Part shown: positions 1 to 64,000 of the stretch, one piece after another
Position numbering within the stretch: position 1 is the stretch's first letter
Layout of the letters: each line of letters opens with the position of its first letter
Source: Burkholderiales bacterium
GTDB lineage: Bacteria; Pseudomonadota; Gammaproteobacteria; Burkholderiales; SG8-39
Length of the DNA: 64,000 nt
NCBI GenBank assembly: GCA_035308765.1
Contig: DATGGA010000064.1
Coordinates: 39,310-103,309, forward strand
Direction: 5' to 3'
The notes under the pieces: model-generated
Seen by the model: only the letters and a program-made list of their open reading frames with translations
Database searches by the model: none
Told to the model about the DNA's origin: nothing
Position numbers and translations under genes: made by a program

Positions 1-383
1 CGCGCGTCGCCAAGCGCGTGGTGCTGGGCAAGGACATTGCGGGTTGGGAGTACGTCGAGCTGGGGCTCATGCGCGATGCGTACATGAGGGAAATCGGCGC
101 ACTGATGGCGCCGTTCGACGCCTTCCTGACGCCGACCTCGCCGTGCATCGCACCCTCGATCGCAGAGGCGGGCGCGAGCGACGAGGCCTACTTCCACTGG
201 AATTCCCGCATCCTGCGCAATACCGGCCTGGTGAATTTCCTCGATGGTTGCGCGGCGACGCTGCCCTGCCACCCGCCTGGCGAAGCGCCCGTCGGCCTGA
301 TGGTGTCCGGCGTCGCGATGTCGGACCGGCACGTACTCGCCGTGGCGCATACCGTGGAAGGCGTGCTGGCGGCGCGTGCCTGA
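1..383 (+). CDS. amidase-family protein, C-terminal fragment (5' end outside window)
   Basis: Frame of ORF 18..383 is open to the window edge. The C-terminal sequence (NTGLVNFLDGCAATLPC...PVGLMV) resembles the C-terminus of amidase-signature enzymes. Stop TGA at 381-383. Confidence 0.55.
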   Translation, partial: RVAKRVVLGKDIAGWEYVELGLMRDAYMREIGALMAPFDAFLTPTSPCIAPSIAEAGASDEAYFHWNSRILRNTGLVNFLDGCAATLPCHPPGEAPVGLMVSGVAMSDRHVLAVAHTVEGVLAARA

Positions 384-1245
384 CGCGGCCGTAGATGCAC
401 GGGTCGCCCGCCACCGGTTCGGGCGGGCAGCAGGCAGTTACGCGCAGGCATCCAGGCTGGAAGCCGAAATCGGCGCGCGCATGCTGGATCGGCTCGACTA
501 CATCAGGCTTGCGCCGCAGCGCGTGCTCGACGCCGGTTGCGGTCCGGGCCGCGACGCCCGGGCGTTGGCGAAGCGGTATCGGGCGGCCGAAGTCGTCGCG
601 CTCGACTTCTCGCTGCCGATGCTGCTGGCCGGCCGGCCGCGCCTCGGCTGGTTCGAGACCCGGCGGCTGAAACGCGTCTGCGGCGATTTATGCAGGCTAC
701 CCCTGGCGGCTGCAGCGGCCAACCTGGTGTGGTCGAACATGGCGCTGCACTGGGCGGCGGACCCGCTCGCGGCGCTACGCGAGTTCCACCGGGTGCTCGC
801 GGTCGAAGGGTTGCTGATGTTCAGCACGCTGGGCCCCGACACGCTGGCCGAACTGCGCGCGGCGGCTGGAGCGGCTCGCGTGCATGCCTTTGCGGACATG
901 CACGATATCGGCGACATGCTGGTCGCGGCCGGGTTCGCCGAGCCGGTGATGGACGCGGAACGCCTGACGATCGAGTACCCGGATGCAGATGCGCTGCTCG
1001 CCGATCTGCGCGCGAGCGGCCAGACGTACGCGCTTTCGGGCGGCGGGCACGGCCCAAAAGGTCTCACGGGCCGCGGATTTCTCGCTGCGCTGAAACAGCA
1101 GCTCGCGGCGCAGCGCCTGGAGGGGAAACTGCCCGTCAGCTACGAAGTGGTGTACGGGCATGCCTGGAAACCGGCGCCGCGCCGCGCCGCCGACGGGCGT
1201 TCGATCGTGCAGTTCGAACGCCGGCCCGGCGAGAATGCAAAATGA
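376..1245 (+). CDS. bioC: class I SAM-dependent methyltransferase, BioC-like (malonyl-ACP O-methyltransferase)
   Basis: 289 aa, GTG start overlapping the upstream stop. Has the SAM-binding motif VLDAGCGPG, and the N-terminal FGRAAGSYAQ and SNMALHW motifs typical of BioC. Confidence 0.55.
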   Translation: MPDAAVDARVARHRFGRAAGSYAQASRLEAEIGARMLDRLDYIRLAPQRVLDAGCGPGRDARALAKRYRAAEVVALDFSLPMLLAGRPRLGWFETRRLKRVCGDLCRLPLAAAAANLVWSNMALHWAADPLAALREFHRVLAVEGLLMFSTLGPDTLAELRAAAGAARVHAFADMHDIGDMLVAAGFAEPVMDAERLTIEYPDADALLADLRASGQTYALSGGGHGPKGLTGRGFLAALKQQLAAQRLEGKLPVSYEVVYGHAWKPAPRRAADGRSIVQFERRPGENAK

Positions 1246-1367
1246 CGGCGAATTCCGAGTGATTTCATCGGCTTCCTTCTTGAGCGGGGGGCTTGCCTGT
1301 GGTAATGTTGCGCGGCAATTTTCTTGCTTTCCGCCGAGCTAGAAACGTAAATCCGGATCTGAAAGGA

Positions 1368-2534
1368 ATGATGATGGCACGCAAGCCGGCACGCGGCATC
1401 GCAACCTGGACGCACGCCGCTTTCGCCGCAGTCTGCGGCATCGCATATTCGGGAATGGCGCTGGCGCTGGAGTGGAACCTGCGGCCGGCCGGCAGCAAGC
1501 TCGCCGCCGACATTCACGAACTGCACGAGTACGTGATGATTCTGTGCACCGTGATTTTCGTCGGCGTCTTCGGCGTCATGTTCTATTCGGTGTACGCGCA
1601 CCGCAAATCGAAGGGCCACAAGGCGGCGCAATTCCACGAGAACACCACCGTCGAGATTCTCTGGACCGTAATCCCGGCGTTGATCCTGGTGGGAATCGCG
1701 TGGCCGACGACGCGCGTGGTCATTGCGCAGAAGGACACCTCCAACCCGGATCTCACCATCAAGGTCACCGGCTACCAGTGGAAATGGGGCTACGACTACG
1801 TGAAAGGCGAAGGCGAGGGCATCAGCTTCATCTCGTCGCTCACGACGCCGCGCGAGCAGATCGAGAACAGGGCGCCCAAGGGCGAGAACTACCTGCTCGA
1901 GGTGGACAACGAGATGATCGTGCCGGTCGGCAAGAAGGTGCGCATGCTCACCACCGCCGCCGACGTGATCCATTCCTGGTGGGTGCCCGCGTTCGGCGCC
2001 AAGCAGGATGCCATTCCGGGCTTCATCCGCGACCTGTGGTTCAAGGCCGAGGAGACCGGAACCTTTCGCAGCCAGTGCGTCGAGCTGTGCGGCAAGGAGC
2101 ACGGCTTCATGCCGATCGTGGTGAAAGTGGTGACCCAGGACGAGTACACGAAGTGGGTCGGCGAGAAAATGAAGCTGATCGCGGCGGCGGCCGACGATCC
2201 CAACAAGCAGTACACGCTCGACGAGCTGAAAAAGCGCGGCGAGCAGGTGTACGCCAAGAACTGCGTCGCCTGCCACCAGGCGACCGGCAAGGGCAGCCCG
2301 CCCGCGTTCCCGCCGCTGGACGGCTCGAAGGTGGTCAATGGGCCCAAGGAAAAGCAGATCGAGACGGAGCTGAACGGCGTCGTCAAGAACGGCGCACCGA
2401 CTGCGATGGTCGCGTTCGGCAAGCAACTGAACGACGTCGAGCTCGCGGCGGTGATCACCTATACGCGCAACAGCTGGAGCAACAAGACCGGCGAGGCGAT
2501 CCAGCCTGGCGAAGTCAAGGCTCTCAGGAAGTAA
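1368..2534 (+). CDS. ctaC: cytochrome c oxidase subunit II with C-terminal cytochrome c domain
   Basis: Two N-terminal TM helices. CuA site (HSWWVP...[12 protein letters not shown]) and a C-terminal haem c motif CVACH. ATG at 1368 follows the SD-like sequence aaagga; the ORF-track start at 1293 is TTG and probably too long. Confidence 0.9.
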
Positions 2535-2562
2535 GAGTAAGCAAGGACTCAGGAGAAAACCG

Positions 2563-4173
2563 ATGAGCGCAGTCGTAGACACCCACGGCCACGGCCACGC
2601 CCACGACGGGCATGGCCACCACGACCAGCACGGCAGCTACGGCGGCATCATGCGCTGGGTCACCACCACCAACCACAAGGACATCGGCACGCTGTACCTG
2701 TGGTTCAGCTTCACGATGTTCATGGTCGGCGGTGGCATGGCGATGGCGATCCGGCTCGAACTGTTCGAGCCCGGCATCCAGTTTTTCAATCCGGACCTGT
2801 TCAACCAATTCACCACCATGCACGGCCTGATCATGGTGTTCGGCGCCATCATGCCGGCTTTCGTCGGTTTCGCGAACTGGCAGATCCCGATGATGATCGG
2901 AGCGCCCGACATGGCGTTCGCGCGCCTGAACAACTGGTCGTTCTGGCTGCTGCCGTTCGCCGCTTCGCTGCTCATCATTTCCTTTTTCACGCCGGGCGGC
3001 GCGCCCGGGGTCGGCTGGACCATGTACGCGCCGCTGACGGTGCAGATGGGCGTCGGCATGGATCTCACGATCTTTGCCGTGCACCTGCTCGGCATGAGTT
3101 CGATCCTGGGCTCGATCAACATCATCACCACCATCCTGAACATGCGCGCGCCCGGAATGACGTTGATGCGCATGCCGCTCTTCGTCTGGACCTGGCTGAT
3201 CACCGCCTACCTGCTGGTGGCTGCGATGCCGGTGCTTGCGGGCGCGGTGACGATGTCGCTCACCGACCGGCATTTCGGCACCTCGTTCTTCAACGCAGCG
3301 GGCGGCGGCGATCCGGTGCTCTACCAGCACATCTTCTGGTTCTTCGGCCACCCTGAGGTCTACATCATCGCGCTGCCCGCCTTCGGCGTGATCTCGCAGG
3401 TGATCCCGGCGTTCTCGAGGAAGCCGCTGTTCGGCTACGCCTCGATGGTGTACGCCACCTCGGCGATCGCGATCCTGTCGTTCATCGTCTGGGCGCACCA
3501 CATGTACACGGTCGGCATGCCGGTGCAGGGCCAACTGTTCTTCATGTACGCGACCACGCTGATCGCGGTGCCGACCGGCGTCAAGGTGTTCAACTGGGTG
3601 GCAACCATGTGGAAGGGCTCGCTTTCCTTCGAAACGCCGATGTTGTTCGCGATCGGCTTCCTGTTCCTGTTCACGCTGGGCGGGTTCACGGGCCTGGTGT
3701 TGTCGCTGGTGCCGATCGACATCCAGCTCCAGGACACCTATTACGTGGTGGCGCATTTCCATTACGTGATGGTGGCAGGGGCCCTGTTTGCCGCCTTTGC
3801 CGGAGTTTATTTCTGGCTGCCGAAGTGGACCGGCAGGATGTACGACGAGAAGCTCGGCCGGATCCACTTCTGGCTGACGATGATTTTCTTCAACATGATC
3901 TTTTTCGTGCAGCACTTCCTCGGCCTCGCCGGCATGCCAAGGCGCGTCCCGGATTACCCGCTGATGTTCGAGACCTGGAACAAGATCAGCTCGATCGGCG
4001 CCTTCGGTTTCGGCCTGACGCAGCTGCTGTTCCTCTACATCGTCCTGAAGACGATTCGCCACGGCGAAAAGGCGCCCCAGCTGCCCTGGGACGGCGCCGA
4101 TTCCCTGGAGTGGACGCACCTGCCCACGCCGGTGCCGTACCACACCTTCGAAACGCCGCCCGTGCTGAAGTAA
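2563..4173 (+). CDS. ctaD: cytochrome c oxidase subunit I
   Basis: 536 aa polytopic protein with canonical haem-copper oxidase motifs ([24 protein letters not shown]). Confidence 0.95.
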
Positions 4174-4178
4174 GGTGC

Positions 4179-4277
4179 ATGAGCCGCAATGTCAAAACCG
4201 CTCTGCTGCTCGCCTTCGTAGCGCTCACCACGTTCTGCCTGATCATCGCGAAATACTGGTTCATGAATGGCAAATAA
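4179..4277 (+). CDS. small single-TM protein (cytochrome oxidase small assembly protein-like)
   Basis: 32 aa, MSRNVKTALLLAFVALTTFCLIIAKYWFMNGK. ATG lies 5 nt after the ctaD stop. Sits at the conserved position between subunit I and cox11. Confidence 0.45.
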   Translation: MSRNVKTALLLAFVALTTFCLIIAKYWFMNGK

Positions 4278-4812
4278 TCTCGAAGCAGTGAATCGCGAGC
4301 GCCTCAACCGGCGCCTGTTCACGCGCCTGTCGATCATTGCGGTGGCGATGTTCGGCTTCGGCTACGCTATGGCCCCGTTCTACCAGGCGTTCTGCAAGGC
4401 GATCGGCATCAATTCACTGGTCGCGCGCGACGAGGCTCCGGTGAATACGCAGGTCGATACCGCGCGCACTGTCACCGTCGAGTTCGACGCCAACGTGCGC
4501 AACCTGCCCTGGAGTTTCCGTCCCCTTGTGGGGTACGTAGAGGTGCACCCCGGGCAGCTGGTGCACGTCGAGTACGAGGTATCGAATACCCGCCAGACCG
4601 CGGTTACCGGTCAGGCGATCGCGAGCTTCGGGCCGGCCGTCGCAGGGCAGTTTTTGCGCAAGCTCGAATGCTTCTGCTTCTCGCAGCAGACGCTCGCTGC
4701 CGGGGAGACGCGCAAGATGCCCGTGACCTTCGTGGTCGACGGTTCGCTGCCGGCCGAGATCAATACCGTGACGCTGTCCTACACCTTCTTCGAAGTCCCG
4801 GGGAAGGGCTGA
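4267..4812 (+). CDS. ctaG: cytochrome c oxidase assembly protein Cox11/CtaG
   Basis: 181 aa with an N-terminal TM anchor and the copper-binding CFCF motif (KLECFCFSQQ). Confidence 0.9.
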   Translation: MANNLEAVNRERLNRRLFTRLSIIAVAMFGFGYAMAPFYQAFCKAIGINSLVARDEAPVNTQVDTARTVTVEFDANVRNLPWSFRPLVGYVEVHPGQLVHVEYEVSNTRQTAVTGQAIASFGPAVAGQFLRKLECFCFSQQTLAAGETRKMPVTFVVDGSLPAEINTVTLSYTFFEVPGKG

Positions 4813-5006
4813 TGCAGGACGCCATCCGCAAAGCTTCGTTCCTCGACACCGTCAAAACGGTGCTGGCCGGCGCGATCGGCATCCGCCGCAAGGCGGACCA
4901 CGAGCGCGCGCCGTTGAATCCGGTGCATCTCGTCATCGCGGCAATCCTGCTGGCGATGCTGTTCATATTCACGTTGATCACGATCGTCCGGATCGTGCTG
5001 AGCTAG
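4812..5006 (+). CDS. small membrane protein (DUF2970-like)
   Basis: 64 aa. ATG overlaps the ctaG stop (ATGA-type overlap). C-terminal TM helix. Typical small gene between cox11 and subunit III. Confidence 0.45.
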   Translation: MQDAIRKASFLDTVKTVLAGAIGIRRKADHERAPLNPVHLVIAAILLAMLFIFTLITIVRIVLS

Positions 5007-5022
5007 GACCAGGGAGAAAAAG

Positions 5023-5889
5023 ATGGCACATGCATCCACCCCGACGCGGCAGGCGCACTATGCGGTTCCCCAGCCGATGCCATGGCCGATCATGGGCTCC
5101 ACGGCGCTGTTCTGCATGGCGCTGGGAGCGGTGTTCGTCATGAACGTCTCCAGCGGCGGCTGGGTCGCGATCGCCGGGGGCGTCATGCTGCTGGTGTACA
5201 TGATGTTCCGCTGGTTCGGCGACGTCATCCGCGAGTCGGAGGGCGGCAAGTACGGAGGCTGGGAGGACCTGTCGTTCCGCTGGGGTATGAGCTGGTTCAT
5301 ATTTTCCGAGGTGATGTTTTTCGCCGGCTTCTTCGGCGCGCTGTTCTGGCTGCGCGTCATGTCGGTGCCAGATCTCTCGAGTCTGACCAGCAACACCTAC
5401 CTCTGGCCGGGCTTTACCGGCCACTGGCCTTCGGCCGGCCCGGGTTTCGACGAGGTGTTTTCGCCCATGGCCGCCTGGGGCATACCGGCAATCAACACGC
5501 TGTTGCTGTTGTCCTCCGGCGTGACGGTGACGATCGCGCACTGGGCGCTAAAGGAAAACAAGCGGGCGCTGCTGAGCCTGTTCCTGTTCTTCACCATCGC
5601 GCTGGGCGCGCTGTTCCTCTCCCTCCAAGCCTACGAATATTCGCACGCCTATTCGGAACTGAATCTGAAGCTCTCCACTGGTGCCTATGGCTCGACTTTT
5701 TTCATGCTCACCGGGTTCCACGGCTTTCACGTGACTTGCGGCGCGATCATGCTGACGGTGATCCTGTTCCGCTGCCTGGCGGGCCATTTCAAGCCGGAGC
5801 ATCACTTCGCGTTCGAGGGCGTGGCCTGGTACTGGCATTTCGTCGACGTGGTCTGGCTCGGGCTCTTCATCTTCGTCTATTGGCTATAG
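5023..5889 (+). CDS. ctaE: cytochrome c oxidase subunit III
   Basis: 288 aa, 7-TM-like protein with motifs FFMLTGFHGFHV and WYWHFVDVVWL. Confidence 0.9.
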   Translation: MAHASTPTRQAHYAVPQPMPWPIMGSTALFCMALGAVFVMNVSSGGWVAIAGGVMLLVYMMFRWFGDVIRESEGGKYGGWEDLSFRWGMSWFIFSEVMFFAGFFGALFWLRVMSVPDLSSLTSNTYLWPGFTGHWPSAGPGFDEVFSPMAAWGIPAINTLLLLSSGVTVTIAHWALKENKRALLSLFLFFTIALGALFLSLQAYEYSHAYSELNLKLSTGAYGSTFFMLTGFHGFHVTCGAIMLTVILFRCLAGHFKPEHHFAFEGVAWYWHFVDVVWLGLFIFVYWL

Positions 5890-6078
5890 ACGCCCGGGAA
5901 ACAGCCCGAAGTAATAGCCTCCCATCAGGAAGAGGAACAGCGCTACAGACAATCCCACCCGGATCGCGAGCGCCTTCAGCATGCGCTTCGAGTTGCCGCG
6001 ATCGTGCATCATGAAAAAGAGCCCCGAGCCAAGGCTCGCCACGATCAGCAGCAACACCGCTATCACCACGTAACGCAT
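5884..6078 (-). CDS. twin-transmembrane-helix small protein (DUF2909-like)
   Basis: 64 aa from the ATG at 6078 (MRYVVIAVLLL...), two TM helices. Its stop abuts the ctaE stop in a CTATAG palindrome. Confidence 0.5.
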   Translation of the reverse strand: MRYVVIAVLLLIVASLGSGLFFMMHDRGNSKRMLKALAIRVGLSVALFLFLMGGYYFGLFPGRL

Positions 6079-6103
6079 CTCGCCGGGAAGTTTAACGCGA
6101 CCC

Positions 6104-6763
6104 ATGAAGGCCGGTCCGTCCAAATTCTCCTTCCGCTTCCGTCCACCCTGGTGGGGCGTGCTGCTCTCGGTTCTCGGCCTCGCCGCCGGCATAGCGCTCG
6201 GCAACTGGCAATCGGGCCGCGCCGCCGAAAAACGGGCGCTGGCCGCAACGCTCAGGCTCGCGACGCTGCGCGGCGAGTTCCTGCCGGAATTCACCGTGCT
6301 GCTGGACAACAAGATCTATCGCGGCACGCCGGGCTACCAGGTCGTGCAGCCGTTTCGCGTCGCGGGCGGAAAGCACGTGCTGGTCAATCGCGGCTGGGTG
6401 GCGGCGGGAAAGCGCCGCGAGCAGTTGCCGGAAATTCGTACGCCCGCCGGCGAAGTATCCATTGCAGGCCTGCGCCTGGAGCGCTTCGAGCGTGCCTATG
6501 CTCCGTCGGCGGCGAAACCGGAGGGGAGGGTGTGGCAGAACGCGTCGCCGGAGAGCTTCGCGGCTTGGTCCGGGCTCGTGCTCGAGCCCTATGTGATCGA
6601 GCAGTACTCGGCGCTGGAGGACGGCCTGGTGCGCGACTGGCCGCCCGTAGACCTGGGCGTCGAGATGCACGAAAGCTACGCACTGCAGTGGTATTCGCTG
6701 GCCGCGCTTGCCGTTATCCTGTTATTCGCCCTGAATTTCAAGCGTGAACCGCCCCAAGCCTGA
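6104..6763 (+). CDS. SURF1-family cytochrome oxidase biogenesis protein
   Basis: 219 aa with N- and C-terminal TM helices. Conserved GNWQ..R and VLVNRGWV motifs of SURF1/Shy1. Confidence 0.8.
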   Translation: MKAGPSKFSFRFRPPWWGVLLSVLGLAAGIALGNWQSGRAAEKRALAATLRLATLRGEFLPEFTVLLDNKIYRGTPGYQVVQPFRVAGGKHVLVNRGWVAAGKRREQLPEIRTPAGEVSIAGLRLERFERAYAPSAAKPEGRVWQNASPESFAAWSGLVLEPYVIEQYSALEDGLVRDWPPVDLGVEMHESYALQWYSLAALAVILLFALNFKREPPQA

Positions 6764-7298
6764 CGATGCGGTGAGGCGCGGGCGCGTGAAGCTCGCGCTG
6801 CTGGCCGTGTTCTTTCTCCTCCCGATCGGCGCGAGCTGGATCGCCTGGCGCTTTGAACTGGTATCCGGGACGAGCGGCAATTACGGCACGCTGCTGCCGC
6901 CGCGGCCGGTGGCGCTGCCGGCGATCGCGGCGCTGAAAGGCAAGTGGGTGCTGGTGCAATTCGATGGCGGCGCCTGCGGCGCGGCCTGCGAGCGCAAGCA
7001 TTACTTTATGCGGCAGCTGCGGCGCGCACAGGGCAAGGAGATGCAGCGCATTGAGCGCCTCTGGTTGGTGACGGACGCGGTGCCGCCGCGCGCGGAACTG
7101 CTCGCAGCCATCGAGGACACCGTGATCGCGCCGGCCGGGACTGCGGCGGCCGAATTTCCCGCAGAGCGCTCGGTGGTGGACCACATCTACCTGGTGGATC
7201 CGCTGGGCAACCTGATGATGCGTTTCCCGCGCGATCCCGATCCGTTGCGCGTTATCAGGGATCTGCAGCGATTGCTCAAGGTATCCAGCTTCGGCTGA
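6744..7298 (+). CDS. membrane-anchored hypothetical protein of cox cluster (CxxxC-containing)
   Basis: 184 aa with an N-terminal TM anchor and a CGAAC motif. Sits between SURF1 and the haem O synthase gene. No confident family assignment. Confidence 0.5.
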
Positions 7299-7306
7299 GG
7301 CGGCGC

Positions 7307-8230
7307 GTGATAAAATTTTCGGCCTTGTCCGCCGAACTCATTTCCGAATCCTCCACCAAGACCCTCGGCAGCCGCGCGCGGGCTTTTCTCGCGCTCACCA
7401 AGCCGCGCGTCGTTTCGCTGATCGTGTTTACCGCCGTGATCGGCATGCTGCTCGCGACCCCTGGCATGGTGCCGCTGCGGATCCTGTTTGCCGCAACCCT
7501 CGGCATTGCGCTGGTCGCCGGCGCGGCCGCGGCGGTGAACTGTCTGGTCGAACAGAAGATCGATGCGCGCATGCGGCGCACCAGCTGGCGGCCGCTGCCG
7601 CGCGGCGAACTGACCCCGATGCAGACGGTGGTGTTTGCCGGCGCCATCGGCGGCTTCGGCCTCTGGGTTCTGACGCATTACGTCAACGCGCTCACGATGT
7701 GGTTGACGCTGGCGACTTTCGTCGGCTATGCCATCGTGTACACGCTGATCCTGAAGCCCCTGACGCCGCAGAATATCGTCATCGGCGGCGCATCCGGTGC
7801 GATGCCGCCGGTACTGGGCTGGGCCGCGGTGACCGGCGAAGTGACCACCGAGGCGCTGCTGCTGTTCCTGATCATTTTCGCCTGGACCCCGCCGCACTTC
7901 TGGTCGCTCGCGCTCTACCGCACCGAAGACTACGCCAAGGCCGGCGTGCCGATGCTGCCTGTCACGCACGGACAGGGCTATACGCGCTTGCAGGTGTTGC
8001 TGTATACGCTGATTCTTTTCGGCGTTTCGCTGCTGCCGTACGCGGTGCGCATGAGCGGCTGGCCTTACCTTGCAGCGGCGGTCGTGCTTGGCCTAGTCTA
8101 CATCGGCTACGCGGTGCGCATCTACGCCGTCTACAGCGACCGCTTGGCGCGCAGCTGTTTCCGCTACTCGATCGTGTATCTCGCCGCGCTTTTCGCGGCG
8201 CTGCTCGTTGACCACTATCTGGCGTTCTAG
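7307..8230 (+). CDS. ctaB: protohaem IX farnesyltransferase (haem O synthase)
   Basis: 307 aa polytopic UbiA-family protein with motifs DARMRRT..RPLP and [10 protein letters not shown]. Confidence 0.9.
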
Positions 8231-8798
8231 CCTGCTGCTGGCGGTGCTCGCTGCGGCAGCGTGCAGCCCGCAGGCGCCGAAATTCCGCAGCACGGACATC
8301 ACGGGCGCCGACTTTGGCAAGGAACTCGCGCTCACCGGTCACGACGGCAAGCCGCGCACGCTGGCAGATTTTCGCGGCAAGGCGGTGGTGCTTTTTTTCG
8401 GTTACACCCATTGTCCCGACGTCTGCCCGACCACGCTGGCCGACATGGCGGGCGTAATGAGGAAGCTCGGCAAGGACGCGGAGCGCGTCCAGGTTCTGTT
8501 TGTCACCGTGGATCCGGAGCGCGATACGCCGGCGGTGCTCAGCCAGTACGTACCGGCGTTCGACCCGCGCTTCCTCGGACTGTATGGCGACCTTGCCGCG
8601 ACGCAGCGCGCAGCAAAGGAGTTCAAGATTTTTTTTGAGAAGCGCGCCGGTTCAGCGCCCGGCGCATATGCCATCGACCATAGCGCCCAAAGCTATGTTC
8701 TGGACCCGCAGGGCCGTCTGCGCCTGTTCGTGCGGCAGGACCGGATCGCCGACGATCTAGCCGACGATCTTCGCGTGCTTCTCGGGCAGCCTGGCTAG
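8208..8798 (+). CDS. SCO/SenC family copper chaperone
   Basis: 196 aa with a lipoprotein-like N-terminus (LAAAACS), a thioredoxin fold with the CPDVCP motif, and a conserved distal His (IDHS). Confidence 0.85.
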
Positions 8799-9680
8799 CG
8801 CGGCGCGCGGCGCGCTCTGCGCCGTCATGAATTTCCTCAGCTTTTCCATTGCCTTCAATTCCAACTGGCGGATGCGCTCGGCGGACACCTTGAATTCCGC
8901 CGCGAGGTCGTGCAGCGTGGCGCCGTCCTTTTCCTGCAGCCAGCGCGCTTCGACGATGCGCCGGCTGCGGGGGTCGAGTATCGCAAGCGCGGCATGCAGC
9001 CCCGCCGAGCCGACCCTTTCATTTTCCTCCGCTTCCAGTACCCGAGACGGTTCGGCGTCCGGGTCGGCCGCGAGGTAGTGCGCCGGGGCGTAGGCCGCAT
9101 CGTCGTCGCCGTCATCGGCTTCGAAGGCGACTTCGCGGCCGGCGAGGCGCGTCTCCATCTCGGTCACTTCCTCCGGCTTCACGTTCAGGTCGGCTGCGAT
9201 GCGCCCGATTTCCTCGCTGGTGAGCGCGGCGCTACCCTGCTTCATCGAACGCAGGTTGAAGAAAAGTTTCCTCTGCGCCTTGGTGGTGGCTACCTTCACC
9301 AACCGCCAGTTGCGCAGGATGTATTCGTGAATCTCGGCTTTGATCCAGTGGATCGCGAAAGACACCAGGCGCACGTTGCGCGCCGGGTCGAAGCGCTTCA
9401 CCGCCTTCATCAGGCCGATGTTGCCTTCCTGAATCAGGTCGGCGTGCGGCAGGCCGTAGCCGAGGTAGCCGCGCGCGATCGAGACCACTAGGCGCAGATG
9501 CGACAGCACCAGCTGGCCAGCGGCGTCTAGATCGTTGTGCTCGCGCAGGCGGACGGCAAGTTCACGCTCGCCTTCGGCGGTGAGCATCGGCATGCGGTTG
9601 ACTGCCTGCATATAGGACTCGATGCTTCCGGCGGATACCGGCGTCGGAAGCGTCATCGGCAGGGACATCGTTGCTTGCAT
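8757..9680 (-). CDS. rpoH: RNA polymerase sigma-32 factor RpoH
   Basis: Sigma-70 family regions 2-4 plus an RpoH-box-like segment (QRKLFFNLR). ATG at 9680 is preceded by GGAGG. Conserved ftsYEX-rpoH synteny. Confidence 0.9.
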   Translation of the reverse strand: MQATMSLPMTLPTPVSAGSIESYMQAVNRMPMLTAEGERELAVRLREHNDLDAAGQLVLSHLRLVVSIARGYLGYGLPHADLIQEGNIGLMKAVKRFDPARNVRLVSFAIHWIKAEIHEYILRNWRLVKVATTKAQRKLFFNLRSMKQGSAALTSEEIGRIAADLNVKPEEVTEMETRLAGREVAFEADDGDDDAAYAPAHYLAADPDAEPSRVLEAEENERVGSAGLHAALAILDPRSRRIVEARWLQEKDGATLHDLAAEFKVSAERIRQLELKAMEKLRKFMTAQSAPRAALARLPEKHAKIVG

Positions 9681-9709
9681 GGCCTTACCTCCTTGAGGAA
9701 AGAATTTTA

Positions 9710-9730
9710 GCACTCTGGCTTTTAGAGTGC
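9710..9730 (-). terminator. hairpin between ftsX and rpoH (candidate ftsYEX terminator)
   Basis: On the minus strand, gcactct-aaaagcc-agagtgc followed by an A/T-rich tail (taaaattcttt). 7-bp stem only. Confidence 0.35.
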
Positions 9731-9774
9731 CAATTCAGACTTGGGTTCCCTTCCAGATTCTCTGACAAGACGAC

Positions 9775-10683
9775 CTATCTGGGCTCTATTTCAAGTAAGT
9801 ATTTGCTCACTGATAGATAGGCGCCGAACCATCCCAGGGCCGTAGAGAAGAGCGCCACCGCGAGGGCGTCGCCCGGCGCGAGGAAGGCGAGGCGGAAGCC
9901 CGAACCGTAGCTCGCAGCAAGCTCCGATACGCCGACGTTGAGCGCCGCGAGGCTGCCCCAGAGGATGACCAGCGCCAGCAGCCCGCCCGCCAGGCCCTGC
10001 AGCGCGCCGAGATAATAGAAAGGCCGGCGGATGAACGCGTCGGTGGCGCCGATCAGCTTGGAGATTTCGATCTCGGCGCGCTGGGTGAGGATTTGCAGCC
10101 GGATGGTGTTGAAGGTGATCGCCACCAAGCCGAAGGCAAGCAGCGCCGCGAGCAGCGCAATCGCGAGGCGCGCGGTGCCCGCCAGCGCGCCGAGGCGCCG
10201 CGCCCAGGCCGAATCCACCTGCACATGCGCCACTGCCGGCAAGGCACGCAGTTCCCGCGCCAGCGCATCCAGCGTTTCCGCGTCGGCGGTCCCGGGACGA
10301 ACCACGAACGCGTCGGGAAGCGGATTGCGATTCAGCGCGGCAACCACCTCGCCCAGTCCTTCGGTGGCCTGCAGTTCCTTCAGCGCCTGCTCGCGCGATA
10401 TGAAGCGGAACTCTCGTACGCGCGCTTCGCTTTTCAACCTCGCCCCGAGCGCGTCGGCGTCGGCGCGTTTGGCGTCCGGACGCAGGAATACCGAAAGCTG
10501 CGGCTCGAGCGATGCCCCCAGCGCCACTGCGCGCAGGCTGGAGAGCAGCGCGTAGCCGCCTGCGGGCAGCGAGAGCGCGATCCCGATCACCAGCGCGTTC
10601 AGCGCCGCGGCCGCCTTCTGCGCGGCGAGCTTGCCGAAGGCGGCCGCGACCGCCTGGCGGTGATGGCGCAGCCAGCTTTTCAT
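9775..10683 (-). CDS. ftsX: cell division permease-like protein FtsX
   Basis: About 302 aa from the ATG at 10683 ([11 protein letters not shown]...). Four TM segments plus a periplasmic loop. Follows ftsE. Confidence 0.85.
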
Positions 10684-10693
10684 CTGAGCGATC

Positions 10694-11347
10694 TCATTCG
10701 ACCAGGGTTCCTTTCGCGAGCCGCAGCACGCGCTTCGCAAAGCGCCCGATCAGCGCCTCGTCGTGCGTGGCGACGAGCACCGTGACGCCGACCTGGTTGA
10801 AGGCGGCGAATATTTCGAGGATGGCGGCGGCCGATTCGGCGTCCAGATTCGCGGTGGGCTCATCCGCGATCAGGACCGAGGGCCGGTTCACGACCGCGCG
10901 CGCGATCGCGAGCCGCTGCTGCTCGCCGCCGGACAGCTGGATCGGGTTGGCTTTTTCGCGCGCGAGCAGGCCCACTTTTTCCAGCGCCGCGCGGGCGCGC
11001 CGCGCCGCTTCGCGCGTGCCGAGCTCGCCGAAGGCGAGCGGCAGCATGACGTTGTCGTAGACGCTGCGGTCATACAGCAGCTTCTGGTCCTGGAACACCA
11101 GGCCCAGGTTGCGCCGCAGGTAGGGCAGAGCGGCGCGCTTGAGCGCACCGACGTTCTGGCCGTTGACCAGGATCGCGCCGCCACTGGGCCGCTCGATCGC
11201 GGGGATCAGCTTGAGCAGCGTGGATTTGCCGGCGCCCGAGTGGCCGGCGATGAACGCGAACTCGCCCTGCTCGATGCTGAAGGAAACGCCCCTGAGCGCG
11301 TCCTGCCCGCCGGGATAGCGCTTGACCACGCCCGAGAAGCTAATCAA
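10694..11347 (-). CDS. ftsE: cell division ATP-binding protein FtsE
   Basis: Walker [13 protein letters not shown] signature LSGGEQQR, Walker B LIADEPT. Probable TTG start at 11347, overlapping the ftsY stop. Confidence 0.9.
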
Positions 11348-12278
11348 CCAGCGCCTCCACGAACTCGCCCGCGACGAACGGGCGCAAATCGTCGATTCCT
11401 TCCCCCACCCCAATGAACAACAGGGGGACGGGTTTTATTTTTGGATCGTTGGATCGCGCCTGCGCGATGCCAAGAATTACTCCACCCTTCGCACTGCCAT
11501 CCAGTTTGGTAAGGATCAGCCCGGTAAGCCCGAGCGCTTCGTCGAAGGCCTTTACTTGCGCCAGCGCGTTCTGTCCCGTGCCTGCGTCCAGCACCAGCAG
11601 CGTTTCGTGCGGCGCGCCGGGCATTGCCTTCGCGATCACGCGCTTCACTTTCTTGATCTCTTCCATGAGGTGCAGCTGCGTCGGCAGCCGGCCGGCGGTA
11701 TCGGCGATCAGCACATCCATGCCGCGCGCCTTCGCCGCGCTGATGGCGTCGAACACGACGGCGCCCGGATCGCCACCCTGTTGCCCGATCACCGGCACGC
11801 CGTTGCGCTCGCCCCAGGCGGCGAGCTGCTCGCGCGCCGCGGCGCGAAAGGTGTCCCCGGCCGCGAGCATGACTTTGCCGCCGCGGCCCTGCAGCCATTT
11901 GGCGAGCTTGCCGATGGAGGTGGTCTTGCCGCCGCCGTTGACGCCGGCCACCACGATGACGCAGGGTTTGTGGGCGCCGATATCCAGCCTGCGCTCCAGA
12001 GGCGCGAGGCGCTTGAGGAGCGCCGCTTTCAGCGCCGTCTTGAGCGACATGCCGTCCTCGAGCCGATCCCGTTTCGCGCTGCTGCGGAGCTCTCCGATCA
12101 GATCCCGCGCCGCCTCGACGCCGCTGTCTGCGGCGAGCAGCGCGGACTCGAGTTCCTCGAACAGCGCCTCATCGATCTTGCGGCGGCCGAGCAGCGTGCC
12201 GAGGTCGGCGTTGAGGACTTCGCGCGTGCGTGCCAATCCCGCCTTGAGGCGCGCCGCCCAGGAAGTCACTGCTAACAT
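11340..12278 (-). CDS. ftsY: signal recognition particle receptor FtsY (short form, NG domain)
   Basis: 312 aa from the ATG at 12278 (MLAVTSWAARLKAG...). SRP GTPase motifs GVNGGGKTT, DTAGR, TKLD. Confidence 0.9.
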   Translation of the reverse strand: MLAVTSWAARLKAGLARTREVLNADLGTLLGRRKIDEALFEELESALLAADSGVEAARDLIGELRSSAKRDRLEDGMSLKTALKAALLKRLAPLERRLDIGAHKPCVIVVAGVNGGGKTTSIGKLAKWLQGRGGKVMLAAGDTFRAAAREQLAAWGERNGVPVIGQQGGDPGAVVFDAISAAKARGMDVLIADTAGRLPTQLHLMEEIKKVKRVIAKAMPGAPHETLLVLDAGTGQNALAQVKAFDEALGLTGLILTKLDGSAKGGVILGIAQARSNDPKIKPVPLLFIGVGEGIDDLRPFVAGEFVEALVD

Positions 12279-12284
12279 GGATGC

Positions 12285-14163
<1,879 letters not shown>

Positions 14164-14215
14164 GGAGGGGGACTGCCTTGTGCGGGGCACCAAATATACC
14201 TACACTGGCCGCCCA

Positions 14216-15970
14216 ATGTCCGTATTCTTACGCCGGCTCGCCGCGTTCGCCGCGACGCTCCTAGCCGCAGTTTTCCTCATGAGCGGCGGTCACGCCCAGC
14301 AGCAATCCGACGATCCGGACGACGACGAGGACGAATCGCCCGCCGCCGTGGCGCTGCCGTCGCCGCCGGCAGACCTGCCTTTGCAGGATCTCACCGGACA
14401 GACGCTCTACGAATTCCTGATCGGCGAAATCGCGGCGCAGCGCGGCGACCCCGCGCTTGCGGCGCAGACCTATCTCGACCTCGCCAAGCGCACGCGCGAC
14501 CCGCGCGTCGCCCGTCGCGCCGTCGAGATCGCGAATTTCGCCCGCATGCCGGACGTGGCGCTGGAGGCGGCGCGCATCTGGCATGACACCGACCCTGCCT
14601 CCCCTCAGGCGCTGCAAACCGTCACCGTGCTGCTGGTGGGCGCCAAGCGCGTGGACGAGGCCGAGCCCTACCTCGCCAAGCTGCTCGCGACCGACCAGAA
14701 CGCGGCGGCGAACGGTTTCCTGCAGCTCGGACGGCTGCTTGCGGGAAATCCGGACGCAGCGGCCAATTTGCGCGTGGTGCGCCAGCTTGCCGAAAGCTAC
14801 CCGAAGCTGCCGCAGGCGCATTTTGCGGTGGCGCAGGCGGCCGCGGCGGCGAACGACGAAGCGCTCGCGCTCGCCGAGGTGCGCGGCGCTGCGACGCTGC
14901 GCCCCGACTGGGAGATCGCGGCGATGTACGAGGCGCAGCTGCTGCAGCAGCGGTCCCCCGGCGAAGCGGCGAAGCGGCTTGCCGACTACCTGGGCAAATA
15001 CCCCGATGCGCGCGACGTGCGCCTCAGCTACGCCCGCTTGCTGGTTCTCGACAAGCACTATGCCGAAGCCCGCGCCGAGTTCGAAACAATCCTGAAGCGC
15101 TTCCCGAAGGATACCGACGCCATCTACGCGGTCGGCCTGCTTGCCGTCCAGGTCAAGGATTACGCGGTCGCCGAAGCCAACATGAAGCGGCTGCTCGACA
15201 TGGGCTACCGTGACGCGAACGCAGTACGCTATACGCTCGGCCAGATCGCCGAGGAGAAGAAGGACTGGTCGGGCGCAATCGAGTGGTACAAGACCGTCCA
15301 GCGCGGCGAGCTGGCGCTGCCGGCGCGCATGCGCACCGCGAACGCGATCGCCAAGCAGGGGAAGATCGACGAGGCGCGCGCTTACCTGCGCAGCGTCGCC
15401 GTCACCGGCGAGGCGCAGAGGGTGCAGCTGCTGGTGGCGGAGTCGCAGCTGCTGCGCGAGGCGAACCTGAACCGCGAGGCCTTCGACCTTCTCGGCCAGG
15501 CGCTGCAGAAGACCCCCGACCAGCCGGACCTGCTGTACGACTTCGCGCTGACTGCGGAAAAGCTCGACCGCTTCGACGTGCTCGAGTCGAGCCTGAAGCG
15601 GCTGATCCAGGTCAAGCCGGATTACGCGCACGCCTACAACGCGCTCGGCTACTCCTTCGCCGACCGCAACGTGCGGCTCGGCGAAGCGAAACAGCTGATC
15701 GACAAGGCGCTCGAGATTTCGCCCAACGACTATTTCATCGTCGATTCGCTGGGCTGGGTGCTGTACCGCATGGGCGACCTGAAAAGCGCCGCGACGCAGC
15801 TGCGGCGCGCCTGGGAAGGCCGCCAGGACAGCGAGATCGGCGCCCACCTGGGCGAGGTGCTCTGGGAACTCGGGCAGCGCGACGAAGCGCGGCGCGTCTG
15901 GCAGGAAGCGCAGAAGGCGAGTCCGGACAACGAGACGCTGCAGAAGACGTTGAAGCGTTTCTCTCCGTAG
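14216..15970 (+). CDS. tetratricopeptide-repeat protein with signal peptide
   Basis: 584 aa from the ATG at 14216 (MSVFLRRLAAFAATLLAAVF...). An acidic linker is followed by many TPR-like repeats. Conserved position upstream of lolB. Confidence 0.7.
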   Translation: MSVFLRRLAAFAATLLAAVFLMSGGHAQQQSDDPDDDEDESPAAVALPSPPADLPLQDLTGQTLYEFLIGEIAAQRGDPALAAQTYLDLAKRTRDPRVARRAVEIANFARMPDVALEAARIWHDTDPASPQALQTVTVLLVGAKRVDEAEPYLAKLLATDQNAAANGFLQLGRLLAGNPDAAANLRVVRQLAESYPKLPQAHFAVAQAAAAANDEALALAEVRGAATLRPDWEIAAMYEAQLLQQRSPGEAAKRLADYLGKYPDARDVRLSYARLLVLDKHYAEARAEFETILKRFPKDTDAIYAVGLLAVQVKDYAVAEANMKRLLDMGYRDANAVRYTLGQIAEEKKDWSGAIEWYKTVQRGELALPARMRTANAIAKQGKIDEARAYLRSVAVTGEAQRVQLLVAESQLLREANLNREAFDLLGQALQKTPDQPDLLYDFALTAEKLDRFDVLESSLKRLIQVKPDYAHAYNALGYSFADRNVRLGEAKQLIDKALEISPNDYFIVDSLGWVLYRMGDLKSAATQLRRAWEGRQDSEIGAHLGEVLWELGQRDEARRVWQEAQKASPDNETLQKTLKRFSP

Positions 15971-15980
15971 GGCCGGGCCG

Positions 15981-16508
15981 GTGCGATGCTTTTATGCCGC
16001 CGCGGCAACGATGCTGCTGACGGCTTGCGCCGTGCCGGGCTTCCTCCTGCCGCCGAAAGATCTGGAATTCGAACTGAGCGGGCGCATCGCGATCCAGTAT
16101 CGCGACGATGCGGGCAGCGGCAACATCGCCTGGCGGCACAGCGCGCGTGAGGATGAAATGCTCATGACCACGCCGCTTGGCCAGGGGATCGCGCGCCTGG
16201 TGCGCACGGACGGCGAAATTACACTGACGACGCAGGATGGGCGCGAATACACGGCCTCCAACGCCGAAGCCCTCACCGAGAAGGCGCTCGGATTCCGGCT
16301 GCCGCTCGAGGGCCTGGCCGACTGGGTGCGCGCGCGCCCGGCGCCGGGCATTTCGTTCACGCACACGAACAGCGAAGGGCGCCCCGATCGGATCGAGCAG
16401 TTCGGCTGGACCATCGAGTATCTGGGGTACGCCGGCAACTTGCCCTCGCGCCTCAACCTGACCTACCCCGGCGTGCAGCTTAGGCTCGCAATTTCCGACT
16501 GGAAATGA
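15981..16508 (+). CDS. lolB: outer-membrane lipoprotein LolB
   Basis: 175 aa with lipobox LLTAC. Size and position (TPR-lolB-ispE) are typical. Confidence 0.7.
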   Translation: MRCFYAAAATMLLTACAVPGFLLPPKDLEFELSGRIAIQYRDDAGSGNIAWRHSAREDEMLMTTPLGQGIARLVRTDGEITLTTQDGREYTASNAEALTEKALGFRLPLEGLADWVRARPAPGISFTHTNSEGRPDRIEQFGWTIEYLGYAGNLPSRLNLTYPGVQLRLAISDWK

Positions 16509-17350
16509 GGCCGTCCCTGCAGTGGTTCGCGGCGCCGGGAAAGCTGAACCTGTTCCTGCACGTGCTGGGGCGCCGCGTGGACGGCCCGAATGCGGGCATG
16601 CACGAGCTGCAGACGGTGTTCCGGCTGATCGATCGCAGCGACCGGGTCGGTATTCGCGTGCGGGACGACGGCGAAATCCGCTTTTCAGGCGCCTATGGCG
16701 GCGACAATCTATGCGTGCGGGCCGCGCGCCTGCTGCAGAGTGCGGCGGGTACCGCGAAAGGTGCCGATATTTCGCTTGAAAAGAACCTGCCGGTAGGCGG
16801 CGGGCTGGGCGGCGGCTCCTCGGATGCGGCGACGGTGCTGCTCGTGCTGAACCGGTTGTGGAACGTGAATCTGAAAAGAGAAGAACTCATGGAGCTGGGC
16901 CTGCGTTTGGGGGCCGACGTGCCGGTATTTCTGTACGGCCGCAGCGCCCTTGGCGAGGGCGTCGGCGAGCGTCTCCGGGGGCTCGAATTAGGGCCCGCTT
17001 GGTACCTGGTTTTGACGCCCCAAGTATCGGTTTCCACGAAGGAAATCTTCTCCGACAGTGCGTTGACACGAGATACGAAACCGCTCACAATGGCGCCCTT
17101 TTTGTCGGGGCAGGGCCGCAATGATCTCGAGCCGATCGTGCTGCGCCGGTATCCCGAGATCGCGGAACACCTCGCGTGGCTGAGAAAACGCAGCCCGCAG
17201 GCGCGCATGAGCGGTTCGGGAGCTTGCGTGTTCACCGAATTTTCCCGGCAGCAGGATGCAGTTGCCCTGCATGGTCAATTGCCGCCAGCGATGCGGGGCT
17301 TCGTCGCGCAGGGACTCGAGTTACACCCACTACATGACTGGGCAAATTAA
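16505..17350 (+). CDS. ispE: 4-diphosphocytidyl-2-C-methyl-D-erythritol kinase
   Basis: GHMP kinase motif PVGGGLGGGSSDAA and N-terminal APGKLNLFLHV. Confidence 0.88.
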   Translation: MRPSLQWFAAPGKLNLFLHVLGRRVDGPNAGMHELQTVFRLIDRSDRVGIRVRDDGEIRFSGAYGGDNLCVRAARLLQSAAGTAKGADISLEKNLPVGGGLGGGSSDAATVLLVLNRLWNVNLKREELMELGLRLGADVPVFLYGRSALGEGVGERLRGLELGPAWYLVLTPQVSVSTKEIFSDSALTRDTKPLTMAPFLSGQGRNDLEPIVLRRYPEIAEHLAWLRKRSPQARMSGSGACVFTEFSRQQDAVALHGQLPPAMRGFVAQGLELHPLHDWAN

Positions 17351-17352
17351 AT

Positions 17353-17430
17353 TGGGGCGTCGCCAAGCTGGTCTAAGGCACCGGATTTTGATTCCGGCAT
17401 TCCTAGGTTCGAATCCTAGCGCCCCAGCCA
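17353..17430 (+). tRNA. tRNA-Gln (anticodon UUG)
   Basis: Acceptor stem TGGGGCG/CGCCCCA. Anticodon arm ccgga-ttTTGat-tccgg. T-arm GGTTCGAATCC. 3' GCCA is encoded. Close resemblance to E. coli tRNA-Gln. Confidence 0.9.
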
Positions 17431-17461
17431 TTTCATGAACCCACTCAATCCTCACGTCGCG

Positions 17462-18406
17462 ATGGACCGCCTGATGCTGTTCGCGGGCAATGCGAACCCG
17501 CGCCTGGCGCAGGATGTGGTCAAGCACCTCAACATCTCGCTCGGGCGCGCCGTAGTCGGCAAGTTTTCCGACGGCGAGGTCATGGTCGAGGTGATGGAAA
17601 ACGTGCGCGGCAAGGACGTGTTCGTGTTGCAGTCCACCTGCCAGCCGACCAACGACAACCTGATGGAACTGATGGTGATGGTGGACGCGCTCAAACGCTC
17701 GTCGGCCGCGCGCGTCTCGGCCGCCATCCCGTACTTCGGCTACGCGCGCCAGGACCGCCGCCCGCGCTCGGCGCGCGTCGCGATCAGCGCCAAGGTGGTG
17801 GCCAACATGCTGACCGCCGCCGGGGTTTCCCGCGTGCTGACGATGGACCTGCACGCCGACCAGATCCAGGGCTTCTTCGACATGCCGGTGGACAACATCT
17901 ACGCCGCGCCGGTGCTGCTGGGAGACGTCTGGAAGCAGGGCTACGACAACCTGATCGTGGTGTCGCCTGACGTCGGCGGCGTGGTACGCGCCCGCGCGCT
18001 CGCCAAGCGCCTCGAATCGGACTTGGCGATCATCGACAAGCGTCGCCCGCGGGCCAACGTGTCGGAAGTCATGAACGTGATCGGCGAGGTCAGGGACCGC
18101 AGCTGCGTGATCATGGACGACATGGTGGACACCGCGGGGACGCTATGCAAGGCGGCCGAAGTGCTCAAGGCTGAGGGCGCGAAGAAAGTCGTCGCCTACT
18201 GCACGCACGCGGTGCTCTCGGGTGACGCGGTGAAGCGCATCGCGGCCTCGGACATCGACGAGCTGGTGGTCACGGACACCATCCCGCTGCGCGCGGATGC
18301 GCTCGCCTGCAAGAAAATCCGCAGCCTGTCGGTGGCGGGTCTGCTCGCCGAAACGATACTCAGGATATTCACCGAGGATTCGGTGAGTTCGCTGTTCATA
18401 GAATAG
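17462..18406 (+). CDS. prs: ribose-phosphate pyrophosphokinase
   Basis: Motifs [18 protein letters not shown] and DLHA.QIQGFF. An alternative in-frame ATG at 17435 lies only 4 nt after the tRNA, so 17462 is preferred. Confidence 0.9.
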
Positions 18407-18474
18407 GCAACGAAGTTTTTCCAACCCCGCCGGGGTCTGGTCGCGGAAACGGCGGCAACTGAAGGAGCATTGCG

Positions 18475-19236
18475 ATGAAAATCGAAATCAACGCGCGCAA
18501 GCGCGAGGCGCAAGGGACGGGTGCGAGCCGCCGTCTCCGCCGCTCGGGAAATGTCCCGGGCATCGTCTATGGCGGCAACAAGGAGGCGGTGACGATAGAG
18601 CTCGACCACAAGGAGCTCTACCAGCACCTTACCAACGAGGCCTTCCACGCCTCGATCCTGGTCCTCAAGCTGGAGGACGGGTCGGAGGACGTGCTGCTGC
18701 GCGCCTTCAACATGCACCCCTGGAAGGGGCACGTGCAGCACATCGACTTCCAGCGCGTCTCCAAGGACAAGAAGATCCACATGAAGGTGCCTCTGCACTT
18801 CTTCAACGCCGAGAAATCGCCGGGCGTGAAGGAACAAGGCGGAGTGCCGAACCACGTCATCAATGAACTGGACATCACCTGCCTGCCGGATGACCTGCCG
18901 GGCTTCATTGAAGTCGACATGGGCCATCTCACCATCGGCCACTCGATCCACGTCAAGGACCTGAAGCTGCCCAAGGGGGTCGAGCCCGTGCTGCACAAGG
19001 GCGACAACCCGGTGGTGGCGACCGTCATCCAGCCGGTGCTGATCACCGAAGAGGAGACCACCGCGGCCGAGGCGGTACCGGCAGCCGAAGTGCCGACGAC
19101 CGAGCAGGCGGCGCCCGACAAGGACGCGCCGGCGGCCGGCGGCGACAAGACGAAAGGTGGCGACAAGCCAGGCGACAAGGCGGCCAAGGCTGCGGACAAG
19201 CCCGCCGACAAGGCCGAGAAGAAAGAGAAGAAGTAG
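18475..19236 (+). CDS. rplY: 50S ribosomal protein L25/general stress protein Ctc
   Basis: 253 aa. The N-terminal L25 domain (RKREAQGTGASRRLRR.G.VPGIVYG) is followed by a Lys/Ala/Asp-rich tail. Confidence 0.9.
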   Translation: MKIEINARKREAQGTGASRRLRRSGNVPGIVYGGNKEAVTIELDHKELYQHLTNEAFHASILVLKLEDGSEDVLLRAFNMHPWKGHVQHIDFQRVSKDKKIHMKVPLHFFNAEKSPGVKEQGGVPNHVINELDITCLPDDLPGFIEVDMGHLTIGHSIHVKDLKLPKGVEPVLHKGDNPVVATVIQPVLITEEETTAAEAVPAAEVPTTEQAAPDKDAPAAGGDKTKGGDKPGDKAAKAADKPADKAEKKEKK

Positions 19237-19239
19237 GCC

Positions 19240-19974
19240 TTGCCCGACGCCATACGCCCCGGGTCTATCCGACTCATTGTTGGCCTGGGAAACCCGGGCA
19301 AGGACTACGAACGCACCCGCCACAACGCCGGTTTCTGGCTGGTGGAGCGTTTTGCCGTGCAATCGGGGGTGGCGCTGCACAAGGACGGCAAATACCAGGC
19401 GCTGGTCGGACGGATGGAAGCGACCGGCGCCTGGCTGGTGATGCCGCAGGGCTTCATGAATGCGAGCGGACACGCGGTGCAGATGCTGGCCGGCTTCTTC
19501 AAGATTCCCGCTGCCGAAATACTGGTGGTGCACGACGAGCTGGATTTCGCTCCCGGCGTGGCGAAGATGAAACAGGGCGGCGGCATCGCGGGGCACAACG
19601 GGCTGCGCGACATCTCGCACAGGCTGGGCACGCACGATTACTGGCGCCTGCGCTTGGGCATCGGCCATCCGGGTGACCGGAACGCGGTAGTCGGCTATGT
19701 GTTGCAGAAGCCGCCGGCGGACGAGCGCGAGGCGATCGATGGTGCCATCGCACGCGGTATCGAGATATTGCCGCTTTGCCTTGCCGGAGACATGCAGGGA
19801 GCGATGCAGAAGCTGCATAGCGTCGTTGAAAAGGAAAAACCTGCAGCGAAAAAAGTCGAACCCAAGCCCGAGCCCAAAGCTGAGCCGAAAGCCGCACCCA
19901 AGATGGAAACGCCACCGGAGAAGCCCTCTTCCAAGGGTCTGTTCGGTTCGATTTTCTCCGGCCGCAAGAAATGA
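19240..19974 (+). CDS. pth: peptidyl-tRNA hydrolase with Lys/Pro-rich C-terminal extension
   Basis: Motifs GLGNPG..Y..TRHN.GF and HNG. About 45 extra low-complexity residues at the C-terminus. Stop overlaps the ychF start. Confidence 0.85.
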
Positions 19975-21080
19975 GCGTCAAGTGCGGGATCGTGGGATTG
20001 CCGAACGTGGGCAAGTCCACGCTGTTCAATGCCCTGACCAAATCCGGCATTGCGGCTGAAAACTATCCGTTCTGCACCATCGAGCCGAACGTGGGCATCG
20101 TCGAGGTGCCCGATCCGCGCCTGGGCGGCCTGGCGGAGATCGGGAAATCGCAGAAGGTAATCCCGGCGGCGGTCGAGTTCGTCGACATCGCCGGCCTCGT
20201 CGCGGGCGCTTCCAAGGGCGAGGGGCTCGGCAACCAGTTCCTCGCCAACATACGGGAAACGGACGCCATCGTGCACGTGGTGCGCTGCTTCGAGGATCCG
20301 AACGTGATCCACGTCGCGGGCAAGGTGGATCCGGTGTCCGACATCGAAGTGATCAACACCGAACTCGCGCTGGCCGACCTGGCCGCGGTCGAAAAGCAGC
20401 TGTCGAAGAACGCCAAGGTCGCGAAGACCGGCGGCGACAAGGAAGCGCAGCGCCTGGTCGCCGTGCTCGAAAAAGCGCTGGCAGCGCTCGACCAGGGGAA
20501 GCCCGTGCGTTCGCTGCCCTGGTCGAAGGAAGAACTGTTCGTCCTGAAGCCGCTGTTCCTTCTCACGATGAAGCCGACGATGTACGTGGCGAACGTTGCC
20601 GAGAACGGCTTCAAGGACAACCCGCTGCTCGCGGCCGTCGAAGCGCACGCCCGAAAGGAGAAAGGCACGGAAGGCGCCGCTCCGGTGGTCGCCATCTGCG
20701 CCGCGATGGAATCGCAGATTGCCGACATGCCAGACGAGGACAAGAAAATCTTCCTCGCCGATATGGGCATGGAAGAGCCGGGCCTCGCCAGGGTGATCCG
20801 CGCCGGCTACAAGCTGCTGGGGCTGCAGACCTATTTCACCGTCGGTCCCAAGGAAGCGCGGGCCTGGACCGTGCCGGTCGGCGCCACCGCACCACAGGCG
20901 GCGGGCGTGATCCACACGGATTTCGAGCGGGGTTTCATCCGCGCCGAAGTCACGACCTACGACGACTTCATCGCGGGCAAGGGCGAAGCGGGCGCGAAGG
21001 AGGCCGGCAAGCTGCGCGTCGAGGGCAAGGAATACGTGGTGCGCGACGGCGACGTCATGCACTTCCGCTTCAACGTCTGA
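19971..21080 (+). CDS. ychF: redox-regulated ATPase YchF
   Basis: G1 motif [18 protein letters not shown]-HflX-like GTPase fold and a C-terminal TGS-like domain ([11 protein letters not shown]). Confidence 0.95.
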
Positions 21081-21091
21081 CACCCTACAGC

Positions 21092-21697
21092 TTGACTCCG
21101 GCCCGGGCGTTCAGGGATGGCCCTCTCTCCTTCAGGCGTCCGGAGGAGATTGTCTTTGCAACGGGCAAATCCGCGCTGGGGCCGATTCTCGTGGCGTCGG
21201 GCGGGAAGGGCGTCGTATCGATAATCGTCCGGGAGAAAGCGGACCAGCTCGTCCAGGAGTTGCGCAAAAGATTCCCGAAAGCGAATCTCGTCCGGAAGGA
21301 GAAGGACTGCAAGCCCGCCATCGCTCGGGTTATAGCGTTTATCGCGGCGCCCTTTGGCCGCCTCGATCTTCCGCTCGACGTGAGGGGCACGCCGTTCCAG
21401 CAACGCGTGTGGCAGGAGGTGCGAAAGATCCCGCCCGGTCAAACCTCCACGTACACGAAAATAGCGGAGTCGATCGGCGCACCCAGGGCGATTCGCGCGG
21501 TCGGCAGTTCCTGCTCGAATAATTGGTTTGCCTTCGCCATTCCCTGCCACCGGGTGCTGCACAAAAACAGCGGCGGCTCAGGAAGACTCGGCCGGCGCGA
21601 CGGCCGTCAATATGCCTGGGTCGACTACGAAGAAAGGGCCATCGCCAAGCGACGGTCTAGAACGACCAGACCTGCAGTACCCGGTGCATCTCCCTGA
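21092..21697 (+). CDS. ogt: methylated-DNA--protein-cysteine methyltransferase (Ogt/Ada C-terminal type)
   Basis: Has RGTPFQQRVWQ, TYTKIAESIG and the active-site PCHRV. TTG start. The region after PCHR is divergent from the usual pattern. Confidence 0.7.
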   Translation: MTPARAFRDGPLSFRRPEEIVFATGKSALGPILVASGGKGVVSIIVREKADQLVQELRKRFPKANLVRKEKDCKPAIARVIAFIAAPFGRLDLPLDVRGTPFQQRVWQEVRKIPPGQTSTYTKIAESIGAPRAIRAVGSSCSNNWFAFAIPCHRVLHKNSGGSGRLGRRDGRQYAWVDYEERAIAKRRSRTTRPAVPGASP

Positions 21698-22196
21698 GAT
21701 CCTGGGTCTTGAGCGGGGAGCGCGTCGCGGCGGACGGCCCGGATTTCCCGGTAAGTTCAAGCACCATGCCGTTCATCGTCGCGAGCCGGCGCGCGAGCAC
21801 TTCCGCGATCGCGGCGGCGATCCTCAGCGCGGCGGTCGACCCGGATTCCAGCAGCGCGCGGAATTCGCGCACGGGCAGGTGCAGCACCGTTGTTTGCGCG
21901 ATTGCGCGGCCCGTCGCCGAACGCGCTTCCGACGTGACGAGCGACATCTCTCCCAGGACCCCGCCCTCCCCGAGTTTCGCGAGGGAGTGCTCGCCGGCAG
22001 GGCCGCGCTTGAGCACCTCGATTTCTCCGGCCACCACCAGGTAAAGACCGTCGCCGGGATCGCCCTCGCGAAACAATTCGCCGCCGGCGTCGAATTGTTT
22101 CCCCTGGACGATGGCGGCGATAGCATCGAGTTCGGCGCCGGAAAGCGTGCGGCAAAGCGCCATTTTTTTCAGCGCGGAAATGTGTTCCTGTGCCAT
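21657..22196 (-). CDS. cyclic nucleotide-binding domain protein (no output domain recognised)
   Basis: CAP-effector-domain pattern LFREGDPGDGLYLVVAGEIEV...GEGGVLGEMSL...RSAT. ATG at 22196. Confidence 0.65.
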   Translation of the reverse strand: MAQEHISALKKMALCRTLSGAELDAIAAIVQGKQFDAGGELFREGDPGDGLYLVVAGEIEVLKRGPAGEHSLAKLGEGGVLGEMSLVTSEARSATGRAIAQTTVLHLPVREFRALLESGSTAALRIAAAIAEVLARRLATMNGMVLELTGKSGPSAATRSPLKTQDLREMHRVLQVWSF

Positions 22197-22308
22197 GATC
22201 AAAGTCTACCCCAAGCCGGCGGCGCGGCGCTTCACGGGCAGTCGCGCAGCGCTTCCAGCGCAGGTATCATCGGCGTGAATTCAGAGTTGCGACAAGGAAG
22301 GATTGCAC

Positions 22309-23793
22309 ATGGCCATTGAGCTGAACAAGCGGACCAAGATCCTGGCAGGCGTCGTAGTGCTCGGGCTTGCCGGCGCGGGCGCCTGGTTTTTCTATTTCCA
22401 GGACGATACGCCGCCGCCCCGCGCCGCCGCTCCCAAACCTGCGGCGAAACCGGCTGCGGATGCGTCGAAACAGGCCGAGGCGCCCAAGCCCGCCACGGCA
22501 GATGCGATTCAGGCGGCAGCCAGCCCGTCGCCAGCGCCGGCTGCGGCAACGCCTGCTGCCGCGAAGCCGATCCCGAAGGACCCAGACCAGCTGATTGCCG
22601 AGGTGGTCGAGACTTCGGGCCTCAAGGCGCAATTCCAGACCTTCGGCCGCGAGACCATGCTCAAGGCGACTTTGAACGTGCAGTCCCAGAAGCAGGCCGC
22701 GAATCCGGAAGACCTAAAAGCGGTGACCGAGATCGCCGCGCGCGTGTTCGAACCGGGCAAGATGACTACGGAACTCGCCGCCAACGTCAAGGCGGCGGGC
22801 AATTTCGATGCCGAGCGCATGGCGCGCTTTCTCGAGTTGCTGCGCCAGCCGATCGCGTTCAAGATGACCTCGCAGGAGCTGCGCAGCGTCTCTCCGGAAG
22901 CGATGCAGGAATACACGGAAAATTTCCGCAAGAACCCGCCGCCCAACGCCCGCGTCAAGCTGATCCAGTCGATCGACGAGGTGACGCATACCGCGGAACT
23001 CTCCGCCGACATGGCGAACGCAATGGTGCACGACATGATCGATGTGATCCTCGATTCGAGGCAGAAAGCGGGCAAGCGGGTGCCCAGGGAAGCGCGCCAG
23101 GCGGTCGGCTCGCACCTGAATTCCATGCGCAGCCAGATGCGCGGCCAGTACCGCACCATCATGTACGTGATGTACCGTGATGCCACCGACGCGGAGTTGT
23201 CCGAGTACCTGAAGCTGCTGGACGCCGATACCGGGCGCTGGGGTTACGACATGCTTGCCGGTGCGATTCGCCCGATCCTCGTGAGCCGCGGCAGCGCGGC
23301 CGGGCGAGAACTGGCGCAACTCGCCATCGCCAAGCAGGAGATGGGCAAGCAGACGGCATCTGCTTCGCCGCAGCCGGCAGCCAAGACCGCGGAAGAGAAA
23401 CCCGCCGAGCAGCCCGTTGCCGCCGCTGCTGCTCCTACTCCTGCCCCCGTACCGGTGGCGCAGCCTGGCTACCGGCGCGCGGCCGATATTCGGGACGTGT
23501 ACACGCGCTACAACGACGTCGTCAGCGCCACGGTGATGCGCGATGCGGCGGCGGTCAAGGAACTGCTCGACGACGGCAAACCCCCAAACGGCCACCAGAG
23601 CGATGGCATGACGCCGCTGATGATCGCAGCCGCCAATGGAGATGCCGAGATCGCGGCCATGCTGCTCGCCAAGGGCGCGGATCCCAACCTGCGCGCACCG
23701 GGCGGCAGGAGTGCGTTGTCGATTGCGAAGTCCCGCGGCGCCGCAGGCGCGGAGATGGTGCAGCTGCTCCAGCGTAACGGGGCCAGGGACTGA
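22309..23793 (+). CDS. membrane-anchored protein with Pro/Ala-rich linker, DUF2059-like central region and C-terminal ankyrin repeats
   Basis: ATG at 22309 follows aaggaagga. One N-terminal TM helix. Pro/Ala/Lys linkers. The C-terminus (GMTPLMIAAANGDAEIAAMLLAKGADPNLRAPGGRSALSIA) is a clear ankyrin repeat pair. Confidence 0.6.
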   Translation: MAIELNKRTKILAGVVVLGLAGAGAWFFYFQDDTPPPRAAAPKPAAKPAADASKQAEAPKPATADAIQAAASPSPAPAAATPAAAKPIPKDPDQLIAEVVETSGLKAQFQTFGRETMLKATLNVQSQKQAANPEDLKAVTEIAARVFEPGKMTTELAANVKAAGNFDAERMARFLELLRQPIAFKMTSQELRSVSPEAMQEYTENFRKNPPPNARVKLIQSIDEVTHTAELSADMANAMVHDMIDVILDSRQKAGKRVPREARQAVGSHLNSMRSQMRGQYRTIMYVMYRDATDAELSEYLKLLDADTGRWGYDMLAGAIRPILVSRGSAAGRELAQLAIAKQEMGKQTASASPQPAAKTAEEKPAEQPVAAAAAPTPAPVPVAQPGYRRAADIRDVYTRYNDVVSATVMRDAAAVKELLDDGKPPNGHQSDGMTPLMIAAANGDAEIAAMLLAKGADPNLRAPGGRSALSIAKSRGAAGAEMVQLLQRNGARD

Positions 23794-23806
23794 GATTCCG
23801 CATCGG

Positions 23807-24943
23807 GTGAAACGGATCGTCCTTGCCGCGCTGTTCGCATTCGGTGCGGGCGTTACGCAATCCGCCGATTTCACCGACGCCGAACTGCGCGCCATCCTGC
23901 GGCACGGCCCCTGGCCCGCGCCCTGGTCGGCGGACCCGTCCAACCGGGCGTCCGGCAATCCGGAGGCGATCGAGTTAGGCGAGCGCCTGTTTTTCGAGCC
24001 GCGCCTGTCGCCGTCCGGCAAGGTGCTATGCGCGACCTGCCATGTGCCGTACCGCGGCTTCCAGGATTCCCGCGCGCGCGCCTTCGGCCTGGCCGAAGTG
24101 GACCGGAATACGCCGAGCATCTACAACGTGCGCTACAACCGTTGGTTCGGCTGGGACGGCGCCGGCGATTCGCTCTGGGCGCAGAGTGTCCGCCCTATCC
24201 TCGAAGCGCGCGAGATGGGCGGCAGCCAGGCGCAGGCCGCGGCGCTGCTGCGCGGCGATGCCGAGCTCTCCTGCCGCTACGAGAAGGTTTTCGGCGTGCC
24301 GCCGCCCGCCTCGGACGAAGCCGTGCTCGCCGGCATCGGCAAGGCGCTCGCGGCCTACCAGGAGACCATCGCGACCGGACGCACGTCCTTCGATGATTTC
24401 CGCGACGCGCTCGAAAGGGGCGACCGCATATCCGCCGCGCTCTATCCGCCGGCGGCGCAGCGCGGGCTGCAAATATTCGTCGGCAAGGGCGGTTGCGGCG
24501 CCTGCCATGCCGGGCCGGCGTTCTCCAACGGAGAATTCCACGACACCGGGGTGCCCGCCGTCATTTCCGGTGGCGACGCGGACCCGGGGCGCGGTGGAGG
24601 AATCCGGAAGCTGCAAGCGAATCCCTTCAACCTGCTCGGCCGGTACGACGACGATCAATCGGGCAGGAGCGCAGCCCAAACGCTGCGCGTTTCGCTCGAA
24701 CAACGCAATTTCGGCGAATTCAGGGTGCCCAGCCTGCGCAACGTTGCGCTCACCGCGCCCTACATGCACAACGGCAGCGTGGCGTCGCTCGCCGATGTCG
24801 TACGCCGTCATCCCGTTCCGGGGCGCCCGCATCTGGGCGAGGAGGAGTCCGCCGACCTGATCGCGTTTCTCGAGTCGCTGACGGAGTCGCCGGTCGCGAG
24901 TGTCGCGCCGCCTAAGCTCCCGCTCGCGCCCTGCCGGCGATGA
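23807..24943 (+). CDS. di-haem cytochrome c peroxidase / MauG-family protein
   Basis: Two CxxCH motifs (CATCH, CGACH). Signal peptide from a GTG start at 23807 (VKRIVLAALFAFGAG). Conserved FRVPSLRNVA..PYMHNG. Confidence 0.8.
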   Translation: MKRIVLAALFAFGAGVTQSADFTDAELRAILRHGPWPAPWSADPSNRASGNPEAIELGERLFFEPRLSPSGKVLCATCHVPYRGFQDSRARAFGLAEVDRNTPSIYNVRYNRWFGWDGAGDSLWAQSVRPILEAREMGGSQAQAAALLRGDAELSCRYEKVFGVPPPASDEAVLAGIGKALAAYQETIATGRTSFDDFRDALERGDRISAALYPPAAQRGLQIFVGKGGCGACHAGPAFSNGEFHDTGVPAVISGGDADPGRGGGIRKLQANPFNLLGRYDDDQSGRSAAQTLRVSLEQRNFGEFRVPSLRNVALTAPYMHNGSVASLADVVRRHPVPGRPHLGEEESADLIAFLESLTESPVASVAPPKLPLAPCRR

Positions 24944-25389
24944 CGATGGTCTTCGACGATGCGCGGGTGGATGATCTGCCGCAGCTGGCCGAGCTGCTGG
25001 GCATTCTTTTCACGCAGGAACATGAACTCACGCCGGACGCGGCCAAGCAACTGCGCGGCCTGAGGATGATCCTCGAATATCCATCGACCGGGCGCATCTT
25101 CGTCGCGCGCGATGGCGCGCGCGTGCTCGGTTCGGTGAGCATCCTGAGGACGGTGAGCACCGCCGAAGGCGGCCCCGCCGGCGCGCTCGAGGACTTCGTG
25201 GTGCGCCCCGAGTGCAGGGGCAGGGGCGTGGGCGCGCAATTGCTCGCTCATGCCATCGACTGCGCCAGGGCGGACGGATTGCTGCGGCTGATCCTGCTGA
25301 CCGACGGCGACAACGTCGACGCGCAGCGGCTCTACGAGCGCGCGGGGTTCAAGCGCTCGGCAATGCTGCCGATGAGACTGAAACTTTAG
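24940..25389 (+). CDS. GNAT family N-acetyltransferase
   Basis: 149 aa with the acetyl-CoA motif RGRGVGAQLL. ATG overlaps the upstream stop. Confidence 0.75.
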   Translation: MTMVFDDARVDDLPQLAELLGILFTQEHELTPDAAKQLRGLRMILEYPSTGRIFVARDGARVLGSVSILRTVSTAEGGPAGALEDFVVRPECRGRGVGAQLLAHAIDCARADGLLRLILLTDGDNVDAQRLYERAGFKRSAMLPMRLKL

Positions 25390-26359
25390 CCGCCCGGTCG
25401 GCGAAGATCTTGCCGAGCGTCGTGCGGAACGACATCACCTCCGCAGCCTCGAGCAGGCCGCGCGCCGTCAGTTCCCGATGCAGCGCGGGCAGATTGTATT
25501 GCGGCACCGAGGCGTAGAGGTGGTGCTCGATGTGGAAATTGACATGGTGCGGAAAGATCAGCCAGCCCAGCCATGCCGGGACCAGGTTGGTGCGCGCAGC
25601 GGTGAGCGGCGAGGAAAAATCGGTGGTGGCGCCGTGCTCGGCGATGGCGCGCAGTCTCAGGATTGCCTGAACGACCGTCAGCAAAGGCAAAATCCAGAGG
25701 ACGAGATATTCAACGATAAAACCATTCCAGAAAAAGAAAAATAATAGGATTGCGTGAGCAGCAATTACCATGTTCCGGTCGGATCGGGCTTCTTCCCTCA
25801 GCTTCCCGGACGTATCGTCGAGCGGCCGGATCGCCACATTGGTCTGCGTGTTTAGGGCCGGCGCGCCGCCGAGGAAATAGGCGTAGGTCTTCCAGGCGGT
25901 GAATCCGGTCAGATCCTTGAGCAGCTTTTTCGCCAGATAGGCTTTGCCCCGCGGGTAGCCGCCGTGCAGCGCGGTGTCGGGATCGAGCCCGGTGTAGAGG
26001 TTGTTGTGGTGCAGGCGGTGGATCACGCGGTAGGTGCGCATCGACAGTCCCTGCAGCGTGGCGCAGACCCGGCCGGCGGCATCGTTCAACCAGCGCTGCT
26101 CGAAGAGGCGATAGTGCGCCGACTCGTGCGCGAGCACAAAAAGCGCATGCTGCCGGGTGCCAATCAGGACCACGCAGGGAATCACCACCCACCAGGTCCA
26201 CCAGTACAGTGCGGCGGCGATCAGCGCGGCAAGCACGAGGAATTCCTGCACTACCGACCACGCCGAACGCCAGGCGGAGACCTGCGACAGGCGCTGCACA
26301 AGTTCCCTGGGCAGCGCCTTGCGGAAATCGTCCTTGAACTCTTCGCCGAGCACCGCCAT
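25349..26359 (-). CDS. membrane fatty acid desaturase family protein
   Basis: Three His boxes (HESAH, HRLHH, HIEHH) and TM helices. Confidence 0.8.
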   Translation of the reverse strand: MAVLGEEFKDDFRKALPRELVQRLSQVSAWRSAWSVVQEFLVLAALIAAALYWWTWWVVIPCVVLIGTRQHALFVLAHESAHYRLFEQRWLNDAAGRVCATLQGLSMRTYRVIHRLHHNNLYTGLDPDTALHGGYPRGKAYLAKKLLKDLTGFTAWKTYAYFLGGAPALNTQTNVAIRPLDDTSGKLREEARSDRNMVIAAHAILLFFFFWNGFIVEYLVLWILPLLTVVQAILRLRAIAEHGATTDFSSPLTAARTNLVPAWLGWLIFPHHVNFHIEHHLYASVPQYNLPALHRELTARGLLEAAEVMSFRTTLGKIFADRAAKVSVSSAALPSA

Positions 26360-26371
26360 CCGGCTTCCCCT

Positions 26372-27856
26372 TTACACGCCGCCCATGCAGATGTACTTCA
26401 CCTCGATGAATTCCTCACAGCCGTATTTCGAGCCTTCGCGGCCGAGACCGGACTGCTTGACACCTCCGAATGGCGCGACTTCCGTGGTGATGAGGCCGGA
26501 GTTGACGCCGACCATGCCGTAGTCGAGCGCTTCGGCCACGCGCCAGACACGGCCGATGTCGCGGCTGTAGAAGTAGGCCGCGAGTCCGTATTCGGTGCGG
26601 TTGGCGAGTTCGATCACTTCGGCGTCGGTCTTGAAGCGGAACAGCGGCGCGACCGGACCGAAGGTCTCCTCGCGGAAAATCTTCATGCCTGGGAGCGCGT
26701 TGGCGAGCACGGTCGGCTCGTAGAAGGTGCCGCCGCGCGCGTGGCGCTTGCCGCCGGTGAGCACCCTGGCGCCGCCTGCGGTAGCGTCGGCGACATGCTC
26801 TTCCACCTTGGCGAGCGCATTGCCGTCGATGAGCGGGCCCTGCGTCGCGCCGGCCTCGGTGCCGGGGGAGACCTGCAGCGCCTTCACCTTCTCGACCAGC
26901 TTCGCGGCGAACGCGTCGTAAACCCTGTCGTGCACGAAAAGGCGGTTGGCGCAGACGCAGGTCTGGCCGCTGTTGCGGTACTTGGACACCATCGCACCCT
27001 CGGCAGCGGCGTCCAGGTCCGCGTCGTCGAACACGATAAAGGGCGCGTTGCCGCCCAGTTCCAGCGAAATCTTCTTCACCGTCGGCGCCGACTGCTTCAT
27101 CAGCAGGCGTCCGACTTCGGTGGAGCCGGTGAAAGACACTTTGCGCACCGCAGGATTGGCGCAGAGCTCGCCGCCGATCGCCGGCGCATCGCCGGTGAGG
27201 ATGTTGAGCACGCCTTTCGGGAAGCCCGCGCGCTCGGCCAGTTCGGCCAGCGCGAGGGCCGAGTAGGGCGTCTGCTCCGCGGGCTTCAGCACTACGGTGC
27301 AGCCGGCGGCTAGCGCCGGCGCCACCTTGCGGGTGATCATCGAGTGCGGGAAATTCCATGGCGTGATCGCCGCGCATACGCCCACCGGTTGCTTGACGAC
27401 CACGATGCGCCGGTCGCCCCAGGGCGTGGGAATGGTGTCGCCGTAGATGCGCTTCGCTTCTTCGGCGAACCACTCTATGTAGGCGGCGCCGATCTGTATT
27501 TCGCCCTTGGCTTCCGCCAGCGGCTTGCCCTGCTCGGTGGTGAGGATCAGCGCGAGGTCATCCAGGTTGGCGAGGATCAGGTCGTTCCATTTGCGCAGGA
27601 TCGCGGAGCGCTCCTTGGCGGTCCTTGCGCGCCACGCGACCAGCGCCCGCTCGGCGGCTTCGATCGCGCGCCTCGTTTCGGCGCCGCCGAGGTCCGGTAC
27701 GCTGCCCAGCGTCTCGCCGGTCGCTGGATTGTTGACTGCGAAGGTTTTCTTCGAATCGGCGCCGGTCCAGGCGCCGTCCAGGTAGCACTGGTCGCGAAAC
27801 AGCTTCGGGTCCTTCAGGGGCAACGGCGGCAATCCCGCTTGCTTGGGAGCGTTCAT
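26372..27856 (-). CDS. gabD: NAD(P)-dependent succinate-semialdehyde dehydrogenase
   Basis: 494 aa aldehyde dehydrogenase with catalytic ELGGNAP and GQTCVCANR motifs. Overall GabD-like. Confidence 0.85.
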   Translation of the reverse strand: MNAPKQAGLPPLPLKDPKLFRDQCYLDGAWTGADSKKTFAVNNPATGETLGSVPDLGGAETRRAIEAAERALVAWRARTAKERSAILRKWNDLILANLDDLALILTTEQGKPLAEAKGEIQIGAAYIEWFAEEAKRIYGDTIPTPWGDRRIVVVKQPVGVCAAITPWNFPHSMITRKVAPALAAGCTVVLKPAEQTPYSALALAELAERAGFPKGVLNILTGDAPAIGGELCANPAVRKVSFTGSTEVGRLLMKQSAPTVKKISLELGGNAPFIVFDDADLDAAAEGAMVSKYRNSGQTCVCANRLFVHDRVYDAFAAKLVEKVKALQVSPGTEAGATQGPLIDGNALAKVEEHVADATAGGARVLTGGKRHARGGTFYEPTVLANALPGMKIFREETFGPVAPLFRFKTDAEVIELANRTEYGLAAYFYSRDIGRVWRVAEALDYGMVGVNSGLITTEVAPFGGVKQSGLGREGSKYGCEEFIEVKYICMGGV

Positions 27857-27908
27857 GAGGTTCTCCAGGGCAGTGCGATCAGCGTCGAATTTTACGCCCG
27901 CGGCGTGC

Positions 27909-27942
27909 CTGTAACGTTACTGAAATATTGCGCCGCTAGGCT
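27909..27942 (+). promoter_or_regulatory. Pho box plus -10 of pstS promoter
   Basis: CTGTAAC-gtta-CTGAAAT (27909-27926), 10 nt, then TAGGCT (27937-27942). 40 nt upstream of the pstS ATG. Confidence 0.7.
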
Positions 27943-27981
27943 GGCGGGGTTCGCATCATTTCCGTCACAAAAGGACCCCAA

Positions 27982-29025
27982 ATGCTCAAATTCAAATTAG
28001 CGGCGCCGATGCTAGGTCTCGTAGCAGCGGCAAGCTTTTCCCTCTCGGCTCAGGCCGTCGACATCACGGGCGCGGGCGCGACCTTCCCCTATCCGATTTA
28101 CGCCAAGTGGGCGGATGCCTACAAGACGCAGACCGGCACGGGGCTCAATTACCAGTCGATCGGCTCGGGCGGCGGTATCAAGCAGATCAGCGCGAAGACG
28201 GTCGATTTCGGGGCGTCCGACATGCCTCTGACGCCTGCGGACCTGGACAAAGGCGGGCTGATGCAATTTCCCACGGTGATCGGCGGCGATGTTCCCGTCG
28301 TCAACCTCAAGGGCATCGGTCCCGGGCAGATGAAGCTTTCCGGCCCGGTACTGGCAGACATCTTCCTCGGCAAGATCAAGAAGTGGAACGATCCTGCGAT
28401 TGTGTCGTTGAATCCGGGTGTCGCGCTGGGCGCCGTGGACATCAATGTCGTTCATCGTTCGGACGGTTCGGGCACGACTTTCATCTGGACCAACTACCTG
28501 TCCAAAGTCAGCCCCGAGTGGAAATCCGCGGTCGGCGAGGGTACCTCGGTCAACTGGCCGGTGGGCGTGGGCGGCAAGGGCAACGAAGGCGTGGCCTCCT
28601 ACGTGCAGCGCATCGAGGGCTCGATCGGCTACGTCGAGTACGCATACGTGCTGCAGAACAAGATGGCCTACACGCTGGTGAAGAACCGCGACGGAAGTCT
28701 GGTGTCGCCGAGTGCGCAGGGCTTCAAGGCCGCAGCCGCAGGCGCCGACTGGAAAGCGGCGCCCGGGATGTACTTGATCCTCACCGATGCACCTGGAAAA
28801 GACGCTTGGCCGATCGCCGGCGCGACTTTCATCCTGATGCACAAGGTGCAGGAAAAACCGGAGAACGCGAAACAGGTCCTGAAGTTCTTCGATTGGGCCT
28901 ATACGAAGGGTGACAAACTTGCCGAGGAGCTTGATTACGTGCCGCTGCCGGACGCGGTCGTGAAGCTGATCCAGTCCAACTGGAAGTCGCAATTGAAGGA
29001 CGCATCCGGCAAGGCGGTCTACTGA
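27982..29025 (+). CDS. pstS: phosphate ABC transporter substrate-binding protein PstS
   Basis: 347 aa with a signal peptide. Motifs GAGATFPYP and SGGG. Confidence 0.92.
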   Translation: MLKFKLAAPMLGLVAAASFSLSAQAVDITGAGATFPYPIYAKWADAYKTQTGTGLNYQSIGSGGGIKQISAKTVDFGASDMPLTPADLDKGGLMQFPTVIGGDVPVVNLKGIGPGQMKLSGPVLADIFLGKIKKWNDPAIVSLNPGVALGAVDINVVHRSDGSGTTFIWTNYLSKVSPEWKSAVGEGTSVNWPVGVGGKGNEGVASYVQRIEGSIGYVEYAYVLQNKMAYTLVKNRDGSLVSPSAQGFKAAAAGADWKAAPGMYLILTDAPGKDAWPIAGATFILMHKVQEKPENAKQVLKFFDWAYTKGDKLAEELDYVPLPDAVVKLIQSNWKSQLKDASGKAVY

Positions 29026-29054
29026 GCGCTTTGCACCAAGTCATTGATCTGGAA

Positions 29055-29081
29055 GGGGGCGGTGCAAACCGCCCCCTTTTT
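29055..29081 (+). terminator. intrinsic terminator/attenuator between pstS and pstC
   Basis: gggggcgg-tgcaaa-ccgccccc followed by ttttt. Perfect 8-bp GC stem. Confidence 0.7.
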
Positions 29082-29130
29082 GATCGCGCCGCCGCCGCGC
29101 CCCCTTACAATTTACCCGCTTGAAACCTCG

Positions 29131-30144
29131 ATGCCCGCCGCTACGCTGACCAGGTCCGAAGCCGCCACGAGCGCTTCCGCGATGGATGAATCCCAGAGTC
29201 CGCGCCGCCTGCGATCCGCTTCTTGGGCGGACCCCGCCTTCGAGTGGTTGACGCGGGTATTCGCGTTCGTCGTATTCAGCCTGCTCGTGGCGATCCTCGC
29301 CTCGCTCGTCGTCGGCAGCCAGATCACGCTGCAGAAATACGGCTTCTCGTTCATCTGGTCCTCGGACTGGGACCCTGTCAAGGAGCGGTTCGGCGCGCTG
29401 GTGCCGATCTACGGCACGGTCGTGACTTCGCTGATCGCGATGCTGATCGGCGTGCCGGTCAGCTTCGGCATCGCACTGTTCCTCACGGAACTCTCGCCGG
29501 CTTGGCTCAAGCGTCCGCTCGGCACGGCTATCGAGCTGCTCGCCGCGATTCCTTCGATCATCTACGGGATGTGGGGCCTGTTCGTGTTTGCGCCGCTGTT
29601 CCAGGAGCACGTGCAGCCGGCCCTCGTCAATACGCTGGGCGCGGTGCCATTCTTCGGCGCGCTGTTCGCGGGGCCGTCGATCGGCATCGGCATGCTCACC
29701 GCGGGCCTGATCCTCTCGGTCATGGTGATCCCGTTCATTACCGCGGTGATGCGTGATGTGTTCGAAATCGTGCCGGCGATGCTCAAGGAGTCGGCCTATG
29801 GTCTGGGCGCCACCACCTGGGAAGTCGTCTGGCGCGTGGTGCTGCCTTACACAAAGGTGGGCGTCATCGGCGGCATCATGCTGGGCCTCGGGCGGGCGCT
29901 CGGGGAAACGATGGCGGTGACCTTCGTCATCGGCAACGCGCATCATCTCGCGGTCTCCCTGAATGCGCCCGGCAACAGCATCGCTTCGGCGCTCGCCAAT
30001 GAGTTCACCGAAGCGGTCGGCGACATCTACTTCTCGGCGCTGATCGAGCTCGGCTTGATCCTGTTCCTTATCACTACGATCGTCCTGGCGTTGGCCAAAC
30101 TCCTGTTGATGCGGCTGGCGCGCCGCGAGGGGACCGGGGCATGA
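29131..30144 (+). CDS. pstC: phosphate ABC transporter permease PstC
   Basis: Polytopic protein with the EAA-like permease loop ([11 protein letters not shown]). ATG at 29131 lies downstream of the attenuator hairpin. Confidence 0.9.
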
Positions 30145-31019
30145 GCGCCGTAATGCAGGTTGCAAGCGCGATCAGCCCGGGAAACCGGCTCTACCGTTCG
30201 CGCAAGCGCGTCAATTTATTGCTGCTCGCGATATCCAGCCTCGCGCTCGCGTTCGGCCTGTTCTGGCTGGTATGGATCCTCGGCACGCTGTTGTACGAGG
30301 GTGGCTATGCGCTTGCCCACGCGACCTTGTACTACCAGATGACGCCGCCCCCGGGGGCAGATGGCGGTCTCGCCAACGCGATCGTCGGCAGTCTCGTCAT
30401 GGTGGCAGCGGGGACCTTGATCGGCACGCCGGTCGGCATCCTCGCCGGCACTTATCTCGCGGAATACGGCCGGGGCGGCTGGCTGGCGGGAGCGACGCGC
30501 TTCCTGAACGACGTGCTCCTCTCCGCGCCTTCGATCGTGATCGGCCTGTTCGTGTACTCGGTCTATGTCGCCAGGGTGAAGCACTTTTCAGCCTGGGCGG
30601 GCGCGATGGCGCTGGCGCTGCTGGTCATCCCGGTAGTGGTGCGAACGACCGACGACATGCTCAAGCTGGTGCCGCACACGCTGCGCGAGGCCGCGATGGC
30701 CTTGGGTTGCCCCGCGTGGAAGATGATCGTCTCGGTCACCTACAGGGCGGCGCGCACCGGCATACTCACCGGCGTCCTGCTGGCGATCGCGCGCATAAGC
30801 GGTGAAACCGCGCCGCTGTTGTTTACCGCGCTCAACAACCAGTTCTGGTCGAACAACATGAACGCGCCGATGGCGAACCTGCCGGTGGTGATCTTCCAGT
30901 TCGCCATGAGCCCCTACGAGGACTGGCACCGGCTCGCCTGGGGCGGCGCGGCGCTGATCACGCTCGCGGTGCTGGTGCTCAATATCCTCGCGCGAGCGTT
31001 GTTCCGGAAGACCGACTGA
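30141..31019 (+). CDS. pstA: phosphate ABC transporter permease PstA
   Basis: 292 aa polytopic protein with motif [14 protein letters not shown]. Start overlaps the pstC stop. Confidence 0.9.
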
Positions 31020-31027
31020 AACAAGGA

Positions 31028-31885
31028 ATGCAATCCATGGAAGCAGCCAGTTCGGCAGCCACTGCAAGGCCGGCGATTCATACCGCGCTGCGCACAGACC
31101 GCGAGGCGGAACTCAGCGCGCCGTCCGAGCTGAAAGCCAAGCTCAGGATAAAAGGCCTGAATTTCTACTACGGCGGATTTCATGCGATCAAGAATGTCAC
31201 CATGGACATCCCCGAGCGCAAGGTGACCGCATTCATCGGTCCTTCGGGCTGCGGCAAGTCCACGCTGCTCAGGACGTTCAACCGCATGTACGCGCTTTAC
31301 CCGGACCAGCGCGCGGAGGGCGAGATCCTGATGGACGGCGAGAATCTCGTCACGACCAGGCAGGACGTGTCGCTGATCCGCGCCAAGATCGGCATGGTGT
31401 TCCAGAAGCCGACGCCGTTCCCGATGTCGATCTACGACAACATCGCCTTCGGCGTGCGCCTGTTCGAGAGCCTGAGCAAGCGCGAGATGGACGAGCGGGT
31501 CGAGTGGGCGCTGGGCCGCGCGGCGATCTGGAACGAGGTCAAGGACAAGCTGTCGCAGAGCGGCCAGAGCCTGTCGGGCGGCCAGCAGCAGCGCCTGTGC
31601 ATAGCGCGCGGCATCGCCATCAGGCCCGAAGTGCTGCTGCTGGACGAGCCGTGCTCGGCGCTCGACCCGATTTCGACCGCCAAGGTCGAGGAGTTGATCC
31701 ACGAGCTGAAAACCGACTACACCGTGGTAATCGTGACGCACAACATGCAGCAGGCGGCTCGCGTCTCGGACTACACCGCATACATGTACCTGGGCGAACT
31801 CATCGAATACGACGTCACCGACACGATCTTCATCAAGCCCAAAAAGACGGCGACCGAGGATTACATCACCGGCAGATTCGGCTAG
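31028..31885 (+). CDS. pstB: phosphate ABC transporter ATP-binding protein PstB
   Basis: Walker [10 protein letters not shown], signature LSGGQQQR, Walker B LLLDEP. The alternative ATG at 31037 has better SD spacing. Confidence 0.93.
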
Positions 31886-31893
31886 GAGGCGGC

Positions 31894-32604
31894 ATGGGCA
31901 TCACCGAGCACATTTCCAAGCAGTTCGAAGCCGACCTCGATACCACGCGCACGCGCGTGCTGCAGATGGGCGGCCTGGTCGAGGCGCAGATCCTCGCCGC
32001 GATCCAGGCCTTCGCCACCGGCGAACCGGCGCTGATCGCGCAGGTGATCGAAAACGACACGCGCGTCAACGGCTACGAGGTCGCCATCGACGGCGCCATC
32101 AACCACATCGTGGTCAAGCGCCAGCCGGCGGCCAGCGACCTGCGCCTGATCATGGCGATCAGCAAGATCGTCACCGATCTCGAGCGCATCGGCGACGAAG
32201 CCGAGAAAATCGCCCGCATGTCCAAGCGCATCCACGAGCAGGGCGCGCATCCCGCGCAGCGTTTCCCGGCGATCCGCCACGCGTCGCAGATTGCGGTGAA
32301 GATGCTGCGCCAGTCGCTGGACTCCTTCGCGCGCCTGGATGTCAACAGCGCGGCCGAGGTGCTCAAGGAAGATACGGCGATCGACGACGAATTCCGCTCG
32401 GTGCTGCGGCAACTGATCACCTACATGATGGAAGACCCGCGTACCATTTCGGCCTCGCTGGAAACCGTTTGGGTGGCCAAGGCGATCGAGCGCATCGGCG
32501 ACCATGCCAAGAATATCGCCGAGCAGGTCATCTACATCGTCAGAGGAACCGACGTGCGCCATACCTCGTTCGAAGACGTCGAACGGGAACTGTCCAAGGA
32601 ATAA
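31894..32604 (+). CDS. phoU: phosphate signalling regulator PhoU
   Basis: 236 aa from the ATG at 31894, preceded by aggagg. Duplicated PhoU repeats (ERIGD twice). Confidence 0.9.
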   Translation: MGITEHISKQFEADLDTTRTRVLQMGGLVEAQILAAIQAFATGEPALIAQVIENDTRVNGYEVAIDGAINHIVVKRQPAASDLRLIMAISKIVTDLERIGDEAEKIARMSKRIHEQGAHPAQRFPAIRHASQIAVKMLRQSLDSFARLDVNSAAEVLKEDTAIDDEFRSVLRQLITYMMEDPRTISASLETVWVAKAIERIGDHAKNIAEQVIYIVRGTDVRHTSFEDVERELSKE

Positions 32605-32624
32605 AGGGAGGCAGCGGCGCCGCC

Positions 32625-33332
32625 ATGCCCGCAACGGTACTCATCGTAGAAGACGAGCCGGCGATCCTCGAGCTGATCGCCGTCAACCTGGAACATGCCG
32701 GCTTCGAGACCTTGCGGGCGAAAAGCGGCGAGGAAGCCGTGCGCCTGCTCGGCGACGTCCTGCCCGACCTGGTGCTGCTGGACTGGATGCTGCCGGGGCA
32801 GTCGGGACTTGCACTGGCGCGGCGCCTGCGCGGCGACTCGCGCACCAGGGAAATGCCGCTGATATTTCTCACCGCGCGCGCCGACGAGCCCGACAAGCTC
32901 GCGGGCCTGGAGGCGGGCGCCGACGACTACATCACCAAGCCGTTTTCCACCAAGGAGCTGGTGGCGCGCATCCGCGCGGTGCTGCGCCGGAAAAAGCCCC
33001 AGCACGGCGAAATGCCGGTCGAGATCTCGGGACTGAGGCTCGACCCCGCTGCGCATCGCGTCACGGGCAACGGCCTGGTGTTGTCCTTCGGCCCGACCGA
33101 GTTCCGCCTGCTGCATTACTTGATGACGCACCCCAACCGCGTCTACTCGCGCACCCAGCTGCTGGACGAGGTCTGGGGCGACCACGTCTTCATCGAGGAA
33201 CGCACCGTGGATGTCCATATCCGCAGGCTGCGTCAGGGCCTCACGCCCAGCGGCCACGACGCGCTGATCGAGACCGTACGTGGCAGCGGCTATGCCTTGC
33301 GGGCCGAAGCGGCGGTCATGAGCCGCGGCTGA
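32625..33332 (+). CDS. phoB: phosphate regulon response regulator PhoB
   Basis: Receiver domain (VLIVEDE...DLVLLDWMLPG) plus an OmpR/PhoB winged-helix domain (RTVDVHIRRLR). ATG at 32625 follows agggagg. Confidence 0.9.
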   Translation: MPATVLIVEDEPAILELIAVNLEHAGFETLRAKSGEEAVRLLGDVLPDLVLLDWMLPGQSGLALARRLRGDSRTREMPLIFLTARADEPDKLAGLEAGADDYITKPFSTKELVARIRAVLRRKKPQHGEMPVEISGLRLDPAAHRVTGNGLVLSFGPTEFRLLHYLMTHPNRVYSRTQLLDEVWGDHVFIEERTVDVHIRRLRQGLTPSGHDALIETVRGSGYALRAEAAVMSRG

Positions 33333-33353
33333 CGGGCTCGCTGCGGGCGTGAC

Positions 33354-34592
33354 GTGAGCTGGCTCGAAATCGGTCTGGCACTGCTGGTGGCCGGTCTTGC
33401 GGCAGCGCTCTGGCTGAACCTGCGCGAATTCCGAAAATTGCGGCACTGGGCATCGCAGTCCAGGCTCAGCGACCCGCCGGAAGCCGCAGGCGCCTGGGGC
33501 GAAGTGTTCAATCTGCTGCACCGGCATCGGCGCGCCATGCTCAAGCGGAGGCGCGAACTTGCGCAGCTGATGGTCCGCTCGCGCCGCGGCGCGCAGGCGC
33601 TGCCCTACGGCGTCGCCGTGCTGGACGCCGACTATCGCCTCGACTGGTGCAACGACGCCGCGCGCGAACACCTGGGCGTGGACCCGGAGCGGGACCGCAA
33701 GCAGCCGGTCGTCAACATGGTGCGCGCACCCGAATTCGTCGAATACCTGCGCGCGGCGGATTTCTCCGAGCCGGTCCGGCTGGGCTCGCCGGGCGGCAGG
33801 CGCACGCTGTCGCTGCAGATCGTTTCCTTCGGCGACGAAGAACACCTGCTGCTGTCCCAGGACGTCACGGGTGCCGTGCAGGTAGAGGCGATGCGGCGCG
33901 ATTTCGTCGCCAACGTCTCGCACGAACTGCGCACGCCTCTTACGGTGCTGGCAGGATTCCTGGAGACCATCCAGGACCTGAAGCTGGACGCCTCGCGCGT
34001 GCGCGACTACGTCGGCCTGATGGCGCCCCAGGCCGAGCGCATGAAGCACCTGATAGACGACCTGCTCACGCTTTCCGCGCTGGAACATGCGCCGCCGCCG
34101 CCCGACGCCGAGCGCATCGCCCTGCGACCGCTGTTGCAGCGGGTGCGCGCCGAGGCCGAGGCACTGTCGAGCGGCAAGCATCGCATAATGCTGGAAGTGG
34201 CGGGCGAGCATGACCTGCTCGGCGCCGAGAGCGAGATCGCCAGCGCATTCGTCAACCTGGTGTCCAACGCGGTGCGCTACACGGCTGCCGGCGGGGAAAT
34301 CCGCCTGCTCTGGCATTCGACCGATGGCGGCGCGGAGTTCTCCGTAGAGGACACCGGTATCGGCATCGACCCAGAGCATCTGCCGCGCCTTACCGAGCGC
34401 TTCTACCGCGTGGACCGCGGCCGCTCGCGCGAGACCGGAGGCACCGGCCTAGGCTTGTCGATCGTGAAGCATGCGCTGGCGCGGCACCAGGGCACGCTGC
34501 TGATCGACAGCGCGCCGGGCAAGGGCAGCCGCTTCACCGCGCGCTTCCCGGCAGCGCGGCTTGGCCCGGTGGCGCAAAAAATCCCGGGCTGA
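33354..34592 (+). CDS. phoR: phosphate regulon sensor histidine kinase PhoR
   Basis: GTG start. N-terminal TM helix, PAS-like region, H-box FVANVSHELRTPL, and ATPase N/G boxes. Confidence 0.87.
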   Translation: MSWLEIGLALLVAGLAAALWLNLREFRKLRHWASQSRLSDPPEAAGAWGEVFNLLHRHRRAMLKRRRELAQLMVRSRRGAQALPYGVAVLDADYRLDWCNDAAREHLGVDPERDRKQPVVNMVRAPEFVEYLRAADFSEPVRLGSPGGRRTLSLQIVSFGDEEHLLLSQDVTGAVQVEAMRRDFVANVSHELRTPLTVLAGFLETIQDLKLDASRVRDYVGLMAPQAERMKHLIDDLLTLSALEHAPPPPDAERIALRPLLQRVRAEAEALSSGKHRIMLEVAGEHDLLGAESEIASAFVNLVSNAVRYTAAGGEIRLLWHSTDGGAEFSVEDTGIGIDPEHLPRLTERFYRVDRGRSRETGGTGLGLSIVKHALARHQGTLLIDSAPGKGSRFTARFPAARLGPVAQKIPG

Positions 34593-34594
34593 CC

Positions 34595-35047
34595 ATGGAT
34601 CTCATTCTCTGGCGTCACGCTGACGCGGAACCCGGCAGCCGCGATCTCGAGCGCAAGCTCACCGCCAGGGGCCGCAAGCAGGCCGAAAGGATGGCCAAGT
34701 GGCTGGTCGCGCGGCTGCCGGGCCGCTATACGGTGCTGGTGAGTCCCGCGCGCCGCGCGCGCGAGACCGCCGATGCGCTGGCCATTCGCTACAGGATCGT
34801 CGAGCGGCTTGCGCCCGGCGCGGCGCCGGGAGACATTTTGAAGGACGCCGGCTGGCCGTCGCACAAGGGCGCGGTGGTTGTCGTCAGCCACCAGCCGGAC
34901 CTGGGCCAGGTCGCGGCGCTGCTCGCTTCCGGCAGCGTGGCCGACTGGTCGGTGAAAAAGGGCGGCCTGTGGTGGCTGAGCAACCGCGAGCGCGGCGGCA
35001 AGATCCAGGTGGTGGTGCGCGCAGTGCTCGCGCCCGACCTGATCTAG
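34595..35047 (+). CDS. sixA: SixA-type phosphohistidine phosphatase
   Basis: 150 aa histidine-phosphatase fold (LILWRHADAE...VSPARRARETA). Confidence 0.7.
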   Translation: MDLILWRHADAEPGSRDLERKLTARGRKQAERMAKWLVARLPGRYTVLVSPARRARETADALAIRYRIVERLAPGAAPGDILKDAGWPSHKGAVVVVSHQPDLGQVAALLASGSVADWSVKKGGLWWLSNRERGGKIQVVVRAVLAPDLI

Positions 35048-35054
35048 CTGCGGC

Positions 35055-36566
35055 TCAGTTTCGCAACTGCGCGACCTTCTTTTCCGACAGGCTGTTGATC
35101 GAGAAGCGCAGGTCCACCGCCTCCCAGTTGTCGGTCTCGGTTTCTAGCGCGGCCGCGGCCAGCGGATTCTCTTCCAGCCAGGCCTGCGGCAGGTCGATGC
35201 TGTAGCCGGTCTTGTCGCCGGCCACGCGCAGCATCGGAAAGCGCGCATCGGTGCGGTTGCGCAGCACCAGCGCTGCGATGCGCAACGCGAATACCAGCGC
35301 CCAGTCGCTGCTTTCCAGCCCCGCATCCTGCATCTTGCCGAGCTTGCCGCGGTGCGCGAGAACTATCCGGGCCAGGCGCTGCTGTTCCATGCGCGAGAAG
35401 CCGGGCATGTCGGCGTTGGACAGGATATAGGCCGAATGCTTGTGGTACTGCGCATGCGCGACCGACAAGCCGATCTCGGCCAGGCGCGCCGCCCAGTCGA
35501 GCAGCAGGCGGTCGGTGCCGGGCTCGTCTTCCTCCGCATGGAGCTGATCGAAAATCTTCAGCGCCAGCGCACGCACGCGCTCGGCCTGCGCTGCATCGGC
35601 GTGATAGCGGCGCACGAATTGCGACACCGTCGCTTCCCGCATGTCGCGGTGCTGCACGCGTCCGAGCAGGTCGTAGAGCACGCCGTGCCGCAGTGCCCCG
35701 TCGGAGACCGCCATGCGTTCGATGCCGAGCTCACGGAAAGCGGCAAGCATGATCGCCAGGCCGCCGGGAATCACCGCCGCCCGGTCCTTGCGCAGCCCGG
35801 CGATGCGGTCGGGGTCGGCGCGTTCGTGCTTGAGCAGCAGGTCCTTCAGTTCCTCCAGTCCCTCTAGGGTGATCCCATCCTCGCTGTAGCCGTTTTCGCG
35901 CAGGATCGTCTCCAGCGCGCGCGCGGTGCCCGAGGAGCCGACCGCTTCCTGCCAGCCGGTGTTGCGGTATTCGCCCGCCATGCCGGCAAGTTCCTGGCGC
36001 GCGGCGAGTTCGGCCTTCTTGAAGCGCGATTTCTCGATCCGGCCCTCCGGAAAATATGCCAGGCTGTAGCTGACGCAGCCCATGTACAGGCTCTCGGTCA
36101 GCAGCGGATCGAGGCCCCTGCCGACGATGAATTCGGTCGAGCCGCCGCCGATGTCCACCACCAGCCGGTTGTGGGCGGCCGGCGGCATCGAATGCGCGAC
36201 GCCGAGGTAGATAAGACGCGCCTCCTCGCGGCCGGCGATCACCTCGATCGGGAAACCGAGCGCGGTGCGCGCCTCGCGCAGGAACTGCGGTGCGTTCTTC
36301 GCCACGCGCAGCGTGTTGGTGCCGACCGCGCGCACCGCCCCGCGCGGCAGGCCGCGCAGGCGCTCGCCGATGCGCTGCAGCGCTTCCAGCGCGCGCGCCT
36401 GCGTCGCGCGGTCGATGCGCTTTTCCGAAGTCAGGCCGGCGCCCAGCCGCACTACTTCACGCAAGGAGTCGAGCGGGTAAATCTGCCGGTCGACGACCCG
36501 GCCTACCTGGAGATGGAAGCTGTTGGAGCCAAGATCGATCGCGGCGAGGATATCCGGACGGGGCAT
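35055..36566 (-). CDS. ppx: exopolyphosphatase (Ppx/GppA family)
   Basis: 503 aa. N-terminal AAIDLGSNSFHL and DIGGGSTE actin-like ATPase motifs, plus a C-terminal HD-like domain. Confidence 0.87.
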   Translation of the reverse strand: MPRPDILAAIDLGSNSFHLQVGRVVDRQIYPLDSLREVVRLGAGLTSEKRIDRATQARALEALQRIGERLRGLPRGAVRAVGTNTLRVAKNAPQFLREARTALGFPIEVIAGREEARLIYLGVAHSMPPAAHNRLVVDIGGGSTEFIVGRGLDPLLTESLYMGCVSYSLAYFPEGRIEKSRFKKAELAARQELAGMAGEYRNTGWQEAVGSSGTARALETILRENGYSEDGITLEGLEELKDLLLKHERADPDRIAGLRKDRAAVIPGGLAIMLAAFRELGIERMAVSDGALRHGVLYDLLGRVQHRDMREATVSQFVRRYHADAAQAERVRALALKIFDQLHAEEDEPGTDRLLLDWAARLAEIGLSVAHAQYHKHSAYILSNADMPGFSRMEQQRLARIVLAHRGKLGKMQDAGLESSDWALVFALRIAALVLRNRTDARFPMLRVAGDKTGYSIDLPQAWLEENPLAAAALETETDNWEAVDLRFSINSLSEKKVAQLRN

Positions 36567-36620
36567 CGCGGAGGAAAGCTTACACCCTGTGGATAACTCG
36601 GCAAATTACGGATTTGTGCG

Positions 36621-36654
36621 GTTTCACACCATTGCAACATTTGTCGTGTAGGCT
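36621..36654 (+). promoter_or_regulatory. Pho box plus -10 of ppk promoter
   Basis: GTTTCAC-acca-TTGCAAC (36621-36638), 10 nt, then TAGGCT (36649-36654). Same -10 hexamer as pstS. Confidence 0.55.
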
Positions 36655-36692
36655 ACTCTACTAAGAGGTCGCAATCCCCCTGCGGTTCCCAG

Positions 36693-38777
36693 ATGGTTAA
36701 GAAGAATCTTCAGCCGTCCCATTTTCTCAATCGGGAACTCGGCCTGCTCGAGTTCAACCGCCGCGTACTGGCGCAGGCGGCCGACGACTCGGTGCCGATT
36801 CTCGAGCGGCTGCGCTTCCTCACCATCGTGTCCTCCAATCTGGACGAGTTCTTCGAGATCCGGGTCGCCGGGCTGAAGGAGCAGATCAAGGCGGGCATCA
36901 AGGAGTCCGGCCCCGACGGCCGCAGTCCGGCTGAAGTCTACGAGCTGGTGTCGGCACAGGCGCGCGCGCTGGTCGGCGAGCAGTACCGGCTGCTGAACAG
37001 CGTGCTGTTGCCGGCGCTCGTGAAGCAGGGCGTGATCTTCCCGCGCCGCGAGGACTGGACCGAGGCGCAGCGCACCTGGATCCGCGACTACTTCATGCGC
37101 GAGCTGCTGCCGGTGCTTACGCCGATCGGCCTCGACCCGGCGCACCCGTTTCCGCGCGTGCTGAACAAGTCGCTCAACCTCGCCATCGAGCTGGAAGGCC
37201 GCGATTCCTTCGGCCGCAAGTCGCGCGACGCCATCGTGCAGGCGCCGCGCGCGCTGCCGCGCGTCATCCGCTTGCCGGCCGACGTCGCGGGCGCGGAGTA
37301 CGCGTTCGTGTTCCTGTCCTCGATCCTGCACGCGCACGTGGACGAGCTGTTCTCCGGCATGGAGGTCAAGGGCTGCCACCAGTTCCGAGTCACGCGAAAT
37401 TCGGACCTGTTCGTGGACGAGGAAGAAATCAAGAACATGCGCATCGCCATCCAGGGCGAACTGCTGCAGCGCCACTTCGGCGACGCGGTCCGGCTGGAAG
37501 TCGCCGACAGCTGCTCGCAGCAGACCGTGGATTTCCTGCTGCAGCAATTCGGCCTGTCGGAGTCCGACCTCTACCGCGTCGACGGCCCGGTTAACCTGTA
37601 CCGCCTGCGCGAGGTGACCGACCGCGTCGACCGGCCCGACCTGAAGTACCCGGTGTTCCAGCCGGCGCCGCCGCCGGCGCTGGTGGGCCACAAGGACATC
37701 TACGCAGTGCTGAAGAAGCAGGACGTGCTGCTGCACCATCCCTACGAATCCTTCACCCCGGTGATCGATTTCATCCGCACCTCGGTCACCGACCCGCGCG
37801 TGATCGCGATCAAGCAGACCGTCTACCGCACCGGCACCGACTCCGAGCTGATGGACATCCTCATCGAGGCGGCGCGCAAGGGCAAGGAAGTCACCGTCGT
37901 GGTGGAACTGATGGCGCGCTTCGACGAGGAGGCGAACATCAACTGGGCCTCGCGCCTGGAGGAAGCCGGCGCGCACGTCGTCTACGGCGTCGTCGGCCAC
38001 AAGACCCACGCCAAGATGGCGCTGGTGGTGCGGCGCGAGGACGGCCCGCAGGGCAGCGTCCTCAGGCGTTACGCGCACCTGGCCACCGGCAACTACCACC
38101 CGCGCACCGCGCGCCAGTACACCGATTTCGGGCTGCTCACCGCGAGGGAGGAAATCTGCTCGGACGTGAATGAAGTATTCAAGCAGCTGACGGGCCTCGG
38201 GCGCTCGAGCCGCATGAAGCACCTGTGGCTGTCGCCCTTCACGCTGCACAAGCGCGTGGTCGCGGCGGTGAGGAACGAGGTGCGCCTGGCCAAGGAAGGC
38301 AAGCCGGCGCGCATCATAGCGAAGATGAATGCGCTGCTGGAGCCCGACCTGATCGAGGAGCTGTATACGGCCTCGCAGGCGGGGGTGCAGATCGACCTCA
38401 TCGTGCGCGGCGTCTGCGCGCTGCGCCCGGGTGTCGCCGGGTTGTCGGAGAACATCCGCGTGCGCTCCGTGGTCGGGCGCTTCCTCGAGCACACGCGCAT
38501 CTGCTATTTCCAGAACGAAGGCGCCGAAGATGTGTATCTTTCCAGCGCCGACTGGATGGACCGCAATTTCTTCCGCCGCATCGAATTGGGTTTCCCGGTG
38601 CTCGATCCGGCTCTTAAGCAGCGCGTCATCAATGAGGGCCTGCGGGCTTACCTCGATGACACGAGCCAGGTCTGGACCATGACGTCGGATGGCGCCTATG
38701 AGGCGCCGGCGCCACGCCGCGGCAAGCCGCGCGTGGTGCAGGAAGAACTGCTGCGCTCGCTGGCCCACACGGCCTGA
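36693..38777 (+). CDS. ppk: polyphosphate kinase 1
   Basis: 694 aa with N-terminal NRELGLLEFNRRVL. Full-length similarity to the PPK1 pattern, including the phosphohistidine region and two PLD-like C-terminal domains. Confidence 0.95.
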   Translation: MVKKNLQPSHFLNRELGLLEFNRRVLAQAADDSVPILERLRFLTIVSSNLDEFFEIRVAGLKEQIKAGIKESGPDGRSPAEVYELVSAQARALVGEQYRLLNSVLLPALVKQGVIFPRREDWTEAQRTWIRDYFMRELLPVLTPIGLDPAHPFPRVLNKSLNLAIELEGRDSFGRKSRDAIVQAPRALPRVIRLPADVAGAEYAFVFLSSILHAHVDELFSGMEVKGCHQFRVTRNSDLFVDEEEIKNMRIAIQGELLQRHFGDAVRLEVADSCSQQTVDFLLQQFGLSESDLYRVDGPVNLYRLREVTDRVDRPDLKYPVFQPAPPPALVGHKDIYAVLKKQDVLLHHPYESFTPVIDFIRTSVTDPRVIAIKQTVYRTGTDSELMDILIEAARKGKEVTVVVELMARFDEEANINWASRLEEAGAHVVYGVVGHKTHAKMALVVRREDGPQGSVLRRYAHLATGNYHPRTARQYTDFGLLTAREEICSDVNEVFKQLTGLGRSSRMKHLWLSPFTLHKRVVAAVRNEVRLAKEGKPARIIAKMNALLEPDLIEELYTASQAGVQIDLIVRGVCALRPGVAGLSENIRVRSVVGRFLEHTRICYFQNEGAEDVYLSSADWMDRNFFRRIELGFPVLDPALKQRVINEGLRAYLDDTSQVWTMTSDGAYEAPAPRRGKPRVVQEELLRSLAHTA

Positions 38778-38842
38778 TCGGCCGTTGCGCGGCGCTTCGC
38801 TGAGGAAATCGCGCGCGCGGCGCGTGCTACATTCGGCGCCGC

Positions 38843-39208
38843 ATGGAAAGTCCCTACAAGGGCAAGACCGGATTGCGCCGGCTGCTGAACGCTGCCGGCT
38901 ATTCGTTCTCCGGGCTGGCAGCGGCGGCCCGCCACGAGGATGCCTTTCGCCAGGAGCTGATTCTCTCCGCGGTCATGGTGCCGCTTGGCCTCTGGCTGGG
39001 CCAGAGCGGCGTCGAGCGCGCCATGCTGGTGGGCAGCGTGCTGCTGGTGCTGATCGTCGAACTGCTCAATTCCGCCGTGGAGGCGACCGTGGACCGCGTG
39101 TCGCTCGACGACCACAGCCTGGCCAAGCGCGCCAAGGACATCGGCAGCGCCGCGGTGATGCTCGCGCTCGCCAACGTCGCAGTGATCTGGCTCCTGATCC
39201 TGGTTTAA
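38843..39208 (+). CDS. dgkA: diacylglycerol kinase
   Basis: 121 aa, three TM helices. Motifs GYSFSGL...E.AFRQE and VELLNSA.E. Its stop codon lies inside the first heptamer of the downstream Pho-box array. Confidence 0.85.
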   Translation: MESPYKGKTGLRRLLNAAGYSFSGLAAAARHEDAFRQELILSAVMVPLGLWLGQSGVERAMLVGSVLLVLIVELLNSAVEATVDRVSLDDHSLAKRAKDIGSAAVMLALANVAVIWLLILV

Positions 39209-39258
39209 CCGGGCTGTAACCGATCCGTCATCGAAGTTTCATGCGGGCAGGGCATCGT
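39203..39258 (+). promoter_or_regulatory. tandem Pho boxes (4 phased heptamers) plus -10 upstream of GT4 glycosyltransferase A
   Basis: GTTTAAC-cggg-CTGTAAC-cgat-CCGTCAT-cgaa-GTTTCAT (39203-39242, strict 11-bp register), 10 nt, then CATCGT (39253-39258). Confidence 0.6.
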
Positions 39259-39279
39259 CCTGTCCGCATGGAACAGCGA

Positions 39280-40446
39280 ATGCGGATCGCGATGGTGAGC
39301 GAGACCTACCCGCCCGAGGTGAACGGCGTCGCGCGCACGGTCGCCCTGATGGCGGAAGGATTGCACGCCCTCGGCCACGAAATACAGCTGGTGCGGCCGC
39401 GACAGGGGCCGGCGGAGCGTGCGCTCGACGAGCCGCGGTTCCGCGAGCTGCTGCGTCCGGGAATCCGCATTCCGCGCTACCCGCAGTTGCGCATGGGGCT
39501 GCCCTCCAGGGGTGCGCTGCTGCAGGCCTGGAAGAAGGCGCGGCCAGAGGTGGTGCACATCGCCACCGAGGGGCCACTCGGCTCATCGGCGCTGTCCGCG
39601 GCGCGCGCGCTGGCGATCCCGGTCGCGACTGATTTTCATACCAACTTTCACGCCTACAGCGGCCATTACGGTTTTCCGTGGCTCGAACGCGCGGTCGCGG
39701 CGTACCTGCGCCGCTTCCACAACCGGGCCGACTGCACCATGGTGCCGACGGACGAGATGGCGCAGGACCTGGCGCGGCTCGGCTTCGAAAAGCTGCGCGT
39801 GGTAGGGCGTGGCGTGAATTCCGCGGTGTTTTCTCCCGCCAAGCGCCGCGCTGAACTGCGCGCCGAATGGGGGGCTGACGACGACACGCCGGTGGCGCTG
39901 TGCGTCAGCCGCTTCGCGCCGGAAAAGAATTTCCCACTGGTGCTGGACGCCTACCGCGCGATGCGCGCCGTGCGACCCGAAACGCGCCTGGTGCTGGTCG
40001 GCGACGGCCCGATGACCGAAGAACTGAAACGCGAGCACCTGGGCTGCGTGGTCGCCGGGCGCCTGGTCAACGGCGAGTTGTCGGCCCATTACGCCTCGGC
40101 CGACATTTTTCTTTTTCCCAGCACTAGCGAGACCTTCGGCAATGTCACGATGGAGGCGATGGCGAGCGGCCTCGCAGTCGTGGCCTACGACTACGCGGCG
40201 GCCCGCCAGCACATCGTGCACGGCCGCTCGGGGCTGCTGGCGCGGGTCGACGACCGCATCAGCTTCATCGAGCACGCAGCGGCGCTGGCGCGCGATCTGC
40301 CCCGTGCCCGGACGCTCGGACGCCAGGCGCGCGCCACCGCCGAACCGCTGGGCTGGGACAGGGTAGTGGCCGATTTCGCGTCAGTGCTGGCCGATACTAT
40401 GACTGCGCCGGGATCCGCAATGCGAGAGAGCCATGCCGCGGCTTGA
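39280..40446 (+). CDS. GT4-family (GT-B fold) glycosyltransferase A, Agt/DAG-glycosyltransferase-like
   Basis: N-terminal MRIAMVSETYPPEVNGVA, C-terminal EX7E motif (ETFGNVTMEAMASG). The ATG at 39241 is rejected because it lies inside the Pho box; the ATG at 39268 is also possible. Paralogue of 45142..46407. Confidence 0.8.
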   Translation: MRIAMVSETYPPEVNGVARTVALMAEGLHALGHEIQLVRPRQGPAERALDEPRFRELLRPGIRIPRYPQLRMGLPSRGALLQAWKKARPEVVHIATEGPLGSSALSAARALAIPVATDFHTNFHAYSGHYGFPWLERAVAAYLRRFHNRADCTMVPTDEMAQDLARLGFEKLRVVGRGVNSAVFSPAKRRAELRAEWGADDDTPVALCVSRFAPEKNFPLVLDAYRAMRAVRPETRLVLVGDGPMTEELKREHLGCVVAGRLVNGELSAHYASADIFLFPSTSETFGNVTMEAMASGLAVVAYDYAAARQHIVHGRSGLLARVDDRISFIEHAAALARDLPRARTLGRQARATAEPLGWDRVVADFASVLADTMTAPGSAMRESHAAA

Positions 40447-40966
40447 CGTCAGCCTGGAAATGATCCAGCGCTGGGACGAGCGCACTTGCGCGAAATTCAA
40501 CCGCGCGATCCGGGTGCGCGCGCTGCTGCAACTGTTCCGCGCCGTGAGCTGGGTGGGGAACGGCATCTTCTGGTACGCGCTGATGCTTGGCCTGCTGCTC
40601 ACCTATGGCGCGGACGCGGCGCTGCCGGTCCTCCATATGGTCGGCGTCGGCCTGCTCTGCACGCTCCTGTACCGCCTGCTGAAGAAAGGAACTCTGCGCC
40701 CGCGGCCGTTCGAAGTGCACGCGCACATTGCGGCCGGCACGGTGCCGCTCGACCGGTTCAGTTTCCCATCCGGGCATACGCTGCATGCGGCGGCGTTCAC
40801 GCTCATCGCGACGGCGTATTTTCCGGAGCTCGCGCTGCTGCTGGTCCCGGTCACGCTTGCAGTAGCCGCTTCGCGCGTCGTTCTCGGCCTGCACTACCCG
40901 AGCGATGTGCTGGCGGGCGCCGCGATCGGCGCCGCGGTCGCATTTAGTTCTCTCGGCCTCGCTTAG
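40433..40966 (+). CDS. PAP2-family lipid phosphatase
   Basis: All three acid-phosphatase motifs are present: KKGTLRPRP, PSGH, SRVVLGLHYPSD. Polytopic. Start overlaps the GT4-A stop by 14 nt (same operon). Confidence 0.8.
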   Translation: MPRLDVSLEMIQRWDERTCAKFNRAIRVRALLQLFRAVSWVGNGIFWYALMLGLLLTYGADAALPVLHMVGVGLLCTLLYRLLKKGTLRPRPFEVHAHIAAGTVPLDRFSFPSGHTLHAAAFTLIATAYFPELALLLVPVTLAVAASRVVLGLHYPSDVLAGAAIGAAVAFSSLGLA

Positions 40967-41784
40967 GCATCTCGCGCACGGCGTTCCGGCACCGGCGCGT
41001 GAATGAGCGCGATGCTGAGCCACACCGCGACGCTGAAATACAGCGACATCCACGCCACTTCGCTATGCCAGTCCTGCCAGCGGCGGGCAACGATCCAGCG
41101 GTCCGAGACGTCCAGCAGGCCCTGGGCGACGCTCAGGTAGTGGCGCCCGCTCGCCTCGTCTGCCAGCCAGCGCGCCCAGTACATCGGCACGTCGACCAGG
41201 AACATGAAGGCGACGTAGGCGATGCCCGCCGCGCACCAGGCGGCCAGCAGCGGCCGCAGCGAGGCGTTGCAGCGCGGCCAGATCCAGAGCAGGCTCGTGA
41301 CCAGCAGCCCTGCGCTCAGGGCCCAAATCGGTTCTTCGAGCACGTGCCCGAGGTTCGACGTGGTGAGCACCGAGTACCACGAGCAGATCTCCGCGACCGC
41401 GATGAGCGGGACCACCACCACCGAGGTGACCCTGCCGGCGCCGCTGCCCGTGGCGCGCGAAATTTCCCGCAGCAGCAGCGCCCACTGCGCGGCGAAGCAC
41501 AATTCGGCGAAAGTCGCCACGGAGCGTCCGACGATGACGCTGGAGAGCCAGGTGTCGAACAGGCAGAAGCGCTGTATGTCATAGACCGGCAGCGCCGAGC
41601 GGTAAGCGCAGCCGAGCACGTAGCCCGCCGACAGGAGAAGCTGCGCGCGGCGCAGGTAGTAGGCTTCAGGCGACAGGGTTGCCTGGCGCCGCTCGAGCGC
41701 GGCGGCCGACAGCGCCCATGCAAGGATGTTGAACCCCGCGACGGAGCAGAGGAAAAACCACCACCAGAAAACGTCTGCTGACAT
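40963..41784 (-). CDS. polytopic membrane protein, unknown function
   Basis: 273 aa, about 7-8 hydrophobic segments, Trp-rich. No family recognised by eye. Lies 49 nt downstream of the PSD-like gene on the same strand. Confidence 0.5.
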   Translation of the reverse strand: MSADVFWWWFFLCSVAGFNILAWALSAAALERRQATLSPEAYYLRRAQLLLSAGYVLGCAYRSALPVYDIQRFCLFDTWLSSVIVGRSVATFAELCFAAQWALLLREISRATGSGAGRVTSVVVVPLIAVAEICSWYSVLTTSNLGHVLEEPIWALSAGLLVTSLLWIWPRCNASLRPLLAAWCAAGIAYVAFMFLVDVPMYWARWLADEASGRHYLSVAQGLLDVSDRWIVARRWQDWHSEVAWMSLYFSVAVWLSIALIHAPVPERRARDA

Positions 41785-41833
41785 GAACCTGCAATGTTCG
41801 CATGCTAGGCCCGTGCCGGCTGTTACGGTTTTC

Positions 41834-42676
41834 TTAAGGTTCGGGCAGGCGCATCAGCGGCTCGCCCATGCGGATGAGCGAACCTGCCGTCACATTTCCG
41901 CAAAGTGCGAAGCCGCGCGGCGCGAACACGAGAATCGTCGAGCCATGCTGGAACCAGCCCATTTCCTCGCCCTTGGCGAAGCGCGCATCGCAATGGATCA
42001 CGTTCGGACCGCGATAGCGCAGGTGCAGCAGCACGTCGAGAAAATGCAGGCGGATGCTCGCGACGAGAACCGCGGCCACCGGGACCAGCAGGATTTCGTG
42101 TCCGCCCGCCTCGAGCCTGGTGCGCAACAGGGCGCGCTCGTTCTTGCAGAACAGTTTCTCGACGCGCCGCAGCGCGATCGGGTTCACGTTCCAGGTATCG
42201 CCCGAGAAGTAGGTTACCTGCCCGATCCGGCAGTCGTGCGGCGCGTGGAAGCGGTGGTACATGCTCGAAGTGATCCGCAGCGTGGCGTAGGTCGCGTCGC
42301 GGAAATCGTCCGCGAGCGTGGCGCTGCCGACCAGGTCCAGTATCGTGTAGGGGAAGCCCTTCGCCTGGATCAACTGGCCGTCCTCGACCCGCCCGCAGGC
42401 GCCGACGATCGCGTCGCAGGGACTGGCCAGCAGCGCCGGATCGGGATCCACCGGCCGCGCGCCGTGCTTCAGCTCGCGGATGAAGCAGTCGTGCAGGCTG
42501 CGAAAGCTGGCCTGCTTCGCTTCATCGAGGCGCAGGTCCGCGAACAGCCGCCAGGCCGCGAGCGACAGATCGCGCACCAGCGGCAGTTCGAGCTGGCTGA
42601 ACCAACCCATGAAGCGCGTAAACGCGTGCCGGGGAATGCGGTTGGTGATGAGGAAATTGAGGTCTTCCGTCACCAT
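41834..42676 (-). CDS. phosphatidylserine decarboxylase-family (pyruvoyl-dependent) proenzyme
   Basis: 280 aa with the self-cleavage motif GST in WFQHGSTILVF. N-terminal LITNRIPR. YHRFHAP motif. Confidence 0.8.
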   Translation of the reverse strand: MVTEDLNFLITNRIPRHAFTRFMGWFSQLELPLVRDLSLAAWRLFADLRLDEAKQASFRSLHDCFIRELKHGARPVDPDPALLASPCDAIVGACGRVEDGQLIQAKGFPYTILDLVGSATLADDFRDATYATLRITSSMYHRFHAPHDCRIGQVTYFSGDTWNVNPIALRRVEKLFCKNERALLRTRLEAGGHEILLVPVAAVLVASIRLHFLDVLLHLRYRGPNVIHCDARFAKGEEMGWFQHGSTILVFAPRGFALCGNVTAGSLIRMGEPLMRLPEP

Positions 42677-42700
42677 GCTGTAACCCGGGGGCGGTAAACA
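42667..42700 (+). promoter_or_regulatory. Pho box plus -10 upstream of class-III aminotransferase (overlaps PSD-like start codon)
   Basis: CCGTCAC-catg-CTGTAAC (42667-42684), 10 nt, then TAAACA (42695-42700). The spacer 'catg' contains the minus-strand ATG of the PSD-like gene. Confidence 0.5.
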
Positions 42701-42708
42701 GGCCGCAA

Positions 42709-44358
42709 ATGAACGAGACCTATCTTCTCTACGGCATCGGCGCCGCCGCGGCCATGCTGACCATCCCGGCGCTCAAGACGCGCCTGGAGCTGTCGAAGGC
42801 CAAACATCCTTCGCTTACGGGCCATTCCCGCATGGCGCGCCGGGTCGCCGGACTGATTCCCTATTACGGCTACGACGAGCAGCGGGTTTTCCGCTCCGAC
42901 GGCGCACCCGACGAGATCGAGGCGCGGCGCCGGGCGGGGTTCGCCCGACTCGCCGAGCTCTACCGCCGGCGCTTTGCGAAGACGGCGGCGCTCACCAATG
43001 AGGCGCGCAAGGGAATGTCGGACCTGCAGTTCACCAGCGCCTACCGCGTGCCGTTCCAGTACAGCAGGTATGTGCGCAGGCACCTCGGGTTCGGGGCATT
43101 CGTGGAATCGTCCAGCGGCGTGACGGTCACGGACCTCGATGGCAACTGCTTCTACGATCTCACAGGGTCCTACGGGGTCAACGTGTTCGGCTACGACTTT
43201 TACAAGTCGTGCATGGCCGAGGGCAGCGCACGCGCCGCGATGCTGGGACCCGTGCTTGGGGCCTATCATCCCGCCGTCGCGTACAACGTGCGCCGGTTGC
43301 GCGAGATCTCCGGCCTGGACGAGGTGTCCTTTCACATGTCCGGCACCGAGGCGGTGATGCAGGCGGTGCGCCTCGCGCGGTATCACACACGCCGTTCCCA
43401 CCTGGTGCGCTTCTGCGGCGCCTACCATGGCTGGTGGGAAGACGTGCAGCCCGGCATCGGTAACCCGGTGCCGCCGCACAATACCTACACGCTGAAGGAC
43501 ATGGACGAGGACTCTTTGCGCGTGCTGCGTCGGCGCCGCGACATTGCCTGCGTGCTGGTGAACCCGCTGCAGGCCCTGCATCCGAACATGAATGCGCCCG
43601 GCGACGGCTCGCTGGTGGACAGCACGCGCCACGCGCACTTCGACCGGGCCGGCTATGCAAAGTGGCTGAAGCGGCTGCGCGAAGTCTGCACCGAGCGCGG
43701 CGTCGTGCTGATCTTCGACGAGGTGTTCGTCGGCTTCCGTATCGCACCCGGCGGCGCGCAGGAATATTTCGGCGTGCGCGCCGACCTGGTCACCTACGGC
43801 AAGACGCTGGGCGGCGGATTTCCGGTTGGCGCGGTCTGCGGGCGCGCCGGTCTCATGAAGCGCTTCCGAGAAGACCGGCCGGCCGACATCTGCTTCGCGC
43901 GCGGCACGTTCAATTCGCATCCCTACGTGATGGGCGCGATGCAGGTGTTCCTCGAACGTCTGGAAAGCGCGGATCTGCGCGAGCCGTATCGCGGTCTCGA
44001 CGAGTGCTGGGATCGCCGCGCCGGGCGGCTCAATGAACGGCTCAGGGAAGCGGGGTTGCCCGTGCAGGTAGCGAACCTGTCGTCGATCTGGACCGTCTGC
44101 TATACGCAGCCGTCGCGCTACAACTGGATGCTGCAGTACTACATGCGCACCGAAGGGCTGGCGCTCAGCTGGGTCGGCACCGGTCGGCTGATTTTCAGCC
44201 TCGACTATGCGGAGGCCGATTTCGAAGCGGTCGCGGAACGGTTCATTGCCGCCGCCACGGCCATGCAGAGGGATGGCTGGTGGTGGTCGGACCCCGCGCT
44301 GACCGACAAGTCGATCAAGCGCGGGATACTCAGGGAAATGCTCTCGCAACGGTTCTGA
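42709..44358 (+). CDS. class-III PLP aminotransferase (glutamate-1-semialdehyde aminomutase-like) with ~90-100 aa N-terminal extension
   Basis: 549 aa. Motifs SGTEAVMQAVRLAR, DEVFVGFR, and the PLP-lysine region TYGKTLGGGFPVGA. The N-terminal ~100 residues have no HemL counterpart. An alternative ATG is at 42754. Confidence 0.8.
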   Translation: MNETYLLYGIGAAAAMLTIPALKTRLELSKAKHPSLTGHSRMARRVAGLIPYYGYDEQRVFRSDGAPDEIEARRRAGFARLAELYRRRFAKTAALTNEARKGMSDLQFTSAYRVPFQYSRYVRRHLGFGAFVESSSGVTVTDLDGNCFYDLTGSYGVNVFGYDFYKSCMAEGSARAAMLGPVLGAYHPAVAYNVRRLREISGLDEVSFHMSGTEAVMQAVRLARYHTRRSHLVRFCGAYHGWWEDVQPGIGNPVPPHNTYTLKDMDEDSLRVLRRRRDIACVLVNPLQALHPNMNAPGDGSLVDSTRHAHFDRAGYAKWLKRLREVCTERGVVLIFDEVFVGFRIAPGGAQEYFGVRADLVTYGKTLGGGFPVGAVCGRAGLMKRFREDRPADICFARGTFNSHPYVMGAMQVFLERLESADLREPYRGLDECWDRRAGRLNERLREAGLPVQVANLSSIWTVCYTQPSRYNWMLQYYMRTEGLALSWVGTGRLIFSLDYAEADFEAVAERFIAAATAMQRDGWWWSDPALTDKSIKRGILREMLSQRF

Positions 44359-44359
44359 A

Positions 44360-44968
44360 TCAGCCGTGCTGCCGGTGCGGCATCGGGTCGATCAGCTCGC
44401 CGCGCAAGAGATACATCGGCGCCTTGTGATAGAGCTTCAGGTCGTGGAACGGGTCGGTCAGGATCTTTATCATCCATACCAGCCCCGTCTTTACGTCCCG
44501 GATGAAGAACAGGTGCACCGTGCGGAACAGCAGGCCGCCTACACCCAGCGCGAGCCAGATCATGGCCAAGTGATGCACGTAGTCGTAGGTCGTGACCGGT
44601 AGCTCGAACAGGCCGAACAGCGTGGGATCGGCAAGCAGCGGCAGCGGGGCCAGCGCCCAGGCCACGTACAGCAGTATCTTGCGGCGCAAGTTGTATCCGA
44701 TCTTGATTTCCTCCTTGTACTCGTGCGTCGCCTGATTGACGTGGTCGTAACCCTTCGGCTCGAAGAAAAAGTGTCCCGACTGGCGCGCGGTCATTGCGAT
44801 CAGCCAGCCGATCAATGCAGCGGCGACCGGATAAACAAACAGCATCGCGTAGGCGCACAGGAAGCTCGCCGCGCTGACGAAATGCAGCGACTGGTTGATC
44901 CGGCTGTGGTGATAGTAGCGGTGATCGTCCCAGCGCTGGATTTGGAGGGTGCGGAGAATTTCTTTCAT
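44360..44968 (-). CDS. polytopic membrane protein, possible DUF962/Mpo1-like (HxxxxNxxxH)
   Basis: 202 aa from the ATG at 44968, preceded by gaggag. About 4-5 TM segments. The motif YHHSRINQSLHF resembles the Mpo1-like family signature; this assignment is tentative. Confidence 0.5.
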   Translation of the reverse strand: MKEILRTLQIQRWDDHRYYHHSRINQSLHFVSAASFLCAYAMLFVYPVAAALIGWLIAMTARQSGHFFFEPKGYDHVNQATHEYKEEIKIGYNLRRKILLYVAWALAPLPLLADPTLFGLFELPVTTYDYVHHLAMIWLALGVGGLLFRTVHLFFIRDVKTGLVWMIKILTDPFHDLKLYHKAPMYLLRGELIDPMPHRQHG

Positions 44969-45012
44969 CTTGTCTCCTCGGCGGTTAAGTCGGAAACCTG
45001 ACAACGGGCCCG

Positions 45013-45068
45013 AGGATACGGGGGAATTGCGACAGTTCCGTAAAACGGAAATGACAAATCGACGACAG
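45013..45068 (-). promoter_or_regulatory. tandem Pho boxes (4 phased heptamers) plus -10 upstream of membrane protein 44360..44968
   Basis: Minus strand reads CTGTCGT-cgat-TTGTCAT-ttcc-GTTTTAC-ggaa-CTGTCGC (45068-45029), 10 nt, then TATCCT (45018-45013). Confidence 0.6.
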
Positions 45069-45079
45069 GGGGGCCAGTG

Positions 45080-45135
45080 CCGTCGCAATTCATTCACGCG
45101 GCGGTCATCGGGGCGTCGCGCGGCGGATCCATCAT
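45080..45135 (+). promoter_or_regulatory. tandem Pho-box-like array (4 phased heptamers) plus -10 upstream of GT4 glycosyltransferase B
   Basis: CCGTCGC-aatt-CATTCAC-gcgg-CGGTCAT-cggg-GCGTCGC (45080-45119), 10 nt, then CATCAT (45130-45135). Same layout as the GT4-A promoter, but the heptamers are weaker. Confidence 0.45.
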
Positions 45136-45141
45136 CGCGCC

Positions 45142-46407
45142 ATGCGAGCCGGGATGCGCGACGACCAGGCACCGATCCAGATCGAGCAGCTGGGCGGCGT
45201 TCGCCGATCGCTGCGCGTCGCGGTGGTGACCGAAACCTACCCGCCGGAAATCAACGGCGTTGCGCTGACCGCCGCGCGCTTCGTTGAAGGCCTGCGCCAG
45301 CGCGGTCACCAGATTCAACTCATCCGCCCGCGGCAAGACAGTACCGACCACGCGGATGCCGACGACCGTTTCCAGGAAGTGCTCATGCGGGGCGTCGCGA
45401 TTCCGCGCTATCCGAATCTGAGGATGGGCCTCCCGGCCAAGCGCGCACTCGAGCAGCTCTGGACTTACTGCCGCCCCGACGTCGTGCACATAGTCACCGA
45501 GGGCCCTCTGGGCTGGTCGGCCCAGCGGGCCGCCCTCAAGCTGCGCATCCCCGCAGTCTCGGATTTCCGCACCAATTTCCACGCCTACAGCCGGCACTAC
45601 GGCATCGGCTGGCTCGGGAAGCCGATCCTCGCCTACCTGCGCAAATTCCACAACCGTACCTTGTGCACCATGGTGCCAACGGAATCCATGCGCGCCGACC
45701 TCGCTGCGCTCGGCTTCTATCGCCTGCGCGTAGTGGCGCGCGGAGTGGACACGGCGCTTTTCGACCCGGCGCGACGCAGCACGGCGCTACGCGCCAGCTG
45801 GGGTGCGGCGCCGGAAGACCCCGTGCTGCTGCATGTAGGCCGCCTCGCGCCGGAAAAGAATCTCGATGCGCTGCTTGCCGCGTTCGAGGCGGCTCGCGAG
45901 CGTGCGCCGCGCGCCAGGCTGGTGCTGGTCGGCGACGGCCCGTCCCGGGGCGAAATGCAGGCGCGCTGCCCGGAAGCGATCCTCGCCGGGACGCGGCGCG
46001 GCGAGGAACTTGCCGCGCACTACGCTTCGGGGGACATGTTCCTGTTTCCGAGCCTGACGGAGACCTACGGCAACGTGACCGTGGAGGCGCTGGCGAGCGG
46101 CCTGGCCGTGATCGCCTACGACTACGCCGCCGCAGCGGCGCATATCCGTCACGGGCATAACGGCCTGCTGGCGGATTTCGACAACACGGCGGAATTCGCT
46201 GCGCTCGCGGCCGGGCTGGTCACAAATCTGTCCCAGATTCGGGCGCTGGCCGTCAAAGCGCGGCAGGAAGTGCTGGCGCACGACTGGGGGCGCGTGGTGC
46301 AGCAGCTCGAAGGCGTTCTGGAGGTCGCGGCCGGTACGGGCAGCGGACGGTTCTACGGCAGTTCCGGTGGCCGCCGCGCGCGCAGTCCCATGCCCCAGAG
46401 CACGTAG
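45142..46407 (+). CDS. GT4-family glycosyltransferase B (paralogue of 39280..40446)
   Basis: Collinear with GT4-A over its whole length (VVTETYPPEINGVA, PRYPNLRMGLP, TDFRTNFHAYS, LAPEKN, EX7E ETYGNVTVEALASG). Start is ATG 45142 or 45154. Confidence 0.8.
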   Translation: MRAGMRDDQAPIQIEQLGGVRRSLRVAVVTETYPPEINGVALTAARFVEGLRQRGHQIQLIRPRQDSTDHADADDRFQEVLMRGVAIPRYPNLRMGLPAKRALEQLWTYCRPDVVHIVTEGPLGWSAQRAALKLRIPAVSDFRTNFHAYSRHYGIGWLGKPILAYLRKFHNRTLCTMVPTESMRADLAALGFYRLRVVARGVDTALFDPARRSTALRASWGAAPEDPVLLHVGRLAPEKNLDALLAAFEAARERAPRARLVLVGDGPSRGEMQARCPEAILAGTRRGEELAAHYASGDMFLFPSLTETYGNVTVEALASGLAVIAYDYAAAAAHIRHGHNGLLADFDNTAEFAALAAGLVTNLSQIRALAVKARQEVLAHDWGRVVQQLEGVLEVAAGTGSGRFYGSSGGRRARSPMPQST

Positions 46408-47114
46408 CCCGAGACGGCATAGGCCAGGCACAGCAGGAACAGTACGACCGGCGGGCGAAGCGAGACCACCGCAAGGCCGGCGACGAACGCCAGCATCACC
46501 CAGAAAGGCACCGCCCGCTTGAGGTTGAATTCCTTGAAGCTGTAGAACGGCACGTTGGTCACCATGGTGATGCCTGCGTACATCGTGAACACCCAGGCGA
46601 TCATGCTCAGCCACAATTCGCGGTCGATGCCGAAGTCGTCGAATACCCACACCAGGCCCGCCAGCAGCGCAGCGGCCGCCGGACTCGGGATGCCCTGGAA
46701 GTAGCGTCTATCGACGACATCCATGTTTACGTTGAAACGCGCCAGCCGCAGCGCGGCGCCGGCGCAGTATACGAAGGCGGCGATCCAGCCGAGCTTGCCC
46801 ATGCCTTTCAGCGCCCAGACGTACATGACGAGCGCAGGCGCGGCGCCGAATGAAACCATGTCCGACAGGCTGTCGTACTGTGCGCCAAACTCGCTTTGCG
46901 TATGCGTGAGCCGCGCGATGCGGCCGTCCAGCCCGTCGAGAACCATGGCGACGAAGATGGCGATCGCCGCAAGTTCGAAATGTTCGTTCATCGCCTGCAC
47001 GATGGCGTAGAAGCCGGAGAACAGCGAAGCGGTGGTGAAAAGGTTCGGCAGCAGATAGATGCTGCGCCGGCGGAACAGGCTCAGGCTGCGGCCGCCCTCC
47101 TCGAAGTCTCCCAT
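46353..47114 (-). CDS. pssA: CDP-alcohol phosphatidyltransferase, PssA-like (CDP-diacylglycerol--serine O-phosphatidyltransferase type II)
   Basis: Perfect D-G-x2-A-R-x8-G-x3-D-x3-D motif (DGLDGRIARLTHTQSEFGAQYDSLSD). N-terminal YLLPNLFT. Polytopic. Confidence 0.8.
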   Translation of the reverse strand: MGDFEEGGRSLSLFRRRSIYLLPNLFTTASLFSGFYAIVQAMNEHFELAAIAIFVAMVLDGLDGRIARLTHTQSEFGAQYDSLSDMVSFGAAPALVMYVWALKGMGKLGWIAAFVYCAGAALRLARFNVNMDVVDRRYFQGIPSPAAAALLAGLVWVFDDFGIDRELWLSMIAWVFTMYAGITMVTNVPFYSFKEFNLKRAVPFWVMLAFVAGLAVVSLRPPVVLFLLCLAYAVSGYVLWGMGLRARRPPELP

Positions 47115-47148
47115 CGCATATCCCTGTTTTGCCGGGGTGACGGGCGAG

Positions 47149-47183
47149 ACCCTACAGGGAGAGTTGCGACAATCTGATGACAG
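47149..47183 (-). promoter_or_regulatory. Pho box plus -10 upstream of pssA-like gene
   Basis: Minus strand reads CTGTCAT-caga-TTGTCGC (47183-47166), 11 nt, then TAGGGT (47154-47149). Confidence 0.55.
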
Positions 47184-47191
47184 CGCCGCAA

Positions 47192-47225
47192 GATTAACGA
47201 TCGTGTCATATCCGGAGACTAGCCT
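47192..47225 (+). promoter_or_regulatory. Pho box plus -10 upstream of PlcP/LpxH-like metallophosphoesterase
   Basis: GATTAAC-gatc-GTGTCAT (47192-47209), 10 nt, then TAGCCT (47220-47225). Divergent from the pssA-like box only 9 bp away. Confidence 0.55.
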
Positions 47226-47264
47226 AGCAGCTCAATTGCTTACGCCGGGAACCTGAGGTTATTT

Positions 47265-48083
47265 GTGCCGCACGTCCGCGCCATCTTCCTCTCGGACATC
47301 CACCTCGGCACGCCCGCCTGCCAGGCCGGGCGGCTGCTCGAATTCCTCAAGGCGCACGAGTCGGAGTACCTGTTCCTGGTCGGCGACATCATCGATTTCT
47401 GGGCGATGCAGCGCCGCGGCGTGTACTGGTCTGCCGAGCAGAACACCGTGGTGCAGAAGATCCTCAAGCGCGCGCGCCACGACGTCAAGGTGATCTTCGT
47501 GCCCGGCAACCACGACGAAGCCGCGCGCGAGCACACCGGCACCTCGTTCGGCAACATCCGCGTCGAGCGCGACTATGTGCACCTGGCCGCCGACGGCAGG
47601 CGCTACCTGCTGATCCATGGCGACGAGTTCGACCAGGTCACGCGCTATCACCGGTGGCTGGCGATCCTTGGCGACCACGCATACTCGATGGTCGTGCGCC
47701 TGAACATGTGGCTGTCCTGGCTGCGACGCACGCTCGGTATTCCCGGCTACTGGTCGCTCTCGGGCTACGTGAAGAAGAAGGTGAAGAGGGCGGTCAGCTT
47801 CGTCTTCGACTTCGAGGATTCGGTTCTGCGCCACGCGAGGGAGCGCGGCGTGGACGGGGTCATCTGCGGCCACATCCATTCCGCGACGATCCGCGACCAC
47901 GGCGGCATCACCTACATCAATTGCGGCGACTGGGTGGACAGCTGCACCGCGATCGTCGAAGATGAGAACGGCTCCATGGCGCTCGTGCACTGGGGGGGCG
48001 AAGACGAAATAGCGGAGCGCCTTCCTCCTTCGGCGGCGAGCTCCGCTCTGAATGAAGCCAGGGAAGACGCGGTCTTATGGTGA
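47265..48083 (+). CDS. LpxH-like calcineurin-type metallophosphoesterase, candidate PlcP-type phospholipase C
   Basis: GTG start after gagg. Metallophosphoesterase motifs SDIHLG, GDIIDFW, PGNHDE, IHGDEFD, GHIH. Its Pho-box promoter and neighbouring DAG-related genes favour a lipid-remodelling role over housekeeping LpxH. Confidence 0.75.
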   Translation: MPHVRAIFLSDIHLGTPACQAGRLLEFLKAHESEYLFLVGDIIDFWAMQRRGVYWSAEQNTVVQKILKRARHDVKVIFVPGNHDEAAREHTGTSFGNIRVERDYVHLAADGRRYLLIHGDEFDQVTRYHRWLAILGDHAYSMVVRLNMWLSWLRRTLGIPGYWSLSGYVKKKVKRAVSFVFDFEDSVLRHARERGVDGVICGHIHSATIRDHGGITYINCGDWVDSCTAIVEDENGSMALVHWGGEDEIAERLPPSAASSALNEAREDAVLW

Positions 48084-48433
48084 CGCTCGATATGTTCCGC
48101 AATGCCAAAGACGCGAGGCCCTACCTGGCCGGCGAGGCGATATTCCGCGCCGGCGACCGGGGCGACAACATGTACGTGGTGGTAGAGGGTGAAGTGAGCG
48201 TTTCGGCCAACGGCAGGGAACTTGAGCTGCTCGGACCCGGCGGCGTATTCGGCGAGATTGCGCTGATCGACAACGGACCGAGGTCGGCTGACGCGATCGC
48301 GGTAACGGATTGCCGCGTGGTCCCCATAGACGAGAACTGGTTCAAGTTCCTCGTGCAGCAAACGCCGTATTTCTCGCTCCAGATCATGCGCGTGATGGCC
48401 GACCGGCTGCGGCGCAGCATGCCCGCGCCATAA
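48077..48433 (+). CDS. stand-alone cyclic nucleotide-binding domain protein
   Basis: 118 aa with the CAP effector domain pattern (IFRAGDRGDNMYVVVEGEV...GGVFGEIALID..PRSADA). ATG overlaps the upstream stop (ATGGTGA). Confidence 0.65.
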   Translation: MVTLDMFRNAKDARPYLAGEAIFRAGDRGDNMYVVVEGEVSVSANGRELELLGPGGVFGEIALIDNGPRSADAIAVTDCRVVPIDENWFKFLVQQTPYFSLQIMRVMADRLRRSMPAP

Positions 48434-48624
48434 AAAATTGGCGGCTCCTGCGGGCCGCCAAAACCAACTCTCAAGTGGCGCTGAGGCAAGCCAGTGCCTC
48501 GGGAGCCTTGCGGACTGCCAGTTTCCCTTGCCGTGCTTGTGCGTGCGCTTCTTGGCTGCGTGCCCGGCCGAGAGACCAGCTGGAGGACCTTGAAATCATT
48601 CACGTCTGACTCTTATTTGCAGCG

Positions 48625-48658
48625 CTGTCATGGAGCGGTAATCCATGGTGGGTAGCGT
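48625..48658 (+). promoter_or_regulatory. Pho box plus -10 upstream of EAL-CBS-GGDEF gene
   Basis: CTGTCAT-ggag-CGGTAAT (48625-48642), 10 nt, then TAGCGT (48653-48658). 40 nt upstream of the GTG at 48698. Confidence 0.5.
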
Positions 48659-48697
48659 GGAAAGCGATCGTCAGTCCAATCCGAATACGAGTTCACG

Positions 48698-50572
48698 GTG
48701 CTCAATCAAGCCTTCGAGCAAAGCCTTTTTTTGCGGCTCCGGCATCACGGTGCCTCGGGGCAGGCCGTGGACAATGACCTGCCGCGCGAACCGGAACGGC
48801 GCCTGCTCGGCGAATGCCTGACACAGGGCAGACTGCGGACGGTGTTCCAGCCGATCCTTGATTTGCGGCGGGGTTCCGTATTCGCCCATGAGGCGCTGTC
48901 GCGCGGTCCGGCCGGCACGGCGTTCGAATCGGCGCTGTCGATATTCCAGCTCGCGCGCGAGCACGGCTTCTCCAGCGACCTGGAACTGGTCGCGGTGCGC
49001 GGTGCTCTCCAGCGGTTCGCCGCCCTGGGCGCGGAAGGCAAGCTGTTCGTGAACTTCAGCGCGCTTGCGCTCGCGGAACGCCGCGTCGGGGGCGGGATCA
49101 TCCTCGAATACCTGCGGGGTTGCGGGCTCTCGCCCAAGCAGGTGGTGATCGAGCTTTCCGAAAACCATGCGATCGTCGATGCCTCGCCGGCATGGGCGGC
49201 GCTGCTCCAGTGCAGGAAGGAAGGATTCGAAATCGCCATCGACGACCTGGGTGAAGGATTCGCCAGCCTGCGCCTGTGGTCGGAATTGCGCCCGGAGTAC
49301 GTCAAGTTGGACCGGCATTTCATCCACGGCATCCATAGCGACCCCGTAAAGCTGCAGATCGCGCGCGCGATCCAGCAGATCGCGCAGGTCGCGGGCGGCG
49401 CCGTGATCGCCGAGGGTATCGAGGAGACGGCCGATTTCCAGGTGGTGCGCGATCTCGGCATCAGCTACTGCCAGGGCTACCTGATCGGCTACCCTGCCGC
49501 GGCTCCGGACGAGGCTGCGCCGGTCGAATTGTGGCAACGCTTGTCGCTCGAACCGGTGCTGGCGTTTCCGCTTCCCGGCCACAGCGTCAATCGGGTCACC
49601 GCCAGGAAACTGCTGAAGCGCGTCGATCCGGTTTCGCCGGCGACGGAAAACGACGTCGTCTACGCGCGTTTCGAGAGCGAGCCCGATCTTCAGGTCATAC
49701 CAGTGGTCGACGGGGCGGTGCCGCGCGGCCTGATCAACCGCAACTCGATCATCGACCGCTTCGCGCGGCCTTACCGGCGAGAACTGTTCGGCCGCAAGCC
49801 TTGCGCGGCATTCATGAACGGCAAGCCCCTGATCGTCGACGCCGATATCAGCATCCAGAAAATCAGCATGATGCTGACCGAGGGCGACGACCACGCGCTT
49901 TACGACGGCTTCATCATTGTCGAAGGAGGCCGCTACGCCGGCGTCGGTACCAGCCAGAATCTGATCCGCGAGATCAATGCCCAGCAGATCGTCGCCGCCC
50001 GTTACGCCAATCCCCTGACGCTGCTGCCGGGGAACGTGCCGATCGCCGAGCACATTTCGCGGCTTCTGACGCAGGGGCGCGATTTCGTCGCCTGCTATGC
50101 GGATCTCGACAATTTCAAGCCCTTCAACGACGTCTACGGCTATCACCGCGGCGACGAAGTGATCCAGCTCGCGGCGCGCGCCCTTGCCGACGCCTGCGAT
50201 CCGCAACTCGACTTCTGCGGCCACGTCGGCGGCGACGATTTCGTCGTCGTCATGCAGAGCGCGGACTGGGAAACCCGCTGCCAGCGCGCGCTGACGACCT
50301 TCGGCGAGCGCGTCACGGCGCTGTTCTCTAGCGAGGACCGCGAGCGCGGCGGCTTCCTCGCGGAAGACCGGCGCGGCGAGAAGCAGAAATTCGGCCTGAC
50401 CAGCCTGTCCATCGGCGTCGTTCCGGTGGAGCGCGCCACTTTCAACACGCATTCGGAGGTGGCGGCGGCGGCGACCGAGGCGAAGAAGATGGCCAAGCGC
50501 GAGCCCGGCAACGCGCTGTTCGTCGAACGTCGCCGCTACCCGACGAGCTCGCTCAGGCCGCTCGCCGAGTAA
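48698..50572 (+). CDS. c-di-GMP signalling protein: EAL phosphodiesterase - CBS pair - GGDEF-like (GGDDF) domain
   Basis: EAL motifs (HEALSRG, DDLGEGFASL, EGIE). A central CBS pair. The C-terminal cyclase-like domain has DLDNFKPFND and HVGGDDFVVV. Confidence 0.8.
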   Translation: MLNQAFEQSLFLRLRHHGASGQAVDNDLPREPERRLLGECLTQGRLRTVFQPILDLRRGSVFAHEALSRGPAGTAFESALSIFQLAREHGFSSDLELVAVRGALQRFAALGAEGKLFVNFSALALAERRVGGGIILEYLRGCGLSPKQVVIELSENHAIVDASPAWAALLQCRKEGFEIAIDDLGEGFASLRLWSELRPEYVKLDRHFIHGIHSDPVKLQIARAIQQIAQVAGGAVIAEGIEETADFQVVRDLGISYCQGYLIGYPAAAPDEAAPVELWQRLSLEPVLAFPLPGHSVNRVTARKLLKRVDPVSPATENDVVYARFESEPDLQVIPVVDGAVPRGLINRNSIIDRFARPYRRELFGRKPCAAFMNGKPLIVDADISIQKISMMLTEGDDHALYDGFIIVEGGRYAGVGTSQNLIREINAQQIVAARYANPLTLLPGNVPIAEHISRLLTQGRDFVACYADLDNFKPFNDVYGYHRGDEVIQLAARALADACDPQLDFCGHVGGDDFVVVMQSADWETRCQRALTTFGERVTALFSSEDRERGGFLAEDRRGEKQKFGLTSLSIGVVPVERATFNTHSEVAAAATEAKKMAKREPGNALFVERRRYPTSSLRPLAE

Positions 50573-50750
50573 CGCCCGGCGCACGAGATTTTCGCCGCAC
50601 GCAACAAGCTCCTGCGGGGACAAGGCGCTAGCGATTGAAATTCCAGTGGCGATTTATCTTCTCGCAGCCCGAGCGCTGATTTGCTTGAGGAAACTTTCTT
50701 TCAGGGGAAATTTCGACTCAAGTATTGTCAATGCCCGCAAGGCGATTAAT

Positions 50751-50960
50751 ATGCGCTTGTCAAAACTCTCCCGAGCGATCTCTATGCAAACGCCAAGCCG
50801 CAATCCAGAGCCGCGCGAATTGACCTGGGTCGACTATATCGACAGCCTGAAGCGCCGCGCGTGGGATGAGCGTTTTCCGGGGAAGAAAAGTCCCGGTGCT
50901 TTCGCTGTCCCGGCGCCCGTCGATGGGCTCGCGAAACAGCGCGACCGGCAGATCCAGTAA
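50751..50960 (+). CDS. small hypothetical protein (weak call)
   Basis: 69 aa from the ATG at 50751 within ORF 50646..50960. The 3' two-thirds shows GC3-rich codon use. No recognisable motif. Lies in a lower-GC spacer. Confidence 0.25.
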   Translation: MRLSKLSRAISMQTPSRNPEPRELTWVDYIDSLKRRAWDERFPGKKSPGAFAVPAPVDGLAKQRDRQIQ

Positions 50961-51053
50961 CGCAGGGCGGGAATCCCGGACCGCAGCGGGCACGCGTTGC
51001 GCTGCGGTGACTGGCAATGAACGCCGCCGGTCAAAAATAGGATGCGCAGCGCG

Positions 51054-51087
51054 CAGTCATAAAAGTTTCACGCCGAGCCTCTAGCAT
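51054..51087 (+). promoter_or_regulatory. Pho box plus -10 upstream of phnH-phoD-NPP operon
   Basis: CAGTCAT-aaaa-GTTTCAC (51054-51071), 10 nt, then TAGCAT (51082-51087). The ATG at 51097 lies only 9 nt past the -10. Confidence 0.6.
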
Positions 51088-51096
51088 CCTCGCATC

Positions 51097-51714
51097 ATGT
51101 TCAAGGCAAGTGAACGAGGGAGCGCCAAACGCCGCAAGTCCGGATTCGCCGACCCCGTTCTCGACAGTCAGGTCGCGTTCCACGGTTGCCGCGCCGTGCT
51201 GGCGACGCCGGGAGCGGTGGTCAGGCTTGGCGCCGGGCTGGAATCGCTGGGGAACCTGCACGCGGCGGCGAGCGCGCTGCTGCTGGTTCTGCTGGACCAG
51301 GACACGCGGTTGTGGCTTTCTCCCGGCGCGGCGGCCGATGGCGCCGCGGCGAGCCTGAAGTTTCACACCGGATGCTCGATGGCGGCATTCCCGCGAGAAG
51401 CTGATTTTGGCCTGGTGGCCGGCACCGAGGAGCTGCCCCCGCTGGAGTCGTTCAGCGCAGACTCGAAGGAATATCCCGAGCGTTCCGCGACCGTCGTGCT
51501 ACAGGTGCCCGCCATTCTTGAATCGGGCTGGCGCCTCACCGGCCCGGGCATCCGCGATGAGGTTCGCCTGTCGGTGCCTGCGCTCGGCGACGGATTCCTC
51601 TCGCAGTGGGAGCGCAATCGGGCACGATTCCCGCGCGGTGTCGATCTGTATCTCTCCTGCGGCGACCGCTTGTGCGGCCTGCCGCGCACGACGCGCATAG
51701 ACATCTCGACATAG
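51097..51714 (+). CDS. phnH: PhnH (carbon-phosphorus lyase core-complex subunit) homologue, orphan
   Basis: Collinear with E. coli PhnH: LLVLLDQDTRLWLS / LLTLADNDTPVWLS; LKFHTG / LRFHTN; ATVVLQV / ATLILQV; RLTGPGI / RLTGAGI; FPRGVDLYLSCGDRLCGLPRTTRIDI / [26 protein letters not shown]. Confidence 0.8.
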   Translation: MFKASERGSAKRRKSGFADPVLDSQVAFHGCRAVLATPGAVVRLGAGLESLGNLHAAASALLLVLLDQDTRLWLSPGAAADGAAASLKFHTGCSMAAFPREADFGLVAGTEELPPLESFSADSKEYPERSATVVLQVPAILESGWRLTGPGIRDEVRLSVPALGDGFLSQWERNRARFPRGVDLYLSCGDRLCGLPRTTRIDIST

Positions 51715-51717
51715 GCC

Positions 51718-53292
51718 ATGAAAACCAACTACCGACGCCGCTTTCTCAAGAATTCGATCGCCTCCAGCGTTGCGCTGTCCTTCCCCGCGCTGGCCCAGGC
51801 GCCCGCCGTCATCACCTCCGAGCGCACACGCCCGCAGATCGCCTCCGGCATCCAGATCGGCGACGTGACTGCGGACCGCGCGATGGTGTGGAGCCGCTCG
51901 GACCGGCCGGCGCGCCTGGTCGTGGAGCGCGCGTACAAGGCGGATTTCAGCGACGTGGTGCGCGTGCGCGGCCCGCTGGCGCTGGAAACGTCCGATTACA
52001 CCGCGCGCGTCGATCTGACAGGGCTGCCGAACGACCGCGAAGTGTTTGTGCGCGTGATGTTCGAAAGCCTCTCCAGCGAACGGACGCTGTCGGAACCCGT
52101 GGGCGGGCGCTTCCTGACCATGCCGAGCAAGCGGCGCGACGTGAGCTTCGCGTGGTCGGGCGACACGGCCGGGCAGGGCTGGGGCATCAACAAGGACTGG
52201 GGCGGCATGAAATGCTACGAGGCGGTGCGCCGCGACCGCCCGGATTTCTTCATCCACTGCGGCGACACCATCTACGCCGACGGCCCGATGGTGGCTGAAG
52301 TGAAGCAGGCCGACGGCTATGTATGGAAAAACCTCATCACCGAAGAAGTCAGCAAGGTGGCCGAAACGCTGAAGGAGTTCCGGGGCCGCTATGCCTACAA
52401 CCTGATGGACGACAACGTGCGCCGCATGTCGGCCGAGGTGCCGCAGATCTGGCAGTGGGACGACCACGAGGTGAACAACAACTGGTCCGACAGCAAGGAC
52501 CTCTCCGCCGACAAGCGCTACACCGAGAAGAACGAGCAACTGCTGGTCGCGCGCGCCACGCGCGCCTTCCTCGAATACGCGCCGCTGCGCTACCACGGCG
52601 CGGACGAGTCCGAGCGCGTCTACCGCAAGATCTCCTACGGACCGCTGCTGGACGTGTTCGTGCTCGACATGCGCAGCTATCGCGGCGCCAATTCATACAA
52701 CCGGCAGGAGCAGCCGGGGCCGGACGCAGCCTTCCTCGGGCCGCAGCAGCTCGCCTGGCTGAAGGAAGGGCTGGCGCGCTCGAAGGCACAGTGGAAGGTG
52801 GTGTCCGCCGACATGCCGCTCAGCCTCCTGGTCGACGACGGCAAGGATGCGCAGGGGCGGCAGATGTTCGAGGCGGTCGCCAACGGCGACGGCCCGGTGC
52901 TGGGGAGGGAATTCGAATTCGCGGATTTATTTTCTTTTTTAAGGAAGCAAAAAGTCAGGAATACGGTATGGATAACGGCAGACGTCCACTATTGCGCCGC
53001 GCACTACTACGACCCCGCAAAGGCGCAGTTCCGGGACTTCGATCCGTTCTGGGAATTCGTCAGCGGGCCGATCCACGCCGGCGGTTTCGGGCCCAACCCG
53101 CTGGACGACACCTTCGGCCCGCAGGTCGCGTTCCAGAAAGCGCCCGGCAAGGTGAATGCCTCGCCTACCGAGGGCGGCCAGTACTACGGTCTGGTGAAAA
53201 TAGACGCGAAGACAGGGGTGCTGAAAGTCCAGCTCAAGGACCTGAACGCGACCGTGCTCTACGAAAAAATCCTCGAAACCCGGAAAGCCTGA
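51718..53292 (+). CDS. phoD: PhoD-family alkaline phosphatase/phosphodiesterase with Tat signal
   Basis: Twin-arginine signal RRRFLK...ALAQA. PhoD-like metallophosphatase motifs (FIHCGDTIYAD, WDDHEV.NNW). Confidence 0.85.
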   Translation: MKTNYRRRFLKNSIASSVALSFPALAQAPAVITSERTRPQIASGIQIGDVTADRAMVWSRSDRPARLVVERAYKADFSDVVRVRGPLALETSDYTARVDLTGLPNDREVFVRVMFESLSSERTLSEPVGGRFLTMPSKRRDVSFAWSGDTAGQGWGINKDWGGMKCYEAVRRDRPDFFIHCGDTIYADGPMVAEVKQADGYVWKNLITEEVSKVAETLKEFRGRYAYNLMDDNVRRMSAEVPQIWQWDDHEVNNNWSDSKDLSADKRYTEKNEQLLVARATRAFLEYAPLRYHGADESERVYRKISYGPLLDVFVLDMRSYRGANSYNRQEQPGPDAAFLGPQQLAWLKEGLARSKAQWKVVSADMPLSLLVDDGKDAQGRQMFEAVANGDGPVLGREFEFADLFSFLRKQKVRNTVWITADVHYCAAHYYDPAKAQFRDFDPFWEFVSGPIHAGGFGPNPLDDTFGPQVAFQKAPGKVNASPTEGGQYYGLVKIDAKTGVLKVQLKDLNATVLYEKILETRKA

Positions 53293-53301
53293 CCGCCGAC
53301 C

Positions 53302-55113
53302 ATGAACCGGAGTGCCGCGTTCCTCGCCATTGCCTTTGCCGTCGTCCTTGCGTCGAGCCGCCCCGCGATTGCGGCGGATCAGACCCATAACGTCATCCTG
53401 TTCGTGCCGGACGGGCTGCGCGCGCTCATGGTCAGTGGGCAAAATGCCCCCGCGATGGCGGCGCTGCGCGACCAAGGGGTGAATTTCAGAAACAGCCATT
53501 CACTGTTTCCGACGTTCACCATGCCGAATTCTTCGGCCATGGCCACCGGCCATTACCTCGGCGACACCGGCGGGTTCGGCAATACGCTCTTTTCCGGCGT
53601 TCCCGTTCTCGCGGCTGACGGCGCCGTCACCCCCTTCATCGAGAACGACGCGGTGCTGGGCGAACTCGACGAGCGCTTCGGCGGCGATTTCCTGAACGAG
53701 ACGACCCTGCTCGCGGCGGCGCGCGCGGCCGGACTCAGTACGGCGGCCATCGGCAAGGTCGGTCCGACCCTGGTGTTCGACCACACCGCGCGCACCGGCG
53801 AGTCCACTATCGTGTTGGATGACGCCACCGGCAGCCCGAGCGGAATCCCGCTTTCGCGGGCGGTCATCGGCGCGCTCAATGCGGCCGGACTGCCGGTCGT
53901 CGCCCCGTCGAGGGGAGAGAACGGCAAGGCCGGCAATGCACAGACGGCCGGCACGACGGCCGCCAATATCGCGCAGCAGGACTACTTTGCGGATGCCGCG
54001 AGCAAAGTCGTGCTGCCGATGTTCAAGGCCCGCGGCGCGCCGTTCATGCTGGTGTTCTGGTCGCGGGATCCCGACGGCTCGCAGCATAACCAGGGCGACA
54101 GCCTGAACCGGCTCACGCCAGGGATCAACGGCCCGACGTCGCTCGCCGCGATCCGCAACGCGGACAACGATCTGGCGAGGCTGCGCGCTGCGCTGAACGC
54201 TCTCGGCCTGACGGAGACGACCGACATCCTGATTGCTGCCGACCACGGGTTCTCCACCATCTCGAAGGAAAGCAGGACCAGCCCCGCCGCGAGGCAAAGC
54301 TATGCCGACGTGCCGCAGAATTTTCTGCCGCCGGGCTTCCTCGCCCTAGATCTCGCGAAGGCGCTCGGGTTGCCGCTGCTCGACCCGAATGCGCGTAACG
54401 CGCCGGTTGCAGAAGGAAGTCACCCGCGAGGGGGCAACGGATTGCTCGGCAGCGATCCGGCGCGGCCCGAGGTCGTGGTCGCGGCGAACGGGGGATCGGA
54501 CCTCGTCTATCTGCCAAATGGCGACGGGAAGCTCGCGGCAAAAGTAATCGAAGCGCTGCTCGCGCAGGACTATGTCAGCGGCCTGTTCGTCGATGAATCC
54601 CTGGGCCGCTTTCCCGGCACGCTGCCGCTGGGCAGCATCAACCTTCGCGGCTCGGCAGTGACGCCGAAACCCGCGATCGCGGTCAACTTCCGCAGCTTCT
54701 CGACCGGCTGCGACCAGCCCACCAACTGCACGGCCGAGGTCGCCGACACGACCCTGCAGCAGGGCCAGGGGATGCACGGCAACTTCAGCCGCGCCGACAC
54801 CTTGAACTTCATGGCCGCGATCGGCCCGGATTTCAAGGCGGGATTCGTGGACGAGGCGCCGGTCAGCAACGCCGATATCGGACGAACCATCACGAAAATT
54901 CTCGGCCTGCGCGTTGCGGACAATGGAAAGCTGGCCGGACGCGTGCTCGCCGAGGCCATGCCGGGAGGAAAAGCTCCCGCGCATGTCAAGCGGCTGCTGC
55001 GCTCTGCGCAAGCGAGGAACGGACTTCGAACCGTCCTCCAATATCAGGCGGTCGGCAAGACCCGGTATTTCGACGCTGGCGGTCTCCCCGGTTTCACAGT
55101 CGGGCTGCCCTGA
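53302..55113 (+). CDS. secreted alkaline-phosphatase-superfamily enzyme (nucleotide pyrophosphatase/phosphodiesterase-like)
   Basis: Signal peptide. VILFVPDGLR and FPTFTMPNSSAMATGHY (metal/nucleophile region of NPP-type enzymes). ADHGFS motif. Confidence 0.72.
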   Translation: MNRSAAFLAIAFAVVLASSRPAIAADQTHNVILFVPDGLRALMVSGQNAPAMAALRDQGVNFRNSHSLFPTFTMPNSSAMATGHYLGDTGGFGNTLFSGVPVLAADGAVTPFIENDAVLGELDERFGGDFLNETTLLAAARAAGLSTAAIGKVGPTLVFDHTARTGESTIVLDDATGSPSGIPLSRAVIGALNAAGLPVVAPSRGENGKAGNAQTAGTTAANIAQQDYFADAASKVVLPMFKARGAPFMLVFWSRDPDGSQHNQGDSLNRLTPGINGPTSLAAIRNADNDLARLRAALNALGLTETTDILIAADHGFSTISKESRTSPAARQSYADVPQNFLPPGFLALDLAKALGLPLLDPNARNAPVAEGSHPRGGNGLLGSDPARPEVVVAANGGSDLVYLPNGDGKLAAKVIEALLAQDYVSGLFVDESLGRFPGTLPLGSINLRGSAVTPKPAIAVNFRSFSTGCDQPTNCTAEVADTTLQQGQGMHGNFSRADTLNFMAAIGPDFKAGFVDEAPVSNADIGRTITKILGLRVADNGKLAGRVLAEAMPGGKAPAHVKRLLRSAQARNGLRTVLQYQAVGKTRYFDAGGLPGFTVGLP

Positions 55114-55158
55114 CCGGAGCCGCTTGGCGGTAAACTGCCGCCTTCCGAGGAGGTCAGC

Positions 55159-56253
55159 ATGGCCTTGCAGAAAGAAGCGTTCCACCAGGCTTCGCCGACC
55201 GAAGCTTTTCTCATGGACTGCTGGTACGTGGCGGCCTGGGACCACGAGCTGATCGACGGCAAGCTGCTCGCGCGCACCATCCTCGACAAGCCCGTCGTGC
55301 TGTACAAGGGCGACAGCGGCAAGGCGGTGGCGCTGGACGACCGCTGCTGCCACCGCGGCGCGAAGCTGTCCATGGGCCGGCGCGAGGGCGATTGCCTGCG
55401 CTGCATGTATCACGGCCTCAAGTTCGACGCGACCGGCAAGTGCGTGCAGATCCCCGGCCAGGACAACATCCCGCCCAAGCTCGGCGTGCGAGGCTACCCG
55501 GTGGTAGAGCGCGATCACCTGGCCTGGATCTGGATGGGCGATCCGGCGAAGGCGGACCCGGCGAAGATCCTCGACTTTCCGTACATGCGCGACGTAGGCT
55601 GGCGCGGGCACCCCGGCTACCTGCACTACGACGCGAACTACCTGCTGATCGTGGACAACCTCTCGGACTTCGCGCACCTCGCCTTCGTGCACGCCAAGAC
55701 GCTGGGCGGCTCGGAAGAGTACGCATTCAAGTCCAAGCCGACGGCGATCGAGCGGCTCGACGACGGCTTCCGCGTCGAGCGCTGGCACATGAACGCGCCG
55801 CAGCCGCCGTTCCACAAGAAGGTGGTGCGCGACGCCGGCCCTGTCGACCGCCGCAACATCGCGCGGATGCACGTGCCGGGCATCTTCTTCATGGAAACCC
55901 TGTTCTCGCCGGCCGGCTCAGGGGCGGAAAAAGGCAACTTGGCGGGCGCAAAGCAGTATCGCAACTGCCAGTTCTTCACGCCGGAAACCGCGCGCAGCAC
56001 GCATTTCTTCTGGGACTACCTGCACGATTACGAGCTGCAGGATCCGAACATCGCGCTGTCGCTCTATCACAGCATGGTGGATGGCTTCATGGAGGACAAG
56101 GCGATCATCGAGACCCAGCAGAAAACGCTGGAAGCCGGCCCCGCATTCCAGATGAACGCGATTGTGTCGGATGCACCGCTGGTGCACTTCCGGCGCACGC
56201 TGGCGCGCATGATCGAGGCAGAGCGGGCGGGCCCGAAAGCCGTCGCAGCCTAG
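55159..56253 (+). CDS. Rieske [2Fe-2S] non-haem iron oxygenase, VanA-like alpha subunit
   Basis: Rieske motif CCHRG...CMYHG. Mononuclear iron region NLSDFAHLAFVH. Confidence 0.8.
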   Translation: MALQKEAFHQASPTEAFLMDCWYVAAWDHELIDGKLLARTILDKPVVLYKGDSGKAVALDDRCCHRGAKLSMGRREGDCLRCMYHGLKFDATGKCVQIPGQDNIPPKLGVRGYPVVERDHLAWIWMGDPAKADPAKILDFPYMRDVGWRGHPGYLHYDANYLLIVDNLSDFAHLAFVHAKTLGGSEEYAFKSKPTAIERLDDGFRVERWHMNAPQPPFHKKVVRDAGPVDRRNIARMHVPGIFFMETLFSPAGSGAEKGNLAGAKQYRNCQFFTPETARSTHFFWDYLHDYELQDPNIALSLYHSMVDGFMEDKAIIETQQKTLEAGPAFQMNAIVSDAPLVHFRRTLARMIEAERAGPKAVAA

Positions 56254-56266
56254 CCCAGGTCCTTCG

Positions 56267-56650
56267 TTGTACAGCCACGTCACGCTCGGCACCGACGACC
56301 TTCCGCGCGCGGAGAAGTTCTACGATTCGGTGATGGCGGTGCTCGGCCACCCGGTGCTGTTCAAAAACGCGAAGTTCCTGGCTTACGGCGAGGCGACCGG
56401 CGAGAAGCTGTTCATCGTGCCGCCCTTCGATGGCAAGGAGGCGCGTCCGGGAAACGGCGTCCACGCGGCTTTCAAGGTCGACAGCCGCGCCAAGGTTGAC
56501 GCCTTTCACGCGGCGGCGCTGGAGAACGGCGGCACCGACGAGGGTGCGCCCGGCCTGCGGCCGCACTACCACCCCAACTATTACGGCGCCTACGTGCGCG
56601 ACCCGGACGGCAACAAGATCCAGGCCGTTTGCCACCGCAAGGAACGATAG
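56267..56650 (+). CDS. VOC (glyoxalase/bleomycin-resistance/dioxygenase) family protein
   Basis: 127 aa, TTG start. HVTLGTDDL and YGAYVRDPDGNKI motifs. Confidence 0.7.
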   Translation: MYSHVTLGTDDLPRAEKFYDSVMAVLGHPVLFKNAKFLAYGEATGEKLFIVPPFDGKEARPGNGVHAAFKVDSRAKVDAFHAAALENGGTDEGAPGLRPHYHPNYYGAYVRDPDGNKIQAVCHRKER

Positions 56651-56700
56651 AACGCTCCTGGAACGTTCCGGGCAAAACGTTCCCTAGAACGTTCCTGGAA
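56641..56700. repeat. cluster of GAACGTTCC-type palindromic repeats in convergent intergenic spacer (candidate bidirectional terminator or operator)
   Basis: ggaacgat, agaacgct, GGAACGTTCC, aaAACGTTCC and aGAACGTTCC all fall within 60 nt. cctggaacgttccggg is a near-perfect 16-nt palindrome. Copies 3 and 5 can pair as a 9-bp stem. Confidence 0.5.
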
Positions 56701-57463
56701 ATGCGCCGCCGTCCATCAGCAGGTTCTGGCCGGTAATGAAGCCGGCGTGCGTGCTGCAGAGGAACGCGCAGGCGGCGCCGAACTCCCCGATGTTGCCGAA
56801 GCGCTTGGCCGGGTTGGCCTGAACGCGCACTTTCTCCAGCTCGGCTTCCGTCTTTCCCAGTTTCTGCGCGTTGAACTTCAGGTTGCTGCGCAGCCGGTCG
56901 GTGTCGAAGGGTCCCGGCAGCAGGCCGTTGATGGTTACGTTGTGCGCCACCGTCTGGCGCGACAGGCCGGCGACGAAGCCCGTCAACCCGGTGCGCGCGC
57001 CGTTGGAAAGGCCCAGCTCCGGAATCGGCATTTTCACCGCGCCCGAGGTGATGTTGACGATGCGGCCGAACTTGCGCGCGATCATGCCGTCAACCGTCGC
57101 CTTGATGAGTTCGATCGGCGTCAGCATGTTGGCATCGAGCGCCTTGACCCAGTCCTCGCGCGACCAGCTGCGGAAATCCCCGGGCGGCGGGCCGCCGGCA
57201 TTGTTGACGAGAATGTCGGGGCTCGGGCAGGCGGCAAGCGCCGCGGCGCGTCCTTCGGCCGTGGCGATGTCGCCGGCGACCGCAATCACTTTGACGCCTG
57301 TGCTCTTCCGGATCTCCTCCGCGGTCGCCTCCAGCGCCTCCTTGCCGCGCGCGGTGATGACGAGGTTCACGCCTTCGCGCGCGAGCGCCTGGGCGCAGCC
57401 TTTGCCGAGGCCTTTGGAGGCGGCGCAGACCAGCGCGGTTTTTCCGTTGATTCCCAGATCCAT
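56684..57463 (-). CDS. SDR-family oxidoreductase
   Basis: 259 aa. Cofactor motif (ASKGLGKG) and NNAG. Classical SDR length. Confidence 0.85.
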   Translation of the reverse strand: MDLGINGKTALVCAASKGLGKGCAQALAREGVNLVITARGKEALEATAEEIRKSTGVKVIAVAGDIATAEGRAAALAACPSPDILVNNAGGPPPGDFRSWSREDWVKALDANMLTPIELIKATVDGMIARKFGRIVNITSGAVKMPIPELGLSNGARTGLTGFVAGLSRQTVAHNVTINGLLPGPFDTDRLRSNLKFNAQKLGKTEAELEKVRVQANPAKRFGNIGEFGAACAFLCSTHAGFITGQNLLMDGGAFPGTF

Positions 57464-57465
57464 GT

Positions 57466-58359
57466 TCAGCTCCTTTTGACTGACACCAGCAATACACCGG
57501 AGATCACCAGCGCGCCGCCGACGATCTGCACCGCGGAGAGCGCGCCATGCATGAGAAAGAAATCAGCCAGCACCGTGGTCACCGGCCCGAGCGCGCCGAT
57601 CAGCGCGAAGTGGTTGGCGCCTATGCGCTTCAGCGCCTCGGCGACGAGGAACACGGGCATCACGGTGCACATGGTCACCAGCAGCAGCGCGTACCACCAC
57701 AGCGTCGGCGGCAGGGCGAGCGCCGAAATCGGTTCAAGCAGGAAGAACTGCGCTACCGCAGGCGCGGCGGAGACGATCATCGTGTAGGCGGTGAAGCGGG
57801 CGCTGCCGACGCGCTTCACCAGCTGGCTGCCGGTGACAAGGTAAACGGCATAACACATGGCGGAGCCGAAAATGAGCATGGCTCCGAACATGAACTGCCG
57901 GTGCTCCGGGGCGATGCCGAGCTTGTTGGACAGCACCAGCGCGATGCCCGCATAGGTGATGGCGAGCGCGGTGATTTCTTTCCGGGTCACCGGCTTGCCG
58001 AGAAAGATAGCGCTCAGGATCACCACCAGCGTGGGGTAGAGGAACATGATCAGGCGGCCGAGTCCGGCTGGCACGTATTGCAGGCCGAGAAAGTCGAGCA
58101 GGCTGGCGAGGTAGTAGCCGAGCAAGCCCAGGCCGATGATGCCGTGCCAGTCACGGCGGGCAATCGGCTTTTCGCCGCGAAACCACCAGGCCATGGCGAG
58201 GAAGAAAGGCAGCGACAGCGACATGCGCAGGAACAGCAGCGTCGTTGCGCTTACCGGGGCCGCCGCGTAGCACAGCTTGATCAGCACCGGCCGGAAGGCG
58301 AAGGAAACCACCCCGGCGAGGGCGAACGCGATTCCCCACATCCGGTAGTTGCCGTTCAA
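57466..58359 (-). CDS. EamA/DMT-family transporter
   Basis: 297 aa, about 10 TM helices, duplicated EamA-like halves. Confidence 0.8.
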   Translation of the reverse strand: MNGNYRMWGIAFALAGVVSFAFRPVLIKLCYAAAPVSATTLLFLRMSLSLPFFLAMAWWFRGEKPIARRDWHGIIGLGLLGYYLASLLDFLGLQYVPAGLGRLIMFLYPTLVVILSAIFLGKPVTRKEITALAITYAGIALVLSNKLGIAPEHRQFMFGAMLIFGSAMCYAVYLVTGSQLVKRVGSARFTAYTMIVSAAPAVAQFFLLEPISALALPPTLWWYALLLVTMCTVMPVFLVAEALKRIGANHFALIGALGPVTTVLADFFLMHGALSAVQIVGGALVISGVLLVSVKRS

Positions 58360-58417
58360 CGCCGATTGCCGGGGACGGGGCCGAGGGCGCGCACGATCAT
58401 GACGGTAAAATTACCAC

Positions 58418-59140
58418 ATGGCCGGACACAGCAAATGGGCGAACATCAAGCACCGCAAGGCGGCGGCGGACTCGAAGAAGGGCAAGGTGTTCACGCGCCT
58501 GATCAAGGAAATCACCGTCGCGGCGAAAATGGGCGGCGGCGATCCCGGCACCAATCCGAAGCTGCGCATGATGCTCGACAAGGCGCGCGACGCCAACATG
58601 ACCAAGGAAAGCGTGACGCGCGCCATCCAGCGCGGCACGGGCGAGCTCGAGGGCGTTTCCTACGAGGAAGCGCGCTACGAGGGCTACGGTCCGGGCGGCG
58701 CGGCGGTGATGGTCGATTGCCTCACCGACAACCGCACGCGCACCATCGCCGAAGTGCGCCATGCCTTCAGCAAGAACGGCGGCAACATCGGCGCCGACGG
58801 CTCGGTGGCGTTCCAGTTCAGGCACTGCGGCCAGTTCGTGTTCGCGCCCGGCGCGAGCGAAGACAGGGTGATGGAAGCGGCGCTGGACGCGGGCGCGGAC
58901 GACGTCGTGGCGAACGCCGACGGCTCGATCGAGGTCATATCCCCGCCCGCGGATTTCGACAGGGTGAAGGCGGCGCTCGGGAAGGCGGGCCTCGAGCCCG
59001 ATGCCGCCGAGGTCACCATGAAGGCGCTGAACGAGACTGCCCTCGCGGGCGCAGAGGCCGAGAAGATGCGCGCCTTGCTCGATGCGCTGGATGAAGTGGA
59101 CGACGTGCAGAACGTCTACACCACGGCGGCGCTCGATTGA
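58418..59140 (+). CDS. yebC: YebC/PmpR-family transcriptional regulator
   Basis: Starts [14 protein letters not shown]. 240 aa. Confidence 0.92.
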
Positions 59141-59156
59141 GCAGGAACACGCTCGC

Positions 59157-59672
59157 GTGTTGATCCTCGGCATCGATCCCGGTCTGCGCGTCACGGGATT
59201 CGGTGTCATCGAGCAGACCGGCGGCAAGCTCCGCTATGTCGTCAGCGGTTGCGTGCGATCGGGTGAAGGTGAACTCGCGGCGCGCCTGAAAGTGATCCTC
59301 GACGGCTTGTCGCAGGTGATCGGCGAGCACCGGCCGCAGGAAGTCGCGGTCGAAAAGGTCTTCGTCAACGTGAACCCCCAGTCCACGCTATTGCTCGGCC
59401 AGGCGCGCGGCACCGCGATCTGCGCCGCGGTGATCGCGGGGCTGCCGGTCGCGGAGTACACTGCGCTGCAGGTCAAGCAGGCCGTGGTCGGCAAGGGCCA
59501 CGCAAAAAAAGAACAGGTGCAGCACATGGTCAGAAGGCTGCTCGCACTGCCCGGAGATCCCAGCCCCGATGCCGCCGATGCGCTCGCTTGCGCCATCTGT
59601 CACGCGCATGGGGGGCGGCTGGGGAATGTTTTGACTAAAAATCTCAGAATGAAAAAAGGAAGACTGGTTTGA
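59157..59672 (+). CDS. ruvC: crossover junction endodeoxyribonuclease RuvC
   Basis: GTG start ([18 protein letters not shown]). Catalytic acidic residues in GIDPG and EVAVE. C-terminal DAADALA.A.CH. Confidence 0.85.
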
Positions 59673-60238
59673 TCGGCCGCATCTCCGGCAAGCTGCTTTC
59701 CAAGAATCCGCCGCAGGTCCTGCTCGAGGCCGCGGGCGTCGGCTACGAGATTGACGTGCCGATGAGCACGTTCTACAGCCTGCCCGCGACCGGGGACGCG
59801 GTGACCCTGCACACGCACCTTGTGGTGCGCGAAGACGCGCATGTGCTCTATGGTTTCGCGACGCTGGAAGAGCGCGCGGCGTTCCGAAAGCTCATACGCA
59901 TCTCCGGCGTCGGCGCGCGCACCGCGCTGTCGGTCCTTTCCGGCCTGTCGGTCGCCGAGCTCGCGCAGGCAGTGACGCTGCAGGACACGGCGCGCCTCAC
60001 CAAGGTGCCCGGGATCGGAAAAAAAACCGCCGAGCGGCTGCTGCTCGAACTCAAGGGGAAACTCGCCGATACGCTGCCCGCCGACGCCAGGTCCGGCGGC
60101 GGCAACGACGTGCTCAACGCCTTGCTGGGCCTGGGCTACAGCGAGAAGGAGGCGCTGCTCGCGGTGAAGGGGCTGCCTCCGGGCCTCGCCGTGACCGAGG
60201 GCATCCGCGCCGCTCTCAAGGCTCTGGCAAAATCCTGA
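59669..60238 (+). CDS. ruvA: Holliday junction DNA helicase subunit RuvA
   Basis: TTG start overlapping the ruvC stop. MIGRISGKL. Helix-hairpin-helix motifs ([22 protein letters not shown]). Confidence 0.9.
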
Positions 60239-60239
60239 C

Positions 60240-61285
<1,046 letters not shown>

Positions 61286-61289
<4 letters not shown>

Positions 61290-61699
61290 ATCCGTTTACC
61301 TTCCAGGTGCGCGTCTACTACGAGGATGTGGATGTCGGGGGCGTGGTCTATTACGCCAACTACCTGCGCTACTTCGAGCGCGCACGCAGCGAGTGGCTGC
61401 GCAGCCTGGGAGTGAACCAGGAGCGGCTCGCCGCGGTCGAAGGGATCGGGTTCGTCGTGGCGCGCGCCGAAATCGACTTCAAGGCGGGGGCCAGGCTCGA
61501 CGACCTGCTTGCCGTTACCGTACTGCCCTTGGAAAAAAAGAAAACCTACTTCTGGCTGGCTCAGGAAGTGCGCCTCGCGGACGGCACGCATTTGGGTCGC
61601 ACGTGCGCCGCGGCCCGCATCCAGGCAGCCTGCGTGCGGCACAAGGACATGCGGCCGCAGCCGATTCCGGAATTGCTCCTGGGGAGGATGTCGGCATGA
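61286..61699 (+). CDS. ybgC: Tol-Pal-associated acyl-CoA thioesterase YbgC
   Basis: GTG start overlapping the ruvB stop. Hot-dog fold motif [22 protein letters not shown]. Confidence 0.8.
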
Positions 61700-62379
61700 A
61701 CATCACGCAGGACCTGGAACTCTGGCACCTGATCGCGAACGCGTCCATCGTGGTGAAGGCGGTGATGCTGCTGCTGTTCGCGGTGTCGTTCATGTCGTGG
61801 ATGTTCATCTTCCGCAAATGGATGGCGATCCGCGACGCTCGCGAGAAGACCGAGCAGTTCGAGCGCGAGTTCTGGAGCGGCAACGACATCAATACCCTGT
61901 ACCAGGGTTCGGTCAACAACCGCCATACCATCGGCAGCCTCGAGCGTATTTTCGAGGCCGGCTACCGGGAATTCACGAAGCTGCGCGCACAGCGCGGGAC
62001 GGATGCCTCGACCATGGTGGACGGCGCCAGGCGCGCCATGCGGGCCACCTATCAGCGCGAAATGGACCACCTGGAGCGCCACCTGGCCTTCCTCGCCTCG
62101 ACCGGATCGGTCAGCCCCTATGTCGGCCTGTTCGGCACGGTGTGGGGCATCATGCATGCGTTCCGCAGCCTCGCCAACGTGCAGCAGGCGACGCTGGCGC
62201 AGGTCGCGCCCGGAATCGCCGAGGCGCTGATCGCCACCGCGATCGGCCTGTTCGCGGCGATTCCCGCGGTGGTGGCCTACAACCGCTACTCGCACGACAT
62301 CGACCGGCTTGCGATCCGCTTCGAGAGCTTCATGGAAGAGTTCTCCAACGTGCTGCAGAGGCAGGCGGCGAGGCCGTAG
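61696..62379 (+). CDS. tolQ: Tol-Pal system protein TolQ
   Basis: 227 aa MotA/TolQ/ExbB channel protein (GLFGTVWGIM, EALIATAIGL). Confidence 0.9.
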   Translation: MNITQDLELWHLIANASIVVKAVMLLLFAVSFMSWMFIFRKWMAIRDAREKTEQFEREFWSGNDINTLYQGSVNNRHTIGSLERIFEAGYREFTKLRAQRGTDASTMVDGARRAMRATYQREMDHLERHLAFLASTGSVSPYVGLFGTVWGIMHAFRSLANVQQATLAQVAPGIAEALIATAIGLFAAIPAVVAYNRYSHDIDRLAIRFESFMEEFSNVLQRQAARP

Positions 62380-62792
62380 TGGCGCGGCTGCATTCCAAAC
62401 GCAGCCCGATGCACGAGATCAATGTCGTGCCGTATGTCGATGTGACGCTGGTGCTGCTGGTGATATTCATGGTCACGGCGCCGCTGGTCACACCGGGCGT
62501 GATCGACCTGCCTTCGGTGGCGAAGGCCGGCCAGCCCAAGGTAGTGCCGCTGGAGGTGGTGATCAAGGAAGATGCCTCGCTTTCGCTGCGCGTGCGCGAT
62601 GCCGCGGGCCGGATCGTGAGCGACCGGCCGATGACGCGCGCCGAGATGCCGCAGATATTCAAGGACCCGAAAATCCCGGTGCTGGTCGCCGGCGACAAGA
62701 ACGTGCGCTACGAGGCGGTGCTCCAGGTTATGGATGACCTGCACGCGCAAGGGGTCGAAAAGGTCGGCCTGCAGGTGAAACCGAGGCAATGA
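62379..62792 (+). CDS. tolR: Tol-Pal system protein TolR
   Basis: GTG start overlapping the tolQ stop. EINVVPYVDVTLVLLVIFM motif. Confidence 0.85.
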   Translation: MARLHSKRSPMHEINVVPYVDVTLVLLVIFMVTAPLVTPGVIDLPSVAKAGQPKVVPLEVVIKEDASLSLRVRDAAGRIVSDRPMTRAEMPQIFKDPKIPVLVAGDKNVRYEAVLQVMDDLHAQGVEKVGLQVKPRQ

Positions 62793-63547
62793 GCGCCGCC
62801 AGCGCTGCGCTGTTCGAGGAACGCGTCGACCCGGGGAAGGTCAGCTCGGCGCTGCTCGCGGCCGCGGTTCACCTCGCGCTGCTCGCGGTACTGATATTCG
62901 GCGTGCGATGGCAGAACCGCCCGCCGGAAGCGGTATCCGTCGAACTGTGGGAACCGCCGCCGCCCGCGCCCGTGGTGGAAGCGCCTGCGCCCAAGGTCGA
63001 GCCGCTCCCGGCACCCGAGGTAAAACCCGAGCCCGCGCTCGAAAAGCCCGATATCGCGGTAAAGGCGCCACCGCCGAAGCCCGTGGCCAAGCCGGCGCCG
63101 AAGGCCGAGCCGAAAGCGCCGCCAAAGTCGGAAGCGGTCAAGCCGAAAGCCGATGAAGCGCGCAAGCGCATGCGGCAGGAGCTCGCGCGCGAGCAGGAAT
63201 CGCTCGCGATCGACCGTGAACGCGAGCAGATCAGAGATCAACTCGCCCACGAGGTAAACGCGGGCAATGCGCGGGCGCTGGCGACCTGGATCGGCAAGGT
63301 GCACGACAAAATCCGCAACAACATCGTCCTGCCGCCGGACATCCAGGGCAATCCGGAAGCCGTTTTCCTGGTGGTGCAACTGCCTACCGGGGAAGTGCTC
63401 CCGCCCAGGCTGGTAAAGTCCAGCGGCCACAAAGGCTACGACGACGCGGTCGAGCGCGCGATCCTGAAATCTTCGCCGTTACCCAAGCCCGACAGGCCCG
63501 AACTCTTCGAGCGAGAGTTAAAGCTGACGTTCCGTCCCAAGGACTGA
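62789..63547 (+). CDS. tolA: cell envelope integrity protein TolA
   Basis: N-terminal TM anchor, Pro/Ala/Lys/Glu-rich linker, C-terminal TolA/TonB-like domain. Confidence 0.75.
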   Translation: MSAASAALFEERVDPGKVSSALLAAAVHLALLAVLIFGVRWQNRPPEAVSVELWEPPPPAPVVEAPAPKVEPLPAPEVKPEPALEKPDIAVKAPPPKPVAKPAPKAEPKAPPKSEAVKPKADEARKRMRQELAREQESLAIDREREQIRDQLAHEVNAGNARALATWIGKVHDKIRNNIVLPPDIQGNPEAVFLVVQLPTGEVLPPRLVKSSGHKGYDDAVERAILKSSPLPKPDRPELFERELKLTFRPKD

Positions 63548-63561
63548 AATATAATCACCCG

Positions 63562-64000
63562 ATGAGAAGGCTGCTTGCGGCGGTATTGCTCTGCCTTTCG
63601 GCCGTCGCGGCCAATGCGCAGCTCTCGATCGAGATTACCGGCGCCGGCGCGCAGCGCATCCCGATCGCGATCGTGCCGTTCGCGGGCGAAGGCGCGTTGC
63701 CGACGAGCATTTCCGGAGTGGTTCGCGCAGACCTGGAAAGGAGCGGCCTGTTCCGGCCGCTGGAGGTGCCGCCGCTCAGCCCGCCGCCCACCGAGGCCTC
63801 GAACGTAAATTACGCCGAATGGCGCTCCCGCCTGGCCGACGCGCTGGTGCTTGGCTCGGTGGCGGCGCGACCGGACGGCAGGTTCGTCGTGCGCTTCAAG
63901 CTGTTCGATACGGTGAAGGGCGCGGACCTGTCGGGGGTCGAGTACACGCTGTCGCGCGAGCAGGCGCGCACTACGGCGCACCGCATCGCCGATTTCGTCT
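63562..64000 (+). CDS. tolB: Tol-Pal system beta-propeller protein TolB, N-terminal fragment (3' end outside window)
   Basis: My own translation from the ATG at 63562: MRRLLAAVLLCLSAVAANAQLSIEITGAGAQRIPIAIVPFAGE... The frame is open to the window end and is not in the ORF track because it has no stop. Confidence 0.85.
   Translation, partial: MRRLLAAVLLCLSAVAANAQLSIEITGAGAQRIPIAIVPFAGEGALPTSISGVVRADLERSGLFRPLEVPPLSPPPTEASNVNYAEWRSRLADALVLGSVAARPDGRFVVRFKLFDTVKGADLSGVEYTLSREQARTTAHRIADFV

Follow-up and report, generated by a model that had tools for sequence, protein, structure and literature searches.

The 23 kb from position 27,909 to position 51,087 of the window (the whole stretch of 64,000 nucleotides that was analyzed) can be read, with a probability that we put at about 85%, as the core of an uncultured Burkholderiales bacterium's Pho regulon, including ten putative PhoB-activated units. 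The genes behind the ten sites have predicted functions in the uptake of phosphate and the scavenging of phosphoesters, in polyphosphate metabolism, in the synthesis of lipids without phosphorus, and in c-di-GMP turnover. The mechanism is ordinary, with the textbook layout of PhoB binding sites, and most of the cluster is of known type. The real lead is a triad composed of psd, an aminotransferase gene, and the gene for an Mpo1-like protein, a widespread putative membrane-lipid module that is conserved with Pho boxes across three proteobacterial classes (at least 74 of 80 loci) and that, judging from these sequences, appears to be controlled by PhoB.

Ten promoters with Pho-box geometry

The original prediction described ten sites with one shared layout, and all ten were located: 7-nt direct repeats in an 11-bp register are followed, after 10 nt (11 nt in the pssA-like promoter), by a -10 hexamer. 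The seven sites spelled out in full turned up in an exact pattern search, and the three with four heptamers were read off the sequence.

27909..27942, + strand: pstS promoter, CTGTAAC gtta CTGAAAT, 10 nt, TAGGCT; ATG at 27982
36621..36654, + strand: ppk promoter, GTTTCAC acca TTGCAAC, 10 nt, TAGGCT; ATG at 36693
39203..39258, + strand: GT4-A promoter, heptamers GTTTAAC/CTGTAAC/CCGTCAT/GTTTCAT (39203-39242), 10 nt, CATCGT (39253-39258); overlaps the dgkA stop codon
42667..42700, + strand: aminotransferase promoter, CCGTCAC catg CTGTAAC, 10 nt, TAAACA; ATG at 42709
45013..45068, - strand: Mpo1-like membrane protein promoter, heptamers CTGTCGT/TTGTCAT/GTTTTAC/CTGTCGC (45068-45029), 10 nt, TATCCT (45018-45013)
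45080..45135, + strand: GT4-B promoter, heptamers CCGTCGC/CATTCAC/CGGTCAT/GCGTCGC (45080-45119), 10 nt, CATCAT (45130-45135)
47149..47183, - strand: pssA-like promoter, CTGTCAT caga TTGTCGC, 11 nt, TAGGGT
47192..47225, + strand: PlcP-like promoter, GATTAAC gatc GTGTCAT, 10 nt, TAGCCT
48625..48658, + strand: EAL-CBS-GGDEF promoter, CTGTCAT ggag CGGTAAT, 10 nt, TAGCGT
51054..51087, + strand: retained phnG promoter (predicted as that of phnH), CAGTCAT aaaa GTTTCAC, 10 nt, TAGCAT; ATG at 51097

The heptamer consensus over the sites is (C/T)TGT(C/A)A(C/T). As had been proposed, the layout is that of E. coli PhoB-activated promoters such as the phoB promoter itself (TTTTCAT aaat CTGTCAT, 10 nt, CATAAT): two or four CTGTCAT-like 7-nt direct repeats lie in an 11-bp register, and the box stands in for the -35 element, with 10 bp between it and the -10. 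On the other hand, the -10 hexamers are mostly TAGnnT, with some TAnAnn or CAnnnT, rather than TATAAT-like, a feature of the lineage that is also found in loci L164 to L168 of relatives. The three that depart from TAnnnT, i.e. CATCGT, CATCAT, and TAAACA, are kept in relatives and would serve as -10 elements. The cluster, ten promoters within 23 kb in an uncultured betaproteobacterium, also differs from the E. coli Pho regulon, whose promoters are scattered around the genome.

A scan with the a-priori E. coli consensus CTGTCAT-N4-CTGTCAT (at least 10 of 14 matches) returned 10 matches in non-coding DNA, which makes up 8% of the window, versus 15 in coding DNA (Fisher 1.2e-5). This consensus alone retrieves eight of the ten promoters, the EAL-CBS-GGDEF site matching it at 12 of 14 positions. 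The non-coding DNA of the island had 9 matches in 3332 positions, compared to 1 in 6957 in non-coding DNA elsewhere (P = 2.8e-4). The island is dense, as claimed, with respect to the rest of the window, but the few relatives compared likewise cluster their Pho-box promoters, in clusters that are alike yet differ in gene composition.

When each site was scored by a matrix made from the other nine promoters (leave-one-out), every score was attained by at most 1.3e-4 of the coding positions. The scores were 17.8 bits for GT4-A (rank 1 in the window), 16.5 for the aminotransferase, 16.2 for the phnG promoter, 15.8 for Mpo1-like, 15.6 for pssA-like, 14.7 for PlcP-like, and 12.7 for GT4-B, the two lowest being those of pstS (11.5) and ppk (8.5, the weakest box). 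The pstS site had been thought to calibrate the other nine; being among the two weakest, it is a poor calibrator alone, although its relatives do have clear boxes. Outside the ten promoters the full matrix found 11 matches of at least 10 bits, against a shuffle expectation of 11.3. The hexamer TANNNT occurs 10-11 nt past the box in seven of the ten sites (per-site chance 0.0095, binomial P 8e-13). By these tests the sites lie far above what chance would give. The evidence supports a PhoB regulon island, but three points need correcting: phnH, the GT4 starts, and the clusters of relatives.

Conservation and alternative readings

All ten sites recur at orthologous promoters elsewhere, with heptamers and -10 kept while spacers vary; footprints in close relatives cover the ppk, GT4-A, aminotransferase, Mpo1-like, GT4-B, pssA, and PlcP promoters as well as those of phnG, EAL, and pstS. 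The ppk promoter reads CATTCAT aaaa CTGCAAC, 10 nt, TAGGCT in L002 and CTTTCAT attg CTGCAAC, 10 nt, TAGGCT in L165, and the GT4-A promoter is kept in the same two loci, CATCGT included. The GT4-B promoter of L001 has the same heptamers with all three 4-nt spacers changed and CATGAT as -10. The pssA-like and PlcP-like promoters are kept in L001 and L002, and the pssA promoter of L166 (CTGTCAT caaa CCGTCGC, TAGCGT) likewise has an 11-nt spacer. The EAL promoter of L164 is CTGTCAC attg CGGTCAT, 10 nt, TAGCGT, and upstream of phnG in L164, L165, and L166 the box, its 4-nt spacer, and TAGCAT are the same while the 10-nt spacer varies. In each of the pstS relatives L167-L170 a Pho box is followed, after 10-11 nt, by a -10 of the TAnnnT type (10 nt and TA[GC]A[GC]T in L167, L168, and L170), and aminotransferase orthologs show the recurring pattern heptamer-4-CTGTCAA-10-TAnAnn.

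Among distant orthologs, an oriented a-priori box was found upstream of 57 of 78 aminotransferase, 46 of 61 GT4 (GT4-B), 13 of 25 PlcP, 48 of 78 EAL-CBS-GGDEF (39-51% identity, GC 39-71%), and 36 of 70 Mpo1-like genes (57 of 73 for the latter with a matrix box of at least 12 bits). The psd orthologs, used as internal control, had such boxes in just 5 of 77 cases, which is chance level. The gene starts of these ortholog loci were deduced by extending tblastn alignments, and since the ortholog genomes are phylogenetically related, P-values from ortholog counts are overstated.

It is unlikely, but deserves consideration, that a minority of these sites are real PhoB targets that are transcriptionally inert or act otherwise, the candidates being the ppk, GT4-B, aminotransferase, and phn promoters. 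The ppk box has the lowest leave-one-out score, the GT4-B heptamers are GC-rich (10-14 bits), and most E. coli PhoB sites are reported to lie within genes and to be transcriptionally inert (PMC10294691), so that binding would not guarantee regulation. The -10 of the aminotransferase gene is followed after just 8 nt by the ATG (42709), and the mRNA would therefore be near-leaderless given the predicted transcription start; the equivalent gap at phnG (ATG 51097) is 9 nt. As a variant, the aminotransferase box could mainly repress the divergent psd, given its overlap with the start codon of that gene, in a control region that is compact in 74 loci (median start-to-start 85 nt), but it points toward the aminotransferase gene in 57 of the 78 genomes. 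Furthermore, the activating geometry (box, 10-11 nt, -10) and the conservation both extend to ten of the ten sites, even to that of ppk (kept in two relatives) and to that of GT4-B (kept with varying spacers), and this favors activation of all ten units.

The PhoB in question would be the one encoded in the window. As predicted, phoB and phoR lie there, within a pstSCAB-phoU-phoB-phoR run identified by Pfam:

27982..35047, + strand: pst-pho gene run (Pfam; PhoB also compared with E. coli PhoB)
27982-29025, + strand: pstS
29044-30144, + strand: pstC
30141-31019, + strand: pstA
31028-31885, + strand: pstB
about 31900-32604, + strand: phoU
32625-33332, + strand: phoB
33354-34592, + strand: phoR
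34595-35047, + strand: histidine phosphatase
36693-38777, + strand: ppk (Pfam)
38843-39208, + strand: dgkA (Pfam; with ppk, 36693..39208)

The run from pstS through the histidine phosphatase is likely one operon; L168 has the same gene order, and the matrix scan found no internal Pho box of at least 10 bits in it. Unlike in E. coli, phoBR is fused with the pst-phoU operon; being part of a unit headed by a Pho box, it is predicted to be autoregulated, as phoB is in E. coli. The dgkA gene may be cotranscribed with ppk. Binding of the repeats by another response regulator of the OmpR/PhoB family is very improbable. Many members recognize direct repeats spaced by 11 bp and paralogs may be encoded outside the window, but the heptamer consensus is that of PhoB, the a-priori E. 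coli version retrieves eight of the ten promoters, the canonical targets pstS and phnG share the motif here and in relatives, phoB belongs to the operon behind one of these promoters, and the PhoB proteins of the window and of E. coli (56% identity overall) have the same DNA-recognition helix, RTVDVHIRRLR. Chance or composition, for instance AT-rich promoter DNA chosen by eye, can practically be dismissed: the sites were selected by inspection and several heptamers match the consensus at just 3-5 of 7 positions, but the non-coding DNA has a GC content of 62%, near the 62-69% of the window, and the island excess, the strongly significant leave-one-out and -10 spacing tests, and the conservation across genomes with variable spacers all argue against it.

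With PhoB as the regulator, phosphate limitation would cause PhoR to phosphorylate PhoB, and PhoB~P dimers would bind the heptamers head-to-tail, two or four per promoter, at the -35 position and recruit sigma-70 RNA polymerase to the -10 hexamer 10-11 bp downstream. Ten transcription units would be switched on together: pstSCAB-phoU-phoBR, ppk (possibly with dgkA), GT4-A with PAP2, GT4-B, the PlcP-like phospholipase unit, pssA-like, the membrane aminotransferase, the Mpo1-like protein, the putative EAL-CBS-GGDEF c-di-GMP enzyme, and, from the former phn promoter, phoD, the NPP phosphodiesterase, and the genes after them. Overall, the cell would take up and scavenge more phosphate, phosphorus-free lipids would take the place of phospholipids, and c-di-GMP would fall.

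Membrane-lipid genes

The lipid genes between dgkA and the c-di-GMP gene are the following:

39280-40446, + strand: GT4-A glycosyltransferase (Pfam; start MRIAMVS)
40433-40966, + strand: PAP2 phosphatase (Pfam)
40963-41784, - strand: 273-aa membrane protein, no family assigned (translation)
41834-42676, - strand: psd, phosphatidylserine decarboxylase family (Pfam, NCBIfam; HGST cleavage motif)
42709..44358, + strand: class-III aminotransferase-fold protein, 549 aa (Pfam)
44360..44968, - strand: Mpo1-like (DUF962) membrane protein, 202 aa (PF06127 via orthologs)
45154..46407, + strand: GT4-B glycosyltransferase, 417 aa (Pfam)
46353..47114, - strand: CDP-alcohol phosphatidyltransferase, pssA-like (Pfam, NCBIfam)
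47265-48083, + strand: PlcP-like metallophosphoesterase (Pfam)
48077-48433, + strand: cNMP-binding protein (Pfam)

The boxes predicted for the two GT4 genes are real, but the start codons are further downstream than those of the longest ORFs, at 39280 for GT4-A (388 aa in the JGI call for L163, an identical contig) and at 45154 for GT4-B (L001 alignment and JGI call in L163). The pssA-like protein exceeds the NCBIfam pssA cut-off and has an intact D-G-x2-A-R...D-x3-D motif, and a terminator-like hairpin (48438-48461) follows the cNMP-binding gene.

This region resembles the PlcP-Agt pathway known from S. meliloti, SAR11, P. aeruginosa, and B. cenocepacia, where the plcP-agt-dagK operon is induced by phosphate depletion (10.1101/2023.05.30.542800), in that genes for a PlcP-like metallophosphoesterase, GT4 lipid glycosyltransferases, and a diacylglycerol kinase are side by side under predicted phosphate-stress control; in L165 and L167 the dgkA, GT4, and PlcP genes are contiguous. 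GT4-A and GT4-B are candidate Agt counterparts with NCBIfam matches below the cut-off, those of GT4-A being to lipid glycosyltransferases. In contrast to the described pathway, the window splits these genes into the Pho-box units ppk-dgkA, GT4-A with PAP2, GT4-B, and PlcP with the cNMP-binding protein, and interleaves the psd, aminotransferase, Mpo1-like, and pssA-like genes, which are outside that pathway.

Within the triad, the aminotransferase carries a transmembrane helix at its N terminus and shows YGKTLGGG as its PLP-lysine motif; in the PDB it matches best to the aminotransferase domain of MycA and to glutamate-1-semialdehyde aminomutases, and at least 597 related loci were found in the genome collection. 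The Mpo1-like protein, labeled 'hypothetical protein' in public sources, is a distant DUF962 family member with invariant histidines, and 47 of 51 orthologs match PF06127 (best E-value 1.5e-5). Neither psd nor the gene for the 273-aa membrane protein (40963..42676, - strand) has its own oriented Pho box.

The c-di-GMP gene and the phn remnant

Beyond the lipid genes the island ends with two sites, and the genes that follow them are:

48698..50572, + strand: EAL-(CBS)-GGDEF protein, 624 aa, GTG start (Pfam)
51097..51714, + strand: phnG'-'phnH in-frame fusion (comparison with phn operons of relatives)
51718-53292, + strand: phoD (Pfam)
53302-55113, + strand: NPP-type phosphodiesterase (Pfam)
55114-56253, + strand: Rieske oxygenase (Pfam)
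56213-56650, + strand: glyoxalase-fold protein (Pfam)

The CBS domain is among the JGI Pfam marks for the L164 relative, where it is flagged as faint. The predicted control of this EAL-domain protein by its Pho box has a parallel in RapA of Pseudomonas fluorescens, likewise a protein with an EAL domain, which is a c-di-GMP phosphodiesterase expressed at low phosphate (PMC3032545).

The box and promoter assigned to phnH are real, but the gene is an in-frame phnG'-'phnH remnant in which about 14 PhnG codons (MFKASERGSAKRR) are joined to PhnH from residue 12 on. The promoter, the first phnG codons, and most of phnH have orthologous counterparts in the intact C-P lyase operons (phnGHIJKLM) of the close relatives L164-L166, whereas most of phnG, phnI-M, phnCDE, and a phnN-like gene are missing from the window, and no homologs of PhnI, J, M, D, E, or N were found in it. 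Judging from this comparison, the fusion is what is left of a deleted C-P lyase operon, and with this gene content the phn locus of the window cannot encode C-P lyase. The retained promoter now directly precedes phoD and the downstream genes (51718..56650), and their tight spacing suggests one operon from phoD through the glyoxalase-fold gene. In L164 the intact phn cluster has a phoD gene at its far end, whose product shares 92% identity with the window PhoD.

Probable promoters of the Pho island

The window has a G+C content of approximately 65%, and the relatives of its genes belong to Burkholderiales or unclassified Betaproteobacteria, mainly metagenome-assembled genomes. Annotation with Pfam and NCBIfam gave the gene order listed below, which includes the Pho island (nucleotides 27909 to 51087), the part of the window holding ten putative PhoB promoters.

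Gene order in the window
upstream of the desaturase and pst region: housekeeping genes lolB, ispE, tRNA-Gln, prs, rplY and ychF
25349-27856 (-): fatty-acid desaturase and aldehyde dehydrogenase, divergent from pstS
next: pstS-pstC-pstA-pstB-phoU-phoB-phoR-histidine phosphatase
between the phoBR/histidine phosphatase genes and ppk (-): ppx
after ppx: ppk-dgkA
after ppk-dgkA: first GT4 gene (GT4-A) and PAP2
after PAP2 (-): 273-aa membrane protein and psd
after psd: class-III aminotransferase
after the aminotransferase (-): 202-aa membrane protein
after the 202-aa membrane protein: second GT4 gene (GT4-B)
after GT4-B (-): pssA-like CDP-alcohol phosphatidyltransferase
after the pssA-like gene: PlcP-like metallophosphoesterase and cNMP-binding protein
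after the cNMP-binding gene: EAL-(CBS)-GGDEF protein
after the EAL gene: 'phnH'-phoD-NPP phosphodiesterase-Rieske oxygenase-glyoxalase

The starts of GT4-A and GT4-B were corrected to 39280 and 45154, respectively. The tRNA-Gln gene (17353-17430) was the sole result of the Rfam and tRNA scans, and a terminator scan stayed at chance level (10 hits vs 10.2 expected). No Pho box oriented towards the desaturase/aldehyde dehydrogenase pair was detected; the aldehyde dehydrogenase gene occupies the same place, divergent from pstS, in one relative (L168). Two small proteins with a cNMP-binding domain are encoded (21657-22205 and 48077-48433), the gene of the latter apparently forming one transcription unit with the PlcP-like gene; this arrangement is kept in three loci of relatives (L001, L002 and L166).

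The original prediction described ten sites sharing one layout, 7-nt direct repeats on an 11-bp register followed by 10 to 11 nt and a −10 hexamer, and all ten were recovered, the seven that had been spelled out by exact pattern search and the three with four heptamers by direct reading. All of them consist of at least two CTGTCAT-like heptamers 4 nt apart, with the consensus (C/T)TGT(C/A)A(C/T) when built from the 26 heptamers, and the spacer between box and −10 is 10 nt at nine sites and 11 nt at pssA. A TANNNT hexamer lies 10 to 11 nt past the box in seven of the ten (chance per site 0.0095, P = 8e-13), a test that is independent of the heptamers. A −35/−10 pair was absent at all nine sites covered by a sigma-70 consensus scan of nucleotides 36000 to 52000.

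The Escherichia coli consensus CTGTCAT-N4-CTGTCAT, chosen a priori and not derived from the window, was matched at 10 or more of 14 positions by eight of the ten promoters. With this threshold the comparison of coding with non-coding DNA that accompanied the prediction came out in its favor, 10 hits falling in the non-coding 8% of the window and 15 in coding DNA (Fisher 1.2e-5). Within non-coding DNA the hits were concentrated in the island (9 in 3332 positions vs 1 in 6957 elsewhere, P = 2.8e-4), and base composition is not the cause of the enrichment because the non-coding DNA is 62% G+C. A position weight matrix had also been proposed, and it was applied by leave-one-out, each promoter being scored by the matrix from the other nine only. 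Every score was reached by at most 1.3e-4 of the coding positions, or no more than 0.04 expected occurrences when both strands of a 150-nt region are counted, and ppk, at 8.5 bits, scored lowest, followed by pstS at 11.5 bits. With the full matrix, 11 hits were found outside the ten promoters vs a shuffle expectation of 11.3, and therefore the ten promoters account for the whole excess. The 10/14 threshold and the leave-one-out matrix were adopted because a composite scan (at least 9/14 to the a-priori consensus plus TANNNT) separates poorly, with 4 real hits vs 1.6 in shuffles. One site outside the promoters, 12839-12856 (-), upstream of ftsY, scored 12.4 bits and was taken as a chance match; no −10 lies at a suitable distance from it.

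Both phoB and phoR had been said to lie in the window, and the domain annotation agrees: PhoR combines the domains PhoR, HisKA and HATPase, and PhoB belongs to the OmpR-type regulators. Full-length alignment of the PhoB protein (32625-33332) with E. coli PhoB gives 56% identity, with the recognition helix (RTVDVHIRRLR) and the wing (TVRGxGY) the same in both. The likeness of the layout to that of E. coli PhoB promoters, also part of the prediction, was found at the E. coli phoB promoter (NC_000913.3), which reads TTTTCAT aaat CTGTCAT, 10 nt, CATAAT and thus has the same geometry; its −10 begins with C, as do CATCGT and CATCAT in the window. The promoter mechanism can be assigned from its sequence to the textbook PhoB class, which is already known, and the E. 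coli rule (box, 10 bp, −10) would carry over unchanged to an uncultured Burkholderiales lineage. We consider the sites confirmed as an observation, and their interpretation as a PhoB regulon island supported. They would amount to a near-complete map, at the sequence level, of the core of the Pho regulon in this lineage.

Conservation of the boxes in other genomes

Cross-genome support exists for all ten sites. In two loci of close relatives, L001 and L002 (91% and 87% identical to the aminotransferase of the window, respectively), the heptamers and −10 hexamers of ppk, GT4-A, the aminotransferase, the 202-aa membrane protein, GT4-B, pssA and PlcP are kept and the 4-nt and 10-nt spacers drift. 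Three further loci of relatives, L164-L166, share the promoters of ppk (TAGGCT), the dgkA-adjacent GT4 gene (four heptamers and CATCGT), the EAL gene (TAGCGT), pssA (11-nt spacer, TAGCGT) and phnG, and include additional boxes before phnC, phoX, a PHO4 transporter gene and an olsB-like gene. All four PstS relatives have a box with a 10- to 11-nt spacer and a TAnnnT-type −10, and three of the four read 10 nt followed by TA[GC]A[GC]T. The TAnnnT-type hexamers of close relatives are mostly TAGnnT and at times TACnnT or TAAnnT. The contig L163, from a JGI metagenome and reached via a sequence in the 90% cluster of the EAL protein, belongs to the organism of the window and matches it at 100% identity; it therefore supplies independent gene calls and no evidence of conservation. 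In public data the window sequence also lies on a contig of 108.5 kb, and the organism is known from metagenome contigs only.

In wider ortholog sets, the closest relatives were excluded, only the a-priori consensus was used (chance 0.07 to 0.12 per locus), and gene starts were extrapolated from tblastn alignments. Boxes oriented towards the gene were found upstream of 57 of 78 aminotransferase, 36 of 70 202-aa membrane-protein, 46 of 61 GT4, 13 of 25 PlcP and 48 of 78 EAL orthologs, P-values for these sets being overstated because the genomes are related. The divergent psd gene, an internal control, had an oriented box at the chance level only (5/77). The atypical −10s recur as well, as TAnAnn at the aminotransferase orthologs and as CAnnAT-type hexamers at those of the 202-aa membrane protein. 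In relatives, too, Pho-box promoters are grouped near pst, ppk, lipid genes and phn, with differing gene content, and the Pho island can be considered a fluid feature of the lineage.

The ppx<>ppk intergenic region also contains a perfect match to the DnaA-box consensus at 36588-36596, TGTGGATAA (TTATCCACA on the opposite strand), which occurs once in the window vs 0.04 expected. It lies within the block AGCTTACACCCTGTGGATAAC(T/C)CGGCAA (36570-36606), identical in the window, L002 and L165, and precedes the Pho box of ppk by approximately 25 nt.

The triad of psd, aminotransferase and a putative Mpo1-like protein

At least 597 loci related to the aminotransferase were found in a one-genome-per-species collection. 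Among the 80 that were fetched, 74 to 77, from Beta-, Alpha- and Gammaproteobacteria, include the triad of psd, the class-III aminotransferase and the 202-aa membrane protein, and Pho boxes precede the last two genes and not psd. A GT4 gene is adjacent in 55 loci; other neighbors are PlcP in 22 loci, an MFS transporter in 19, an olsB-like acyltransferase in 7 and a class-I methyltransferase in 13 alphaproteobacterial loci. Candidate carriers in culture are Variovorax sp. OV329 (L027), Aquincola agrisoli MAHUQ-54 (L011), Curvibacter gracilis ATCC BAA-807 (L073), Rubrivivax sp. A210 (L036) and Polynucleobacter strains (L057, L060, L061).

The aminotransferase carries a transmembrane helix at its N-terminus, its PLP-lysine motif is intact, and its nearest solved structures are glutamate-1-semialdehyde aminomutases and the aminotransferase domain of MycA, which aminates a beta-keto fatty acyl chain. 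The psd product retains the HGST self-cleavage motif. The 202-aa membrane protein scores 19.9 bits against PF06127 (DUF962), below the cut-off of 24; 47 of 51 orthologs match this family weakly (best E-value 1.5e-5) and several histidines are invariant, a profile by which we classify it as a putative distant Mpo1-like protein.

The aminotransferase Pho box overlaps the psd start codon in a compact control region (median 85 nt from start to start, 74 loci), and therefore PhoB binding could also affect psd. At the aminotransferase (42695-42711) and phnG (51082-51099) promoters, as well as in L001, L002 and L164-L166, the ATG follows the proposed −10 after only 8 to 9 nt, which implies leaderless or near-leaderless mRNAs.

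No paper on a psd/aminotransferase module was found in the literature searched. Tentatively, and at somewhat less than even odds, the triad, usually beside GT4, may represent an undescribed PhoB-controlled pathway of membrane-lipid remodelling, with a product unlike the known glycolipids and ornithine or betaine lipids, in which the shared control region would activate the aminotransferase to the detriment of psd. If so, an amine-bearing or otherwise modified lipid, for example, would be made under phosphate scarcity. The triad itself would be a conserved addition to the members of the Pho regulon. The triad and the proposed control of the EAL-CBS-GGDEF family described below are the points that merit follow-up.

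An eleventh Pho-box-like site, 41778-41811 (+), reads CTGACAT gaac CTGCAAT, 10 nt, TAGGCC, antisense to psd, and overlaps both the start codon of the 273-aa gene and its ribosome-binding region. The site is shared by L001 and L002, where the 4-nt spacer varies, and a wider set of 74 loci showed no recurrence at the 3′ ends of psd (4 found vs 2.3 expected). It was not counted, and may be specific to the lineage or a chance match.

Known Pho functions and the phn remnant

The pst, ppk, phn and phoD genes are classical Pho genes. Metallophos, GT4 and DAGK_prokar domains are encoded in the window, and dgkA, GT4 and PlcP are contiguous in the relatives L165 and L167; with assignments made at the domain level, these genes would correspond to the PlcP-Agt lipid remodelling pathway. 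The plcP-agt-dagK operon of B. cenocepacia is induced by phosphate depletion (10.1101/2023.05.30.542800), and RapA is a precedent for a Pho-controlled EAL enzyme (PMC3032545). Orthologs of the EAL-CBS-GGDEF protein with a Pho box, 10-nt spacer and TAnnnT were found in very different metagenomes (G+C content 39 to 71%, 39 to 51% identity), which suggests that PhoB control of this c-di-GMP enzyme is family-wide; the family would thereby connect c-di-GMP with phosphate stress across many proteobacteria.

The gene first named phnH did not keep that name: it starts with MFKASERGSAKRR, the PhnG N-terminus, and continues as PhnH from residue 12. Homologs of PhnI, J, M, D, E and N were absent from the window, and therefore the gene is a phnG'-'phnH deletion remnant, all that is left there of a complete phnGHIJKLM C-P lyase core. 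Its promoter is the phnG promoter of L164-L166 (C[AG]GTCAT aaaa GTTTCA[CT], 10 nt, TAGCAT, 9 nt, ATG), behind which these relatives have a complete phnGHIJKLM...phnCDE cluster. In L164 the cluster is flanked by the EAL gene (87% identical) on one side and phoD (92% identical) on the other, and comparison of window nucleotides 50573-51714 with L164 nucleotides 7121-17956 shows that approximately 9.5 kb of the C-P lyase locus is missing, including a phnN-like gene, most of phnG, phnI-M, an LMW phosphatase gene, phnCDE and a 191-aa gene. The in-frame fusion and its promoter were left directly before phoD. The functional cargo of the former phnG promoter is, by this arrangement, predicted to be now phoD, NPP and the genes that follow; the C-P lyase operon has decayed, and its surviving Pho promoter would drive phoD.

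The sole sigma-70 consensus-like promoter between 36 and 52 kb (TTGTCA, 16 nt, TAATAT; region 50725-50962) precedes a 58-aa ORF (50786-50962) located in the phn-deletion scar, which was also called by JGI in the identical contig L163.

Follow-up and report, generated by a model that had tools for sequence, protein, structure and literature searches.

A predicted PhoB-controlled lipid-remodelling island combining known glycolipid genes with a conserved decarboxylase, aminotransferase and Mpo1-like trio

Results

Which lipids would be made by the 9.5-kb run of lipid genes that lies beside phosphate-regulation genes in this Burkholderiales genome, and which part of the run is new? We analyzed the locus within a window of 64 kb, the whole stretch of DNA considered here. 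The original prediction had treated the run as a single system, and a fixed gene set was not found: among the 45 loci with enough flanking sequence, PssA is near the aminotransferase in none (0/45), dgkA in 4/45 and the membrane protein TM273 in 5/45. The island is instead a composite of a known module, a housekeeping PssA and an undescribed core trio formed by a phosphatidylserine decarboxylase paralogue (PSD), a class-III aminotransferase and an Mpo1-like membrane protein.

All the genes listed by the original prediction were recovered, also in independent gene calls. The upstream flank holds pstSCAB-phoU-phoB-phoR, a SixA-like gene, ppx and ppk, with the island directly downstream, while an EAL-GGDEF gene, phnH, phoD and an NPP (Phosphodiest-family) phosphodiesterase gene form the downstream flank. 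Two details had to be corrected. What had been described as a 7-8 TM protein with PSD is really two separate minus-strand genes, TM273 and PSD, and the run does not encode only lipid-type enzymes, as its last gene (48077..48433, plus strand; PF00027, E = 3e-23) encodes a small cNMP-binding protein. This gene overlaps the end of plcP and is probably co-transcribed with it; the pairing is kept in loci L001, L002 and L086.

The known half of the island starts from the metallophosphoesterase gene (47265..48083, plus strand; PF00149 and PF12850), whose product is 51% identical to the P. aeruginosa PlcP PA3219, a gene followed there by agt1. Its earlier label, "LpxH-like", was rejected, as the protein scores 45 bits against LpxH models with cut-offs of 134 and 190, far from reaching them, and is a PlcP orthologue, a phospholipase C that would yield DAG. 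The two lipid glycosyltransferases are both Agt2-like: GT4-A (39280..40446, plus strand; GT4 domains) shares 49% identity with PA0842/Agt2 and 55% with GT4-B (45154..46407, plus strand), which is 50% identical to PA0842/Agt2 across 380 aa. These identities bear out the proposal that both the PlcP-like gene and the GT4 genes belong in the PlcP-Agt scheme, for which experiments have shown the functions of PlcP PA3219 and Agt2 PA0842 (PMC8528852). Agt2 is a glucuronosyl-DAG synthase, and a plcP-agt-dagK operon has been described in B. cenocepacia, to whose dagK the diacylglycerol kinase gene dgkA of the island corresponds (38843..39208, plus strand; PF01219, E = 5e-36). The PAP2 lipid phosphatase gene (40433..40966, plus strand; PF01569, E = 9e-23) shares 14 bp with the GT4-A reading frame. 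All NCBIfam matches of PAP2 fall under their cut-offs, and its candidate substrates are phosphatidate, undecaprenyl diphosphate or lipid A. Few loci have PAP2 or dgkA in the vicinity of the trio.

GT4-A is not present in the relatives L086 and L087. A GT4-B orthologue adjoins the trio in 41/62 loci, and any Agt-type GT4 lies within 5 kb of it in 46/53; GT4-B is thus the usual GT4 partner of the trio in Betaproteobacteria. The trio-adjacent GT4 is Agt2-like in Betaproteobacteria and Agt1-like in Alpha- and Gammaproteobacteria, which makes it less likely that the trio acts on a single kind of sugar. Considering also a Sphingomonas plasmid that carries the trio without a neighboring GT4, the glycosyltransferase may be merely co-regulated and stand outside the trio pathway. 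In 20 loci LplT adjoins GT4-B.

The pssA gene (46353..47114, minus strand), whose 3' end shares 55 bp with GT4-B, had been thought to encode a special PssA-like enzyme. Its product passes the CDP-diacylglycerol-serine O-phosphatidyltransferase model TIGR00473 (112.6 bits, cut-off 107), carries the motif DGLDGRIAR...GAQYDSLSD and belongs to the housekeeping clade, being 80-89% identical to the pssA of ilvC-psd-pssA(-leuA) contexts. The 64-kb window holds neither another pssA nor a short psd or ilvC gene. Judging from its clade, this PssA is an ordinary PS synthase that in this lineage has moved beside the island and come under a Pho box.

The new part is the trio, as the PlcP/GT4 route is already known. 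In evaluable loci from Beta-, Alpha- and Gammaproteobacteria, the aminotransferase is adjoined by PSD in 72/72 and by the Mpo1-like gene in 71/72, a linkage that goes against the possibility, named in the original prediction as refuting it, that the genes are not co-conserved in relatives. Some loci have the order Mpo1L-AT3-PSD, all on one strand, and from locus to locus the three genes rise and fall together in percent identity (r = 0.55-0.76). The aminotransferase has about 600 matches in species-representative genomes, at 68-91% identity. Our literature search found no description of a PSD/aminotransferase/Mpo1-like trio. Within the papers searched, the earlier statement that the co-regulated genes belong to no described pathway stands for the decarboxylase, the aminotransferase and one of the two membrane proteins, which are tightly co-conserved.

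The long-type pyruvoyl PSD (41834..42676, minus strand; PF02666, E = 3e-52) reaches 158 bits against TIGR00163 (cut-off 112) and aligns to E. coli Psd (7cnw/6l06), N-termini included. Across 79 homologues there is no change at D88, H141, H144 or G245-S246-T247, nor at R134 and N163, which sit at phosphate-contacting positions of E. coli Psd; an Arg at such a position is a variant found in 15% of PSDs. Passing the PS-decarboxylase model and keeping this Arg, the enzyme may use ordinary PS as substrate. On contig L101, a short psd of the housekeeping type lies 5 kb from the long PSD, and the trio directly adjoins ilvC-psd-pssA. Because the short psd coexists there, the long PSD appears to be a dedicated second paralogue and not the only, housekeeping copy.

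The class-III PLP aminotransferase (42709..44358, plus strand; PF00202) has a variable hydrophobic N-terminal segment of ~20 aa, a putative membrane anchor, and a conserved ~100-aa extension. The extension noted in the original prediction is real, as similarity to known enzymes begins near residue 107-130. The best solved relative is the aminotransferase (AMT) domain of MycA (6kfm, E = 3e-44), with glutamate-1-semialdehyde aminomutases coming next, and the "YGK" Lys aligns with the Lys of the solved relatives. In MycA, the substrate of the AMT domain is a fatty-acyl intermediate. Public annotations name the protein glutamate-1-semialdehyde aminomutase; against the hemL model it scores 174 bits (cut-off 527).

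The third member (44360..44968, minus strand) is a 202-aa polytopic protein in which the HxxxxNxxxH motif reported earlier was found as H20-x4-N25-x3-H29, part of an invariant set (H16, H20, N25, H29, H66, E70; H/N/H...GH..E motif). It is related to DUF962: 29/29 aligned members match PF06127 weakly, and this one scores 19.9 bits, below the cut-off of 24. The Mpo1-like assignment thus lies under the Pfam threshold, and an oxidase role is suggested by analogy. Taken together, the invariant PSD residues, the aminotransferase Lys and the Mpo1-like motif predict that the trio is catalytically competent. Moreover, the hydrophobic aminotransferase N-terminus, the MycA AMT relation and the N-terminal alignment of PSD with E. 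coli Psd suggest that its substrate is a membrane lipid.

Accessory genes in relatives point to the kind of product. Alphaproteobacterial and Sphingomonas versions of the trio come with two more genes, which suggest an amine product. One encodes a methyltransferase that scores highest against the phospholipid N-methyltransferase family PmtA (136-141 bits, compared with 65-76 bits for the runner-up family), the other an MprF-flippase-like protein (185 bits). TM273 (40963..41784, minus strand) is a seven-helix membrane protein of 273 aa with no Pfam or NCBIfam match and at least 6600 homologue clusters, all labelled "hypothetical". AlphaFold2 gave a model with pLDDT 80 and 8 predicted helices, 7 of them long, for which fold comparison with the PDB returned no match at E < 0.01. 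The gene is near the trio in 12/80 loci, alpha- and deltaproteobacterial ones included, and is an accessory one, possibly for a transporter or flippase.

We also looked at Pho boxes. Allowing up to 2 mismatches, we counted 5 copies of CTGTCAYNNNNCTGTCAY in the window, where 0.78 would be expected; 0/100 shuffles reached 5. All five lie within 39.2-48.7 kb, every one in a promoter region of the island; additional sites with 3 mismatches are at 45091 and 51054, so the six Pho-box promoters announced earlier are approximately right as a count. Upstream of GT4-A, Pho-box-like repeats with three 11-bp-spaced half-sites (39214..39242, plus strand; 2 mismatches for 39214-39231, 3 for 39225-39242) lie 38 nt before the called start at 39280. 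A box at 42667..42684 (plus strand) points to the aminotransferase gene, and in 30/74 loci the PSD-aminotransferase spacer holds a box that differs at no more than 3 positions, compared with 12/370 background segments; 30/30 of these face the aminotransferase. The divergent promoter region at 45051..45108 (both strands) has a box toward the Mpo1-like gene (45051-45068, minus strand) and one toward GT4-B (45091-45108, plus strand, 3 mismatches). Here, boxes with at most 2 mismatches were found in 30/47 loci (0.2-0.9% in composition-matched shuffles) and with at most 3 in 45/47 (4-8%). The box pointing to pssA (47166..47183, minus strand) keeps position and orientation in about 4-5 relatives, including L001, L002, L086 and L087. 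Box enrichment and orientation, conservation across genera and the adjacency of pstSCAB-phoU-phoBR lead us to predict that the island is under PhoB control, bearing out the idea of a lipid island with Pho-box promoters. A Pho box can also be a repression element, a caveat for reading these sites as induction.

Discussion

We propose a PhoB-controlled lipid-remodelling island in which a known glycolipid half is joined by a new half, the trio, building an amine head group, and we give this reading a probability of about 0.5. That housekeeping pssA, psd and hemL-like genes merely sit by chance beside Pho-regulated glycolipid genes is very improbable. The clade of PssA, the lack of a second pssA, short psd or ilvC in the window and the public aminomutase name would suit such a neighborhood. 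It is largely refuted by the trio linkage across three proteobacterial classes, the conserved and correctly oriented Pho boxes and the coexistence of the long PSD with a short psd in L101, and neither the hemL equivalog nor the LpxH models are reached. Catabolic salvage of phospholipids is improbable too. In that route PSD would make PE from PS, the aminotransferase-fold enzyme would strip the amine of PE or phosphoethanolamine as transaminase or phospho-lyase, the Mpo1-like protein would degrade the remnant, and PAP2 would split the resulting phosphatidate into phosphate and DAG for the GT4 enzymes. Pho control, the adjacency to PlcP, PAP2, DgkA and GT4, and the class-III fold, which includes ethanolamine-phosphate phospho-lyases, agree with it. 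However, the aminotransferase is placed with aminomutases and the MycA AMT domain and not with AGXT2-like lyases, the PmtA-like N-methyltransferase and the flippase of the alphaproteobacterial clusters would have no place in a degradation route, PlcP alone already takes off head groups in a single step, and PAP2 and dgkA seldom accompany the trio.

A rebalancing of ordinary phospholipid head groups, with no new lipid class, has more in its favor, even if we think it unlikely. The long PSD would turn PS, supplied here by the Pho-box-driven PssA, into PE, the Mpo1-like protein and the aminotransferase would turn another head group, such as the glycerol of PG by way of an aldehyde, into PE, and the PmtA-like enzyme would make PC; the little phosphorus left would then stay in zwitterionic phospholipids, with glycolipids standing in for PG. 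The accessory genes are all phospholipid enzymes (the TIGR00163-passing PSD, Pho-box PssA, PmtA-like, MprF-like, LplT), the L101 trio adjoins ilvC-psd-pssA, R134 and N163 are kept, and the trio pairs with either Agt type. Nevertheless, this route saves no phosphorus, up-regulation of housekeeping psd and pmtA could suffice, leaving unexplained a dedicated PSD 100% linked to the aminotransferase, and PG to PE conversion needs no PSD, yet PSD is never missing. We also know of no precedent for diol cleavage by an Mpo1-type protein.

Returning to the remodelling island with an amine-building trio, orthology suggests that PlcP would cleave phospholipids to diacylglycerol (DAG), that the two Agt2-like enzymes would glycosylate it to glucuronosyl- or glucosyl-DAG, and that DgkA and PAP2 would interconvert DAG and phosphatidate. 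From anatomy and co-conservation, the membrane-associated trio probably builds an amine-bearing lipid head group, which would be an ethanolamine-type primary amine. The Mpo1-like His-motif protein would supply an oxidised (keto or aldehyde) head group, the anchored aminotransferase would aminate it, and the long-type pyruvoyl decarboxylase would remove the alpha-carboxylate, with the chemistry of PS to PE. We could draw no satisfactory full chemistry that would turn glucuronosyl-DAG into a lipid with an alpha-amino acid head group, and the backbone may be either a PS-like phospholipid analogue or a phosphorus-free DAG/glycolipid derivative. In Alphaproteobacteria the PmtA-like enzyme would then N-methylate the amine, and export of the product would fall to flippase-like proteins, the MprF-like one and possibly TM273. 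The amino-modified lipid predicted for phosphate stress is thus partly supported, by a co-conserved trio with Pho boxes and not by a single fixed 9.5-kb system, and its outcome would be a zwitterionic or cationic surrogate of PE or PC in phosphate-starved cells.

Results

The gene map of the window, whose GC content is about 65%, was in agreement across the ORF listing, the Pfam and NCBIfam scans and independent gene calls. The Pho master locus (27982-35047) contains pstS (27982), pstC, pstA, pstB, phoU, phoB, phoR and a gene for a SixA-like phosphohistidine phosphatase (34595-35047), and the whole of it lies directly upstream of ppx (minus strand), ppk and the lipid island (38843-48433). The island starts with dgkA, the glycosyltransferase gene GT4-A (39280-40446, plus strand) and a PAP2 gene. 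It continues with TM273, encoding a 273-aa seven-helix membrane protein (40963-41784, minus), a phosphatidylserine (PS) decarboxylase homologue (PSD; 41834-42676, minus), a class-III aminotransferase (42709-44358, plus), an Mpo1-like membrane protein (44360-44968, minus), GT4-B (45154-46407, plus) and PssA (minus). A metallophosphoesterase gene (plus) with a cNMP-binding protein gene (plus) and then an EAL-GGDEF gene follow. At the distal end are phnH, phoD and a gene for an NPP (Phosphodiest-family) phosphodiesterase, and the genes beyond about 55.1 kb are unrelated. As these independent sources concur, the gene list of the original prediction is correct, with two amendments: the 7-8 TM protein and the PSD, described there as a unit, are in fact two genes, both on the minus strand, and the last gene of the range, counted as a lipid enzyme, encodes the cNMP-binding protein. 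Divergent from pstS, we also found a succinate-semialdehyde dehydrogenase gene (790 bits to NF008415) and a membrane fatty-acid-desaturase-family gene (25349-27856, minus), the product of the latter having the guanitoxin arginine hydroxylase GntB as its best match. Both were discarded as pathway members, considering that they do not co-occur with the genes discussed below in other genomes.

We searched for Pho boxes using the E. coli-type pattern CTGTCAYNNNNCTGTCAY, allowing up to 2 mismatches. Results showed 5 boxes in 64 kb against 0.78 expected, a number reached by none of 100 shuffles. All 5 fall within 39.2-48.7 kb and every one is in a promoter region, upstream of GT4-A, the aminotransferase gene, the Mpo1-like gene, pssA and the EAL-GGDEF gene. 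A weak box (3 mismatches) was also present at 27909, upstream of pstS. In other genera, the divergent spacer between the Mpo1-like gene and GT4 carries a box with at most 2 mismatches at 30 of 47 loci and with at most 3 at 45 of 47, whereas equal-length random segments gave 2/235 and 14/235, and composition-matched shuffles of the spacers 0.2-0.9% and 4-8%, respectively. The PSD/aminotransferase spacer has a box at 30 of 74 loci (12 of 370 background segments), and all 30 are oriented toward the aminotransferase gene. The box directed at pssA is found at an unchanged position and orientation in the four relatives with this gene arrangement. With promoter boxes in the correct orientation and conserved in orthologous promoters, the island genes are predicted members of the Pho regulon.

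We then considered the part of the island that resembles known lipid remodeling. The translated metallophosphoesterase contains the DxH, GD, GNHD and GHxH motifs, matches PF00149 and PF12850, and is 51% identical over 237 aa to P. aeruginosa PlcP (PA3219), whose gene precedes agt1 in that genome. An LpxH identity was rejected on scores of 45.2 bits against a cut-off of 134 (NF003743) and 44.6 against 190 (TIGR01854). Motifs and similarity identify the protein as PlcP, with a predicted hydrolysis of phospholipids to diacylglycerol (DAG). GT4-A and GT4-B, 55% identical to each other, share the two-domain GT4 architecture (PF13439 and PF00534) and, over about 380 aa, are 49% and 50% identical, respectively, to PA0842/Agt2 and 31-34% to Agt1; we recognized PA0842 from its neighbors plcH, plcR and cerN. 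This Agt2 has been shown in experiments to synthesize glucuronosyl-DAG (PMC8528852). Architecture and similarity place both proteins in the Agt family, and Agt2 is the model from which a sugar donor (UDP-glucuronate or UDP-glucose) and a DAG acceptor are predicted. GT4-A is missing from the syntenic relatives L086 and L087 and is a lineage-specific additional copy. Considering the identities to PlcP and Agt2 and the plcP-agt-dagK operon of Burkholderia (B. cenocepacia; bioRxiv 10.1101/2023.05.30.542800), we assign the PlcP/GT4/DgkA half of the island to the known PlcP-Agt-DgkA lipid remodeling system, the scheme into which the original prediction had already fitted the PlcP-like and GT4 genes.

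At 48077-50572, a small cNMP-binding gene overlaps the end of plcP and is followed by the EAL-GGDEF gene, which has its own Pho box (48625). In P. aeruginosa, the neighbors of plcP-agt1 are cyaB, which encodes an adenylate cyclase, and a small Mpo1-like gene, so that cyclic-nucleotide genes beside plcP are a recurring association. This small Mpo1-like protein was rejected as an orthologue of the island protein, as hhalign aligned only the GHFxFE motif.

PssA had been proposed as one of the special enzymes of the island. It scores 112.6 bits with TIGR00473 (cut-off 107) and has the CDP-alcohol motif. A metagenome scan returned 80 pssA loci, 60 of which show the context ilvC - short psd - pssA - leuA, with the identity of each gene confirmed by NCBIfam, and the window PssA is 80-89% identical to those 60 housekeeping-context proteins. 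In a neighbor-joining tree, island-linked PssA forms one clade nested among housekeeping PssA. On this identity and nesting, the enzyme is classified as an ordinary PS synthase and not as a new one. Neither ilvC, short psd nor leuA was found within the 64-kb window. In the ilvC-psd-pssA context of related Burkholderiales, the short psd matches PRK05305.1-5 with 365-375 bits, and on the metagenome contig L101 (4145-11272) ilvC - short psd - pssA abuts GT4-B, the Mpo1-like gene, the aminotransferase gene and the long PSD, both psd types being within 5 kb. Since L101 carries both, the long PSD occurs there in addition to a housekeeping short psd; we therefore rejected the long PSD as the housekeeping PS decarboxylase, on evidence that comes from relatives of the window genome. 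The arrangement of L101 also suggests an explanation for the position of pssA beside GT4-B, as it is likely the ancestral order behind this adjacency. GT4-B and pssA are convergent, with 55 bp common to both coding regions (46353-46407), and this convergent overlap also occurs in L086, L087 and L101. In a second arrangement, seen at locus L128 (2998-8499) and also at L126, L130 and L131, pssA immediately precedes the Mpo1-like gene and shares its strand. The PssA proteins of these four loci have long tree branches and are 75-77% identical to that of the window, which could reflect faster evolution of the island-linked copy.

To define the conserved unit, the aminotransferase was searched in species-representative genomes, with at least 600 matches. 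The best 80 of these loci have 68-91% identity and belong to Burkholderiales (Polynucleobacter, Variovorax, Curvibacter, Rubrivivax, Roseateles), Rhodocyclales, Alphaproteobacteria (Methylocella, Methylocapsa, Rhodoplanes, Acetobacteraceae), Steroidobacteraceae and one Polyangia bin; the closest genome bin among the matches listed is labeled Bordetella sp. (91%). In metagenomes, the family comprises more than 8000 sequence clusters. Counting only loci with sufficient flank to judge, the aminotransferase gene is adjacent to the long PSD at 72 of 72 loci, to the Mpo1-like gene at 71 of 72 and to a GT4-B orthologue at 41 of 62. Any GT4 lies within 5 kb at 46 of 53 loci and PlcP at 13 of 53, while TM273 (5/45), dgkA (4/45) and PssA (0/45) are rarely or never near. 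At some loci, the Mpo1-like, aminotransferase and PSD genes follow each other in this order on one strand. From these counts, the 9.5 kb first taken as one system is not conserved as a whole; what is conserved are the PSD, aminotransferase and Mpo1-like genes (hereafter the trio), usually with an Agt-type GT4. Candidate carriers in culture are Variovorax sp. OV329, Curvibacter gracilis ATCC BAA-807, Polynucleobacter spp., Dechloromonas sp. H13, Roseateles albus and Sphingomonas parapaucimobilis YK209. The GT4 partner is Agt2-like in Betaproteobacteria and Agt1-like in Alpha- and Gammaproteobacteria, and no GT4 stands next to the Sphingomonas trio. As the partner varies and can be absent, GT4 may be co-regulated with the trio rather than acting upstream of it. 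One Rubrivivax contig (JAXHKY010000009.1) has two full PSD-aminotransferase-Mpo1-like-GT4 clusters, L037 (about 248 kb) and L039 (about 434 kb), each with a PlcP-like gene about 3 kb upstream.

In the literature on PlcP, glycolipids, the aminotransferase, PS decarboxylase, DUF962/Mpo1 and phosphate starvation, we found no description of the trio as a unit, and a paper on Methylosinus PlcP does not mention genes of this type. As a Pho-box-linked unit beside Agt genes, the trio thus appears undescribed in the searchable literature, and it is very widespread; the enzyme folds themselves are known. Public annotation names its members "glutamate-1-semialdehyde aminomutase", "archaetidylserine decarboxylase" and "hypothetical protein".

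The PSD passes the curated model TIGR00163 (158.1 bits, cut-off 111.75), scores 177.7 bits with PF02666 and is alignable with E. coli Psd. Residues D88, H141, H144 and G245-S246-T247, the autocleavage GST, are invariant in 79 homologues, as are R134 and N163, at the positions of the phosphate-contacting Tyr137 and Ser166 of E. coli; an Arg at the Tyr137-equivalent position is present in 15% of PSDs (PMC7952604). By model, cleavage site and catalytic residues, the protein is assigned to the pyruvoyl PS decarboxylase family.

The aminotransferase belongs to the class-III PLP fold (PF00202, Aminotran_3; 111 bits against 30.5). A HemL identity was rejected both on scores (TIGR00713, 173.6 bits vs 527.3; NF000818, 180.4 vs 398) and on architecture: a normal HemL measures about 430 aa, the island protein 549 aa, including an anchor and an extension at the N-terminus. 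Among solved structures, the closest is the AMT domain of mycosubtilin synthase MycA (PDB 6kfm, E = 3e-44), a domain that converts the keto group of a fatty-acyl intermediate to an amine. The Lys in the "TYGKTLGGG" motif of the island enzyme, at the place of the Schiff-base lysine, aligns with the Lys of MycA AMT. Unlike MycA AMT, the island enzyme is free-standing, with a conserved N-terminal extension of about 100 aa and no carrier protein or synthetase nearby. The N-terminus consists of about 20 variable hydrophobic residues followed by a conserved RLELSKAKHxSLxGHSRMA block, which indicates a membrane-anchored enzyme with a cytoplasmic catalytic domain.

Conservation of the Mpo1-like protein between classes is about 70%; H16, H20, N25, H29, H66 and E70 are invariant, as are the motifs HxxxxNxxxH and GHFxFE. 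With PF06127, the window protein scores 19.9 bits, below the gathering score of 24, and all 29 aligned members match below or near threshold (best E = 1.3e-5). Mpo1/DUF962 is a family of Fe2+-dependent 2-hydroxy-acid dioxygenases, and the characterized yeast relative of the protein oxidizes 2-hydroxy acids.

Several accessory genes accompany the trio. Both alphaproteobacterial loci and a replicon of Sphingomonas parapaucimobilis have a methyltransferase gene behind the Mpo1-like gene. The best family of this methyltransferase is, by far, the phospholipid N-methyltransferase PmtA (136-141 bits vs 65-76 for the next best), and an MprF-type flippase domain (185 bits) is also encoded at several of these loci. 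At 20 betaproteobacterial loci, the lysophospholipid transporter gene lplT lies directly downstream of GT4-B, mostly on the opposite strand (for example L060, 13697-14998; 508 bits, cut-off 297). These accessory genes point to an amine lipid. TM273 stands beside the trio at varying positions at 12 loci. It has no match in Pfam or NCBIfam, and a Foldseek search of the PDB with its AlphaFold2 model (pLDDT 80) found nothing more specific than seven-helix bundles of a generic kind (E > 0.02, TM-score 0.3-0.5). On a 1.35-Mb contig (L087), the island gathers several phosphate-starvation lipid and phosphorus-scavenging genes: an OlsB-like ornithine-lipid N-acyltransferase gene between ppk and dgkA (6336-7130), and genes for a PhnZ-like HD-domain oxygenase, PhoD and PhoX (15427-19558).

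Discussion

The finding as a whole is one of phosphate-starvation lipid remodeling. The original prediction of an undescribed Pho-regulated lipid head-group system is supported in part, for the Pho-box lipid island and its apparently undescribed trio; the PlcP/Agt/DgkA part is already known and PssA is ordinary; the trio is a probable lead to a new lipid pathway.

Trio linkage, conserved Pho boxes, intact catalytic motifs, membrane association and PlcP/Agt orthology are seen directly. In the mechanism that we propose, the aminotransferase would convert a keto acid to an amino acid, the PSD would decarboxylate it to a primary amine and, where an N-methyltransferase is present, the amine would be methylated. 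By analogy with its family, the Mpo1-like protein may supply the oxidized precursor, and the lipid would be made in the inner leaflet and then flipped. We infer that keto acid, amino acid, amine and methylated amine is the only linear order using an aminotransferase, an alpha-amino-acid decarboxylase and an N-methyltransferase. The decarboxylation is probably the same chemistry as in PE and PC synthesis by PssA-Psd(-PmtA), which has in common with these loci a CDP-alcohol phosphatidyltransferase, a catalytically intact pyruvoyl PSD and, in Alphaproteobacteria, a PmtA-like methyltransferase. Such a likeness could also mean that the trio rebalances ordinary phospholipid head groups, which we consider unlikely. 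The trio PSD is of the long type, occurs alongside the short housekeeping psd of ilvC-psd-pssA (L101), and is always linked to the aminotransferase and Mpo1-like genes, with Pho boxes in the neighborhood. The constant tie of dedicated PSD and PmtA paralogues to an aminotransferase speaks against ordinary PS and PE as substrates. Catabolic salvage of aminophospholipid head groups is quite improbable. That housekeeping genes are neighbors by chance is, with the near-invariable linkage of the trio, very improbable indeed.

We therefore prefer the reading that the trio provides a non-canonical lipid with an amine head group like that of PE/PC, in the inner leaflet and before flipping; we give this a probability of about one half. 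The product of the trio could, more tentatively, be a new membrane-lipid class whose ethanolamine/choline-type head group is built on the lipid through oxidation followed by transamination and pyruvoyl decarboxylation; CDP-diacylglycerol-serine chemistry would not be involved, and phosphorus possibly not either. This would be the missing zwitterionic or cationic PE/PC surrogate of phosphate-starved freshwater and soil Beta-, Alpha- and Gammaproteobacteria (Polynucleobacter, Variovorax, Rubrivivax, Methylocella, Steroidobacteraceae), a proposal that we hold to be somewhat doubtful. We rejected a sugar-modification route from glucuronosyl-DAG through a keto sugar and an amino sugar to decarboxylation. 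A pyruvoyl decarboxylase does not fit it, because the amine is not alpha to the carboxylate in a pyranoside, and the pairing of the trio with both Agt1-like and Agt2-like GT4 also disfavors it; no convincing chemical route from pyranosidic glucuronosyl-DAG was found. Phosphate-starved P. aeruginosa is reported to make a glycolipid of m/z 786.8, 2 Da below glucuronosyl-DAG, which comes from neither Agt1 nor Agt2 (PMC8528852). This is the mass expected for an oxidized glucuronosyl-DAG, and that an Mpo1-like protein makes it is pure speculation.

Among known systems, PlcP-Agt(-DagK) (PMC8528852; bioRxiv 10.1101/2023.05.30.542800; S. meliloti and marine Alphaproteobacteria, PMC4796936) is shared by the island through PlcP (51%), Agt2-like GT4 (49-50%), dgkA and promoter Pho boxes. 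The island differs in having two Agt2-like paralogues and PAP2, in a plcP set apart from the GT4 genes and paired with the cNMP-binding protein, and in the PSD paralogue, aminotransferase and Mpo1-like protein, which we did not find reported for this pathway in the literature searched. The ArnA/ArnB 4-amino-arabinose route is a work-alike only: oxidation, transamination and loss of a carboxylate convert an acidic head-group precursor to an amine-bearing one that changes membrane charge and is then flipped. The families are unrelated, with a class-III aminotransferase, pyruvoyl decarboxylation and an Mpo1-like protein in the trio against a DegT-type aminotransferase, NAD-dependent decarboxylation and a dehydrogenase in Arn, and the substrate of the trio is probably lipid-bound, whereas that of Arn is a nucleotide sugar. 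BtaA/BtaB (DGTS) and OlsBA (ornithine lipid) make Pho-regulated, phosphorus-free zwitterionic replacements of PE/PC, BtaB ending with N-methylation. The trio has no sequence relationship to them, and its amine would arise in place by transamination and decarboxylation, whereas theirs comes with the amino acid. GpgSDF of P. aeruginosa (glucosaminyl-phosphatidylglycerol, PMC12713373) joins a GT4 lipid glycosyltransferase and a flippase to give an amine lipid, and both GT4 genes have GpgS as their highest-scoring NCBIfam family. We nonetheless rejected a GpgS identity, as the two scores, 147 and 133 bits, fall short of the cut-off of 480, the similarity of the GT4 genes to Agt2 is much closer, and the island has no deacetylase GpgD.

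Phosphorus-free lipid replacement is a main bacterial answer to phosphate scarcity, and the PlcP-Agt glycolipids of P. aeruginosa alter antibiotic and phage susceptibility (PMC8528852). The known routes, PlcP-Agt, BtaAB and OlsBA, may leave some lipids of these cells uncovered. The trio is carried by abundant freshwater genera such as Polynucleobacter; should its product be a new amine lipid, the physiology of phosphate starvation would include a further pathway. Thousands of annotations would then be corrected, and lipidomics of phosphate-limited waters and soils would gain a genetic marker for an as yet unassigned class of lipids.

What the first reader, a model, noticed from the sequence alone, without database searches (positions are those of the whole stretch)
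41834..44358. Head-to-head pyruvoyl decarboxylase and N-terminally extended class-III aminotransferase, with a Pho box lying across the decarboxylase start codon
Only 32 nt separate the two start codons. The Pho box CCGTCAC-catg-CTGTAAC (42667-42684) has the minus-strand ATG of the PSD-like gene in its 4-nt spacer. PhoB binding that activates the aminotransferase would therefore sit on the first codons of the PSD-like gene, allowing reciprocal control.

A PSD-family enzyme needs a substrate carrying an amino acid. A GSA-aminomutase-like transaminase acts on omega-amino or aldehyde groups. Pairing these two in a lipid locus is not a described pathway. The first ~100 residues of the aminotransferase have no counterpart in HemL-type enzymes and begin with a hydrophobic segment, which may be a membrane anchor.
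Basis: partly seen in the sequence, partly recalled or inferred. Interest (0 to 1): 0.6.

Follow-up and report, generated by a model that had tools for sequence, protein, structure and literature searches.

The report
Phosphate-starvation lipid decarboxylase–aminotransferase gene pair
A phosphatidylserine-decarboxylase-like gene and a membrane-anchored aminotransferase gene sit head to head around a conserved phosphate-starvation (Pho) promoter, as part of a widespread, apparently undescribed gene set that probably puts an amine onto phosphorus-free membrane lipids.

Summary
A PSD-family gene (41834-42676, -) and a 549-aa class-III aminotransferase gene (42709-44358, +) start 32 nt apart. CCGTCAC-catg-CTGTAAC (42667-42684) carries the PSD start codon in its spacer.

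The box is not chance. In 58 of 74 related divergent loci from beta-, alpha- and gammaproteobacteria, an aminotransferase-facing Pho-box dimer lies in this spacer. A TAnA -10 follows exactly 10 nt downstream, and in 48 of the 58 the PSD ATG lies inside the box.

Neither refutation condition is met: the genome has its own hemL and its own psd-pssA pair.

Across 151 genomes of the order, the two genes occur in the same 12 genomes and are adjacent in all 12. They travel with an Mpo1/DUF962-like membrane protein and a GT4 glycosyltransferase. Elsewhere the aminotransferase is fused to the Mpo1-like protein in PlcP-GT4-[fusion]-PEMT operons, and protist homologues exist.

Best reading: a PhoB-induced, uncharacterised amination/decarboxylation branch of PlcP-Agt lipid remodelling. 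Reciprocal control is not supported, because one clade has memB-AT-PSD as a single Pho-box operon.

This scan found the same module before in other genomes. I found no paper describing it.

The parts
41834..42676 (-). PSD-family pyruvoyl decarboxylase gene (280 aa), E. coli-type long form, a paralogue of the housekeeping psd
   Evidence: PF02666 E 2.7e-52 and TIGR00163 158 bits, above the 111.75 cut-off. D88, H141, R134 and G245-S246-T247 are invariant in 23 family members. It aligns to E. coli PSD 7cnw. It has no BLAST similarity to the short housekeeping PSD on C99.
42667..42684 (+). Pho box CCGTCAC-catg-CTGTAAC facing the aminotransferase gene; the PSD start codon is the complement of 42674-42676
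   Evidence: The box is conserved in 58 of 74 related spacers against 3.4% of background. A PSD ATG lies inside the box in 48 of 58 loci.
42695..42700 (+). -10-like hexamer TAAACA, 10 nt after the box and 8 nt before the ATG, which predicts a leaderless or near-leaderless aminotransferase mRNA
   Evidence: TA at +11/+12 and A at +14 after the box are conserved in about 90%, 90% and 70% of 55 unique sites.
42709..44358 (+). Membrane-anchored class-III (GSA-aminomutase-like) aminotransferase gene (549 aa)
   Evidence: PF00202, and HemL models far below cut-off. K365 and D337 are invariant. The model has pLDDT 87.7. The best solved fold is the MycA aminotransferase domain 6kfm, TM 0.83.
42709..43083 (+). 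Family-specific N-terminal extension: hydrophobic helix (residues 3-31, core 4-22) followed by a helical domain (residues 40-125, motif YYGYDExxxFRSDGAPDE)
   Evidence: The motif is conserved out to protist homologues.
44360..44968 (-). memB: 202-aa histidine-rich polytopic protein, a distant Mpo1/DUF962-like putative Fe oxygenase and a core partner
   Evidence: Invariant H16, H20, H29, H66, D14, D15, E70. PF06127 E 8e-4, below cut-off. The H..N..H and GHFFFE motifs align to a genuine Mpo1-like protein of this genome. Atlas fold matches named DUF962/Mpo1-like at TM 0.9. Fused to the aminotransferase in P0131 and P0205.
45142..46407 (+). GT4b: lipid-type GT4 glycosyltransferase, a core partner
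   Evidence: Pfam GT4/GT1. The best NCBIfam hits are lipid glycosyltransferases, below cut-off. Present next to memB in 54 of 80 loci.
45029..45119 (.). Back-to-back Pho heptamer arrays between memB and GT4b
   Evidence: Read directly: minus strand CTGTCGT-cgat-TTGTCAT-ttcc-GTTTTAC-ggaa-CTGTCGC; plus strand CCGTCGC-aatt-CATTCAC-gcgg-CGGTCAT.
40963..41784 (-). memA: 273-aa polytopic membrane protein of no known family, 49 nt downstream of the PSD gene on the same strand
   Evidence: GC3 0.88. No Pfam or NCBIfam hit. Only unnamed Atlas clusters. Present in 12 of 80 loci.
46353..47114 (-). PssA paralogue (CDP-diacylglycerol-serine O-phosphatidyltransferase)
   Evidence: TIGR00473 112.6 bits, above the 107 cut-off. 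82% identical to the housekeeping PssA on C99. Found only here and in L008 and L009.
47265..48083 (+). Metallophosphoesterase (PlcP-like, LpxH-related)
   Evidence: PF00149/PF12850. LpxH models score below cut-off. Present in 20 of 80 loci.
39241..40446 (+). GT4a, a paralogous GT4 glycosyltransferase behind Pho box CTGTAAC-cgat-CCGTCAT-cgaa-GTTTCAT (39214-39242); the true start is probably ATG 39280

Best explanation
The two genes are co-functional members of a conserved, PhoB-controlled membrane-lipid head-group module. The module extends the known PlcP-Agt phosphate-starvation lipid remodelling.

**Shown**
- The aminotransferase promoter is a canonical Pho promoter: two heptamers, then 10 nt, then a TAnA -10. 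It is conserved across classes, and its first heptamer or spacer contains the PSD start codon.
- The aminotransferase is a catalytically intact class-III PLP enzyme. It carries an N-terminal hydrophobic anchor and a family-specific helical domain.
- The PSD-like protein keeps every residue needed for self-cleavage and pyruvoyl catalysis.
- Within the order, both genes occur in exactly the same genomes and are adjacent in all of them, beside an Mpo1/DUF962-like histidine-rich membrane protein and a GT4 lipid glycosyltransferase.
- In other phyla the aminotransferase is fused to the Mpo1-like protein. There it lies in operons ordered metallophosphoesterase - GT4 - fusion - lipid N-methyltransferase (PEMT), next to phosphate transport genes.

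**Inferred pathway**
1. Under phosphate limitation, PlcP-type enzymes release diacylglycerol from phospholipids.
2. GT4 makes a glycosyl-diacylglycerol.
3. The Mpo1-like oxygenase oxidises a head-group position to a carbonyl.
4. The anchored aminotransferase converts the carbonyl to an amine.
5. In Proteobacteria, the PSD-like enzyme removes a carboxyl group next to that amine, just as PSD turns a serine head group into an ethanolamine head group.
6. In alphaproteobacteria and the fusion-type lineages, a PmtA/PEMT-like enzyme N-methylates the amine.

The product would be a phosphorus-free zwitterionic or cationic lipid that stands in for PE or PC.

**Expression of the PSD gene.** Both genes are most likely expressed together under phosphate stress. 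How the PSD gene is transcribed in the divergent layout is not known.
For: **Pho promoter.**. phoB lies on the same contig.

**Enzyme integrity.**

**Anchor.** The acidic-hydrophobic-basic pattern is conserved in 80 loci. Protist homologues have multi-TM N-termini.

**Module conservation.**
- The order PSD(-)|AT(+)|memB(-)|GT4(+) holds in nearly all of 80 loci from beta-, alpha- and gammaproteobacteria.
- AT and PSD-like are found in the same 12 of 151 genomes of the order and are adjacent in all 12.

**Fusions and operons.**
- AT + memB fusions: P0131 (cluster of 78 members) and P0205. Many further proteins of 730-770 aa fit the same form.
- Operon Metallophos-GT4-[AT-memB]-PEMT-PHO4.
- pstSCAB ... 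GT4-[AT-memB] ... phn C-P lyase genes.
- A GT2 match in the N-terminal part of the Euglena homologue.
- A PmtA-like methyltransferase beside memB in 13 alphaproteobacterial loci.

**Co-expression.** A Pho box precedes the co-directional memB-AT-PSD operon in L037.

**Precedent.** Class-III aminotransferases that aminate sugar aldehydes (NeoN, GenB) are among the solved relatives.
Against: - No lipid product, enzyme activity or transcript was observed; the pathway is inferred from families and gene context alone.
- The closest characterised relatives act on acyl chains, not sugars: the MycA AMT on beta-ketoacyl-ACP, and Mpo1 on 2-hydroxy fatty acids.
- The PSD-like enzyme needs an alpha-amino acid. 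Ordinary glucuronopyranosyl-DAG cannot supply one, so its substrate is unexplained.
- The PSD-like gene was not in the two fusion-type operons examined, so it is not part of the universal core.
- It retains an Arg at the phosphate-ligand position (R134 = E. coli Y137; Arg occurs in 15% of PSDs, PMC7952604). Plain phosphatidylserine therefore remains a possible substrate.
- No promoter for the PSD gene was identified.
Confidence: 0.6

Rival explanations
1. Reciprocal switch. PhoB~P bound to the box activates the aminotransferase promoter. At the same time it blocks transcription or translation initiation of the PSD-like gene. The two enzymes are then made under opposite phosphate regimes.
For: The PSD start codon lies inside the box in 48 of 58 loci. 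Any PSD promoter must therefore lie under or beyond the AT promoter. No PSD-facing Pho box is conserved: only 8 of 74 loci reach the score, close to background. No sigma-70 consensus promoter was found.
Against: The two genes co-occur strictly and are adjacent, as expected of partners acting together. One Burkholderiaceae clade (L030, L031, L037, L040) has memB-AT-PSD as one co-directional operon behind a Pho box, with only 20 nt between AT and PSD. That enforces co-expression.
Confidence: 0.15
2. The PSD-like protein is simply a second, starvation-specific phosphatidylserine decarboxylase. It works with the duplicated PssA to keep PE synthesis going. The aminotransferase is a neighbour with a separate job.
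For: It scores above the TIGR00163 cut-off. All catalytic residues are intact, and an Arg allowed in true PSDs sits at the phosphate-ligand position. A PssA paralogue 82% identical to the housekeeping enzyme lies 3.7 kb away behind its own Pho box.
Against: The PssA paralogue occurs only here and in two close relatives. PSD-like and AT, in contrast, are inseparable across three classes. Making more phospholipid under phosphate starvation runs against the rest of the locus. A housekeeping psd-pssA pair already exists.
Confidence: 0.12
3. The module edits acyl chains rather than head groups. The Mpo1-like oxygenase and the MycA-AMT-like aminotransferase convert a 2-hydroxy or 3-keto acyl group into an amino acyl group. 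The PSD-like enzyme decarboxylates a resulting 2-amino fatty acid.
For: The best solved match, by sequence and by fold, is the MycA aminotransferase domain, which aminates beta-ketoacyl-ACP. Mpo1 is a 2-hydroxy fatty acid dioxygenase, according to the Pfam PF06127 description.
Against: The aminotransferase is steadily linked to glycosyltransferases: GT4 in bacteria and a GT2-like domain fused in Euglena. It is also linked to PEMT/PmtA-like head-group methyltransferases. No ACP, ketosynthase or acyl-activating gene is in the module.
Confidence: 0.1

Closest known systems
PlcP-Agt phosphate-starvation lipid remodelling (Sinorhizobium PlcP, Agrobacterium Agt; also Pseudomonas aeruginosa and Burkholderia; PMC13700237 and references there)
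   Same: Both are controlled by Pho boxes. Both pair a metallophosphoesterase with GT4 lipid glycosyltransferases in a phosphate-stress neighbourhood (phoB, ppk, ppx, dgkA, PAP2). The purpose is to replace phospholipids with phosphorus-free glycolipids.
   Different: The described systems stop at MGDG and GADG. Here an anchored aminotransferase, an Mpo1-like oxygenase and a PSD-family decarboxylase are added (plus a PmtA/PEMT-like methyltransferase in some lineages). No product of these has been described.
Phosphatidylserine decarboxylase (E. coli Psd, PDB 7cnw/6l06)
   Same: Family HMMs score above cut-off. The N-terminal membrane helices, D88, H141 and the G-S-T self-cleavage site are all kept.
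   Different: It is a second copy beside a housekeeping psd of the short type. It is locked to an aminotransferase gene and lies under a Pho promoter. Its substrate is unknown. PSD-family members with non-lipid substrates do exist (PsiD, a fungal arginine decarboxylase; abstracts listed).
Glutamate-1-semialdehyde 2,1-aminomutase (HemL)
   Same: Class-III PLP fold, PLP lysine and aspartate. HemL is the nearest named bacterial family by HMM.
   Different: It scores a third of the HemL cut-off. It has about 100 extra N-terminal residues with a membrane anchor, and about 30 extra C-terminal residues. A genuine hemL is encoded elsewhere in the genome.
MycA aminotransferase domain of mycosubtilin synthase (PDB 6kfm)
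   Same: It is the best solved relative by sequence (E 2.6e-44) and by fold (TM 0.83 normalised to the target), and it handles a lipidic carbonyl substrate.
   Different: Identity is only 27%. MycA's domain is embedded in a PKS/NRPS and acts on an ACP-bound acyl chain. The enzyme here is free-standing, membrane-anchored and linked to glycosyltransferases.
Yeast Mpo1 / DUF962 (PF06127)
   Same: memB shares the H-x4-N-x3-H and G-H-F-F-F-E motifs and a polytopic helical fold. Atlas neighbours are named DUF962/Mpo1-like.
   Different: It falls below the Pfam cut-off (19.9 against 24 bits). It forms a distinct ~200-aa subfamily that is fused or adjacent to the aminotransferase.

Membership tests
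Phosphatidylserine decarboxylase family (PF02666 / TIGR00163) | Profile score above the curated cut-off | tested here: met
   PF02666 177.7 bits (cut-off 22) and TIGR00163 158.1 bits (cut-off 111.75).
Phosphatidylserine decarboxylase family (PF02666 / TIGR00163) | G-S-T self-cleavage site giving the pyruvoyl group, plus the Asp/His of the processing triad | tested here: met
   G245-S246-T247, D88 and H141 are invariant in 23 members. They align to E. coli D90 and H144 (PMC7952604).
Phosphatidylserine decarboxylase family (PF02666 / TIGR00163) | Decarboxylates phosphatidylserine | not testable with these tools
   The phosphate-ligand position is Arg134 (E. coli Y137), which is allowed in true PSDs. 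This does not discriminate between substrates.
HemL (glutamate-1-semialdehyde 2,1-aminomutase, TIGR00713) | Profile score above the curated cut-off | tested here: not met
   173.6 bits against a cut-off of 527.3. The genome's true hemL on C72 scores 617 bits.
HemL (glutamate-1-semialdehyde 2,1-aminomutase, TIGR00713) | Sole hemL homologue, as required for the C5 haem pathway | tested here: not met
   A separate full-scoring hemL is present.
Class-III aminotransferases (PF00202) | Profile match, PLP-binding lysine and the pyridine-nitrogen aspartate | tested here: met
   PF00202 111 bits. K365 and D337 are invariant in 35 sequences that include protist homologues. The fold matches class-III enzymes.
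PhoB-dependent (Pho box) promoter | Two 7-bp direct repeats like CTGTCAT, 4-bp spacer, oriented towards the gene | tested here: met
   CCGTCAC-catg-CTGTAAC matches 10 of 14 positions. The site is conserved in 58 of 74 spacers against 3.4% of background.
PhoB-dependent (Pho box) promoter | Box placed 10 bp upstream of a -10 element, in place of a -35 | tested here: met
   TAAACA starts 10 nt after the box. TA at +11/+12 is present in about 90% of 55 unique sites.
PhoB-dependent (Pho box) promoter | PhoB binds and phosphate limitation induces | not testable with these tools
   phoB is present at about window 32628-33299.
Mpo1-like / DUF962 (PF06127), for the partner memB | Profile score above the curated cut-off | tested here: not met
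   19.9 bits and 22 bits against a cut-off of 24. Motif and fold resemblance only.

The most novel reading that the evidence does not exclude
The module makes an undescribed class of phosphorus-free amino lipid. A glycosyl-diacylglycerol head group is oxidised by the Mpo1-like enzyme and transaminated by the anchored aminotransferase. It is then either N-methylated, giving a betaine-type glycolipid, or decarboxylated by a PSD-family enzyme. That enzyme would be the first PSD shown to act on a lipid head group that is not a phospholipid.

One chemically coherent route runs through a uronic acid with a free alpha-hydroxyl: alpha-hydroxy acid, then alpha-keto acid, then alpha-amino acid, then amine.

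Homologues of the aminotransferase in euglenids, chlorarachniophytes, labyrinthulomycetes and a choanoflagellate would extend this lipid chemistry to protists.
Probability: 0.3. Interest if true: 0.85.

Novelty: new variant of a known kind. Interest (0 to 1): 0.66.

Why it matters
Replacing phospholipids with phosphorus-free lipids is a major adaptation of soil, freshwater and marine microbes. It also alters antibiotic resistance and virulence in pathogens. The known genes (PlcP, Agt, BtaAB, OlsBA, Sqd) do not account for every lipid seen in lipidomes.

This gene set has at least 597 matches among single-species genomes, a fused form in several other phyla, and homologues in protists. It has clear Pho control and three enzymes whose chemistry points to an amine-bearing head group. 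It therefore gives a directly testable candidate pathway for a new membrane lipid, and possibly a new substrate class for PSD-family enzymes.

A start codon built into a Pho box, conserved across classes, is also a tidy model for studying overlapping divergent promoters.

Tried and rejected
- **A PSD promoter.**
  - The sigma-70 scan of 40900-45300 found none.
  - PSD-facing Pho dimers reach the score in only 8 of 74 loci, close to background.
  - The complement of heptamer 2 (TTGACA) looks like a -35 element. It lies only 4-8 nt from the start codon, so it cannot serve the annotated ORF.
- **memB against single Mpo1-like proteins.** hhalign gave low probabilities (0.3% and 6.5%). Only the motifs align, so membership is left open.
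- **Phosphate-ligand residues of the PSD-like enzyme.** R134 and N163 are compatible with a true PSD, so they do not show a non-phospholipid substrate.
- **Betaine lipids DGCC/DGTA.** I considered that the module might make these. The aminotransferase's eukaryotic homologues also occur in non-algal heterotrophs (a choanoflagellate, labyrinthulomycetes), and no paper links these lipids to such enzymes. The idea stays pure speculation.
- **Pfam on extra regions.** The extra regions of long homologues gave nothing, apart from a GT2 match in Euglena.
- **Literature.** Nine searches found no description of the module.
- **Complex prediction.** Not used: no binding claim depends on it.
Full report
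**What is there**

The window is 65% GC and comes from a 3.26-Mb, 104-contig, about 95%-complete genome. Close homologues of the aminotransferase come mostly from Burkholderiales and other Betaproteobacteria.

By third-position GC content the real genes around the finding are, in order:

| Gene | Coordinates | Strand |
|---|---|---|
| ppx | 35055-36566 | - |
| ppk | 36693-38777 | + |
| dgkA | 38843-39208 | + |
| GT4a | 39241-40446 | + |
| PAP2 | 40433-40966 | + |
| memA (unknown membrane protein) | 40963-41784 | - |
| PSD-like | 41834-42676 | - |
| aminotransferase (AT) | 42709-44358 | + |
| memB (202 aa, histidine-rich, membrane) | 44360-44968 | - |
| GT4b | 45142-46407 | + |
| PssA paralogue | 46353-47114 | - |
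| metallophosphoesterase | 47265-48083 | + |
| cNMP-binding protein | 48077-48433 | + |
| EAL-GGDEF protein | 48698-50572 | + |

phoB lies about 9 kb upstream on the same contig.

**Checking the observation**

- The two start codons are 32 nt apart (42676 and 42709).
- The PSD-like product passes PF02666 and TIGR00163.
- The second product is a class-III aminotransferase. HemL is its best named match, but at a third of the required score, and the alignment starts only at residue 122-130.
- CCGTCAC-catg-CTGTAAC occupies 42667-42684. The complement of 42674-42676 is the PSD ATG.
- A degenerate pattern built from the site occurs only twice in 64 kb, against 0.02 expected. The other hit is the Pho box in front of GT4a.

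That pattern is post hoc, so I tested conservation instead.

**The Pho promoter is conserved, and so is its overlap with the PSD start**

The search for related loci returned 597 matching stretches in single-species genomes, and I kept 80 loci. In 74 of them PSD and AT are divergent.

- The best AT-facing match to CTGTCAT-N4-CTGTCAT in the spacer reaches 10 or more of 14 positions in 58 loci. Only 3.4% of background stretches of the same length from the same loci do so.
- The PSD-facing strand reaches that score in only 8 loci.
- The 55 unique sites give the consensus nTGTCAT-n4-nTGTCAA. After exactly 10 nt comes T and then A in about 90% of sites (TAnA). These -10 columns were not used to pick the sites, so they are an independent confirmation of the canonical Pho-promoter geometry.
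- In 48 of the 58 loci an in-frame PSD ATG lies inside the 18-bp box. In 42 of them it is the CAT that ends heptamer 1. In this window and two other loci, L008 among them, it is the first three bases of the spacer.
- In this window the -10 (TAAACA, 42695-42700) ends 8 nt before the AT start codon. The mRNA should therefore be leaderless or nearly so. Elsewhere the median distance from the box to the start codon is 43 nt.

**The refutation conditions are not met**

- A genuine hemL scoring 617 bits (cut-off 527.3) lies on contig C72.
- A housekeeping psd (218 aa, short type) overlaps a pssA on C99.
- The PSD-like protein has no BLAST similarity to that short psd. The window's PssA, in contrast, is an 82%-identical recent copy of the housekeeping one.

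**The two proteins**

*Aminotransferase.*
- The PLP lysine K365 and the aspartate D337 are invariant in 35 sequences that reach as far as protists.
- The AlphaFold model has mean pLDDT 87.7. It shows a long N-terminal helix (residues 3-31), a confident helical domain (residues 40-125), and then the class-III fold.
- The best solved relative, by sequence and by fold, is the aminotransferase domain of mycosubtilin synthase (6kfm; E 2.6e-44; TM 0.83 normalised to the target). GSA aminomutases, beta-transaminases and sugar C-6' aminotransferases follow.
- Residues 4-22 are moderately hydrophobic (Kyte-Doolittle 1.5).
- Across the related loci the sequence of this stretch varies, but the pattern is kept: M-[NDE]-[ED]-T, about 17 hydrophobic residues, then [KR]-x-[KR]-R-L-E-L-S-x-A-K-H. 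That fits a signal-anchor with the catalytic domain in the cytoplasm.

*PSD-like.* D88, H141, R134 and G245-S246-T247 are invariant in the family. They correspond to E. coli D90, H144, Y137 and the cleavage site (PMC7952604). It should be an active pyruvoyl enzyme. Its substrate cannot be read from these residues.

**The pair is part of a larger conserved module**

- In the 80 loci the order PSD(-)|AT(+)|memB(-)|GT4(+) recurs in beta-, alpha- and gammaproteobacteria, and in one bin labelled Polyangia.
- Clustering all neighbouring ORFs gave these counts among the 80 loci:

| Gene | Loci |
|---|---|
| AT | 77 |
| memB | 67 |
| PSD-like | 62 |
| GT4 | 54 |
| metallophosphoesterase | 20 |
| MFS transporter | 17 |
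| PmtA-like methyltransferase (alphaproteobacteria, next to memB) | 13 |
| memA | 12 |

- In 151 genomes sampled across the order, AT is present in 12. PSD-like is present in exactly those 12 and is adjacent in all of them. Neither gene was found in the other 139, including a genome of the same genus.

**memB**

- Its histidines and acidic residues are invariant.
- It matches Pfam Mpo1-like weakly, below the cut-off.
- It shares the H..N..H and GHFFFE motifs with a true Mpo1-like protein of this genome.
- Its model (pLDDT 83.8) superposes at TM 0.9 on Atlas clusters auto-named DUF962/Mpo1-like.

**Fusions and other layouts**

An exhaustive profile search found natural AT-memB fusions. P0131 (754 aa) stands for a 78-member cluster that includes Methylomirabilota, and P0205 (873 aa) is another. 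Many more proteins of 730-770 aa come from bins labelled Tectimicrobiota and Binatia.

- One such gene sits in an operon ordered metallophosphoesterase - GT4 - [AT-memB] - PEMT - PHO4 transporter.
- Another sits between pstSCAB and the phn C-P lyase genes, again directly after a GT4 gene.
- No PSD-like gene was in these two contexts. PSD-like therefore looks like a proteobacterial addition to an AT + Mpo1-like + GT core.

Eukaryotic homologues occur in Euglena, Bigelowiella, Hondaea, Aplanochytrium, Rhizochromulina and the choanoflagellate Didymoeca. They keep the N-domain motif behind multi-TM regions. The N-terminal part of the Euglena protein matches GT2.

**Regulation: reciprocal or joint?**

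I could find neither a PSD-facing Pho box nor a sigma-70 promoter.

However, four loci of one Burkholderiaceae clade carry memB-AT-PSD co-directionally. In L037 a Pho box (CGGTCAC-catc-CTGTCAC) precedes memB, AT follows memB closely, and PSD starts 20 nt after AT. There the three genes must be co-induced. Together with the strict co-occurrence, this favours joint expression. The mechanism in the divergent layout remains unknown.

In this window AT and memB also converge with only 1 nt between their stop codons and no terminator. Antisense read-through is therefore likely on both strands.

**What it most likely does**

All the context is phosphate-stress lipid remodelling of the PlcP-Agt kind (PMC13700237). 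The added enzymes suggest these steps on a glycosyl-diacylglycerol head group:
1. oxidation by the Mpo1-like protein;
2. transamination by the anchored aminotransferase;
3. then either decarboxylation by the PSD-like enzyme or N-methylation by a PmtA/PEMT-like enzyme.

Every step after the family assignments is inference. The exact substrate of the PSD-like enzyme is the weakest point, because it needs an alpha-amino acid.

**Literature and earlier scan notes**

Nine full-text searches found no description of this gene set.

Earlier notes of this scan show that the same module was flagged and followed up in several other genomes, with similar conclusions. I read the sequence-based notes only after my own context analysis. 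The Mpo1-like motif and the leaderless-mRNA idea came from notes on this window, and I tested both here.

Noticed in passing
window 44358-44360: The aminotransferase and memB genes converge with a single base between their stop codons, and no terminator-like hairpin is present. Related loci usually leave 50-100 nt here. Transcripts from each gene should run antisense into the other.
   Followed up: partly
window 46353-47114 and G000:C99 (L002 702-1484): The locus holds a PssA paralogue 82% identical to the housekeeping PssA, behind its own Pho box (CTGTCAT-caga-TTGTCGC, minus strand, about 47166-47183). Only this genome and two close relatives (L008, L009) have it. A phospholipid synthase induced by phosphate starvation is paradoxical.
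   Followed up: partly
ESM Atlas cluster, row 4: A cluster of 72 memB-like (Mpo1-like) proteins superposes on the memB model at TM 0.90. More than half of its members are viral (Uroviricota), so phages may carry this gene as an auxiliary metabolic gene.
   Followed up: no
P0138, P0304, P0320, P0324 (protist homologues): Euglena and Bigelowiella encode 1190-1255-aa proteins. A large N-terminal region (GT2-like in Euglena) and several transmembrane helices precede the aminotransferase. Labyrinthulomycete, dictyochophyte and choanoflagellate versions are about 650-680 aa.
   Followed up: partly
window 38843-39208: A diacylglycerol kinase gene (dgkA, PF01219 E 5e-36) lies between ppk and the Pho box of GT4a. 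It is easy to miss in the ORF list because longer overlapping ORFs mask it.
   Followed up: yes
window about 32628-33299 (G000:C64:71937-72608) and G000:C89:23739-24410: Two PhoB-type response regulators score above the TIGR02154 cut-off (333 and 330 bits). One is in this window, about 9 kb upstream of the finding.
   Followed up: no
window 48625-48642: CTGTCATGGAGCGGTAAT is a one-mismatch Pho-box-like site on the plus strand. It lies about 55 nt upstream of the EAL-GGDEF gene (48698).
   Followed up: no
L009 2511-3296: In the close relative L009 an OlsB-like ornithine N-acyltransferase gene (NF052554, 174 bits, below cut-off) sits between ppk and GT4a, roughly where this window has dgkA.
   Followed up: no
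G061:C98:31633-33252: The aminotransferase homologue of one genome in the order has an in-frame TAG. It may be a pseudogene or a sequencing error.
   Followed up: no
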